A DNA stretch of 64,000 bases. Source: Protoeuglena noctilucae. Its lineage: Eukaryota. How positions within the stretch are numbered: position 1 is the stretch's first letter; the number at the start of each line of letters is the position of its first letter. The notes under the pieces are model-generated. The model was not told the origin of the DNA and made no database searches. It saw only the letters and a list, made by a program, of their open reading frames with translations. A program made the translations under genes and the position numbers. Below are positions 1-64,000 of this stretch, piece after piece. The stretch lies in assembly GCA_958009085.1 (NCBI GenBank), contig OY253687.1, positions 372,001 to 436,000 on the forward strand, written 5' to 3'.

Positions 1-2776
1 CCCGCGTTTACTGGCAGCTGTCGAGTCCGCGCATTCTGACGCTTGAGTACCTGCCGGGGACCAAGATTACCGATCTGGGGAAATTGAAGGAACAGGTGAG
101 GGGGGGTGTGGGTAGCAGTGTGGGTGTGTGAGTGTGTGGGTGGTGGGAGAGAGGGGATGCAATTGGTGTAATGGATTTGCAAGGACTGAGCGAGCTTGCA
201 CACTCGCAATCGGATAAGTCGGCGTGGCAAGACTAGCGCGTGGACTGTCCATAGCACATACCCAGCACCCACATCACGTCCCCGCATCCCCCACATCACG
301 TCACGTTCCTCACTCGCCCCTCCCCCCGCAGAATCAAGACCTGTCCCTCCTGGCAAGGCGCATGACCGAGTGCTACCTCACGCAGCTGCTTAGGCACGGG
401 TTCTTCCACGCCGGTGAGTAAGGGTGGACATGATAATTAACAATGTGATGTTGACATTGATTAACGATACGATATTGGCAGGATCATTGGAGATGTAGTG
501 TCACCTGACGTCGCTGCCACGGGATGGATTACTTGATCTCGTTAAGCGGGGGAAGGGGTTGCGATGCATACGTGCATGGCCACCCTTCCCTCGCTTAACG
601 AAGCCAAGGAATCCGTGTCGCTGCAGCCGCGTCGAATAGCGCTTTTAGTTATCATCTCAAATAATTGTCCGTCTGAGGTTAGGGTACAAATCGTAGATGA
701 TACCCCGGTGACCCCGCGTGCACGCCCGTGACTACTCTCACGCACTCCACCCCTCGCCCTAATCACGCCCCGTCAACTATCATTCTCACGCACTCCACCC
801 CTCATTATCTCTCCCGCAGACCCCCACCCCGGCAACCTGGCCGTCGATGCGCAGGGCAACCTCGTGTTTTATGATTTCGGTGAGGGGATGGGGATTAATT
901 GGTGATGACGGTGATTATTGCAATCGTTAGGCCAACCCCACCCCTCGCCTCTCACACTCGCTCGCACCCTCACCTGCACCCTCCCCCTCTCCCCCAGGCA
1001 TGATGGGCGAGATCGTCAGCAACGTGCGGGAGAATCTCCTGGAGGTCTTCTACGGAATCTACGGGAAGGACACGCAGCAGGCGAGGATTAATTTATTTAC
1101 ATAAAGATAATTATGATAATAATTACACATTTATAACTGCATATCTATGACATCTATCATGAAAACATAAAATATGAGTAATTACACCCATCACTCCATT
1201 CCACCCAGGTGTTAGACGCCCTGATAGCCCTGGAGATCGTCAAGCCCACCGGCGACTTGCTGTCGGTGCGTCGGTCGGTGTCGTATTTCCTGGATACCTT
1301 CACCAAGCAGACGCAGAGGGAGGAGACGATCCGGTGAGTGGGTGATAATAAGGGGGTAGTGAATGACGATGGGATGCAGTGGGTGATGAGGGATGCGCAG
1401 CGAGGGATCACTCTTACCAACACTGATGCGTACTCCTTACTTACTATATATTTACTATATAATCTAATTTAAATTTCTTATCGCAGCAACATTGGCGAGG
1501 ACCTCTTTGCCACTTTTACAAACAGTGTTAATAATCGTTTATAAAATAATATATTCATTACTTGTCATCCGCAGCAACATCGGCGAGGACCTCTTCGCCA
1601 TCGCGCTGGACCAGCCCTTCCGCTTCCCCGCCACTTTTACGTTTGTGCTTCGTGCTTTCTCCACTCTGGAAGGTATTGGAAAACGATTGGACGACTCATA
1701 TCGGTTCTCGGTGGTCGCCACGCCCTACTTCAACGAGCTGCTGGCCATCAAGGTGACTTCTATGTACTGGAGGGTTGTTATTAATACTAACCCTCTGCTT
1801 GATGCAACGAGGTGCTATCTCCACTGCCACCCCCACAGCCACCCCCGCTGCCACCCTTATCACCACCCATATCACCACCCCCGCTGCTTCTTTTTCCCTA
1901 ACCACAGGACGCCTCCCAGCGCGGCCAGCTGGTGCTGACCCAGCTGCAGCAACAGGTCGAGGCCCAGGCAGACGCGGCCGCGCAGGCCCCCACCCGCATC
2001 GCCAGGATCGGCCGGTTCGTGGATTCCCTCGAAGTGGGGGACCTGAAGCTGCGAGTGAGGGTGCTGGAGTCGGAGAGAGCCGCCAGGAGGGCGGGGATCA
2101 TGCAGGCCGCGACGCTCGACGCGGGTGAGGGGATGTGGATGCAATTACTGATTATGTTATCATGATAATGTATAATATATGATGTTTGATGTGTACTAGT
2201 GGTGGTGGATGGGTGCGCGTCATCCAGACAGCCACGCTTGACGCGGGTGAGAGCGATTTGACAAACATTGTATGTAGATTTTGTATGTATGATAATCGTA
2301 TGTGTAATAACACATAACATATACATCGCACGACATGACATGACGCATGCTGTGTATGTGCACGGCTTGAATGGGGCACGGCATGTGCAAATGCAACATG
2401 CTGGTTGTGGCTGGGTGGCAACTGCGCAGGTCCCCACACAGCCGCAGCCGCGTCTTGCATCTGCGCATGCCTCGCCGCATTCAAATTCAACTCGTGCCCA
2501 TACTGCAGCGTGCGCGATTCAAACACTTACGTTGAATGACGACCACCCACCACCACAACCCACCCCACCCAACCCCTTACATCTCATCCCCCTCCCTTTC
2601 CCCTCGCAGTGGGCGCTCTGGGATTTTTGAACCTGGGCACGCAGCTGTTTCTGGCGGGAAAGGACGTTCCCGCCACCAGCATGATGATTCTGACGGCGGT
2701 GTTTGCCCTCCGCATGACGCTGGGCTTCCGGCGCGTCAGAAACATCGATCGGTTCGAGAAGGGGATAAGGGGATGA
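1..2776 (+). CDS. ABC1K7: ABC1/UbiB atypical kinase, plastid ABC1K7 (SIA1)-like; 5'-truncated, 8 exons visible
   Basis: Spliced exons read PRVYWQLSSPRILTLEYLPGTKI / [31 protein letters not shown] / DLFAIALDQPFRFPATFTFVLRAFSTLEGIG / GDLKLRVRVLESERAARRA; stop TGA about 2774-2776. Confidence 0.88.
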
Positions 2777-3265
2777 GACTGCGGATTGGATAAGGGGATA
2801 AGGGGATGATAGGGTTGTGTGGGATGAGGTGATAAGGTTGGATGAGATGAGGGGATGAGGGAGATGAAGATGGGGTTGGGTGGGTTGAGGGAGTGAGTGG
2901 ATGAGGGTGGATAGGATGAGGGGATGGGGTGTGGGTGAAGTAGAATTGAGAGTAATGCGATGCTTTGCTTGTTCAATCTCTTGATGTCCCGTGACCCTCG
3001 TTTCCGTATATATGCCGTGACACTGACTTGCAATGTGTGCTTTACTGCCATTCGCCTTTCGACTTGCGAATAAACGAACTAAATGAGGCGGACTGATACC
3101 TAGAGCAGCGGATTTGAAACCGGAGATGATAGGGGTGATTATGGAGGTGCTACTTTCAAAGTAGGCAAGCGTGCTAAACAACAGTGAACACATGGGCCGC
3201 CGCCCCATCTCAGCGCCGCACTCCACCGCGTTTAAATGCGGCACTCCAATGCTAACAGAGAGTCT

Positions 3266-6200
3266 CTAAAAGTGCTTGCCGCCCCCCATCTTGACCCCCC
3301 CGTCCCTCCCCTGCCGCCCCTGCCCCGGCTGCTGGCTTGCGTGGGTGAGATACACCAACACCAGCGCCACTCCCAGCACGCCCACCAACGCACTGCGGGG
3401 GGGAGTAAATGAATATGATATGGGTGAGGTATACATGGTATATGGTATGATATAAACACCAACACCAGCGCCAATCCCAGCACGCCCACGAACGCACACC
3501 CCTATAAAAACCACCCTTCTCTTATCACCATTAATATCAGCATCGATTATAAACTACTCACCGGAACGGCAGCGCCCCCGGGTGCAGAATCAGCATGGCT
3601 AGTTAGTCCTAACTATGCAGTATCATTATCGCTAATTAACGTAAGCAGTATCATCATCGATCATAAACTACTCACCGGAACGGCAGCGCTCCCGGGTGCA
3701 GTATCTGTGCATAGGCGTAGACCCCCTCGTGCGACACCGCCAGAATGTCCGTCAGACCGTCACCGTCGAAATCAGCGACGATCAGGGGCTGGGGATGGGG
3801 AGGGGAGGGGTGGATGCGAGGTGTGTGAATGATTGAGTGTGGTAGTGTGAACTGCGCATACCCTACCCTTCCAGTGAGCGTGTGAGTGACTACCATCCTC
3901 TACACCCGCTGCCCCCCAACCCTTTCACAACACCTTACCACCACCCCTACCACACCACCACCCCTCACACACACCCCTCCACCCACCCCACCTGCACAGG
4001 CGGCACGCGTATGTCCATCGTCGTGAGAATGTTCCCGGCGGGAGACACCACCGAGGCCTTGAAGCTCCCCGCGGCCAGCATGACGAACTGGATGCTCTGA
4101 TTGGCCAATCGAAATGCCTTGAGGGTGGGCGTCAGGCGGTGGCTGGCGGGGGTGCCCTCCTTGTTCACCCACCAGGCCTCGGTGTAACGCTCCCACATCA
4201 GCCGGCCGTCGCTGCGAGTAAGGAGGGGGTTGATTGGGGGAGTGACAGTTGAATATTGATAATATTATAATAATGAAGTTGTTGTGGGTGGATGTGGAAC
4301 GCTCCCACATCGATCGGCCATCACTGCGATGGGTGAAACGAAGAGGATAGTTAGATATTGATGATTGTTCAGGACGGCATGGATGTGTAGCGCTTTCACA
4401 TCAATCGGTCGTCGCTGCGATGGGTGAAATGTGGAAAGGATAAGTAGATATTGGCTGTATTTTAATATAAATTATATGATGTGTGAGATGGTGTGGTAAC
4501 GCTCCCTGATCGCCACCCTGTCATTATAGACTAGTGTAGACTAATAACCCTCAACCAGCCCCCCCTTTACTCGCCTGGAGAACGCCACCAGCTCCCCCCG
4601 GCTGTTGAGGAACACGACCAGGTTATCGACCAGTGGCGACTTGGCCAGGTCTTTAGCAGCGATAGGGGCGGATGTGGCTTGGAGGAAAGAGGGGGCAGAC
4701 TGGCGCGTCACGGGGAGCATGCTGGGGGAAATTGGGGGGAGAGAGAGGTGAGTTGGTATAAATTATAATCAAATAATATAGCAAAGTGTGTATTATTAGT
4801 AGTAGTAGTAAATGTGTTACCAAGAAAATATCAAAATCACTATTAAAAACTACCGACCAAAGAATATCAAAATTATAACTATAAACCATACAATTAAAAG
4901 CCCAATTCCTCCCCCATCCCTCACTTGGGCACGGCGACCTCGACAGGTGCGCTGAGCACGGGCCCCCCCTGCCGGGCGACCGCGTAGAGGGCGCCTGTCC
5001 TGCTGAACTTGCACAGGCTGCCGTCGAACAGCCGGTGCTGGGAAGAGTACATGCCGCTGCGATGAGTGAGGGGTGGGATGGTGTGTTTGCATGGATGGGT
5101 GGCATGGTAAATGCATTTGCACAGACTGTGAGGGGTGAAGAGTGGGGTGCTTGGTCGTATTGCTCCTATCCACCCACCACTCGCCTGGTCACGTACCCCC
5201 AGCACCGGTTGACCCCCCCAATCGCCCGCGTGCCCTCAAACCCCGTCAGGTGGGCGTCCGCGTCCTCACCCACCGCCCTGCGATGTTTGGGAAGTGGAGA
5301 TTTGATATAGATGCAAACGAAGGAACCAGTTGCAATAATATTTTTTCTGTAAAATCCACCCATCTCTCGACTCACCAGGCGTGGTCGACCATGCCGTCCC
5401 GGTTCACGTCGGCGTGCAGCTGCCCCTCCGCCAGCACCACGCTGCACATGGCCTTGCCTGTTTGAACATCGACGATCTCAATGCCCTCGCGGGAATGGGC
5501 GACGACCGCGTTCAAGCCCACGTGGTCCAACTGAGAGGGGGATGGGGGGGCCAATAATGATAATGATGAAAATGGTAACTGTATATCAAAGAGCATGGAG
5601 TAGTGTATTGAGTAATGTATGCAAACCCACGTGGTCCAACTGAGAGGAGGGTGTGAGGATTGATTAACAGTAAGAAGTGCAGTCAAAACCACTATGTTTA
5701 CTGCGAACCATACCCCACTCCACCCCCTCCCCTCACCATCCCCGCCGCCCCCGGCGCCACCTCCACCCCCCCCTGCACCGCACTGCCCCCTGCTTTGGGC
5801 GTGCTCTCCCCACGCGCACCCCCCGCCACTCCCCCCATCATGTCGTGCATGCCGGAGATAGCAGAGACAACCGACGAGCCGTGCTTTGGGGTGGCTGCGG
5901 GGGTGTGAAGAGGAATTAGGGGTGAGAGGGGTGATGGGGAGTGGGTGGGGTGGGTGTGGTTAAGCAAGGGGCTAGGGAGGGCGCTTCCCCACACGTTCAT
6001 CCATGTGGATGCACCCGCGCTTCTCCATACGCTTATCACAATGCACCCCACCCCACTCACGCCTCTACATTTGCTCATTACAGTTAACACATATGCATCC
6101 ACCCCACCCACTCACGCTTCTCCATGTGCTTATCATAACCACACATATGCATTCAGATCCCCTCACCCCACTCACGCTTCTCCATATGCTTGAGATGCGG

Positions 6201-8228
6201 CCTGTCCCTTGCGTGTGCCTGGTCTTTGCTCTTGGCCATAAATGCCAGGTGAACGCTGGCATCATAGGGGCTGGCCCAGCGATGGGGGAGAGTGTGGGTC
6301 TGGGGGAAGGGGTGGGTGAGTGTTGGGGTGAGTGTTGGTGAGGGTGGCAGCGGGGGTGGGAGTGGGGGTGGCAGTGGGGGTGAGAGTGGGGGTGAGAGTG
6401 GGTGAGCATGACGCCACCCTCACCAGCACGGCGCGTCGGTACGCCCACCACACCTTCACCCAACACCGACACCAACAGTATCATCCAGTGCTATCTCCAC
6501 TCAAATTCCCACCCCTCACCAGCACCGCGTGTCAGTATGCCCATCACACACCCTCGCCAACATCAACACCACTATCTCCCACCACCCCTCACCAGCACCG
6601 CGTGTCGGTATGCCCCGCACGCCCTCTCCCCCTGCCTCCTCGCCTCCTCGACGGCCTCTGCCGTCATCTTGTAGTTGTACTGGTCCTCGAGCTCAAGAGA
6701 TCCAGACTTCGAATCCTGGGGGGGGGGGCGAGGGGAAAAAGAAGTGTCACACGGTCAACATACATGACGTGGCCCATCCCTCGTCGCCATCGGTCGCATA
6801 TGTGCTCAGCGACTAGATGAAAACCACCACTGTTACCCCTGAGTCACTCTCACCGCATCCTTCCCCTCCTTGCTCAGCAGCCAGTCCCCCGACGCGTGCC
6901 TCCACCGCTCCACCCCCGACCGCCCATCCAAGCCCGCCAGAAGCATCTCCTTGGAATCCCCGTCAAAGAACTTCGATCGCGGGGGGGCGAGGTCGTGCCA
7001 GGCCAGGTGGAACGGGTCGCCCTGGGTAGGGGGGGAGGTATGGGTGATGTACTGAAGTACAAAGAGACATGTACAAAGAGAAGTACAGAGAGATATGGGT
7101 GAAAATCGTGCGTCATTATGATGTTATCGAGGTGGAAGGGGTCGCCCTGAGAGAGGGAGAGGGGCAGAGAGATGGGTGGGGTTGTTACATCGTGATGGGG
7201 AGGTGGGGGTGTGCTGAGAAGCAACAAGTCATGTTACACATTCCAAACCGGGAGGTGCAGGGATATGCTAAGATGGAGAGAACTTCATTGCACACATGCC
7301 ATTCCATGCCCTGCCCCCCATGCCTCACCCAGGGATCATCGTCATCGATTGCCAAATCCACCACCCCGTCGTCCGTGTCACCCCCGCTCTCCAGCGTCAG
7401 CCCCACAATCACCGACCCGCGGTCGTGGTCCGCGATCGCACGCGGCGAGACGTGGACCGTCGCTTCCGACAGATACGCCCCGCGAGGCACCCCGTCCGGC
7501 CACAGCATGCGCGACCACAGAAGGCGCAAGTTGTGGTCGAAACAAAGCACGGTGCCGCCGGCCGTGACCACGACGACCACCATCTTGCGGAGCGCGGGCG
7601 GCGTAGGCGCCGGCTGGGCCCGCGGGGCGGGCGTCGAGGTGCGGGGCGGCGTGTCCTGCGGGTCCAGGTACCCTGCCGCAATCGCCACCGGGCGCAGCGG
7701 GTCCGGAACCTCGTCGCCGATCATCTCCGCGATCGGTACGTCCGCAGCGACCGCGGCGCGGCGGAATCCGTCCCCGCGGCGGCCGGGGCGCGACGGGCGG
7801 ACCACCTGCAGTCGACCAGCGGTCGTGGCCACCACCACCTCGGGCTGCCCATCGCCGTTCAGGTCTGCGGCGATGCGCGGGAGAAATCATCGCAGCTGAA
7901 CGAGCAGATGCGCGCGGGCGAGGCGGCGCGCGGGGCGGGCGCGCACCGGCGACGACCGGGCGCGGTCGCAGGGGGATGGAGACGTGCTCGAAGGTCTCCT
8001 CCAGCGCGCTGTGCTCGGCCAGCGGATGGAACCACGCCTCGCGGAACTCCACGCCACCCTCGCGCTGCGGAGAATGGCCGGGCGGGGGCGGCGATGGAGG
8101 CAATTCCGCCACGCAGAACGCCTTTGCAGGCCCAGCGCGGGCGGACGCCGCGCGTTCCGGCGCACCTGCAGCGCGATGTAGACGGCTACGACCGACAAGA
8201 GGAGGGCGAAGAGGTCGCGCGGATGCAT
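3266..8228 (-). CDS. FG-GAP repeat membrane protein, NERD1/At3g51050-like (multi-exon)
   Basis: N-terminus MHPRDLFALLLSVVAVYIALQ..FREAWFH; FG-GAP motifs DLNGDGQPEVVV, HADVNRDGMVDH, ADFDGDGLTDILAV; VLCFDHNLRLLW; C-terminal TM LVGVLGVALVLVYL. Confidence 0.85.
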
Positions 8229-9052
8229 CGTCGCCTCGTCCCCCGGCCGGGGGGCTCCTCGTCGCCCGCGACCGCAGCAGGGGCGATGGCCGCGACGGAA
8301 GGGTCGTTGGGGAGATGAGATAGAAGCAGTGGTTCTACGTGCCCACGGGATGAGCCCCCGGACGCAGATCGAGGAGCAAGGACCCCTGCCACGGCCGACA
8401 CCTGCGCTGGAAACTGGCGCGTCCCGAAGGGCTCCGTTTGAGAGCATCCCGCCCCAGCCTGTGCGACAACATCACGTACCATTCGAGATTAAACGCCCGC
8501 TACCTCTGCCTGACGCTAGAGACATCAACAAAACCCAAAAAGGTGCGTGAAAGGTCCAGTCCAAGCCTTGACCTCCCCCGGCCCTCCCGCGACGTGCTGT
8601 TGACACCGAAGTGTCGCTGTCTTTGCCAACGGAAGACTCCGCAGCCCCGTGGCCCCGCCGGGACCAGGTTCGCGGACGAGTCGGTCTTTTGCATGTTGCA
8701 CTCCCTTACTGCGAAGCAAAGTGCGGCTAGGGCACATGCCGTGGCCCCCGCGGTCTCCGGTAGAAATTTCGACTTCCTTGTTCTGTACGACCGCGCAATC
8801 GGCTCGCTCCGGCTTCGCACGGGCCGCACGGCCGAGCGGACCGCCGACGTCAGCTCCCGCGCGCGCCCAAGCCATGCCTTTGCCGGTCGAGACCGCTTTG
8901 GACTACGCGATAGGCCGGCCGCGGGAGCGCGAGGCTTGGCCTACACGCCGGGCGGGGAGGCATGCGGAAGGATGCGAGCGCCCTGGCGCGCGTATGCGGG
9001 ACGACGCGCGGCCCTCCCTCGCCTGCCTTGCAGGTCTTTCACAGCGCGCGTC

Positions 9053-9753
9053 ATGGGCTGCGGGTCCTCGAAGGCCGCCGGCGCGGACGCCGGCGTGGAG
9101 GCCAAGAAGGACGCCCCGCCGGCCGCGAGCACGGCTCAGCAGGCGGCGAAGAAGGAAGTCCAGCAGGCGGCTGACAAGGCGCACAAGGCCGACAACGACG
9201 CTGCCGAGTCGCAGGCGCACGACATGCCGGAGCAGACGCGCGACGAGGAGGCGCCGCAGGTGACGCGCGCGAGGACCTCTGGCAGTCGTCCCGCCTGTAT
9301 TTGGCATCGGTCGCTGTCCCGGTGCTGCCCAGCTGCGCCCAGAGGTCTTCCGGGGCGGAGCGGCGAGCGTTTTGCGCATGCCACGCATGGTGCCCCCCTG
9401 CGACGTCGCCGGGGCCCGCGTCAGGACCCTGCGCTACTTGTGCTGAGCTTTATGTGCCGTGTGATGTCCCTCTGGCCTCTGCTTGGCAATCGGCACGCCC
9501 CCGCCCCCGCCCGCAGCACCCGAAGGAGGAGTCCGCTGCCCCCGAGGCCCCAGTAGCCCCGGTCGAGGCGGCTCCGGAGGCGCCCGCTGCGGAGGAGGCC
9601 CCTGCTGCCGAGGCAGCGGAGGAGCCCGCGCCTGCTGCAGAGGAGCCCGCTCCCATGGCTGAGGAGCCTGCTGCTGCAGCTGAGGAGCCCGCTCCTGCGG
9701 CTGAGGAACACCACCACACGGTGGAGGGCGGCGAGGGTGAGGGGCAGGGGTAG
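9053..9753 (+). CDS. Small acidic Ala/Glu/Pro-rich protein with N-myristoylation/palmitoylation motif (exons 9053-9259 and 9517-9753, 147 aa)
   Basis: MGCGSSK start, in-frame GT-AG intron, EEPAPAA repeats, strong GC3 codon bias. Confidence 0.75.
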
Positions 9754-10185
9754 TGCGTCGTTTTGTCGATCATCTTATGATGCCGGAGCTGCACCATGTG
9801 CGAGGGGCTCGCGCGCCTGCCCGCAGAGCACAGCGCCCCTGTCGCTGTGGAGGCGAGCGCCTGAGGAACGTGAAGAGAAGGAGGACGACTAGGGAGGGTG
9901 CGGCGGGCTAGTAGCGACCATTTCTGCAATTTCTTAGCCGGCGTGTTCGCGCTTTGGAGCAGCCAAGCTCAGCTACGCCGGTATCGCAAAGTCCGTGATC
10001 CGTGAGGCATCTCGTTTAAGTAACGCTTGCCACGTGTCTGGGCTCGCATTAGCAGCTGCTTTCTTCGCTTTCTTGGGACGGGTAGGGTACTTGCTGACGT
10101 TGCCTTGTGGCTTCACCAGCACCACCGTGGCGTGCTGGAGGGAAGAAGATGGATGGATGGGATATTGTCGCGGGGCGCATTCGGC

Positions 10186-11159
10186 ATGGAGGCGCTGGGC
10201 GACGCCGCGCCCGCCTCGGGAGCTCCATGGGACGCGCCGCCCACCCCGCAGGTGACGATCGTCTCGTCATGAACCGATTTGTCACGTACACTCCCCTTCG
10301 GTGCCCGCGAGGCACCCTGGGACGAGTGGACGAGGGCGAGGAGGCTCAGGCACCTGTCGTTACAACGCAGCCTTGCCCTTGCCGACCCACGACGATCGGC
10401 TCGCAGTCGTCGTCGCGGCTGCATGATGTCGATTCTGTCGAATCGGTCAGATGACATCTGACCTTCGCACCGTCTCCCGTGACCACATTTGTCTCAATGA
10501 GGGTTCTTTCGTGGTATGAAGCCGCCCCCCTCCCTCGCACACGCAGCCTGCGTTCAAGCCCGTGCGCGACGGACTGCAACGCTTCACGGCTGCCGAGGTG
10601 GGCTGCCACGACCGCCGGGACGACGCGTGGATCGCCGTGGGGGGCCGAGTGTATGACGTCACGGACCTGCTGGCGGCCGGCGGGACCCCGCCCGCCCTCC
10701 TGCGAGCACTGGGGACCGAGATGACGAAAGATGCGTTTGCTGCCGCCACGCAAATGCACGCCGTCGCTTGGGACCACTACTACATTGGCGACATCGTCAG
10801 CAACCCGGCCCTGTCGACCGGCCTGCCCCGTCATCGCCGCAACATGTGCCGCGTCCGATGGCCGGTGAGAGCCCGCTTAGCCCGAGTGCGCGCAACAGCC
10901 ACCCAGCGTCGTCCCGATCCACAGCACGTCCCGTCTCGTGCTTTGCTTGCAGTCAGAGGAGAGCCTGGTGACCGACATAGACGAGGCCATCACGGCACGT
11001 ACGGTGCCCTGCTCCCCGCAACACGGCTCAGGCCGGGCCCGCCCCCCCTTCTGCGGCCTGCTCGCCGCTGCCGCCAAACTGGGTGCTGCAGCCGCTCTCT
11101 GCGCTGTCGCCCGCTCCCTCCTCGCCCAGGCATCTCGCATGCGTCGGCAGCCCCACTAG
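10186..11159 (+). CDS. Cytochrome b5-like domain protein; exon structure at both ends uncertain
   Basis: FTAAEVGCHDRRDDAWIAVGGRVYDVT...YYIGDI (about 10580-10800) matches the cytochrome b5 fold. Confidence 0.6.
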
Positions 11160-11498
11160 CTCCGTGGTCCTCTACGCCCTATTGGCCGTCCCCGCAGCGC
11201 TGGCATCTCTATGCCGCGCGCGATGGCCCCGTCCGTTCCTACCGCAGTTTCTGTCCCCACTCACTCTACAAGGCGCTTACCAGTCCCTAGTCCTGCCTGG
11301 CATGCGAGCACCTCAGCCGCTTTGCCGGACATCTCCCACGATATCCACCGTTAGTTCTACAGCTGCCCAAGGCATTTCCGTTCAAGTCCCCAGCATCCAG
11401 CAAGGGCCAGAGTAGACATGTGTTTGCAGCAAACTCCTAGTAGCAAACTCCTAGTAGTTTGCGGTGCGGAATGGGAAATACAGTGAGAGCTCCGCGCT

Positions 11499-12105
11499 TC
11501 ACCACGACTCGTCCTTGTCCTCCTTCTTGTTGGCAAAGTTGCTGACGGCACTGATGACGAAGCTCGCCACGATCGCGAAGAACATCAGCTGGAAGACGAC
11601 CGAGCCGATGCCGAAGCCGAAGCCGAAGCCAAACGTCGGGAAGATGGGGAACGCGGGGAAGAAGCCGTACGAGACGGGGGGCGCCACCACCACCGTCGTG
11701 CCACTGCGTGGGCGAGAGGGACGGCGCTGCGTCGGCGACGCCGGCGGGCAGGAGAAGACATGCAGTTGTGGAACGCAACAAGGCGCGACGCGTGCAGCGC
11801 GTCGCTCACCCGGCGACGGCCGGGGCCGCAGCCGCGCCGCGGGCGGGGGCCGTCCGCGAAGAGAAGTTCGAGCCGCCCGTGCGGCCGCCCGAGCGCGCCG
11901 CCTCCGCGGCGTCAGGGTTCACCGAGGACGTGAGCAGCGCCGCGGTTAGCACGGCTGCCGCCAGGGGCGCGGCACGGGGTGCCTCCTTCTCCACCGCGCG
12001 GCAAACCACCGCGGGACGCTGAACGGGGCGCTGGGCAACCCGCCCGGGCAGCCTCGCCAGGCCGCACTGCGACGCAGAGGGCAGGGGACCGGGTGAGCGC
12101 CTCAT
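11499..12105 (-). CDS. Plastid-targeted small membrane protein, OxR/At5g57345-like; start uncertain
   Basis: Transit-like VVCRA, AEAARSGGRTGGSNF motif, Gly/Phe-rich segment, TM helix and acidic tail KKEDKDESW; intron about 11705-11809. Confidence 0.65.
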
Positions 12106-12882
12106 GGCCTCGTTCAGGCGGGCAAGGTGGTCGGGTCGAGAGTCCCTCCGACCGGGGCGACCAGCGCAGGTCCGCCCGCAGTTCCACCGGCAGGGCGTGG
12201 AAACGATCGCAAAGAAAAACGCACGGGGGAGCTCGAGGAGGACGGCGCGCTCCGCTGGCCGGGCTCCGGCCCGTTGCACCGGGCCACCCAAGCCACGGCC
12301 GCGAGAGCGACGCCGAGGAGGCGCGATCGCGAACGCCCGGGGTCGCAAAGCGCGACTTTTGTGCCATTAGACCCCTCGGCCAGCGCTCGTTGGAAGCCGC
12401 GGCCGGGACGCGCGGGCAAGGCCCCCAACTTGCATGCCTACTACTTTCTCGAATTCTGCCCCGCCCAGGCCACGGGGAGGGGCGCGGCCGCTCGAGCCTC
12501 GCAATACGGGTCGAAAAGATGCTCACCGTGTGCGAAACCACCACCGCCGAGTTCATCTTCGCCGCAAAGCCTCAGACGCGCGTAGGCACGCACAGCCGTG
12601 ACGATCGCGGGAGTCCAAACCGCAGCTGGCTCGAGAGGGAGCTGCCGGGCGATGCGCACCAGATTGGAGGGTGACGAGTCGCGGTCCGCGCCCAGGAAGC
12701 CCCCTCGCTGGCTTGTTTCAGGCCCGCGGTCTGGCGCCAGACCCTCAGGTCGTTAGGTCGTCCGTTTGCCGTGGCAAAGTTCCCACCAGTTCCTCGTGTC
12801 GTCAACGTTGCGCGCAAGCGCCGGTGGCCTCGGAGACGCCGCGGCATAGGGCGAGGCGCCTGCGCGAGCTGGCCCGTGGCCG

Positions 12883-14801
<1,919 letters not shown>

Positions 14802-14973
14802 ATGTGATGAGTGGGACGCCAGACGTGCCACGGACTGACGTGCCAATTTAGGGCAGCGACACGTTGAAGCGGCGCGATTGGCATTGGACATCGTTTGCCG
14901 ATCTCTTCTGACTCGCTCCAGCTGCTGTAAGGCGCGAGAAAGCCACTCAGACTTAACACGGTGGGATGCGGTG

Positions 14974-17286
14974 ATGCCTGGGGGTCTCCCGCGCCGCATC
15001 ACGCGCTCCTTCACCTCCGTCGTTGCGCAAAGAGCCGGGTTCGGCGACCTTCCTGCGCCGGAGAACAGGAGGGTGGTCGTCACGGGAATTGGCCTCGTCA
15101 CGCCGCTGGTGCGCCCTGCGTCGCGCTTTCGGCCCGGATTCGCCGATGCGTGGGCTCTCATGGTAGCTTGATCCTGTCGTTATTTGTTGCGCGCATGAGT
15201 CCAAGTGTTTCTGCCTCCCGCAGGCGGTGGGGGCGTCAGCATCATGGAGTGAGCTCTTGACCGGCCGCAGCGCCGTCCGCGCTTTGACGGAGGCCGACAT
15301 CGTGGGCCCGAGCAATCGGGAAACCTTTGAGCAGCTCCGATGTAAGGTCGCGGCGACGGTCGACCACGCTGCGCTGGCGTCATCCCCCTGGCTGGCAGCG
15401 TGCACAGCGCGCCTCTCGCGATGGCCCCCGTTCATCCGCTTCGCGCTCGCCGCGTCCTTCGAGGCAATCTTCGACGCCGGGTGCCCCGGGTCGCCCGCCC
15501 CGTCGCGCGAGTCGGCCGCGGAGCAGGTCGCAGCGGCGATGCGCGCACTCTCCGTCCCATCTTCCCGCTTCGGCGCGTCGATTGGCGCCGGGATGGGCTC
15601 ATCCGCGGACATTGCGGAAGTCGGCCGACTCGTCGCGACCGGCAGCGTCCGCCGGCTCTCGCCCTACTTTGTCCCGGGCGTGCTCGTCAACATGCCCTCG
15701 GGTCTTGTCAGCCTGGAGTTAGGATTGCGAGGCCCCAACCTCGCCGCAGCCACCGCGTGCGCGGCGGGAGCTCATGCTATTGCCGCAGCCTTCGACGCCA
15801 TTCGCCTGGGACAAGCGGACGCCATGATATGGTGCGTTGCGTTACACGTGCAATGGTTGTGGTTGTGGGCCACCCCTCACGCATCGCAAGCCATGCGCCC
15901 ACACCTTGCCACTTGCGCCACGACAACATTGCCACGTGCCGCTGTCGCTCACTGCTCCTCTCTGCCACTACCATGTCCCTGCCATGCCCGCTCCCACTCA
16001 CCACCACCCACACGCCCACGCCCCACACCCCACCACATCCCACCCTGCCCCCTTTGCAGCGGAGGCGCCGAGTCCGCGATCGACATCCCTGCCCTCGCCG
16101 GCTTTGGATCGTTACGTGCTCTGGCCGGGAAGTACAACAACAGCCCAGGCGAGGCGTCTCGCCCCTTCGACGTTGCTCGGGACGGCTTTGTGATGGGAGA
16201 GGGCGCGGGGGTGCTGGTGTTGGAGGAGGCAGGAAGGGCTGCGGCGAGGGGCGCGCGCGTTTACGCGGAGTTGCGTGGGGCGGGGTGCTCTGGCGACGCA
16301 CATCACATCACGCTACCACCGGAAGACGGCGATGGGGCGGTGCGGTGCATGGAGGCTGCAATGCGGGCCGCGGGGGTGCGGAGGGGAGAGGTAGCGTACA
16401 TCAACGCGCACGCCACGTCGACGCCGGACGGGTGAGGGTGGCATGGGTGGAGTGGGTGAGGGTGGAATGGGTGCGGTGGGTGAGTGACATCAGGGAAGGG
16501 TTGGCAGTAGCACTGTGCCTGAGTTGTGCTGAGGTGCGTGTGTGAATTTGGATTGAGCCAATATGAGCCTGCGTCCCTATTCACGCAGGGACGAGCGGGA
16601 GCAGGTGGCGATCGAGAGGGTGTTTCAAGCGCGCGCCACCCAGGGTGTCACGGGCGATGCGGGTGTGGCGGGGCCTGCCTCGCATACTGCCGCGACTGAG
16701 TCAGCGCCAGGGTCTGGTGCGTTAAATGAGATGGTGGGCAGCAGTGCAGGTGGTGAAGGTGGTGCACATAGCAACATCGATGGCCCCCCACTGCCGCTGT
16801 GGGTGTCATCGACCAAAGGGGCCACGGGGCATCTGCTGGGGGCAGCCGGGGGCGTCGAGGCGGCATTCACGGCACTGGCGCTCCACCACCGCATCGCACC
16901 GCCCACGGGTGAGCAAGGGGTCGGTAGTACGAGAGACAAACACATGGCATGGCAACTCCGCATCTCACCGCACACTGGTGAGCGAGTGATGGGGGGAGAC
17001 AGGCACATGAACAGGCAACACTAAGACGCAGTCATAGGCATCACCCATCCCACTCCCACATTACCACCCATCCCACCCCCGCACCGTCACCCATCCCACT
17101 CCCCGCATCCACCCCCCCGCAGCCAACCTGCAACGCCCCGACCCCCCCATTCTGGCGTCCTGCCTCGTTCGCCAGAAACCCCAGCCCCTGCCGTCGCAAA
17201 TACCTTTGGCTGCTCTGTCCAATTCCTTTGGATTCGGGGGCACCAACGCCACGCTCGTGTTTGCCACTGCACCCCACGTCCTGTGA
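14974..17286 (+). CDS. 3-oxoacyl-ACP synthase II, mitochondrial KAS (FabF/OXSM type)
   Basis: [24 protein letters not shown] (catalytic Cys), [50 protein letters not shown]; Arg-rich presequence. Confidence 0.92.
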
Positions 17287-17632
17287 CGTGATATGGCGGG
17301 GTGGGCGGTGCACTCACGGGGCATGCGACGTGCTGTGGGTGGTGTACTCACCATTATTGAGAGTAGTTTTTGCTCAGTATGGCTCAGTAGTGATGGATGT
17401 TCAGGCGGCCAGTCAGAAGCGCCTGTCTAAGAACTCGTCGCTTCAACTTGATAGACAACATCACGTTATTTCTAGTAATCGTCACGGATGCAGTCGGGAC
17501 GTGAAGACGCTCTCCACCCCCACGGGCATAGCTCAGGTCGACTTGTGCATGCCATGCCATGCAATGCCCACACATGCACCGCCCCCACAGTCTAACACAT
17601 TACATAGAGTCTATACCATGCGACCATTCCTC

Positions 17633-20600
17633 TCACGCCTCCTCCTCCGAGTCCTCCACGATCTCGATGGCCTCCGACAGTCTCTTGTAGGCCAGCACGA
17701 GGTTGTTGGCGCTGACGGTGCAGGTGAACCACCGCTCGAAGTCGTCGAACGTGATGGCCTTGACCACGCGCTGCTCGGAGATTTTAAACAGGATCTTTTC
17801 GACTGTCACCGCGGACCTTGGGGGGGTAAGAATGGTGGGGGAGTCAGTGGGGGAGAGACGGAGGGCGTAATGGGTGTGTTGGAGTCTTTCATACTGAATG
17901 TGCTGACCTCATTGCAGAGAGAGTGATTGGGGCATCATACAACAGCCGTGCACACCATTCACACCCGCATGCATGCCCCACCCCAACCCTCACCAGTCCA
18001 TGGCCACCATGGCCTCCACGATCGGCTGCATCGTCAGCACCCCCCCGTCCAGCTTGTCTTTCCTCTCAAAGACCTTCTGCATGTCCTCCCACAGCTTCCG
18101 AGAACACAGCCCACGGCCCCTCCTCTTGTTCGCCATCTGCACCATGTAACGGATCTCCTCGCGTGTTGCACCCGGGTACAGCATGCCCAGCACGGTGGCA
18201 AAGTCGCACACGCCGTTGCCCTTGCGGTCCATCAGGTTCCACACGTGGCGCGTCTGGGGTGGGGGTGGGTGTGGGGTGGGTGAGGGTGAGGGTGGCAGTG
18301 GGAGTGAGGGTGGCAGTGGGGGTTCTCCACCATGTCACCCCACCTCATTCGCCCAATCCCATTCCATCCCCTCTGACACAAACAACGCTTATCTACTCTC
18401 GCCTGCTCCACCATGTCCGGCATGGCCTCGCTGAGGAAGGCGCTGAAGGACGCCTGCGTGATGCCCCCCTTGTCGCCCGCCAGCGTCTCGAACATCTCTC
18501 GTGTTCTCACCAGGTCGTTCTCGCTCACCACCGCCAGCTTCGAGACCTTGTGGCCCACCGCGTTGTTCATGGCCGCGTTGGCGCGGATCACTGGGGGGGA
18601 GAGAGGTGTGGGGAGGGTGAATGGGAATGAGGAGAGGTGTTGGCGCGGATCACTGGGGTGAGGAGAGGTGAGGGGTGATGATGGAGAGAGGTGAGTGGTT
18701 GGTCATGGCGACGTTGGCGCAGATTACTGGGGGGGAGGGGGAGAGGTGAGGGGTGATTGGTTGTGATTAGAGGAGGTGATGAGGAGCTGTGTTGTTCATA
18801 GCCGCGTTGGCGCGGATCACTGGGGGAAGGGTGAGGGGAGGAGATGAGGAGAGGTGGATAGCAAGTGCGGAGGGCGAGTAGCCCAGAAAAGGGGAGAGGG
18901 GGCTTGAATTGCATGCTTCTACTTTCCCTCAGTCGCCACTCTATGTTTCGAACACTTTGCATCACCTCACACTCACTCAAACCCACCCCCACCCCACCCC
19001 TACTCTCACCAATGTAGTCCTCCTTGCTCCCCCACAGGTGCCGGTCGGGCACCGCGGACTTCTGGTGCGTCCCCATTCCGTAGTTCTTCAGCCCAGCGGG
19101 GGCCATAGACGTCTGATACGACGATCGCCTCGACGCCCCGCGTGACGAGGGCGCACCACCCCCCGGCACGCTGCCCCTCCTGCCCAGACCCCCCTCATCC
19201 TCCGTCGTGCTCCCGCCGCCTCCGCTGCTCTCCGTGCTGCGCCAGATGCCCCGGCTGTCGCCCCACCCGCCCCGCTCCTCTACCGTCCCAAGCCCCGTCG
19301 CCCCCCGCTGTGTACCCGTATCCGACGCCCTTCCACCCGAACCCCCCGCGCTCTCCCCCGACCCCAGCCGGCCTAAACCAGATTGGAACGCCCCCATCGC
19401 CGCCGCCGTCACAGCCTGCTTGCTGAGGGAAGACACGGCGCCGCGTGGGGTGGCGGCGGCGGAGCGTACCTGCGAGGCCATCGCGCGCGACATGGAGAGG
19501 GCGCGGAGGACCCCGCGGGGCAGCTCGCGGGCTCCGGAGGCGGAGGGGAGAGGGGCGCTGTCCTGCAGTGGGTGGGGTGGGGTGTGGGTGTGGGTGTGCG
19601 TGGTGTGTGGTGACTGGGAGGTGGGGTGGGGCGCGGTGGGGGTGGGGGGTGCATTAGGAGCCAATTACTCTGCTTTGCACCCATTCATGCCAACTGTACG
19701 TTCCCTTTCCCTCACCTTGCGATCGAGAGCGTCCTTCCCCATCGCCGACTCCAAGTCGCTCTCCTCCCCCCAGTCGTCGTCCTCTTCCTCCTCCCGCCGC
19801 TGCCTCCGCCGCTCCTCCCGCATCTCCCTGACCCGCGCGCCCTCCGCCAGAATCGGGTCCACCCCCTCCTTCAGATATTCATAAGTGAAGAAATCCTCGT
19901 CGTGGAGATACCCGGCCGATTCGAGGACGCGGGCCACGGGGGACGTGCCGATGCCGATGTCTGGGATGTGAGGGAGGTGGGGGTGAGGGTTGGGGTCAGG
20001 GTGAGGGTGAGGGGTGAGGGTGAGCGGGGGAGGTGCAGATGCCGATCTCTGGGGGTGAGGGGTGAGGGTGAGGGTGGCAGTGAGACCCGCACTGCCGTCC
20101 CTGCGACCTGACAGCAACACGGTGACCGCCCATCTCACACACAGAGTCATTGGGCGCCCCACCGCAGCAGCCACCCACGGCCATAGCTGCTGCCCACTCA
20201 CCCGAGTGGGCGCACCATGGTCATCCACAATCACCACAAACACTCACCCGAGTGGGCGCACCACCGCAGCAGCTCGTACCGCGACGTCACCACCGAAGCC
20301 TCCCCGCGGTTCATCGCCGTGCGGACCCGGTGGGGGAGCTTGGAGGGGTCCACCTCGCCCAGCCGCTCGCGCATGAAAATCATCTCGCGCTGCACAGGAA
20401 AAGAGAAGGGAGGGCTCGATGCGGAGCGCGAGAGGCGGGGTGAAAAGTGTTATGGACAAGAAAAGGCCTCCGCGCAAGCGGCTTCCGCACCTTGATGTCG
20501 TCCCACGCTGCGTCCAGCTCCCGTTGACGACGAAGAGTCGCGCGGCTTATCTTAGGGCCGGGCGGCCGGTTGCCCGGGATCGAGTAGGCGGCCTCACGCA

Positions 20601-20789
20601 GTACGGCCTCCAGCAGCGGCGCCGGGATCTGCTGCGAGTAGCGCTTCGAGAGACCCGAGCTCCGTCTGCGAAAGGAGAAGCGGGAAAGTCGGTTCACGGG
20701 CGCTAGCATGCGCGGCGCGAGGAAAAGCGCAGGGAAACGCACCTTGGCGTCCCCGGGCCCGAAGAGTCGTCAACTCCCTGCCGCTCCAT
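17633..20789 (-). CDS. EF-hand-containing protein with long low-complexity N-terminal region (about 8 exons)
   Basis: EF-hand-like loops DRKGNGVCDFAT, DKLDGGVLT, ITFDDFERWF; exon chain from MERQGVDD (20789) is frame-consistent. Confidence 0.65.
18565..18826 (-). repeat. Four degenerate copies of an acceptor-junction sequence (core GTTGGCGCGGATCACTGGGG on +)
   Basis: Copies at about 18574 (true junction), 18638, 18711 and 18803. Confidence 0.85.
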
Positions 20790-21419
20790 TTCCAAGGACA
20801 GGGCCTCGAGTTTCGTCTTCAGATCTGGCTCCGGCTCACGCTCCAAGACCTCGCTCGGCGCCTTCTCCGCTTCCTGGGGCGCGCGCTCAGGTCAACGCAT
20901 GCGTGCAGGCAGCTGCGCAGAGCAGAGGCACTTGCGACCCCGCCAGCTGCACGACGGAGCAAATCCAGTGAATGCGTGATGACGCTCACCATTCGCGCCC
21001 TTATCGGGCCGCTGCGGCCCCGCACTAGGTCGGACATCCTGCTTCCCCTGCAGCGTGGCCGGGTGCGCGCCCTCCAGCAGGATCAGAGTTGGCAGATAAC
21101 TGCACGCACGGCGAACCGGCGCGGATACGTCACTCGCCAGCCTCCTGCCCGTCGTAGAGGCCTAGCTACTCGGGGAAGCGAGGAGCAACTGGAAGGCGAC
21201 ACGGTTCGGGGACTAGAGGATGAGGATGACACGTTGCATCGGCGCTTTGTACAAACAAAGCCCCCAGTCGGCTGCAAGTCGTTGTGCGGCTGCCTGAAAC
21301 TGTCATGCTCTTTACCCGGCAGCGCCGTCCCGATGCGGTCCCGATGCGACAGGAAACGAGTCGTTCAAAAGCGGAAAGCGCGATTCCGAGCTATTGGCGC
21401 CCCATCGCCGCTCAGCCGA

Positions 21420-24737
<3,318 letters not shown>

Positions 24738-25310
24738 CGTAGCGGCGCGAGCGCGGCGGGAAAAGAGGAAAGGAACCTGACCGCCGGCGATGCCCGCAGC
24801 GCCGAGCACCGGGCGGGTGGTCAGCCATCGAGTCAAAGACGGGACATTGCGAGGAATGCGAGGGAGAGGCGCGCGGTCCCAGGCCCTCACCAGCGCCGAG
24901 CCCGCCCTCGCGAGGCGCCTCCCGCGCCGAATGGCCGCAAGCATGGCTCACACTGCTAGGCACAGCTCTAAAAAGGCGGACTGTGTTCTCACACCCCCGG
25001 TGTGGAGCGCGGACGTGTACGAGTGGCGCCGGGCCGTCGCGCCCGTTGGGATCCCCTGCCAGAAGAGACGGTGCCGGCGATGCGATGGAGCCCCTGGCCC
25101 GTCCACGCCGACGGCAGACAGCTACTCATGCTGGCGAGCGCTTCGTGCGGGTATCCATCGCGCCATCCGCGCCGCAACACTCCCCTGCTTTGCTCAAGCT
25201 CTCTCAGCGCGCAGGTGGGAGCTGGAAGCCTGAGACGGCCGCCCGTGAAGGCCCATACATTACGTGAAGTCAAGCAACCGAACGCGACCAGCCGCTGTGT
25301 CTCGGGGGCG

Positions 25311-26349
25311 ATGGAGGAGCGGGGAGACAGAGCGAAGCGGGTCCGCCTGTCCAAGCGGCGGAAGTCGCGGGCGAGCGCCGCAAAGGCCGCCGTTCCGAAG
25401 GGATTCCAACGCGTACATCCGCTCTTGTCGGTGAGCGGGCCTCCAATTGGGCGCCGCCGTCCCAGGGCTGCCGCACTTCACGCGCGCTTAACGTGACGCG
25501 TCACCCGTTCGACCCCGCAGCCGGGGAATGCCTGGACTTGGCGCTTCCTGCCGGGCTTGGCGCTTGGCTTCGCGTTGAGGGCCTGGCTGGGATGGATGGA
25601 CCCAGGGAGGCGCAGGTGAGCGTGAAGGCGCTGGCATGGCCCGCAGCGCTGCCATCGGAGCCCGAGGTGGCGAGCTGGCCCCGTCGATTGCGCGCGCAGG
25701 AAGCCAAGCGCGGCGGCTGCACCAAGCGCGGCTGCCATGGGGTCGAACGGCGCAGAGGAGGAGGAGGAGGAGGAAGACGAGGAGGAGGAGTACCCTGGTG
25801 GCGAGGAGCTCAAGATGGTTCTGTGGTGAAACAGCGAAGCGACGTTGTTTGCAAAGCAGGCATCATATTGTGCGGCGATGCGGCAGAGACGGACGGCACG
25901 GTCTCCCTCCTCCGCACTTGCAGCGTGAACGAGGACCTGAAGATGGGGAAGGGCAAGATCGCGGCGCAGTGCGCACACGCTGCGGTCGGGGTGCTCATGG
26001 ATTTGGTGGAGGAGGGGCAGGACCGGCTGATTCGGCGTTACAACTCGTGCGGCCAGCCCAAGGTGGCGCTCAAGGCCCAGGACCTGCCTCAGGTGCGCAA
26101 CTGTGGGGGTCACAGCTGCACTGATGCAGTGGCGACCGGTGGCTGGCGACGGCGGCAAGCGCCTTGTCATGCTCGCTGCCGCAGTTGATGAGCCTGGAGT
26201 CCCAGGCACGGTCCTTACGCCTCCCGACCTACATGGTCGCCGATGCGGGGCGGACGCAGATCGCTGCGGGAAGCCGTACAGTCCTCGCCATCGGACCGGG
26301 GCCCAAGAGTGTGATTGACCAGGTCACAGGGCACCTGAAGCTGCTCTGA
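25311..26349 (+). CDS. PTH2: Peptidyl-tRNA hydrolase 2 with N-terminal TM anchor
   Basis: [62 protein letters not shown]. Confidence 0.92.
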
Positions 26350-27051
26350 GACCTCAGAAACTGCGCTGACGTGCCAGTGGCACAGCTGGTGGCACAGCCG
26401 GCGCCCTTTGAAGGCCTGCAAGCGTGTTGATTGTGCTGAAAAACGACACTGTTCATATCAAGGTGGGTTTGAATGCAAAGTGCGCTGGCTCTGAGCACGG
26501 CAATTTCCCAGCCGCATGCAACGTCCTCGATGGGCCTTCCGGGACGCCGATGCCGAACATTTGTCATTCATTCTGCCAACGGGTCCGTGGGAGTGGGCCT
26601 GGGGTCCACGGATCGGGCTTCGTTTCCTGGCCTGCCCTTTTCCCCACCACTCCCGCCACGGCTTGACTCCTCGACCTCGCAACCGCGTCTGTTTCCATTG
26701 ATCGTACCCCAGCATCCACGGCATCTGCCCACCGATGGCCTCCTGCGCAACCTCGGGACTCCCCCTGGTCTCTCACTTAGAGCGCCCGCTGTCGTGCGCG
26801 CTGGCATGAACTCGAGGTCTCCCTTGGTCGTTGGCAGCAGATCTAGCTGCCGCGTCGTCAGAGCGCCTTGCATGTGGTTTGGTGGCCTCCCTTAGCCGTA
26901 GCGGCACCCTGAATGGGGCGCCTGTTAGCCAGCCCCTGCACCGCTCAGCGCGCCCTGCACCGCCGATGCCTGCATGCACATCTGCAGCCTTCAAGTTCCA
27001 CTGCCCTCCGCCCCGCGCAGGGAACCACCGCGACCGGCACGCGTCTCCACG

Positions 27052-28618
27052 ATGGCCTTCTCGCTCCCCGCCCTGCCCTACGGTGCGCGGCCCAACTGCG
27101 CTGCAGCCGGCGTCTTCCCTGCCGCATGTAGCTCTGCGCTTGTAACAGCCGCGGTCCCGGTCCGGCCCGCAGAGTATGGGGCGCTCCAGCCCCACATCGA
27201 CCTGGAGACCATGACCCTCCACCACACCAAGCACCACCAGGTGCGTGGCCGGCCGCCTGTGCGCCAGAGACTCATACACGGGACGGCGACGAAGATCCCT
27301 GCCACGCAGTCCACGGTTTACCACCTGACGTAGAGCCACGAGCTGCGGGACCACGAACTGTGGACGGTACCAACACAAGCATGACTACGTTGACTGCAGA
27401 CGTACATCAACAACGCCAACGGTGCTCTGGACAAGGTCCCCGACCTCAAGTCGATGAACATTGTGGACCTGAACCGTGCGGTCGGCACCGACGCCATCCC
27501 GGCTGAGGTGAGTGCACACGCACAAGGGACGCGAGAGTTGTGAGGGACAGGATGGCAGTGTTCATGCTGAAGTCCAGCAGCAGCCCTGTTGCAGAATGGC
27601 ACGCTGTGCAGTCCACTCCTCGCACCGCACGCACCTCTATCCGATCTCCCTCGCCCATCCTCCCTCACACCACCCTCACATCCCTCTCGACCCATGCCAC
27701 CTCCGCCCTCACCTGCACCCCTCACCTCCCCTCGACCCGCTACTCACCCTCACCCCTCACCGCCCCTGGCCCCGCTACTCACTTGAACACCTCTCCGCCC
27801 CTCCCAGGTCTCCACGGTCCTCCGCAACAACGGCGGCGGCCACTGGAACCACTCCTTCTTCTGGCGCATCATGTGCCCCCCCAGCGAGACCAACGGCTGC
27901 TCGGGCGACCTCAAGGCGCAGATCGAAGCCGACTTTGGGTCGATCGACAACATGAAGGCCCAGTTCAACGCCGCGGCGGCCGCGCGCTTCGGGTCCGGTG
28001 CGTGGCTGCGGGGGGTATCTGCTTTGCAATCCGACGAAACGGGTAGTGGGGGGTAGCGGGGATGGCAATTGCTCCGCTGTGCGACCTTCCCGTCTCGGAT
28101 GCTCTCACTGCGACGATGTAATTTAATGCTACTGCTCCTGTGTCTGCGCAGGGTGGGCCTGGCTGGGCCTCAAGAGCGACGGCCACCTGACCATCACGTC
28201 AACGCCCAACCAGGACAACCCCCTGATGTCTCTGGCCGACACGCCCTGCACGCCCATCATCGGCCTCGACGTCTGGGAGCACGCCTACTACCTCAAGTAC
28301 CAGGTGAATGCTGATGCATGCGTGCCAGTATGTGAATCAACTGGAAATCAACTCGTACCCAGTCCTTGACGATGCAGTGTCGCTCCAATGTAAGTGTAAC
28401 TCTCCCCATCGACAACACGCACCGCACCGCACCTGCCGAGACTGTTGTAATTGCACCCCACCGCACTGCACCCCACCCCACCGCAACACTGTGTGCTCTC
28501 TTCTATGCAGAACCGCCGCCCCGAGTACATCCAGGCCTTCTGGAACGTCGTGAACTGGGAGAGGGCCCAGGAGAACTTCAGCAGCGCCAAGCACGGCGTC
28601 GTGGCCGAGGTCCTGTGA
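27052..28618 (+). CDS. Manganese superoxide dismutase (6 exons)
   Basis: [50 protein letters not shown] and NQD are the Mn-type signature. Confidence 0.93.
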
Positions 28619-29106
28619 GAGGCTGGCCCGGTGAGGTGACTGAGGTCTTGTGAGCGCCCGCACCGCTGTGGAGGTGATGCGACAGGACACCAGCCGTGCT
28701 ATGAAGAAGTGGTGGTGTCTATGATAGACACCATTTGGTGTTCAAGTGGAGTACACAGACCGATGTACTCTGATGCGCTGCATGACGTTCGGCATGTGTC
28801 GTTCCCGGCCGCAGGGATGGCGACCGGAGCGCGAGACTGTGACGCGTCTCTTGGATACCCACGTGGCTGCGAGAGCCAGCAGCCAAGCTGGCGCTTGCCT
28901 TCCGCTATTGCCATGCCGATCACCGATACCTGTGGTGTTGAATACCGAATGACCAATGCTAGGGGTCCAGTCCAATCTCGACACTACTGGTGACATCGCC
29001 CAGTCCGCGCCTAGCCTAACAGATGGAGCAATCGTCACAGGCGAAAATGCTCGTCGTCCGCTCACTAAACCTAACATCATCATCACACCCCAACCTGCTC
29101 TGGCTC

Positions 29107-31645
29107 TCAGCCACCGCCCTCAGCTTCCAACGCCCCTCCGTCCCCTCGGCCCATGTCCACTTGGGCCAAGAAGCGCACGTATCGCTGCACGAACCCCCTC
29201 TGCGAGGGTATGATGTGCCCCAAGTCATGACGCACGGTCGTGCGTGCCATGGGATCAAACGCCCCCTCCAGCTCAACGTGCTGTGGCGAGGCCAGCTGCC
29301 GGTCCGCATCCCCGAAGCAGTGCAGAGAGGGCACGCGGAGGGGCCCCGCCCGCGCCAGCAGCGCCCGCAGCTCCGGCGCGACGGGCAGGTGACCCGAGAA
29401 CAGCAACGCAAAATGCAGCGGCTCTGTCCCGGCCACTTCCCCGTGCCCTGCCTGCTGTGCGGCACACAGGGCAGCGGCCACACCAGCGCCCTGCGAGAAG
29501 CCCAGCACGCCGTCGAAAGGGCCACGGTCCCGCAGCACGTTTCCCAGGTAAGTGATCGATTCCTGCCAGCCCAGAACCTGCCCAGCAATATGGGCGGGGG
29601 TATCTCCGTCCTCTGGGGGGGCATCACTGCGCAAGGATAGAAGCGTGGTGGTCAGTACATGTGATGCAATACATGTGAGGCTGGCTGGGGCGTGCGAGGT
29701 GAGAGTGGGGCTGGTTAGGGTGTGAGGCAAGAGGTGGGGCAGCCACCCTTCCTTAGCGAGCGTCCTAACAACAAACAACAACAAACACCGGACCCTCACC
29801 ATGTCACGACCCGCCCAGCATGGGTGCGGTCTGCGTCAGAGACCAGCCACGCGCGACGGGGGTTCTTGGCCACCGCCACGTGCCCCGCACCACCCTCCTC
29901 TTCGCCACCACCGCCACTGTCACCGCCACCGCCACTGTCACCGCCTGCCCTCCCATCTGCCCCTGCCTCTGCCGACTGCAGGCCGTCCTCTGCTCCACCA
30001 CTTCGCCCCACGTCGCCAAGCTCGGGGTCCGGATTGCCGCTCCAGACGTAGTATGGGAGCGTGTGTGGCGCGTCCACAAACACCAACTCTGCCGCCTGCT
30101 TGATTCGCTTCTGCAGGGCTCTCGTGCGGCCCCGCAGGCTGCTCGCAGATTGCCGGAAACCGTGCAAACACAGGATGCGGAGTGGCCGGATCTGCGGGAC
30201 ACCCATAAAGCGATATGCTTAAACCCCGCCGGCCAGTGTCGCTCAATACACAGGCAGTCGCTGTCGTGCACATGGGGGTGTGCCAGAGAAGCAACGCACC
30301 CAACGCACATCGCGCCTCACCGCTGCCTGCCGATCCCTTTGGGCTGCCCCAGCGCCACCTCGGCAGAGCTCGCACAGCCACTTCATGCGCTGTCTGCCAT
30401 CGCCATTGTCAGCATCACCGTCTCCTCGGCCCGAACACGAGGCGCCGTCCATGTCGCCTCCCTGGGTACCACCCATCACCCCCACTCCCTCCTCTCCCGC
30501 CACCGTCGTCCCACCGTCACCCTCCCCACCCTCTCCCAGCCCCTGCGCCCAACTCCCTCCCTTTCCCGCAATGCGTCGATCCTTGTCCGCCCCCGCTGCG
30601 CACCTGTCGCACACCAGCACCAGCATCCGGCACTGCCCGCACCGCCGACGCCGGGAGTAGTCATCGTGCGGGTCGCCGCACTCCTGGCAAGCGCCCGTGA
30701 CCACGCCGGTCCCCGAATCGACGGCGCCGCGCTCGTCGAACACGAAGTTCTTGCCGGCGAAGAAGGAACGGTCGGGCGCGATGGTCTCAAGGTACCTTTG
30801 GATGCCGCCGCGCAGCTGCACCGCGTCCGCGAACGCGGGGCCCTTGGATCGCAGGTACGCGCTGGCGCGCTCGCACCGGACGCCCCCGGTGCAGTACATG
30901 AGCACGCGGCGGCCCCGCAGGGACGCCCCGTTCGCGTCCATCCACGCTGGCAAGTCGCTGAAGCATCGCGTGGGCGGGAGGAGCGTGCGGACGCCGGGGA
31001 CCTGGAACCGACCGATGCGACTCTCGTAGAGGTTGCGAGCGTCCAGAATCACGGCTGAGTCAGGAGACCGCTGCGGATAGCCGGCAAAAAGGACGAAGCA
31101 TTGCTTCTTCCCACTTGCCAAGCGCGGCGCAGTCTGGGCTCTAAACCTGGTGGCTCAAGAATGCATTTGCAAAGTCGTTTTGACAAACACTATGCGCATG
31201 CAAAGGGCTCAGCGCCTATCACCAGTGCCTCGAGGAGGAGGGCGTGGAACTCGGCCGGAGAGGCGTGAGGGGCCGCGAGGTCCGCGCTGGCCAGGTGCGC
31301 GGCGGCGGGGCCCAGCGACACGACCTCCTGAACGAGCTCGACGACGAGGCCGGAGAATTTGGACTCCTCGACCGCGGCACTCGACGCGGGCCCCGAGCTT
31401 TCGCAGAGCTTGAAGTCGATGTCGTGGCCGCCCAGGAGTGGGTGCGCGCGGACATCCTCGATGTGGCGCTGCAGATCCGCCATGGGGCCGCCGAGCGTGG
31501 CGTTGACGCCGTCCCACGCCACGCGCACCCTCCCCACGAGGCCCAGCGCGTGGACGGACCCATGATACCAGCTTCTCACATCCTCTCGTCGCCCGTCGCG
31601 AAGGTCGACGTACGCGTAGTACAGCAATATGCCCCTCGACGGCAT
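29107..31645 (-). CDS. STR6: Rhodanese (TrhO/UPF0176-type) fused to FSH1 serine hydrolase, STR6-like
   Basis: ILLYYAY, GVNATLGG, LDARNLYESRIGRF, MYCTGGVRCE, GKNFVFDER; then ILCLHGFRQ, FDGVLGFSQG, HDLGHIIP. Confidence 0.88.
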
Positions 31646-31928
31646 ATCGGGTGGGAATGGGCCAGCAGGGGCCCCGAGTTTGCGAGACGAGCACGAAACG
31701 CTCTGACAGCGACGTTCCGGTTGCTGCTTCATGCGGTGCAAACCGCTGGCGAGGACGCACAGAACGGGTGCGTCTGCGATTCAGCCATCCATGCGCGCTG
31801 GCATCGGCAGGATCGCGGCGCTAGGGCGGCGCGGCGTCCAGCAACAGTGTTCCCCGTCTGCTCGCCGCATCGGAGCGCGAGAAGCGCGTTTTGCCCCAGC
31901 CCTGCGCGTCCGAGTCGGCGTAGAGGCG

Positions 31929-33283
31929 ATGCGTTTCATCGACATTGGCGCAAACCTGCTCGACCCCATGTTTCGGGGCGAGTACGGAGGGAAGCCCGCT
32001 CACGACGGCGACCTGGACGCCGTGCTGGACCGGGCGTGGGCGGCGGGGGTGGAGCGGATCATTGTAACGGCAGGGAGTCTGGCAGAGGCGCGGGCGGTCC
32101 TGGAGCTCTGCGAGCGCCACGAGCGGCTGTTCGCCACAGTGGGGGTCCACCCTACGCGGTGCGGGAGCTTCGACGAGGATCCGGACGGGCCCGAATCGCA
32201 TCTTTTGAAGCTGATAGAGGTTGCTCAAGAGGGCATCGCGCGTGGGAAGGTGGTGGCGGTCGGGGAGTGCGGGCTCGATTATGCACGGTTGCACTTCTGC
32301 GAGGCGGAGGTGCAGCGCAAGTACTTCGCGATGCAGTTCAGGTGAGGAGTTGGGGATAAAGCGATTATGAAGCAGGAATACCTGGCTGGGGCAGTTGAGA
32401 GACGGTGGTGGCATGGTGGAGCCGCCCTGGCCTGCTTGCCTGGTGCAGGTTGGCCCGTGCGACGGGGCTTCCCATGTTCCTGCACATGCGCGACGCCACT
32501 GACGACTTTTTATCCATTCTCCACGAGCACCGGTCCGACTTCAGGTGCGATGTCACGGCCACCGCTGCGCTTGCGTACTCTCCACACCCTGCCCGTGTGC
32601 AGCCTTGGGGCATGCATCTGCGCCCTCTCCCTGCGCCCGCTGCCCTCCGCCCTGCGCCAACCACACTGTGTGCTGACAGTGAGATACATCTCACCGCTCC
32701 ACTTCTCATCTGAGACCCTTTGTGTCTTTACTCCTTCGCAGCACGGGCGTGGTCCATTCGTTCGACGGGTCTTCAGACGAGCTGGCGCGCGTGTTGCAAG
32801 TGGACGGACTGAGCATCGGCATCAACGGCTGCTCTCTGAAGACCGAGGAGAACGTCAGGGTGGCGGCAAGCGTGCCTATAGACAAGCTCATGATCGAGAC
32901 GGGTGAGGGCGAGCGTAATGAGGGGTATGTGGGCGCTAAGGGGGTTAAGGGTACTGGTTGAGCAATTGGCACAAATCTGTGGGTATGTGGACTGTGAGCA
33001 GTCGCCATGCACCATGCATCCCTCTGCCGTCGCAGACTGCCCTTGGTGCGACATCCGGTCCACGCACGCCGGGTATGCCCACGTGCACACCAAGCTGCCC
33101 ACCAAAGACAAGAAGAAGCACGATCGGGCGTGTCTCGTGAAAGGTCGCAATGAGCCGTGTAACATTCGGCAGGTGGCGGAGGTGCTGGCGGGTGCCCGTG
33201 GGGACGACACGCCTGAGCAGTTCGCGGCCCTCTGCGACGCCATCTACGCCAACACCACGCGCATGTTCTTCCAGGGGAACTGA
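31929..33283 (+). CDS. TATDN1: TatD-family DNase (TATDN1-like)
   Basis: FIDIGANLLDPMFRG, TVGVHPT, AVGECGLDY, FLHMRDA, GVVHSFDG, IETDCPWC, RNEPCNI. Confidence 0.93.
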
Positions 33284-33561
33284 TTAAGAGGGACGTGAAT
33301 GGAGCGTGACATTTTTCTTTGACATGCGCGTAGCACGTTCGATACTGTATTCACCAAGAGGCGATTCGATTACCATTAGGCCAACAGCCAGCCAGTTCTC
33401 GAGGATTTAAGAACCGGGCTTGAAGACGATGCAACCGCAGCAGCCAGGGTCACGAGAATGCCACCCATGAGCCACGTGCACATTCACAGCACAAAGGTTC
33501 AGGGCTAACAAAGGACTCTTCTTACTCGGCCCACCACCGCTCACCCCACTCAGCCCATCAA

Positions 33562-36172
33562 TCAACGCCCCCCCTGACCCCACTCCCGCTTCAGGTACGC
33601 CAATGCCTCGGCCTTCCCACGCTCGCTCTTGGCGGTCGCAGGGTGGCGCAGCTGCCATGCCGTCAACTGCGGTGCGGGCGGGGCCGGCGTGATCGACGGA
33701 AGCACTCACTTGCCATGCCGCCACAGTAAGTCATACAGATACCACACAGTGTTATCCAATTCAGGTCGTCAAAGCACCGTGCCGGGAAGAAGTGCGTGGT
33801 ACCAATGGGGGCCGGGCAGGCTGCCCTCCCCCCATCCTGTACCATGCATTCCCTCTCTGCACGGCAGCCCAGCGTCTTGCATCACCAGCACCCTTGCAAC
33901 CTCACCATCTCTACAACCTTCCCAATCGCCGGTCCCTTGGCCCCCAGCTCAGCCGTGATCTCCTTGCCGCCCAACAGAGGCTTCCACGTGTGGCAGTCCG
34001 CCAATCCCACCGCCTGCAACGCAGATGGCATGCCACACGCTCACTCAGCCATCACCCATGCAAGTTGTCAATGGAGCGTGAGCAAGCCCCTGACCCTGTC
34101 AGGAGGTCGCTCGCTCATCACAACACACTCGCCATGCTTTATTACTACCCAACCACACCGTCCGTGACACGACTAGTAACCAACCAACCACACTGCCACC
34201 GCTCGTCGCTCATCGCGACCCCACCCCACCACGCGCACCTCCGCGAACGCCACGGCCCCCAACGCCACGTCCACCATCCTCTCAGCCAGTTCCTCCCTCT
34301 TCGCCGCGTCAAGTGACCCCCACTCGACCCCTCCCTCGCCCAGACCCAGCAGCTGTGCCATCGCATGCGCACCCTCGGCCTCAACTGCTGGCAACTCCTC
34401 TGCCCCGAGCGGAGCGCACTCCTGGAAGCGAGAAGATGCAAGCGTTTTCGGAATAATATCCTATCGATACTCTAATCGATGCATCACAGCAACATTGCTG
34501 CGACAACTTCCCAAGCATTTCCCAACCTCACCCGCAGTGCCGTCAGTGGAGCCATGGCCATCGCCACGCGCCAATACGACCCCGCATCCACCATTGCCTT
34601 CCCCAAACGGCCCGTGTGGCTCCCGCCCTCCCCGCCCTCGCCCTCCTCCTGCAAGCATGCAAGGGCCATTCATCGGTCCATGCGCCTGCACGACCACACC
34701 CACACCGCTCAGCAGCCTCGCATCGCCATCTCTCCCGCTCTCTTGTACCTACGGAGCGGCCCTTGCCACGCCAGACACTCTGCCACAGCCAATTCAGATA
34801 TGCTCCACAGATGACAACCAGCCATAGCTGCACAGGCACTGTGACACCCTCACCGGTCCCGGAGCCACCGATGCCAGCCCCGCGAGCGACGTCGCGAGGC
34901 GATCGGCGTCGTCGGCGTCCCTGCCGCGGAGCTTCATCCCTCGCACCACCTTCCCAGGCACACCGAGGGGCTTCTTGTCCGCAGGAACGCGCGCGTATCG
35001 CAGCGGCAGCAGCACCGCCGCGAGCATCGTCGCCCGCGTGGCGTCCGAGTCCATTTCCCGCACCCACGCCGCCGCCTCGCGCCGTGACAGGCGCCCCAGC
35101 ACCTCCGCCCACGCCCGCCCGCACGCCGCGCCCGCGGCGGTCCATGACGCCGGGGCGGTGCAGCCATCGGGCATCGCGAACGCGGTCCCCAGTAGCCCCA
35201 TGTCGTGCAGGAGGCCGATGGCCATGCCGGGGCGCGGGCCCTCGAGCATCTTCGCGACCTCGATCCCGACGCGCTCCCGGGACACCTTGTGCGCGAGCGC
35301 CGCGCGCACCTCCGCCGTGGAAGCGGCCTCGAGGAGCGCAGGGTCCGAGTCGAAGCCCAGTCGCGCGGCGAAGCGCACCGCGCGCAGCACGCGGAGGGGA
35401 TCGTCGAGGAAGGTCTGCGCTGGCGCGAGGGGCGTGCGGACGATTCCGTTACGGAGATCGTCGACGCCGTGACCGGTGAAGTCCTCGATCGCGCGGGTGT
35501 GGAGGTTGTAGAAGAGCGCGTTGATGGTCAGGTCGCGGCGCAGCGCGTCCTGCAGCGGCGTGCCGAACTCCATCGACGGGATGCGCGAGCCCTCGGCGTA
35601 GGTCTCGGAACGGAGGTTCACGAGATCGATCCAGGTGCCGTTCACGCGCATCCGCGCCGTCTCGAGGTGCTTGGACTGGTCGGGGTTCATCTGAATCACG
35701 CCCACGCCCGCCGTCTCCTTGCCGAGGTGGTGCAGGTACTCGTTCACCTTCTCCGCGAACTCGCGACTGCGGTCGAGAGCGGACATGCGGAATCGCGGCG
35801 CGGGCGGCACAGGCGAGGGGCGCGTGCAAAGCTCAGGCCTCACGCGCACCGCCGAGAGCAGGGATGGTGGCAATGGCATGCGCTAAACCGCGTCTGGAAT
35901 GCTCACCCGAGCATGTCGTCGAGGACCACGTCGATGTCGGGCGACGTGATGCCGAGGAGCTTGTCGCGGACCCAGCCGCCCGCGCAGCGCAGCGTGGTGC
36001 TCAGGCCGTGATGCTTGGCGGCCCCCAGGAGCACGTTGAAAAGCTCCTCCTCCTCCGGCTCCAGGCTGACGCTGTCCCGCACCGCGACGCGCATGTCGGC
36101 TCCCTGCGTGGACGCACAGCGGAAAATGCTGCTGTGCCCGCCCATCGCCGCCTCCGGCGCCCCTCCAGGCAT
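33562..36172 (-). CDS. CCA1: CCA-adding tRNA nucleotidyltransferase
   Basis: RCAGGWVRDKLLG..DIDVVLD, KHLETA, DLVNLRSETY, DALRRDLTINALFYN, FLDDPLRVLRAVRF, KVSRERVG, WKPLLGGKEI. Confidence 0.93.
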
Positions 36173-36630
36173 CACAGCGTGCGATGACGCAGCAGGATCG
36201 AGGAACGACCTACCCCTGAGCTCGCCGCTGCGCCGATGGCGCGGAGGCTCCAGCGCCCGCCGACCAACTGACCCCGGCGGCCGACGGAGACCCTGGCGCG
36301 CTGCGATGCCCGAGGCGCGAAGGAGGTACGCTCGTAACCTAGACAGACAGCCCGCGCGATGGGTCTACAACGCCCGAGGCAAGACAGACACGCCATCCTA
36401 CGCCATCTCCGCGGCGAAGAGCGCGCGTTCTGGGATGGGAGCACTCGAGTAAGCCACGTCAGCGCACAGACTGCCCGTGCCGCTGCCGGCTGGGAAGGGA
36501 AAGCGAGCGTTGTCCTTGCAAGTTGCGCCAGATGGACGCCAGGTCGAGTGTCTGCCGTGATCTGCCGGTGCGCGCCGCCTCCGCTTAACCAAATCAACTC
36601 ATGGACAGCTAATAAAGCGCTGGATAGAGG

Positions 36631-37737
36631 ATGCTCCGGCAATTGTGCTTCACCCCGCAGTCCAGAGCACTTCGCACTGATGCGTGTGCCCCCAGCGCGC
36701 GTGCCGCAGCCGCCACTGAAGCCCACGGCCGTCCGCCAGCGCCTTCGGATGCAGTGAACCGGCGGCTGGCGCTGTCGCTCGTCGGGGGAGCGGCAATCGC
36801 ATCAGCATCACCCCGACCAGCACGCTGCGAACCGATCGCTGCCAACGACCCCTCTGCCCTGATCCGCGCCCTTTCATTGGCACCGCTGGGGACGACCCTC
36901 ACCCTCGCACCTGGCTCTTATCGTGCGCGCCTCATCATCACCTCGGACGTGACTCTGCAGGTGGGTGACCTGTCGGTGTGTGTGTGTGGTCGCAAGGGTG
37001 GCCCAGTTGGGCAAGCAGTGGGAGCACGTGGGTGGCTAACTGCTTGCTGTTCGTCCTGGCGACCCTGCTCAGATGCGCATTGGTCTCCCATCGATCGCAG
37101 GCCGCAGCTGGCGGGCGTGTGACGCTAGTCTGGGAGACCCAAGCGCCCTACGAGAGCACAGTGGTGGTGGCCAACGGCGCCCGAGTGACGCTTTCCGGCA
37201 TCGACATCCGTCACGACTCGCCGTCGGTGGCCAACAACTTCGCTGTGCATGTCTACGATGGGGCAGAGGTGCAACTGGCCGACTGCACGGTATCGAGTGC
37301 GTCGGGAGCTGGCGTGTGCGTGGAGGGCGCGACGTGCGAGCTGAGGTGGGATGGCTGGCGATGTTCTGTTGCCTTGCGATGATGTCAGCGTGGATATGGG
37401 CACGATTCGTTGTGCACTTGATGGGTCGCTTGCAACGACCATACGGGTTGGCGCTGCTTGCAGGGGCTGCCGGGTGGGGCCGTGCAGGGGCGCAGGCCTG
37501 ATGGCGTTTGAGGATCTGGAAGGCCGCCTCAGCAGCTTGGCGGCGACCGACACCACTGTGTCCAACTGTGGTGGGGAGGGGGTCTTGGCGAGGGGCGCCA
37601 CGGTCAGGCTCGGCGAGGGCACCAGGGTCGAGCGCAACGGTGGTGGCGCCCTGCGGCTCTCCTCCGCGGATGTGTCTGTCGCGGGAGCCACCGTGGCGGG
37701 GGGGATTGTGCGGGGTCCCGACGTGCAGGGACTCTAG
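36631..37737 (+). CDS. Right-handed parallel beta-helix (pectin-lyase-like) protein with plastid transit and twin-arginine signal
   Basis: NRRLALSLVGGAAIA..ARC; LAPGSY, DCTVSSASGAGVCVEG, NCGGEGV beta-helix repeats; 3 exons. Confidence 0.7.
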
Positions 37738-38163
37738 CGTGCCAGTGCAGCACCGTCACTGGCAGCCGCTCTTCCTCTTCGGCAGCCTGCCCTGCAAACC
37801 ATACGTTATACAGGAGGTGCTGAGCGTGGAGATCACTGCAGGTGCGCTTCGCAGGGCCGGGTACAAGGGGGGCTCACCTGATGCGTATGTCGATTATGTT
37901 CACGCGCGAAACGGCCATCGGCGGCCTCGTGTGCGCACCTCTGAATGCCTTAATCTCGATTATGACCATGGCAAAGCTCACTTTGCGTCTCCTTACCTCT
38001 CCGTTTGATGCAGAGGCAGCGCGACCGCATGTTCCTTTGTCAATGCCATCGCCCCTGTATCGCGAATAAACTGGGCCTCCCACCCGCCTCCAGGAACGAG
38101 CAAGATATTCGTTGCACATCGGCAAGGACATCGCGCCGCAAACATGGAGAAGATCGAGTTTGG

Positions 38164-39429
38164 CGCCGAGAAGCTGCCGGGCTACATCGCCGGCCCGGTC
38201 GGTGCTCCCGGCGTCATCTGCCTGCAGGAGGCGTGGGGCGTGACGGACGAAATGAAGGTGTGGCTTGAAAGCACGAGCTGATCGTGGCACAAGCGCGGTG
38301 CGCGGCGCAAGCGGAGTGGGCTCAGCACGGCCCCCTCTTTGCTTTGCGCAGGAGTTCTCGATCAAGATCGCCAGCAAGGGCTACCGCGTCCTCCTCCCCG
38401 ACCTCTACAAGGTACAGGGCACGGCCGCTTTCCATGGCTCTCCTCCGCGCCGCAGCGGTTTGCGCAGCTGTGGTCATTTTGCATAGCTGCGCGTCGATCG
38501 CAGGGCAAGATTGGCTTGGAGATGGAGGAGGTGATGCACCTGTACAAGAACTTCGACTTCCCCAAGGGTGTCCAGGAGATCGGCGAGGCTGCCAAGTACC
38601 TGCGCGAGCACGGCAGCGCCAAGGTCGGCGTCGTCGGTGCGTGGCACTGCCTGGTCTCCTGCCACATGTTACATGACAGTGACACTGTCTCCCGTCACCT
38701 CTTCACTGTCTCGTGTCTCCCGTCTCCTGTTCACTGTCTCCTGCCCCATGCCCCATGCCCTTGTCTCCTGACTCTCACCTGCACCTGCGCCTACGTCAGC
38801 ACGGCTCCTGGCTCCCTCACTTGCAGCGCCCTTCGCTGCGTGCTCCTCGCCAATGCACCGCCCCTCGCCTCCCCCGCAGGCTTCTGCATGGGCGGCGGTC
38901 TGGCCCTCGCTGCGGCGCAGAGCGCGGGCGTCGACTGTGCGGTGCCCTTCTACGGCATGCCGCCCGTGGAGCTGTGCCAGCCCGAGACCCTCAAGGTGCC
39001 CATCCAGGGCCACTTCGGGGAGCTGGACCACTCGCCCGTCGCCAACAAGGAGGCCGCCCTCGCGCTCGACGCCAAGCTCAAGACCTGCCCCGCCGCGGCA
39101 CACGTGAGTGACCCAATCGGCGCTCGGAGCTTGTTCTGGAAACCTGTGTGGGATGGATAGCCTGTGTGGGATCACGGATGGATGGGGCCACTGCGCGAGG
39201 TCGCTGGGTGGTATCTGAGACCAGCCCGCCCTTCACCTACCCCGCCCGCTTGCCCCCGCAGTGCGAGGTGTTCATCTACGAGGGCGAGGGCCACGCGTTC
39301 ATGAACCCCTCGACGGAGACGGTGCTGAAGCAGCGGGAGATGTTCAACCTCCCGACCCCGAAGGCGGACAGCCAGGAACTCGCCTGGGGCCGGCTGTTCG
39401 ACTTCTTCGGCAAGCACCTCAGGGCGTGA
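38164..39429 (+). CDS. Dienelactone hydrolase family (carboxymethylenebutenolidase-like)
   Basis: LQEAWGV, LLPDLYKG, VGVVGFCMGG (nucleophile Cys), PFYG, QGHFGELD, YEGEGHAFMN. Confidence 0.92.
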
Positions 39430-39874
39430 AGGCGTGAATGCGCTGCGGTGAAATGTGGTTGGTTTTGAAAGCAAGCTCAAAGAGCATCTGGGTAGAACCT
39501 GGGTGTCAGGCGCTGGCCTAAACCTGACTTCATGCGCCGTCAGTCGACAGCAATGGGCACGAAGAGCGAGGGTAGGAAAGCGACAACGCGACACTCGAGA
39601 TGCTGAGATGCTCATTGCGATGTCTGTGAGGGGTGAAGCATTGGTCATCCTTGCCCATCATCGGCTGAAGACGCAAATACGAGAATCCGTGTGACCGCTC
39701 AGCATCCTTGACAATGTCTTCAAGACGAGCCCTGCAGCTGGCCCTGTGGGTCGAGAGCCGCGCCAGCCTAGGCGCACTTAGGGCGCAGAGCGGTGAGCGT
39801 CTGTGCTACGTCTGTGCTGCGTAACGAGGCGCGTTGATGGCTCTGATGTATTCAAGGTAAGCAGTTACATTACT

Positions 39875-41345
39875 ATGCCAATTCGCCAGTCAAATCACGC
39901 ACCCGCCCGCCTCGCAGGCTGCTCGAGGTATCCAAATGATGCGAGCCCCTCGGCGGCCGCTGCGACGCCCTCGCGGCTCGCGTCCACCGCATCCACGTCC
40001 GGTCGAAGCGGTTTAACAGCATCGACTTCTTTGTGGCGGAGGTCGTTGGTCTGGGGCGCCGCCCTCCTGTCCACGACACTTTGCATGGTGCGTGCCGCAT
40101 CGCGCCACTCGATCCACGCGATGGAGCGCTGACAGTGTGCATTACGTCGATGTGAATCATTTCAGCCTTGCAGGGCGCCGCTTCCGAGCCGGACCCGGAC
40201 AGCACGACCGATGCAAAGAGCGCGCCGCCTCCCGCTCCGCCTGGGCTCCGGCATTCCTCGCTATCTCCCGAAGTCAAGAAGACGTTGGAGTCTACTCCCT
40301 TCCTGCGGCATCTGGCGAACAAGCCCACCGTCGCCGTCGTCGACTCGAGCGACCTCAGCTCCGCGCTTCCCATCAACCTCCACGACCACCTTTTCGAGGC
40401 CCTGAAGAAGAACCGCCAACTCCGCAGCTACACGTGCCTCTACGACTACGACCCGCACGCCAAGGGACCCAAGTACTTCGCGGTGTTCGACCTCGGCGCG
40501 GATGTCTGCGGTGAGCGATGATGGCCATGGCGCTATGGAAGGGGCGGTGTTGTTCACTCACCTCCTCTCACACAGCACTGCTTCGTCTTACTGCGAATGC
40601 CATAGCGGGCAGCCCGCTGCAGCGACATCGCCCTGCCCACCACCTCCCACCTCCCACCTCCTCTCCCCCTACACTGCCACTGCCTCACCTCCCTCCCTCG
40701 CCACCACCCCACACCTGCACGCCCTCCCCCTCCCACACACCCATCCCACGCCCCCCCAGGCTTCCCGGGCATTACCCACGGCGGCCTGTCAGCTGCTATG
40801 TGTGACGAGGCTTTCGGTGGGCTCATCCAAGGCCTGAAGCTGGAGGGCGTGTTGCGCCCGGGCCCCGCCTACACCGTGCACCTGAGCATGCAATACAAGA
40901 AGATGCTCCCGTCACGCACCACGGTGGTGGTCAGTGCGTCGTTGGATAAGGTCGAATCAGAGGGCAGGAAGGTCTGGATGAACGCCGTGCTCTCGGATGC
41001 CAACGTGAGTGATGGGGGCGCTCACCTCTTGAAGTGGGGGTGGCAGTGTCTGGCATTGCATGCTAGACAAGCACCGTCGGCGTGTTTAGGAGAGGGTTGT
41101 GGTGAACATGGGTGTTGCGGTGCTGTTAGGTACTAGCAGCACTCAGGGTCCGTCACCCTCATCATACCTCATCATCACCCCCATCTTCACACGTCAACTC
41201 ATTGCCATCTTCCCCGCTCCTCTCCTCGCAGGGCCCTGAGGCCGGCACCACCTTCGCCACATCACGCGCTCTCTTCGTGCACCCATCGGGGCCCACCCAC
41301 GTGATGCAGGCCGTCAAGCACTACATCCACAGCCGCATGGCATGA
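39875..41345 (+). CDS. HotDog-fold acyl-CoA thioesterase (THEM4-like); first exon tentative
   Basis: DVCGFPGITHGGLSAAMCDEAFG, YTVHLSMQYKK, EGRKVWM, ATSRALFV. Confidence 0.82.
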
Positions 41346-41604
41346 ACCGTGCAAGACAGTGCTTGCTGAAGACACGTGCTTTCCTCCGTAGCCGCTCTTA
41401 GTTACTCTGTCACTGAATGCTCTCACGTAGACCTAATATCAATCCATGGAATGGTATGGGGTCTCTTCCCTAGCTAGGGCAGCCTGCCACCCGCTTCGTT
41501 GCTTTCAAATGAGAGCCAGCCAAGAAATGACCATGATCTCAAGCCCCATCGCCTCGTCTCACATCTCCTACTACACCACTACACCCTCACAAGCTGCCCC
41601 ACCC

Positions 41605-44600
41605 TCACAGGCTGCCCCAGCCCTCGCCCGCCCCCGCCCCCCCGTTCCCCAGCGTCCCGAAGCACATGAAATGCACGACCCTCCCGTCCGGCATCGACGC
41701 GAACGCACCGCTACCCAGCCGCTTGTTGCACACCCAGCACGCGCGCTCGTACGTCACCCTCACGCACAGCGACTGGGTGGCCGCCAGCTCCTCCCTCGCC
41801 ACCAGCCCCTCGCTCTTCGCGAGCGCCCGCAGCAGCTGCTGCACCCGCCAGTCCCTCTCTAGCCCCGCCAGCACCCGGGACAGAACCCCATCCAACGCAG
41901 ACAAGGCGACCTCCCCAGGGATGCACGCCAGCGCGCGCCGAGGGTCCATCACGCGACCCTTGCGCTCCAGCAGGTCCCGGCACAGGCGCAGCCCGCGGTC
42001 CGCGCTCATCCGGCAGGCTGTGATGGTCCGCCTGTCTCGCCCCTCCACATGCACGCTTAGCGACGCGTCTGCCAAGTCCGCAGCCCTCTCTCCCTCTCCC
42101 ATCAGAGGCTCCAGGTACACCTCGAGCAGCGTCAAATGCGCCCGCACCGCGGGGTGCTCGTCCCCCGCTAGCTCCGCCTGCACCCACGCCGGCGGCTCCA
42201 AGTGCCACGACAGGTCGGCCCCCGCCACCCCCGCGTGGCCCCCGTCCCCCGCCGCCCGCGGCCCTGCACCGCTCGCAGCTTCGTCGCTTTCCCCGTCGCC
42301 GTCGCCGGACAGCGTCGCGGGGTCGGGCACGAGGAAGGGTGCTTGCGGGTCGTGGTGCAGTGCGAGGGCCACGTCACACCAGGCCTCCGCCACTCTGGGC
42401 GCATTCATGGCATGCACCAGCAGCCGCAGCGCAGCGCGGACCTCTCCCAGCCGCAGCAGCCCCGCTGCCTTCTCAGCCAGCAGCGCCCCACGGGGCATGC
42501 GGGACAGGAGGGACCGCACGTCCAACTCCCACGTCGCAAGCAGCTCCTGCAGCCGCAGCGACGCCGCCCTGCGCGCGCCCGGGCCGGTCGCACCACTCCG
42601 ACCGCTCCCCGCATCCACAGAGCCCCGCGCCTCCCGCCCCGCCACCCTCTGCCCCTGCCCCTGCACTGCCGCGCTGTTGCTACCCTGGTTGCCACTACCA
42701 CCCCCGGCCCCTGGCCCCTTCTCTTGCCCATCTCGGGACCTCGCGATCTCCTCTTCCTTCAGCAGATACTCGATGTATAACTCGGCCAGTCGCTGGCCCC
42801 AGTCGTCCCGTGTGGCCAGGCCAGCAGCGATGGCCCGGTCGAGATACTGGCACCGCGCGTCGTGCTGACTCAGGCGCTCCAGGAGGGGGACGCCCTGGGA
42901 TGGGGGCAGCGGCGGGTCGAGGCCCAGGAGGATCTGCGGCGGTGGAGAGAGGGGCGTGGAAGTGAGAGGTGGGGAGATGTGAATGGTTGATAACAGTGGA
43001 GGGGTGTCGTGGTAAGGGCAGCAAGGCAGTCACAAGCGAGTATGGGTAACAGTTGCAACAAAAGCACAGCCAGTTAACCACACAAAACACAAGGCAACTC
43101 ATCCCCCTTTCCCAACCAATCACGCCGCCCCTCGCCTGCAGCCCGGCCTCCACATCGCGCCCGAACACCCACGCGCACACGCCCTCGACCACCCCCACTT
43201 CCAGCCCCGGGGTCTCGCGGCAGTACTCCACCGTCTTCCGCACCGCTCCCGGCCCCACCAGCCCCGTGGATCCGGGCGCAGGGGGCGTCAGGGCTGAGTC
43301 AGGCCCCGTGTCAGGGGCGCACGCCAGAACGCGCAGGGCCGAGAGGGCCTGGGCGTGCAGCCCCTGCGACTGGAGCACGTCCAGCAGCGGGGCGTAGTCT
43401 CCCCGGCGCGCCAGAAACTCGAACGCCTCACTGGGGTGCACGCAATGCCTGCCACGGCAAAAGTCCACAAGCACCGCCGACGGCGCATCGATTGCGGCAC
43501 CGGTAGCACCGCCCCTGGTCCAGTCACCCCCGCCGCTCTTCTCATCACCACCACTGTCTCTGCCACCCGCACCACTCCTGCCACCCCCACCGCCCCCCCC
43601 ACCCCCACCGCTCTCGTCACCCTTCCCCACCGCGCCGCTCCCCCCGTTCGCGTCCCCCCACATCCCCCCCTGCTGCGACTCCGTCAGAACCTTGCACAGC
43701 GCCGTATCCACCAGCACCGCCCACCCCTGCCGTGCCCCCGCCATCCACTGCGCCAGTCGATCGTCCTCAGGTACCAGCGACCCACTCTCTGACGTGCTGG
43801 GGGTGGTCATCAGCGACGCATCCCGGCCTGCGCTGTCCCCAACCCCCACCCCCGCGTTATCCCCACCCCCCGCCATCACCGCTCGCAAGTCCATGTCGTG
43901 CACCCGGCTCAGCTCCCCCAGCTTCGCCCTCACGTGAGCTGCCGCCTCCTCGCACCCCAGCTTCGCACGATACGTGTACAGGTACGGCAGTACGTTGCCC
44001 AGCACAGCGCGACGCGTGGGGCCGTCCATCGCGGCCTCCCACGCCACCAGCTCCGCCTCAACAGAGTCCTCTGCCACTGCCATTGCCCCGGCGTGCAGGT
44101 GCGATGACACCGGGGGCGCAGCTAGGGCCGCGTGGGAGGGTGGCGACGCGCCACGCGGGGTGGCACTAGACGAAGCACCTGAGGGACTAGATCCACGGGC
44201 GGCGTGGCGTGTGGGTTCAGCTCCAGAGGCACGGGCGGGCCGAGAGGGACCGACGGGGCGCGGCGGGGTGCGGGAGGGCGGGACGGCGAGGGAGATGCTC
44301 CGAGCAAAGGCGGCGTTGCGTGGGGCGGAGGAGCGGGGCTTGTCGTGGTCGACCTCGGCGTCGCTATCTGAGCCGCGAGACCCGCGGGAGGGCGTGGGAG
44401 GGTCCGAGGGGTGGCGGTGGCCGGGGCGCGGGGTGGGGTTGGGGGTGTCGGAGGAGAGGGGTCGCGAGGAGGGGAGGCTCGAGGCGCGGGAGAGGGCGCC
44501 GGCATCCATCAGGGTGTTGTGCTTGCTGCGGGGGGTGTGAAAGGATGCGTGGGTGCAATGGCATGGGTGCTTCTCTGCTGAACTCTCCCTTCGCTGCTAC

Positions 44601-47514
44601 GCTCTCCCTTCGCTCCTCCCTCATCTCTCGTAGCCCTGACTCACCGCAGTGCCTCCGACACGAGGGCGATGCCCAGCAGCTGCGAGTCCACGGCCTCGAC
44701 CACGTGCGTGTGGATGGAGGGGTGCACGAGGCAGGGCAGCGTGGAGGGGAGGAGGCTGAGGAGCGGGCGGGGGTCCTCGGGGGACGCCGTCAGCATGTGG
44801 TGGAGAGCCGCCTCGTGGTCACCCCTGCAATGAGGGTGGGGGTGGCAGTGGGGGTTAGGGTGGGTTTGTGGGGGTGGCAGTGAGGGTGGGAATGTTGTCA
44901 AAATGTGGTGGAAAGCGGCTTCGTGGTCACCCCTGGGAGGGAGTGGGGGTGGCAGTGGGGGTGGGGGTGCGGTGTGCAATCGTCAGGGCATGCAAACACC
45001 TGGCACATGTCATTCGTGCCTCTGTTCTTCCCCCACACTCACTTCAACCACAGCTGGAACCCCTTCGCATGCACTCACACTTGAACCACAATCGACATCT
45101 CCTTAACATGAGCTATAGATATCACACACGCTCACTTGAACCACAGCTGGAACCCCAGCAGGAGCTCCAGTGCCCGGGACAGGTCCTCCACGCCGTCGGC
45201 CGTGCGGTCCCCCGGGCCAGGCGCGATGGGCATCTGGTCGCAGAGGGTCTTTGCTGCCTCAAAGTTACCCACGGCAGCGAGCTTCTCGATCTGAGGGGCG
45301 GGGAGGGGGGGTTATGAGGGGCTCTATGGCACAGTGTGGCACAGCATGGGTGGGTGGGGCTACGGCACATGGGTGAGTGGGGTTGCGGCACAGCGAGGCA
45401 CGACAAGGGTCATTGAGGCTCTATGGCACAGTGCGGATGAATGGGGCTTTATGACAAAACATAGGTGGGTGGGGCTGCGTTGTCACAACATGGATGCGTG
45501 GAGCTGCGTCACAACATGGGTGGGCGCTTGCAGTGGCATTGCTGCAAATGACCCTCACTTGCACGCGCAGTGGCACCATGCGTAGCTGGGAGACGCCAAA
45601 GTCCGTCGCACTTAGGAAGGTGAGGCTGTGGGTGGCAGCCCCGCCCGCGCTGACTGCCGATTGGCTCTGCAGGTCGAGGACTTGGGCCAGGGCGAAGCCA
45701 CTCATGGGGGTGCTGCAAGTGGGGAGGCGAGGGGGCGAGTGAGGGCGAAGCCACTCATGGGGGTGCTGAGGGGGGTAAGGGAGTGGTAAGTGAGAGGGCG
45801 AGTGAGGGTCAAGTAAAGACTGTGTGACTGGGGTGCTGCGAGGGTCAAGCGAGGGGTTCAGTCGGGGGGGAGTGAGGGGACAGTGAGAAGAGAGGGCGGT
45901 GTGACTTGTCGGGGTACTGTGTACAACCATCTCAGAGACCGGGTAGGCGCAAGGTGTCTCACTTGTGCCTCACTTCCACCCTGTCCTTGCGCGTGACAAT
46001 GAGGAAGGGCCCACGCACGGCCGCAAAGTGCACGTTGCGGGATATCTCGACCTGCAGGGGCGGGGCAAGGGAACGCGTCGTGTTTACTAAACACTTTCCA
46101 TAGATACAGTCAAGCCATGCACCCGCTAGCCACTGACCCCTGCTGCACAATCCAACCATGCGCCTTTGCTACCCACCGACACCCTCCGCACAGTACGACC
46201 CACCATGCCCGCCGCTAGGCACTGACACGCCCTGCCACCCCCGCTCACCTGCAACCGGCTGAGCACCCCCTCTGCGCTGACGAAGAGGATGCGCGGCCCA
46301 GAAAGCAGCACGGCCCCTCCTCCAGGCACGGGCGACACACTGGCGTCCGGCTGGCGCGGGAAGGCGAATTTGGGGACCGAGAGGGCGCGCGGGCGGGGCC
46401 TGGCTGGTGGCTCGCCCTCGACGCCCGAGGGCAAGCCCTCTGGGATGGTCGCGATTGAGAAGTCGCGACGAAGGCAGACGATCAGGGTGGTTGGCGACGC
46501 GAAGCCAACCCTGCGGGGTGGGGTGCAGAGGGGCGGTGGGGTGGGTGGGTGGCAGAGAGGGCGACGAGCGCCTGGTGACAGTATGGTGGAGGGCTGAGCA
46601 CTGGCGGGCGGCCAAAGGATGGGAGGCCCTCACCCGTACGCCCACACGCCCATCTCATGCCCACCAGACAAGCCCTCACCCGTACGCCCACATGCCCATC
46701 TCGACCATCGCCACTGTTCGGAAACTGTCGGGCCGCACGAGCGGCTGGCTCAGGGGCGGGGTGGTGTCCTCTCCGATAAACACCCCGACCGGCGCTCGTC
46801 CCGACGCCACCGTGATCTCCGATGCGGCGTCGCGAGAAGCGGAGGCGTGGCTCGAGGCGGCAGGGAGTGGCGCGCGGAGGATTGCCACGGCCTTGCCCAG
46901 GCAACAGGCGAGCGTGGCCGTCTCGGGCAGGAACGCGACCGCATGGGCGCTTTGGGAGCCGGGGATCGGGCCGAGGTCGGCCATGCGCGGCTGCTGCGAG
47001 GCGTCGAGGACGTGGACGGCGTTGCTGTGAAGGGCGAGGGCCACGCGGGCCTCGGGCCACGCCAAGAGCCGGGAGACTGGCTTGGCCGTGACTCTCTCGT
47101 ACACGTGCGTCTTGTGCCACCGGCGCTGGGCGCGCGTCGACGCCGCGCGGCTGAGTGTGCGCCCTAGGGCCGGAGGACCCTGCTCGGCCTCGGGCATGCG
47201 CACGTAACGCGCGATGCTCGTGTCCGCTCCACACACGAGAATAACATTGTTGTGTTCGTCCAGCGCGACGGGCTGCGGGTCGCGGAGAGGGCGAGCGCGG
47301 GTGCGAGCAAGGGTGCGATGCTTTCCTGCCTCTCCCAGGCGCACCGGGTCACTGTTCTCCGCAACCAAGCGACGTCAGCGCAAGGTCGTGTCGTCACTAA
47401 GCCTGCTGTTGTGGCTGTCGCTGTGTGGTGCCCCCCTCGGCGCGCAGGCACCTTGGTCCCCACCCCTCCCGAGACACGCTCGAGGGTGAAGCCGCTCTGC
47501 AGTGGCCCGGTCAT
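41605..47514 (-). CDS. Vps39/Vam6/TGFBRAP1-family HOPS/CORVET subunit
   Basis: C-terminal zinc finger CWVCNKRLGSGAFASMPDGRVVHFMC; LVDTALCK, GLHAQALSAL, YLD/YIEYL motifs of the Vps39 CHCR region; N-terminal CNH-like segment. Confidence 0.8.
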
Positions 47515-47936
47515 GGCAGGCACTGCGTAGCTTAGGAATCGACAAGAGAATCCAACATCACAGACCGGTCCGAATCTACCCGATTTAGCAAGCGCACGCT
47601 GGGCTAACTGTGCGTCCAGGCCCTAGCAGACGACAGTGAGCCGTGGGCGAGCTGGACACATTGCACGCACTCTCGATCTCGACGTCATGGTCGCCTGGGT
47701 CCTGAAAGCGTGGCCGTGTGAGGGGCGCGAGTAGACTGGCAGGGCACGTACCCGTGTCCTCCTTGTTCTCGCCCAGGCCCTCGCCCTTCGCGTGCCTATA
47801 TATCTATCATCACACGCATCAACTGATCAGGTGTCCATCGCGTGCCTCCTGTGCGTTCCCAACGCCCCCGCTTGCCCCCAAACACACTTCGCGGCCAAAC
47901 AAGTCCCGGAGCGGTTGTACAGGCAACCGGAGACCC

Positions 47937-49596
47937 ATGAACCGTCCGCGAGGGTATGTGTGTCACTTATGTGGCCAGCAGGTGAGACAGCGCCTCGGAG
48001 AGAGCGCCTTGGCAAGCGGGCACGATGGCAGGGCGCGTGCTGTTAGGGAGATTCTGGCGATCTTGCCGCAGTACGGGTCGGCGAGCCTCCTGATCCACGT
48101 GGAGAAGTGCGAGGAGAAATGGGTGGCCAGGGAGGAGACCAAGCTCCCGAAGGAGCGGCGCCCGGTGCCGCCGAGGCCGGCCGAACTGAGCGCGCCCCTG
48201 CCGACCAAGCCCGCGGACGTCGATGCGTTTAACGAGGCTATGTCGCGACACTTCAACGACGTGTCTCTGATACGTTGCCCGGGATGCAATCGGACCTTCA
48301 ACGAAGAGGCTCTCGAGAAGCACCGCAAGTGCGTGTTGCAGTGCACATGTTGTGCACCGACGTGCGTGCTATCTACCAAGCTGCGCGATTTGCGGACTCT
48401 CCCTGGCCCGGTCGCTTCGCAGGGCGTGCACGGGCGGCGCGGGGGCCAAGGCAGCTTCCCAGGGTGGCGACGGCCTGTCCAACCCTGGCGGCTTCGGCAA
48501 GGGTCCCAAAGCCTTCACGTGCTACTGCTGCGGCTCTCAGTTCATGGCCGGGTCGCTGATGATCCACATCGAGCAATGCGAGGAGAAGAGGAGGCAGGCG
48601 GAAGACGCCAAGCACCCCAGCGAGCGCCGACCGCTGCCGCCAAGGCCGGCCGAGTACGCCCAGCCGCTGCCGTCGAAGGTGAGCACTGCAGGGGCCGCTT
48701 GCCATGTGACAGGCAGGCAAGTGCTGATGTCGCCTTCAGCAGCATGGGGCAGGGACACTCGCTGCGGGCCATCTATAACAGTATTTGAGCTTCTCACAAC
48801 CATGGTTATCGTGTGACAACGTTCTTGGCAGGTATTGATCTGCTTGCCCTCAGCGCCCCCACCGCAGGCGGACGAAGTGGAAGCGTTCAACAACGCAATG
48901 CAGGCGGTGTACAACCAGGTCACCAAGGTGCCCTGCGCGTGCGGGAGGACCTTCAAAGACGCAGAGACGCTCGCCCGCCACGCCAAGACATGCCCCGCGG
49001 CGGCGTCGACCCCGGCTGCGCCGTCAGGCCGTGACTCGGCATCGCTCTCGAGCTCCATGGCGGGTCTGAGTGTGAAGGGCGGCGCTGGGAAGGCAGGGGC
49101 GACCGGCTCTGGCACTACAACGGCAGACGGTGACGGCGGGGCCCGTGCAGGGAGTGGCTCGCGAGCCCCGCTCTCTTACGTGTGCTACCTGTGCGGCCGG
49201 CAGTTCGGAAGCGCGTCGTTGCTGATGCACGTCGACAAGTGCGTGGAGAAGTGGCGCGCGACAGAGGCGAGTCGCTTGCCGCTAGGCTGCCTTGCCTCCT
49301 CTGGCCATCCAGGGCCCTATATGATGGAGAGCGTCGCATGGCCGATGGAATTCAAACGAGCATTGTTACTGACCCGTGCAGGCAACGAAGCCCCAGGGAT
49401 CGCGTCGGCAGCCCCCGCCGCGGCCGGCAGAGCTCGACGCTCCGCTGCCCAAGGGCGGGGCGGCAGTGGAGGCATTCAACGACACCATGTCCCGCATCTA
49501 CAACGACGCGTCGCTGATCCGGTGCCCGACGTGCAACAGGACTTTTACCGAGGAAGCCCTGCAGCGCCATGCCCGGTCGTGCGCCGCCAAGGCGTG
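47937..49596 (+). CDS. ZNF474-like protein with three tandem pairs of C2HC zinc fingers
   Basis: Three repeats of YVCxxCGxQ(F/Y)GSASLxIHxxxC..PPRP..FN..C(xx)CxRTF..L.xH..C. Confidence 0.82.
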
Positions 49597-49804
49597 AGGC
49601 CTGATGTGGCTCTGGCGACTAGCTGACAACAGTTGTGCTGCACTAGCAGACGGTGCTGGTAGAAGGGCGCATGCCGCTGCAGTTGCGGCCCTCATGCGCC
49701 CGCTTGTGGCCTGCTGAGGCCTAGGCTTGGGTAGGCTCGTATGTCACGTGAACCCAGGGTGCAGTTGTCGGTCGCAATGTGGAAATGATGCGCGATAAGG
49801 CACG

Positions 49805-52528
49805 ATGTTGCGCCTCGTGCTTCCGACAAAGTTGCTTCCGGCGACTGGACGAGGCGCAGCAGGGGAGGAGTTAAAAAACTTGCTCTTGGGATGGAGCAGC
49901 GACAGTGCCGTCATCGTAGCGCGCGTGGTGGACGAGAGCGCAGCTGGCCGGGTGCAAGAGCTGCAGCATGAGCATAACCTTACATCGCGCTGGGGCATCG
50001 AGGGTTTCGATGGCCCGCGCGTCGTGGGGGATGTTCATCGCGGGGAGGGTGCAGATGCCGGTCCCCGACGGCAGGAGGCATCTGGACCCATGGTTGTCCA
50101 TTTGAGCGCAACAGGTAGAAGGAACGGATTGCTGGTGGAGGTCGAGGGGAAGGGCGTGACCGGCATCGGCGACGTGCAGGTCGTTTGGTACGACGATACG
50201 CTGCCGTTCGTCTCCGCAACGGCGTCACAAGCCGGGTGCGACGTCTCATCCCGTCCTACGACCGAAGGAACTACTTTTGTTGACACGGTCGTGAGGGCAG
50301 CCGTGCTGGCGGAGGCGATGGAGGTGAGTGAAGCCTCCTGCACCTGCATGCCCGCCGATTCCTTCGCCCCGTGGCCGCTGTGCATCGCTGCCTGATGCTT
50401 AACCGACGCTGGGCAAAAGCAGCTACACATGACGCCCGCGCTGTGCATCCAGGAGTCTTCCTGGACCTCAATGGAGCCCGCCCTCGCTGGCCATCTGTTG
50501 GCTTGGTATCGAGACGCCTTCCGCCAGGCCTACCGGTTGACGAGCGCAGTCGTCGCGCTCCCGTTTCAGCTGGCCCTCGCCGCGCTGCTGCTGGCCGTGA
50601 CGGACATCGATGCCGTCCGTGACCTGGCAAACGTGCTGCGGGAGTGCGCAGAGGTCGGCCTCGAGGCCCTGTCGCTGCAGAGGGTCCTGCCCTTGCGCTA
50701 TCTCGTCGCGGGATTCACGCACGCGACCACCGGGGTGCTGGCCGCAGGTGACGCAGCGCCCGCATCCTCGACCCTTCCACACCCGCCTCCATGCTCTATG
50801 CAATTATCTCTCGATCACCTGCTATCTTCGCACCTCGTCCGCAGCGTCCTTCCTCCGCGCGCACCTCTGCTCGTCGTCGCCCGTCCAGGCCCTCTCGCAG
50901 CTCGCGGCTGACGCGACTGCAACGGCCTTCATGTCAGGGCTGATGCCCACCTCGCTGGTGCTGGCGCTGGCAGGGCACGGCGTCGCGGATCCCTCGCCGC
51001 TGGCCCTGCTGGCCCGGCCGGGTCGACTGCTCGTCACGTCCGTCCTCGACGCATTACACAGCATGTACGGCCCTGCCCTCACCGAACTGCTCTCCTGGCT
51101 GCGCGAGACGCCCGGCGGCCTCAAGCTGCATATCGAGACTGCTCTTGGACTCGCATGGACGATGCGCAACCTGGCGAACGTCACCGTCATGCGCATGCTG
51201 GACGTCCTGCCGGACGGGCTCGCACATTGCGGTGCGTGGGTGTGCACATGCGTGTGTGCTGGTGTGCATGTATGTGAGCGGCGTCTTGTTCCATTTTCTG
51301 ACGGTCCGCTCTTTGCCTTCATTGCAATTGGCAATCAATGAGGTCTGCATGTTGTGCGTCCTTCCCGCAGTGATGCACGCCATCCTGCTGGCCTGCTCAG
51401 CGCTGGCCGCCTCCGGCAGGGCGAGGGCGGTGCTGCGCGTGTGGGTGCTCTCATGGGGCGCGCTCCTCGCGCCATGGCTGGTCTGTCAATGGCTACTCGG
51501 CACAGGTGACGGAGCTACATGCTAGCATAAGAGTCACATGTGGGCTGTGCAACATCCAGGTGTATTGATGAGGCTCACCAGCCCTCCTTCTCCCCGCAGC
51601 TCTTCGCATCCTGTGGTGGATTGCCAGCACCGCCTTCGTTTTGCTTCGAGGCCAGGCGCCCCAGTCCCTGCGCAGGCTCCGCGTCTTTGTCCGCAGCAAC
51701 GTGCTCCCGAGATTCCTGGCCGGTGAGCCCCTCGCGTTCGCCGGGAATGCACGCACGCTGGTGGTGCTAGCTGTGCAAGCTGGCTTATTTGTGAGCGTAG
51801 ATATGCTGTTTGCAAAAGCCACCCATACCACATGCAAACGCACACATCACGACGACCCTCTCGGGCCCGTCTTTGCCGCAACAGCCCCCCGGACCTTTAT
51901 CTCTAACCTGCAGCTGACCCCAACGATCCTAGCAACCTGGAGTCCCTCATCATCGGCACCCTTGTCTTCTATCCGGCCGTCTTTGTCGCCCCCGCCTTCC
52001 TGGTAAGCACACCTGGCCTCTGCTCATGGCCCATGGCATGTTGAGCAATGAGCATTGCTTAACCTCACTGCTAACGCACCAGCATGCTTGCTGTGCCAGA
52101 CCAGCTGCGACCCTGGCCGCGTTGCCCCAACCATGCTATGTGCCACACGCAGGGTGAGACCCTTGCCCTCACCATCCCCCGCACATCGCCCGTAGGTCTT
52201 TAACGCGACTGCGTGGGCCGTCACGTCTCCCTTCCACCTGGCGCGTTGGGCGGTGCGCCGTAATCCGCTCGCGACCCTCCACCACGCAGCGTCCGCGACG
52301 CTCGTCACGCTCCTTTTTCCCAGGGTGCTACCGCGCACCCTGCATCTCGACCTGGCCCAGGCATCGCCGCAGGGGTCGGCGCCGGCTGTTTACTGGCAGC
52401 CAGGTCCGGGCACAGACCCAAGGCCTTGCGCAGCGCTCCGCCTTTGCGGGCGGGCTGTGGGGGCGTTTGAGGTAGCGAGGCTCGCGAGGAGAGACACGGC
52501 GGACTTCAAAGAACAATCAAGTGCGTGA
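49805..52528 (+). CDS. PIGQ: GPI-GlcNAc transferase subunit PIG-Q/GPI1 (divergent)
   Basis: LLSWLRETPGGLKLH (cf. WLMGxPAGLKLN), VLLRG, NLESLIIGTLVF (cf. LDQLxxGTLLF), multiple hydrophobic segments. Confidence 0.7.
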
Positions 52529-52745
52529 ATGGGTCAGACCGAGAGGCAGCGCTAGTGCATGAGCGTGTTTGAAACGCAGGATCCGTCAGGTAGCTGTTGA
52601 AGTTGGAGTGCCGGGTTTGGGGTGCCCGTGGTTGGATGTCGTCATCTGCCCTAGTCCGTCGCCAACAGGGGCGGCTCTCGAGGCTGGGGAAGGTGGTGGG
52701 TGCCATGCGTGTACGTGAGAGTGGGCCTGCATATCGCCACCACCG

Positions 52746-53477
52746 TCAGTCTCCAATGTTGAGCTCCTCAAAGCTCATGGCGCGGGAGCACACGGGGCAC
52801 GTCCGCGACCGCTCGAGCCACTGCGAGGCAGCGGGGCGACAGCAGTAAGTCGCATGCAAGGGGTCAGTGGGGCCGGGAGGGCAGGCGCTACACGCACAGC
52901 AGAGGCGCGCTGCACCCTGCCCCACCTCGTAAATGCAGGGGAGGTGGAAGGCGTGTCCGCACGCGGCCACGATCGCGGGGTTCTCGTCATCGTAGGGCTC
53001 CAGGCACGTGGGGCAGCAGTTGTCGTGGTCGTCCTCCAATCGACTGTCAATGGCGTAGAGCTGCTGCAGCCGCAACTTCTCCGCCTCCAGATCCTCCATG
53101 CTCCGCTGCGATCGACGGAGAATGAGAAGCATTACCAATCGCAGCGCAAGGCGGAGAGAGGCGCCAAGAAAGGACCGCGCAACCCTGCGCTCACTTGCGG
53201 GTCGAGCTTCTGCTTTAACGGCGCCGTGCGCGCCGCGTCGTCCCCCGCCGGCGCCTGGGGCCGGCGCTGGTGATACTGCGCGAACGACGACGGCCTCGGG
53301 GGTCGACATCGGCGCGGGCGAGGGCGCGCGGAGGCTGCGACACGTCACGAGGCACAGAGCGTAGCGGGCCCGCCGCTCCCCGTCCGCTCACCGCCGGAGT
53401 ACGGCACGGGTCGGCGTGAGTCGAAGCTTCTCGATCAGGAATAGACCGATCGGGCGTCGGCGACGGGTTGTCGGCAT
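52746..53477 (-). CDS. RING-H2 E3 ubiquitin ligase (RHB1A-like); 5' end uncertain
   Basis: CPTCLEPYDDENPAIVAACGHAFHLPCIYE|WLERSRTCPVC. Confidence 0.85.
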
Positions 53478-54585
53478 CGAGCGCGCCGTGGAGGGCGGAG
53501 AAGTCCCTGCATGCATAAGGAGGCCATCCAGGGCGTCCGGCCAACCGCAGCGACGGCCTAGCATACAGCGACGGCATTCGTGCGAACGATGGCCCGCGAG
53601 CTAGGGCGACCCCGGTCCTGGGGGACCGGGAGCGGCAAACGGACGACCACAGGAACGCCTTCGCGCATCGCAGGCTCCGCTGGCTCCCCGCACCGGGGGC
53701 CCTCGAGGCAGCGCATTGAAGCCTACCGGCTGACGACGGTGTAGATGTTCCCGGAAACCCCCAAGGGGCGTCGTTTGCGCGCCCCTCCCAGTCCCCACCG
53801 AAAAAAGCAACCCGAGGCTCACGACGGGCGCCGAGCGGGCTCCTGAAAGCCGGCCTAGGTCCCCCGCAGATACATGGGCTCGAAACGCGGCGCTACGCAC
53901 GCGACATTCGGCGGGAGAGACCCTGTCTTCGCCCGCAGGGCCCCAAACCTAAACCGGGAGCAAAAGTGGCCCAAACGGGGGGAGACGAGCGGCATCGAAC
54001 TGGCCAGGCCCTTTTCGCAACCAAACTGTCCCATCCGGCAATAATATCGCCCCCCCCGGGGCCCGAGGGCACGAGCTCGGCCCTGCCTCACCGTTCCGGA
54101 GCTCGCCATCGAGCGCTCGGGAGACAGCAGCACACGACCATGTAAAAGTTGTAGATGAGACCACGCCACATGGACTGATGTGTCCTTGGTGGGTGGGGGG
54201 GCCGGGAATTCCCCCTCCCGGTCCCGGCGCGCCCGTTCGACCCAGGCCACGATGTGGAAAGAGTCTCGGGAGGACTCCCGCAGCGGCGCTCGGAGTCCTG
54301 GCCCCGGCGTCGTCTGATGAAGCCCAGCTTCTTCGCGACGCAGCGAGCGCGGAGCCTCCGCTACGTCCGCTGGGAGCAGGAGCGACCCCAAGCAAGTCTC
54401 GTGAGCACAACCAAGCTCGGACTGCGGGATAGGAGGGCGGGTTCGACTCCAGATGACCTGCAGATGACGCTGGGCACTGGCGCCAGTCCATGGGTTCACG
54501 AGCGTCGCCGAAAGGCCTCGCCGGGAGGCCAGCCCGCGAGAGTCGAGCTTTCGGCATCGACTGGACGGCTCACCGGTGAGCCCAG

Positions 54586-56468
54586 ATGAGCTTTGGTCAG
54601 CTGGTGATCGGACCCCCGGGGAGCGGCAAGACGACCTACTGCCGCGGCGTCGCTGAGGTGAGATGCGCGGCTGGGTGTGGGGGGATGAATTGTTACAAAA
54701 AGAAGCATGGGACGCGATGCGAGGCGCCGGGGCAGACCATCCACTGGATGCGGCGCGGGTCCTTGAAGTCGCCATCCCCGCGCTGCTCCTCTGCGGGCTG
54801 TTGCGCGCGTACCATTGCATCTTTCTATTGTCTCCGCAACTTCACGCAGTATTTGAATCAGGTGGGGGTGAACGCGGCCATCGTGAACTTGGATCCTGCA
54901 AACGAAAGCCTGGAAGGGGTGTGTGCCGCGGATATCCGAGGTGCGCCTCGCCGGAGCGGTGCGCGCGGCGAAGGTTTATCGCCAACATGCAGCAAGATAT
55001 GCACGTGATCGTGCTACGCAGAGCTCGTGTCCTTGGAGCGCGTCCAGGAGACGCACGGGCTGGGTCCCAACGGCGGCCTCGTGTTTTGCCTCGAGTATCT
55101 GGCCGCGAACGTCGATTGGCTCGAGGACAAGATCCGAACGTTCAAATCGGAAGATTGCTACCTGCTCTTCGATCTCCCGGGGCAGGTGAGGGTGTTTTCG
55201 GCACGGCTCATCATCGTGCCGTCACGGATGGGTGCCTTTGCCTACAACATACGTCAACCAGGCGTCATCTTCGCTTCCGCTGCCGCTATGGATCGCAGGT
55301 GGAGCTGTGGAGCAACCACGGTGCGCTGAGGGACGTCGTTGACCGCCTCGCCAGGAACTGCGGCCTTCGCCTCTGCACCGTCAACCTCGGTGGGCCGCTG
55401 AGCCACAGTCACACCCCAGAGTCACTTTCACTGCTGTCCTCACTGTTACCCCCACTGCCACCCGTAGTGCTGCGCTCATTGCCACCACCACTGCCACTCC
55501 CACTGCCACCCCCACTGCCATCCTCATCCCCAACCCCACTGCCACCCCCACCGCTACCCTCACCCCCAGTGGACTCCCTCCTGTGCTCCGACGCCCCCAA
55601 GTTCGTCAGCGCCCTCCTCCTCTCCCTGTCATCCATGCTCCACATCGAGCTGCCCCACGTCAACGTCCTATCCAAAGCAGACCTGGCCCAACGCATCCAC
55701 GGGGACGAATTCCGACTCACGGACGTGAGCGACGATTTGTTTGAGCTTTCTGAGTTACATGGAAGATACATGGAATATCTTGAATGTCGGGGTGACGTCT
55801 GCCTTCCCCATTCATCCTGTGCAGTTCCTCGACTGCAGGAACGCTCCCACTTCATTACCTATTCTCACCCCACTTACTCCCAACCCCACTCACCCCACGG
55901 AGTTCCTCGACTGTTGCAACTCCAACTCGCTCATCCCACTATCTCCCTTCCCCACTTCCCCCACTAACTCCATTCCCCATCTCTCCCCACTCGCAGTTCC
56001 TGGACTGCTGCGACCTCCCCTCCCTCGCCGACCGCCTCGACGCGGGCGCCTTCTCCCACCGCTACCGTACCCTCACTGCCGCCATCTGCGAAACAGTCGA
56101 GGACTACGCACTCGTGGACTTCCTGCCTCTGAGGTGAACATGCTGCGAGTGTTGGCATTTGGCTCGTGACTTTTTGATGCATGACACGTACACCCGCCCC
56201 CCACGTGTGCACCTCCCATCAGCTAGTTTGCCGACCTCTCCACCACCCCCCCACCCTCACCCCACCCCAGCCACCTACAACCCGACCCACCACCCCACCC
56301 ACCCCTCTCTGCAGCATCGAGGACCCCAAGAGCGTCGGCAAAGTCCTCGACGTCGTCCACCAGGCCAACGGCTTCTGTTTCAAACCACTGACACACGATC
56401 CCTACGCGGCCGCCCAGGGGGGTCTCTGCCAGAAACAGACACCCGGGGTCCGAGCTGAAGGGCACTGA
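54586..56468 (+). CDS. GPN2: GPN-loop GTPase 2
   Basis: FGQLVIGPPGSGKTTYC, VNLDPAN, GLGPNGGLVFCLEYL, FDLPGQVEL, ELPHVNVLSKADL, ANGFCF. Confidence 0.93.
55400..55565 (+). repeat. 12-bp intronic minisatellite (CCACTGCCACCC-like)
   Basis: About 12-nt periodicity; related arrays at 1821-1880, 6340-6400, 18280-18320 and 44830-44965. Confidence 0.75.
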
Positions 56469-56510
56469 GAGGGCTGATTTTGAATTACCATACCAAGTGT
56501 ATTGGGGCGG

Positions 56511-58517
56511 ATGGGGGAGCCTGGTTTTGTCAAGAGGGGTGGGGGGGTGAGGGAGGCGTGGGCGACGGTGGGTGGGGATGTGGGGAAGGGAGATGGCGGG
56601 GTGAAGACTGAAGCCGGAGTGGTGGGAGAGAGTGGGGCGGAGGGAGGGGTGCAAGAGGGGCGGTGGTGGGCGTGGTGGCTGCAGGCGGCCAGCGTGGCAT
56701 GGGGCGCTGCCATCCTCACCGCCATATGGCAACTTCCGACGCTGCTCTGGCGCGTGTCGTGGCTGCCGATCGTGCTGCTCACCTCGGCCACTGATCGTGC
56801 TGTGGCGGCGGTACGTGCTGTCGCGCTCCGTGCCGCGCGCCTCGGCCCCGTGCCGCAGCACGTTGCCTTCATCATGGACGGCAACCGGCGGTTCGCGGAC
56901 ATGTGGGGCATCACCCACGCTGCCGGCCACCGGGGTGGCTACGCCAATATGATCCAAGTGCTGCGGTGGTGCTTGGAGTTGGGCGTGCGGCATGTGACGG
57001 TGTATGCGTTCAGTATGGACAACTTCAGCAGGACGAGGGACGAGGTCAATGCGCTCATGAGGCTGTTCGTGGAGAAGATTCGGGACTTCGAGGGAGACCC
57101 GCTGTTAAACCAGTACCGGTGAGTTACAGGGGGGTGGTGGGCGGGGTGTTGGGGTGTGAGTTGTGGGGCCATGTGGGGTGAGGGCGGTGGGTACGAAGTG
57201 TTATGTCACTCGTGCACCTCCCTTTCTATCTAACTTGCGCAATTGAAGGAACCCACCATGCAACCCATTCACGACCCTCCTCACCTCACCCCCCCAGCAT
57301 CCGCTACCGCACCGTCGGCGTTTTGGACGCCCTCCCCCCCGAAGCACGATCCTCGGCAGCACGTGCGATGGAGTCCACGGCCTCACATCGTGACGGCACG
57401 CTCAACATGTGCGTCGCATACACGTCGCGGCACGAGCTGGGGGCGGTGGCGAGGGACGTTGCAGGGGCGTTGAGGCGAGGGGAGTTGGCGCCGTCAGATG
57501 TCACGCCGGGGCTCGTGGGGGCGTGCCTGGACACACACCCGGTGAGTGAGGTTACTTTGAGGGGTGAGGTGTATGGGGCTGAACGCGCTGGGTCGCTCGT
57601 GAGTGTTACATTCATCCACAACCTGATGACCCCCTCCCCCCAGTCCCCGCCCGTCGATTTGCTCGTGCGCACCTCCGGAGAGCAGCGACTGAGTGACTTC
57701 CTCACTCTTCAAGCAAACACCGCGCACCTCCACTTCACCGACGTGCTCTGGCCAGACATGGGCCTCCTCGACTTGGTCAAAGCAGTCGCGGATTACCAGG
57801 TCGCTATGATGTGGAAGCGGCGAGGGCTGAGAGGAGGCGAGGGGGTGCGTGGGCGGGGGGTGGCGGGGGCGGCAAACGGTGCGGGTGCTGACGCAGGTGC
57901 CAGTATGGGTGTCAGGGAGTTGCTGGGTGGCGCCGGGGCGTTGTGGTGGGACGAGGGAGCTCAAGAGGCGGTGCGGCGGGGAGCGGACGAGGCGGGGGTG
58001 TGCGAGGGGAGCGAGGGCGGGGGCGGGGGTGGGGATGGGGATGGGCCGAGCGCAGCAGGTCGCGAGCCCGCATCAAGCGTTGCGAGTGCAGAAGGGACAG
58101 CGGGTGGCGAAGCGCCAGGTGGCACGACCAGCGGGGTCCGCCGGAGGGGAGGGGGGGGTGCAGGTGGGTGGGTGGAGTGTAGTGGAGGTGTGAGGCAGTG
58201 GGATGCGTGTGGTGGGTGTCATTGCTGGTACACGTCGACTATAGGACATGTGCTGGTGCCGTTGCAATGACGAAGTGCCAATGATAGCACGATTCGTTGC
58301 CTGCGCAGTGCAAGCAGAGATCGAACGAGGCACAACGAGCGGTGCCGTCCCCATCGTCGCTGGCAGTCACGGCGCTGCGCCCCTCACGTCGCGACAAGCA
58401 CAATTCTTGCAATCCTGGGAGCGCGCGCGCGTGGCCAAGATGCAGGGATTCAAATCGGAGTGCCGCGTGGTGGGGACCGAGTGCTTTACGTTTGACGGTA
58501 ATGAGAAGCCGAGCTGA
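56511..58517 (+). CDS. cis-prenyltransferase / dehydrodolichyl diphosphate synthase
   Basis: PQHVAFIMDGNRRFA, VTVYAFSMDNFSR, CVAYTSR, DLLVRTSGEQRLSDFL, LWPD. Confidence 0.9.
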
Positions 58518-59111
58518 GGAGGGAAGGGGCTGCCTTGGCTATCATGCCTCATGACGCCATGAAGACACAGGGCCGGGTGTCCATGCAGCGGGGCCGGACT
58601 CTTGGCGTGGGTTGGGTGGGATAGCTGTCAGGGTACATGTGCGCATATGATGGCGCAATCGTGTGGTGCGTTCAACAAAGGTGCTTTTTAGAGCTCATCG
58701 TTTCATTCACTTTCATCTGGGCCCAGCGATGACACCTATGACGACCCATCACACCGCAGCAACAGCGTCATAGCTGGGATGGGTTGCGTCTCGACATCCC
58801 TGTGCGCTACACAGGCAGTCTTCGCCAGTTGACGGTGCGCTACAGCAGCCCAGCCTCCGCCAGCTTCTTCCTGCGGGTGTCGGCGACAGTCACAGTCATT
58901 CACAGCTTCACCAGGGCTGGCAACTAATCGCTCATGAGACGCACGAAGGCCCACGTTCTATTCATCGCGCACCCCTTGCATGCCCCCTGGCCTGTACAGT
59001 CTCTATCAGTCACCCACCCGCCTCTTGCAAATCCCGTCACCTGTGCTCCATCAATCACTTACCCCACCCTCCCTCGCCTGTACCCCCTGCCCCTATCCAT
59101 CGCTCTACCAG

Positions 59112-61700
59112 TCACCTGTACCCCTCGTTCTCCTCCTCCATCCTCGTCATCTCCTGATCGAACTTCTGCGTCAACTCCTCCATCTCCGTCTCCAGTCGCT
59201 TGCGGTCGTCCAGAAGCTGCCAGATCATGCCGTCCTGTGGGGACGAGGCGAGAGGGGTCTCTGGGGTCCGTGAGAATGATTATGAACAGAGCTTATGCTG
59301 CACTGCGCACCACCTGCCCCTTTCCAGCCCACCCTTGCCTCCGCCCGCACCAGCACGGCTCACCCCTCACCTCGCCCCACACTACCCGCCTCACCCACCC
59401 ATCAATCCCTCACCTTGATCTGCACCAGCTTCTTCCACGCGGCCATGTGGTCATCCATGTTGGCGTACTGCGCCGCGAACTCGAGCATGTCCGACACGTC
59501 CACCTCGGGGCACGCGGGGGCCGGCTGCGTCGTGATCTTGCGCAGCTCGTCGCAGAGGACGGGGTAGATCCTGCGACGGGGCAACTACAAGCGGGGTTTG
59601 GGTATGAGGGCGATAATATCGAGGTAGATCCTGCGATGGGGCAAGGTGGGGGGGAGTTGTGGGTGGGTGGGGCAGCAAACGACGGGCTATATGCTTATGC
59701 GCACGCAAGGGCCAGCGGGGGGGGCGGGGGTAAGGGGCAGGGTCAGCGGACGTGTAAGCGGCATGCTCAGCACAAGCGAGGGGTTGGCGGGGGACATTGG
59801 TGGCGGGACAGCGAGGGTGCGGCCGGGTCGCCGAACGTGCTGCGGCCTCGCCTGAGGAAGCGCAGCACGTCTTGCGACTGGGTGGGCGCCGTGGCCTCCA
59901 TGATGAACTCCTGGACCTTGGTCAGCTGCTTGCGGACCTCCTCCAAGTGCTTCACGACCTCCTTGGCCTTCTTGTCGGCCACCTCCTGCGGGAGTGGTAA
60001 CAAGGTTGTTGCAACAGGGCAGGGTGGGACGGGCATCAAGGGGTGGGGTAACGGAGCGGGGCGTGTGGGGCGTGAGGCGCTAGGGCAACATTGAGGCAGC
60101 ACGCAGCTGCGTCGCAATGGGATGCTCACGTCCAGTGCCTTGCACGCCTTCTCGACTTCCTTGACCATGAGCTTTTGAGCCTCCTGCATCGGGCACGGAG
60201 CGGGGATGCAATGGTTACCCGTTTCTGCGCTCGCACAGTGCGTCGTCCGTGCAGCAAGCAGTGCGGCTAGCAGTACAGCGGGAGGCACGGGGTGCGTGGA
60301 CTCGTGTGACACGTCATCACACGCGATGAGTCCAGCACCGTACATCACTGTCGAGCCCGGCTCATGCAAGCCGCCCCGCACCTCTTTGCTCTTCTTGATC
60401 TGCTCCACCTTGTGCTGCGTCTTGGCCACGTTGTGAATAAGAGCGTCCCGCTTGGCCAACACCGGGCCGTTGATGCTGTTCTGCAGAGAGCCAATCTGCA
60501 CCGCGAGAGGGCGGAGGGCGGGGCGAGGTCAGCTCACAGCTGCCACACCTGGCCGGGACGGGTGCCATGAGAATGGATGGCAGCGATTCTGGAAAGGTGA
60601 GCATAAGTCACGCCCTCGCTTCACATGCTTCTCATGCGAAGGCATTATTCACTGGCACGATGCCCATGGCGCCCCCCCGTCACCTTGGTCCGGTAGGCAT
60701 CCATCAAATTGAGCACCACGTGACCCTGCTCCTTCAGTTTCTCGACCACGCGCGGCTCGGCGATGATGGGCTGCCCGGCTGCGAGCACGCATGCCATGAG
60801 GGGCATTGGTTGGCGAGCAGCGGCTGCCGGGAGCTGGTGGCTGTGTATGGGGTGGCGCAAGCGCGGGACGAGAGATGGGGCATCGGCGTGGCACGGATGC
60901 GAGAGGGCGCAAGCACATGGGCATGGACCTGCAGACCCAGAGACGGAGGCGGTACTGCGAAACCACGATGAACACACCTGTGTCATCATACAACATGTGC
61001 ACGGAGTCTGGGAGGACGATGCCGGGCACGTGCAGCGCAGGTGGTGGGTCCGCCTCTTCCTCTCGCTTCTTGGGCCTGCGGGGGAGCTGGGCTCGGACTT
61101 TGTCAACATCAAAAGGCGCAGCCCCTGTACCTCTAAACGAGCTGACGGTCGCGCGAACATACAGCTCAGCTGATATGGTGCGAAGGAATTACATGTAAAA
61201 GGCCTCAGCCACTCACGCTGGGCCGCTGAGAGCGCCGGGCAGGATCCCGCCCCACGGGTAGTTCATGTACGGGTGTGACGCGACGAACGTGCCGTCCAGC
61301 GTCCCCTCCGGCTCGTTTTCCGCGGCGGACATCCGCACCGATCCGTACATGGCGGGAAAAAAGCCAGCGGACATTGCCTGCGCGCGGGAGGCCGCTCGGA
61401 TGTACGAACGACGTCACCATGGAACGAGAGCCCCGCGGTCGCCGCAGTGGCGGCGATGGGGGGCCACGGGTGCACCCGCGCATGGACAGGACAGCGAGTT
61501 CGCGGATGCGAATGACGGCGGGGGCGCGGAGCGGGCGGGGGCGGCGCTCGCACCTGCGGCATGAGGCCGACCAAGGGGGGATAGTAGCCCTGCGACGTGG
61601 AGGCCTGTGCGGCGGACGCCGACCGCTCCTCGTGCTCCTTCTCTTTCGAGCGCCCAGCACCCTTGTCCTTGTCCTTCCCCTCCTTTCCTTCCTTGCCCAT
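59112..61700 (-). CDS. Uncharacterised coiled-coil protein (about 9 exons)
   Basis: Frame-consistent exon chain from MGKEGKEG to KDGMIWQLLDDRKRLETEMEE; heptad-rich K/E segments; strong codon bias. Confidence 0.65.
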
Positions 61701-62126
61701 CGCCGCGCCTGCCCCGCGCACGCTGACGAGCGCCCCCGGCCCCCTCCCCGAACCCCGCCGACCCCGCGGTGCGGATGTGCCCGGCGCTAACAGCGAGCGG
61801 TAGTATCCGTTACCGGCCGGTAACACTCCTGGCGCACAAGCGAGCCAAAACAGCTCTGGATTTTTGAAAGAAGCGCTCGATGTTCGGCCTGCCTGTGCGT
61901 CAGACGCTCGATGCTTGACGAGAGCCACGCCTACACACGCGTATTATTGAAAAGATGCACCGCGGAAGGGACACTCGGCCCGCCAAACTGTGAAACGCGC
62001 CAGCCTTGCGCTTGAAACTACGCCACGGCAGCAGTCCTGGCCTTTTGGCGGCTCGAGGCGAGTAGTTTTGTCGCATTCGATTCCCCGAGCGCGGGGCAAG
62101 CGCTGCGGCGCGTGCACTCATGGACT

Positions 62127-63193
62127 TCAAACCCCGTACAGGTCGCGCAACGCGGCAACCCGGGCACCCACACCCTCTTTGGCGTCGTCTGGTACTGCAG
62201 GGGATGCAGGCGATGAGCTATAGCCACGGCACGTCGGCATCACGCGCAGATGCAACGCACATCGCACACGTCCAGGCCTCACCGCTCTCCATGAGGCCTC
62301 GCACGGCGTCCTTCGCGGCACGCGAGATGAGCTTGACGTTGAGGGAGAACCGGCCCCCCTGCGCCAGCGCCTCCATGTAGCCGAGTGCGGCGCTGCCGTG
62401 CTCGGGTGAGCTGCGCCCGAACTCCGCGAGCGCCACCAGGATTTCCGACAACAAAGGCCCGTTAATCTCCACCTTGAATATACTGCGTCGAATGCGGGGT
62501 TCCAGGCGGCGCGTCGGGCCCTGCGCGGTCCTGGATGCGAGCGCATCGCAAATGTGGAACGGCCGTGCCACGTGCCTGGAAATGTTCTCGACACCGCACA
62601 AGTCCAGGTACGCCATCTTGTCCTGCACCGTCTTGCAGTGCCTCCGCCAGTCCCGCTGGAACTCGGCAGCGTTCGCGGGCCGCTGGAGGGTCGTCGACAC
62701 CGACGCCTCTATTCCCGTCGCCGCGCGCGCGGCCTCTCCCACCTCAATCCTGCAATCGCGAAGCACAGTATGCGTATTCTCAATCACCATGCAGCTGACA
62801 GACGCGCCACGGATTGCACGGACGGCCTGCGGGGGCCTGCGCTTGTCACCGTGACCCATCCGGGCCGAGCACCCAGCCCCGAGAGGGACCCTCGGAGGTC
62901 GCCTTCTTCCCGTCATTGATCGGTCGCAAGTGCGCCGCAGCGACCATGTTCTTGAACGTGTCGTAGTCGGCGAACTGGGCCACGGCGCGGAACTGCGGGG
63001 GCGCACAGGAAGGAAAGGCCGTTCCTTGCCTCGTCGGACCATCCTGCAGGGTCCCTTGCAATCTACACGCCGCGCTCAGTGCCACGCGCGTCACCTTCGC
63101 GTCGTTCTGGGCCTGCTTGAGGAAGTCGTCGTGGATGGCGTTCTGCAAAGCCTTGGAGACCTTGGGAGGCCTCTTAACCTCGCCTTCCGCCAT
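62127..63193 (-). CDS. CCDC103: CCDC103/DNAAF19 axonemal dynein attachment factor
   Basis: NDAKFRAVAQFADYDTFKNMVAAAHLRP (dynein attachment N domain), PANAAEFQRDWRR, IFKVEI, GRFSLNVKL (RPAP3_C). Confidence 0.9.
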
Positions 63194-63515
63194 GTCCGAT
63201 CAGCTTGGATATGAAGAAAGCTGCAGAGGTGATGGATGGGCCAAAGAGAACTTGCAAATGCAAATGGCGATCCTTCTGCGATGACTGGAAGATATCCGGC
63301 AGATTTCCGATGCAGTGGAGGATCGCCTCAGCAACAAAGACACATCAGTGGCACCTCCGGATCCAGGGAGCCCCATTTGGTACGCGAGGGAGGAAGGGCC
63401 GGCAGTGAAACCGCATGTACTGTCACGCTCAAAGGCCGCGAGCGGTGCTCGCGTTGGCAGATGACAGAGACACCGTCGAGAAATGAGTGGCTGGGCGCCT
63501 CGCCGGCTGGCGACG

Positions 63516-64000
63516 ATGAGCATTCGTAAATTCCTGGTGCCCCGAGCGGTCGAGGGCGTACCGGCTTCGAAGAAGCCCCGGCTGGCGGATACCAGGGATA
63601 GAGACGGGGATAGAGACGGGGCAGGAGCGTCGACGCGCAGCGGACAGCAGTGCGTGGACGGCCGCCCGGGGCGCACGCAGCTGGGGGACGGCGCTTGGGT
63701 GGACTTCGCACCAGGCCGGTTGGCAGACCCGCACGGCGAGATCTTTCGGATATTAGAGCAGGAGATTGACTGGAAGCATGTACGTCTTCGCGTGTTTGGA
63801 AGGGAGGTGGACCAGCCTCGGTGAGTTGGTGTGAGCAACAGTCACGGAGCAGGGAGCGTGCTTGCAACGCGCGTCCCCATGCAAGCACCAGCTTCGCTCC
63901 CCAGGCTTGTCTGTTACATGGCCGACCGAGTTCCAGGCAGGGACATGAGCTATTCGTATTCAGGACTCTCGCTGGAGCCGCAAGTAAGGGATCAAGGCAC
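63516..64000 (+). CDS. ALKBH2: AlkB homolog 2/3 DNA dioxygenase, 3'-truncated
   Basis: LEQEIDW..VFGREVDQPR|LVCYMAD..YSYSG. Confidence 0.8.

What the first reader, a model, noticed from the sequence alone, without database searches (positions are those of the whole stretch)
1481..59644. Window-wide 'splice-junction echoes': introns carry degenerate copies of their own exon/intron boundary
About 20 junctions in 8 unrelated genes have a 20-55 bp sequence straddling the true splice junction that recurs, diverged, about 45-250 nt away inside the adjacent intron. True site -> echo: 1571->1483; 2103->2225; 3351->3456; 3668->3555; 4188->4299, 4390; 5517->5626; 6167->6107, 6052, 6013; 6585->6512, 6416; 7006->7131; 13925->13883; 16889->16958; 18574->18638, 18711, 18803; 19951->20038; 20241->20195, 20150; 44793->44907; 45131->45038, 45074; 45689->45742; 46672->46627; 55993->55820, 55900; 59563->59623. 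Both donors and acceptors are echoed on both strands, and many echoes keep an intact GT or AG. The pattern is seen directly. Inference: either a local tandem-duplication process that grows introns from their junctions (surviving because the duplicate falls inside the intron), or a system of decoy/alternative splice sites. I know of no description of this at such density.
Basis: partly seen in the sequence, partly recalled or inferred. Interest (0 to 1): 0.85.

Follow-up and report, generated by a model that had tools for sequence, protein, structure and literature searches.

The report
Splice-junction copies inside green-alga introns
In this marine green-alga-like genome piece, about one splice junction in eleven has a decaying copy of itself a short way inside the neighbouring intron, left by ordinary short-range DNA duplication within introns rather than by a special junction-directed or decoy system.

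Summary
In my own blind scan, 20 of 230 junctions (26 copies, 17 of 115 introns) have an echo, against 0.45 expected. Marine RNA contigs confirm four of these junctions and use only the outermost site.

The echoes are direct, short-range duplications with a period of 46-238 nt (median 102). Twelve of 26 adjacent pairs are whole head-to-tail units. The rest are repeat-spacer-repeat.

There is no junction hotspot. Junction-including duplications number 25 of 45, against 20.2 expected if placement were uniform among tolerated positions. Purely intronic duplications are about as common.

Echo introns are about 125 nt longer than the others. 23 of 26 echoes keep GT/AG at full motif strength. Only 6 of 26 are in frame, so nothing points to a decoy or isoform role.

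Precedents exist: the human F7 intron-7 minisatellite, and junction-proximal tandem repeats in Chlamydomonas introns.

Three things remain unexplained: a tenfold excess of such repeats in introns over UTR/intergenic DNA, a patchy spread across genes, and two near-perfect echoes whose spacers match neither flank.

The parts
1334..1574 (+). Intron of an ABC1-kinase-like gene. The acceptor echo at 1475-1512 copies 1562-1600 (34/38 identical, AG kept, period 88).
   Evidence: Intron seen in RNA contigs of X1-X3. Echo found. Homology covers 82% of the period.
2125..2609 (+). Intron of the same gene. The donor echo at 2207-2260 has GT kept and a period of 122.
   Evidence: RNA contigs.
3393..3675 (-). 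Intron of an FG-GAP repeat gene carrying both kinds of echo. The donor echo is at 3542-3591 (54/58 over 3545-3602, GT kept, period 114). The acceptor echo is at 3457-3497 (45/48, AG lost, period 104).
   Evidence: The exon edge at 3676 is bounded by tblastn matches that end at 3678. The acceptor at 3393 is supported by the HMM only.
4212..4574 (-). Intron with two acceptor echoes, at 4294-4329 and 4385-4420 (30/36 each, AG kept).
   Evidence: The exon edge is bounded by tblastn matches ending at 4207-4213.
5531..5736 (-). Intron with an acceptor echo at 5622-5658 (32/37, AG kept, period 109).
   Evidence: tblastn matches end at 5524-5536.
5895..6175 (-). Intron with a four-unit donor array. 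The true donor is at 6176|6175. Echoes lie at 6097-6131 and 6046-6075 (GT kept), with a weaker fourth unit at about 5990-6045.
   Evidence: Alignment A2; (whole-unit homology). Exon 6176-6299 is supported by homologue P0004.
6300..6592 (-). Intron with donor echoes at 6509-6558 (44/48) and 6414-6461 (40/48), both keeping GT.
   Evidence: (family D8); a tblastn match ends at 6593.
7022..7328 (-). Intron with an acceptor echo at 7130-7162 (29/33, AG kept, period 125).
   Evidence: The junction is supported by the HMM only.
14183..14396 (+). Intron of a sugar-nucleotide dehydratase-like gene with a donor echo at 14228-14261 (GT kept, period 72).
   Evidence: The junction is supported by the HMM only and was not reproduced in the retraining.
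16909..17122 (+). Intron of a ketoacyl-synthase-like gene with a donor echo at 16941-16993 (44/55, GT kept, period 69).
   Evidence: The junction is supported by the HMM only and was not reproduced.
18591..19009 (-). Intron with a four-unit acceptor array. Each unit holds a C-rich tract, CAG and the first 14-29 nt of the exon. Echoes lie at 18791-18836, 18698-18748 and 18639-18670, and all keep AG. The last unit is the one used.
   Evidence: RNA contigs of three runs join 18590 to 19010. Alignment A1..
19961..20247 (-). Intron with donor echoes at 20195-20217 (23/23 identical, GT kept, period 46) and 20131-20171 (GT lost), and an acceptor echo at 20025-20061 (AG kept).
   Evidence: The spacer of the 23/23 pair matches neither flank. 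The junctions are supported by the HMM only.
44825..45135 (-). Intron with a donor echo at 45029-45063 (31/35, GT kept) and an acceptor echo at 44897-44951 (50/59, AG kept, whole-unit homology).
   Evidence: (family D18).
45713..45962 (-). Intron with an acceptor echo at 45742-45783 (37/42, AG kept, period 53). This is the only long-period array that Tandem Repeats Finder also reports (45689-45801).
46511..46679 (-). Intron with a donor echo at 46626-46656 (30/31, GT kept, period 46). It has a repeat-spacer-repeat layout.
55725..55996 (+). Intron of a GPN-loop GTPase-like gene with an acceptor echo at 55886-55932 (AG kept, period 94). A weaker second copy lies at about 55821-55848.
12067..12526 (-). 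UTR intron, known only from RNA, with a weak acceptor-side echo at 12279-12318 (score 19, AG lost).
   Evidence: This is the weakest member of the set.

Best explanation
The echoes are by-products of frequent short-range duplication inside this organism's introns. The duplicated stretches are about 45-240 nt long.

A duplicated stretch sometimes reaches across a splice junction into the first or last 12-50 nt of the exon. The result is two copies of the junction. The outer copy stays contiguous with the exon and remains the working splice site. The inner copy becomes part of the intron and drifts. Repeated events give arrays of up to four units and lengthen the intron by about one unit per event.

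The process is not aimed at junctions. Duplications wholly inside exons are removed by selection, and those in introns or across one junction are tolerated.

The spare sites keep a full-strength motif but are not the sites used in the assembled transcripts. This implies that the splicing machinery prefers the outermost site: the most upstream donor and the most downstream acceptor.

Shown: the repeats, their direct orientation and spacing, whole-unit arrays, longer introns, the lack of a junction excess, and use of the outer site in four RNA-checked junctions.

Inferred: the DNA-level cause (slippage or unequal exchange for whole-unit arrays, fill-in or templated copy at a nearby break for repeat-spacer-repeat cases), neutrality, and the outermost-site rule.
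For: Excess over chance: 20 of 230 junctions against 0.45 expected. 18 of 226 against 0.5 expected, with 0 in reverse complement.

Whole-unit tandem structure: 12 of 26 adjacent copy pairs have homology over >=80% of the period. Four-unit arrays are shown in A1 and A2.

No junction excess: 25 of 45 observed against 20.2 expected, and 37 of 92 against 43.1. Local-copy rates are 10.6% for intron-interior windows, 8.8% for straddling windows, 3.6% for exon-edge windows, and 0.3% for windows 30-60 nt into exons, which is the control level.

Exon-only duplications at score >=18 number 3, in 29 kb of exon.

Echo introns have a median of 283 nt against 157.5 nt for the others (p = 3e-6). The median period is 102 nt.

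RNA contigs of three runs skip the echoes and use the outer site at 1574, 2125, 18591 and 12067.

Identity ranges from 77% to 100%, so the process is ongoing.

Precedents: the F7 IVS7 minisatellite, whose first unit spans the exon boundary and whose pseudo-sites stay silent (PMC1557585, abstract). Tandem repeats are densest in introns and near junctions in Chlamydomonas and Volvox (PMC3887541, abstract and passages; PMC9940879 and PMC9977147, passages).
Against: 7 of 26 adjacent pairs have homology over less than half of the period. The two youngest echoes (23/23 and 30/31 identical) have 15-23 nt spacers that match neither flank. A simple tandem duplication followed by decay cannot explain these.

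Survivorship alone does not explain why local repeats are about ten times denser in introns (1.85 per kb) than in UTR/intergenic DNA (0.17 per kb).

It also does not explain why 0 of 36 introns between 20.4 and 44.6 kb have an echo, against 17 of 79 elsewhere (p = 0.0013).

23 of 26 echoes keep GT/AG, where about 67% would be expected at roughly 82% identity. Their motif scores (mean 6.8) are close to those of true sites (mean 7.3). So they are not being purged as harmful sites would be.

Only one 64-kb window was available. 11 of the 20 echo junctions rest on my own gene model.
Confidence: 0.72

Rival explanations
1. A duplication process aimed at junctions. On this reading, breaks or slippage are triggered at or near splice sites, for instance by splicing- or transcription-linked damage, so that introns grow specifically from their ends.
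For: At score >=18, junction-including pairs (25) slightly outnumber purely intronic pairs (20; 19 after relabelling). Local repeats are about tenfold denser in introns than in UTR/intergenic DNA. Published work finds tandem repeats concentrated towards intron ends in green algae (PMC3887541).
Against: Given intron lengths of about 160 nt and units of about 100 nt, uniform placement already predicts 20.2 of 45 junction-including pairs against 25 observed. At the looser cut-off the observed number (37 of 92) is below the expected 43.1. Interior windows have copies as often as straddling windows.
Confidence: 0.1
2. Short insertions flanked by long target duplications. On this reading, filler or mobile DNA of 10-56 nt entered at a staggered break near the junction, and the 20-60 nt overhang was filled in on both sides, giving a repeat-spacer-repeat layout.
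For: 7 of 26 adjacent pairs have homology over less than half of the period. In the youngest pairs the spacer matches neither flank (sequences read). Small tandem duplications from fill-in at staggered breaks are described (PMC8355091, of which I saw the title and the start of the abstract in a search listing only).
Against: 12 of 26 pairs are whole head-to-tail units, and arrays reach four units. The spacers form no dispersed family: queries hit other introns at only 0.2-0.9%. Exon-only copies inside introns are rare (2, against 22 junction-including), which fits units that run contiguously through the junction.
Confidence: 0.09
3. A functional decoy or alternative-site system. On this reading, echo sites are used to make unproductive or alternative transcripts that tune expression.
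For: 23 of 26 echoes keep GT/AG. Their motif scores are all >=4.5 nats, above the 90th percentile of other intronic GT/AG, with a mean of 6.8 against 7.3 for true sites. Retention is above the roughly 67% expected from overall identity.
Against: None of the 13 RNA joints displayed uses an echo site. 20 of 26 spacings are out of frame. The echoes are of very different ages and decay like neutral sequence, with 84% identity in the exon-derived part and 80% in the intron-derived part. Their spread over genes is patchy, with no visible functional theme.
Confidence: 0.06
4. An assembly or annotation artefact.
For: Repeats can be mis-assembled, and most junctions come from my own gene model.
Against: The copies have diverged (77-97% identical for most), so they cannot be collapsed or expanded reads. 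Logan contigs of a DNA run match the window over 1300-19969 with no differences. RNA contigs and protein homology confirm 9-10 of the echo junctions.
Confidence: 0.02

Closest known systems
Human F7 intron 7 (IVS7) 37-bp minisatellite (Borensztajn et al. 2006, PMC1557585; I read the abstract)
   Same: It is a tandem array whose first unit spans the exon-intron boundary. The authentic donor is therefore followed by identical pseudo-donors, which stay silent. The most upstream site is the one selected.
   Different: That is one human gene with a 37-bp unit, copy-number polymorphism and experimental proof. Here there are 20 junctions in 8 genes within 64 kb. Both donors and acceptors are affected. 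Units are longer and more diverged (46-238 nt). Silence is inferred only from assembled RNA contigs.
Intron-enriched, junction-proximal tandem repeats of Chlamydomonas and Volvox (Zhao et al. 2014, PMC3887541, abstract and passages; Craig et al., PMC9940879, passages; PMC9977147, passages)
   Same: These are GC-rich green algae in which tandem repeats are densest in introns and concentrated near intron-exon junctions. This matches the roughly tenfold intron excess found here.
   Different: In the passages I read, those surveys concern mostly short-motif repeats inside introns. They do not describe copies that cross into the exon and duplicate the splice site.
Introns and alternative splicing arising from tandem arrays (Zhuo et al. 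2007 PNAS). I saw the title only, in a reference list. The paper is not held, so its content is recalled.
   Same: Tandem repeats that carry repeated splice sites shape intron structure.
   Different: As I recall it, the repeated sites there create new, alternatively spliced introns. Here the junctions already existed, and the extra sites appear unused.
Intron gain by tandem duplication of an exonic stretch containing a proto-splice site (Lehmann et al. 2010, PMC2891723; I read the abstract)
   Same: A short tandem duplication in a gene is made harmless by splicing.
   Different: That model predicts that the 5' end of the intron matches the downstream exon and its 3' end matches the upstream exon. 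I tested this and it is not met: 0-1 of 116 introns, which is chance level.
Introner elements of Micromonas and Aureococcus (described in PMC3488318 and PMC9481584 passages; the mechanism of Huff et al. 2016 is recalled)
   Same: They concern marine picoalgae and introns that are absent from relatives' orthologues. Here 5 of 6 introns of the kinase-like gene are absent in loci L001 and L002.
   Different: Introners are a dispersed family of similar elements. Introns here share only low-complexity 12-nt motifs, with cross-intron hit rates of 0.2-0.9%. Each echo copies its own neighbouring junction. Two of the intron positions are shared with a more distant relative, L003.

Membership tests
Boundary-spanning intronic tandem repeat (F7 IVS7 type) | Direct head-to-tail copies | tested here: met
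   All hits are direct, with 0 reverse-complement hits. 12 of 26 adjacent pairs are whole units. Arrays A1 and A2 have four units each. 7 of 26 pairs are repeat-spacer-repeat, so the feature is not met by every case.
Boundary-spanning intronic tandem repeat (F7 IVS7 type) | The outermost unit contains the authentic exon-intron boundary | tested here: met
26 copies have >=12 exon nt aligned. The junctions are supported by RNA (4), by homology (5-6) or by the HMM alone (11).
Boundary-spanning intronic tandem repeat (F7 IVS7 type) | The inner copies are potentially functional pseudo-sites that stay silent | tested here: inconclusive
   The motif strength of echoes is close to that of true sites. 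Only outer sites appear in RNA contigs for four junctions. However, contigs drop rare forms, and 29 of 44 joints were not shown.
Boundary-spanning intronic tandem repeat (F7 IVS7 type) | Copy-number variation between individuals | not testable with these tools
   No second strain was available, and the first metagenome scan found no relative of that exon.
Introner / transposon-generated introns | A dispersed family of similar elements filling many introns | tested here: not met
   Junction and intron windows hit other introns at only 0.2-0.9%. Only 12-nt low-complexity motifs are shared.
Introner / transposon-generated introns | Introns absent from orthologues of close relatives | tested here: inconclusive
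   5 of 6 introns of one gene are absent in L001 and L002, but two positions are shared with L003. Loss in the relatives is equally possible.
Intron birth by exonic tandem duplication (proto-splice-site model) | The intron 5' end is homologous to the downstream exon start, and the intron 3' end to the upstream exon end | tested here: not met
   0 and 1 of 116 introns reach score >=14, against a control rate of 0.26%.
Tandem alternative splice sites | Both sites are used, with spacing that usually keeps the frame | tested here: not met
   6 of 26 spacings are multiples of 3. No echo site appears among the 13 RNA joints displayed. Minor use was not testable.

The most novel reading that the evidence does not exclude
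This alga may have an intron-restricted, short-range copying process, producing both tandem units and copy-paste of 20-60 nt from about 50-250 nt away. It would be linked to transcription, to splicing or to the G-rich and C-rich tracts at intron ends. It would be a main driver of intron length, and it would keep seeding full-strength pseudo splice sites. The spliceosome would silence these by a strict outermost-site rule. On this reading the echoes are dozens of natural experiments on splice-site choice, and they show introns growing from within.
Probability: 0.3. Interest if true: 0.6.

Novelty: new member of a known kind. Interest (0 to 1): 0.4.

Why it matters
The window shows, at a measurable rate (about 9% of junctions), how introns lengthen by local duplication. 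It also shows that exact or near-exact spare splice sites can sit 50-240 nt from the real one without replacing it in the assembled transcripts. That makes the organism a natural test bed for the rules of splice-site choice: most upstream donor, most downstream acceptor.

There is also a practical warning for annotation. A permissive gene finder placed micro-exons exactly on the echoes.

The unexplained tenfold excess in introns over UTR/intergenic DNA, also reported for Chlamydomonas, remains an open question about mutation or selection in green-alga introns.

Otherwise the mechanism is ordinary and has a single-gene precedent in humans.

Tried and rejected
No whole genome is held for this window, so a genome-wide test was impossible.

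The first metagenome scan, with exon 3992-4210, found no relative. The FG-GAP gene was not found next to the kinase-like gene in the relatives' loci, so no orthologous echo intron could be compared.

Tandem Repeats Finder reports only one of the long-period arrays (45689-45801). The others are too diverged for it.

I first thought that echoes decay towards AT. On the earlier 23-echo set there are 49 GC-to-AT changes and 22 AT-to-GC changes on a 69% GC source. The per-site rates are therefore equal, about 0.10 each, and I dropped the idea.

Intron birth by exonic duplication was tested and not found.

Three of my own analyses were flawed and were replaced. One search masked the echoes by self-matches. 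The null included overlapping windows. One search overstated whole-unit coverage, with a mean of 0.99, because it used loose local alignments. supersede them.

The protein-atlas search gave no help with taxonomy.

Both look-ups of earlier scan notes returned nothing relevant.

RNA contig depth was not used to rank genes, as the tool advises against it. Stretches of the FG-GAP gene with no displayed RNA joint are not evidence either way.

The strand bias of echo introns is not significant: 12 of 55 on minus against 5 of 60 on plus, p = 0.06.

My searches turned up no paper describing many boundary-spanning copies in one algal genome. They cover open-access text only and are not exhaustive.

Full report
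WHAT THE WINDOW IS

The window is a gene-dense eukaryotic stretch. It has 65% GC overall, but only 54% in the first 6.4 kb. No annotation or whole genome was available.

Marine metatranscriptome runs hold 23-34% of the sampled words of 1300-7300, and DNA runs of one organism label hold all of them. I laid three RNA runs and one DNA run on 1300-20400. This gave 13 spliced joints with GT..AG, with CT..AC on the minus strand, or, in one case, a GC donor.

I wrote a two-strand HMM gene finder and trained it on the window itself.
- At the setting I used, it predicted 113 introns and reproduced exactly 11 of the 13 RNA introns. The two it missed are UTR introns.
- With splice-site matrices trained only outside the RNA-checked stretch, it still recovered 10 of the 11 coding introns, 98 of the final 115 introns and 12 of the 17 echo introns.
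- I corrected three places. The predicted intron at 2752-3213 is 3'UTR, because RNA contigs run through it. Exon 6176-6299(-) was added on the evidence of a Pedinophyceae homologue. The two UTR introns were added from RNA.
- The final set has 115 introns and 230 junctions.

The named homologues of one protein are from green algae and plants: Coccomyxa, Edaphochlamys, Pedinophyceae and Arabidopsis.

- 24 of 29 exceed the 99.9th percentile of 5000 random window pairs.
- 28 of 29 span a predicted junction.
- All 29 echoes lie inside the adjacent intron.
- The five weak pairs are 6167->6013, 13925->13883, 20241->20150, 45131->45074 and 55993->55820.

Blind scan over all junctions:
- 20 of 230 junctions have an echo, with 26 copies in 17 of 115 introns and 8 genes.
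- The control (the same queries against other introns) gave 9 hits in 4600 trials, which is 0.45 junctions expected.

With 30 nt of pure exon edge as the query, 18 of 226 junctions hit their own intron. That compares with 0.5 expected and with 0 for reverse-complemented queries.

The Logan contigs of the DNA run match the window without a difference over 1300-6381 and 6365-19969. The diverged copies are therefore in the reads, though this run may be the source sample.

ANATOMY OF THE ECHOES

- All copies are direct.
- Junction-to-junction spacing is 46-238 nt, with a median of 102.
- Two arrays have four units. In intron 18591-19009, each unit is a C-rich tract, CAG and the first 14-29 nt of the exon (alignment A1). 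In intron 5895-6175, each unit ends in exon tail plus GTGAGTGGG (alignment A2).
- I extended each adjacent pair along the repeat diagonal from the junction. Homology covers at least 80% of the period in 12 of 26 pairs, 50-80% in 7 and less than 50% in 7.
- So about half of the pairs are plain head-to-tail tandem units, and the rest are repeat-spacer-repeat.
- For the two youngest echoes (20195-20217, 23/23 identical; 46626-46656, 30/31 identical; both with a period of 46), the spacer of 15-23 nt matches neither flank. Decay cannot account for this.
- An earlier, looser estimate that nearly all units were complete was too generous, and I withdraw it.
- On the earlier 23-echo set, identity is 84% in the exon-derived part and 80% in the intron-derived part.
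- Changes in the echo show no per-site bias towards AT.

IS THE JUNCTION SPECIAL? NO

Share of 30-nt windows with a local copy in the same intron:

| Window position | Windows with a copy | Controls (other introns) |
|---|---|---|
| Intron interior | 193 of 1829 (10.6%) | 0.1-0.9% across the first three rows |
| Straddling a junction | 50 of 569 (8.8%) | as above |
| Outer 30 nt of exons | 24 of 664 (3.6%) | as above |
| 30-60 nt into exons | 2 of 631 (0.3%) | same as observed |

Merged direct-repeat pairs 40-330 nt apart at score >=18, after relabelling:

| Pair type | Pairs |
|---|---|
| Junction-including against intron | 22 |
| Exon-only against intron | 2 |
| Intron against intron | 19 |
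| Exon against exon | 3 |
| Involving UTR/intergenic DNA | 2 |

I took each observed pair's period and intron length and placed the duplication uniformly among positions that leave one intact junction. The results are:
- At score >=18, this predicts 20.2 junction-including pairs of 45, against 25 observed.
- At score >=14, it predicts 43.1 of 92, against 37 observed.

With introns of about 160 nt and units of about 100 nt, many tolerated duplications are bound to cross a junction. No junction-directed process is needed.

CONSEQUENCES FOR THE INTRONS

- Echo introns have a median length of 283 nt against 157.5 nt for the other 98 (p = 3e-6). The difference is about one unit.
- 11 of 12 donor echoes keep GT, and 12 of 14 acceptor echoes keep AG.
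- Echo motif scores under my window-trained matrices average 6.8 nats, against 7.3 for their true sites. All are above the 90th percentile of other intronic GT/AG.
- Even so, the RNA contigs of three runs use only the outer site at the four echo junctions that were displayed. For 18591-19009 this means passing over three upstream CAG sites, each with its own C-rich tract.
- Only 6 of 26 spacings are multiples of three, so using an echo would usually break the reading frame.
- Contigs drop rare forms, and 29 of the 44 joints were not displayed, so minor use remains untested.
- A permissive run of my gene finder placed micro-exons exactly on several echoes.

ALTERNATIVES

- Intron birth by duplication of an exonic stretch predicts the reverse arrangement of copies. 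It is not seen: 0-1 of 116 introns.
- A dispersed element family is not seen. Cross-intron hits run at 0.2-0.9%, and only 12-nt G-rich or C-rich motifs are shared.
- A filler-plus-long-target-duplication or templated-copy origin fits the repeat-spacer-repeat minority. It does not fit the whole-unit arrays. It also does not fit the scarcity of exon-only copies inside introns (2, against 22 junction-including).

RELATIVES

A second metagenome scan, with the kinase-like exon 1576-1752, returned 80 loci.
- In the closest loci, L001 and L002 (85% amino-acid identity in that exon, 63-65% GC), six of the window's exons are contiguous. Five of the six introns are therefore absent there.
- L003 (49% GC) has introns at the 1333|1575 and 1752|1908 positions. 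It carries three short tandem copies of its own acceptor motif, which is an anecdotal parallel.
- No orthologous echo intron could be aligned.

WHAT REMAINS UNEXPLAINED

- Local repeats run at 1.85 per kb in introns against 0.17 per kb in UTR/intergenic DNA. At the intron rate, 21 would be expected in the latter, and 2 were seen.
- Echoes are patchy: 0 of 36 introns in 20.4-44.6 kb against 17 of 79 elsewhere (p = 0.0013). The lengths of echo-free introns are similar in both regions.
- The near-perfect repeat-spacer-repeat cases have no explanation.

COMPARISON WITH WHAT IS KNOWN

- The human F7 gene has a 37-bp minisatellite in intron 7 whose first unit spans the exon 7 boundary. It gives identical silent pseudo-donors, with the most upstream site selected (PMC1557585, abstract).
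- In Chlamydomonas and Volvox, tandem repeats are densest in introns and concentrated near intron-exon junctions (PMC3887541, abstract and passages). Later Chlamydomonas work repeats the finding of an intron excess (PMC9940879 and PMC9977147, passages).
- Tandem duplication is also an accepted route to new intron positions (PMC2891723, abstract).
- I saw Zhuo et al. 2007 only as a title in a reference list, and the paper is not held.
- My seven literature searches turned up no account of many boundary-spanning copies in one algal genome. They cover open-access text only.

VERDICT

The 'grows from the junctions' and 'decoy system' readings are not supported.

This is a new, dense instance of a known kind of structure. 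It has some value as a natural test bed for splice-site choice and intron growth, and the excess of such repeats in introns remains an open question.

Noticed in passing
window 1-6400: This stretch has lower GC (54% against about 65%), and its introns are AT-rich (49.6% GC against 61.4% elsewhere). The DNA run's word depth is 46-49 here against about 74 beyond. The DNA contigs break at 6365-6381, inside a 12-nt repeat. This may be the edge of a low-GC chromosome region. Such regions are described for other picoalgae (PMC9481584 passages).
   Followed up: no
window 1810-1887, 6338-6402, 18257-18330, 44836-44969, 55429-55568: A 12-nt motif family, GTGGGGGTGGCA and its complement, recurs in introns of unrelated genes. 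It is C-rich on the sense strand near intron 3' ends. G-rich runs follow many donors.
   Followed up: partly
window 2232-2246, 4309-4323, 4400-4414, 5631-5639, 6015-6022, 6116-6119, 20043-20048: A permissive run of my gene finder placed micro-exons exactly on echoes. Echoes could therefore mislead automatic annotation.
   Followed up: partly
window 18254-18402 and 13767-13927: Two introns have GC donors. The first is seen in RNA contigs. The second is predicted, and it joins a conserved dehydratase motif across the junction.
   Followed up: partly
L001 1111-1914, L002 2731-3534, L003 700-1800: The closest metagenome relatives have the kinase-like exons contiguous, so 5 of the window's 6 introns are absent there. 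L003 shares two intron positions and has three short tandem copies of its own acceptor motif.
   Followed up: partly
window 13758-13926: One RNA contig (run X2) joins these places with six other letters in between. These read as a Phe-to-Tyr difference. It is probably the transcript of a close relative in the same sample.
   Followed up: no
window 11492-12128 and 5759-6395: The DNA run's depth spikes here (1734 and 358, against about 74), and RNA depth reaches 550 at the small gene 11502-12105. This points to sequence that is repeated in the genome or shared with other organisms.
   Followed up: no
window 9560-9727: A 21-nt in-frame tandem repeat lies in an acidic, Ala/Glu/Pro-rich protein gene. 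It accounts for most of the exon-exon repeat pairs with score >=18.
   Followed up: no
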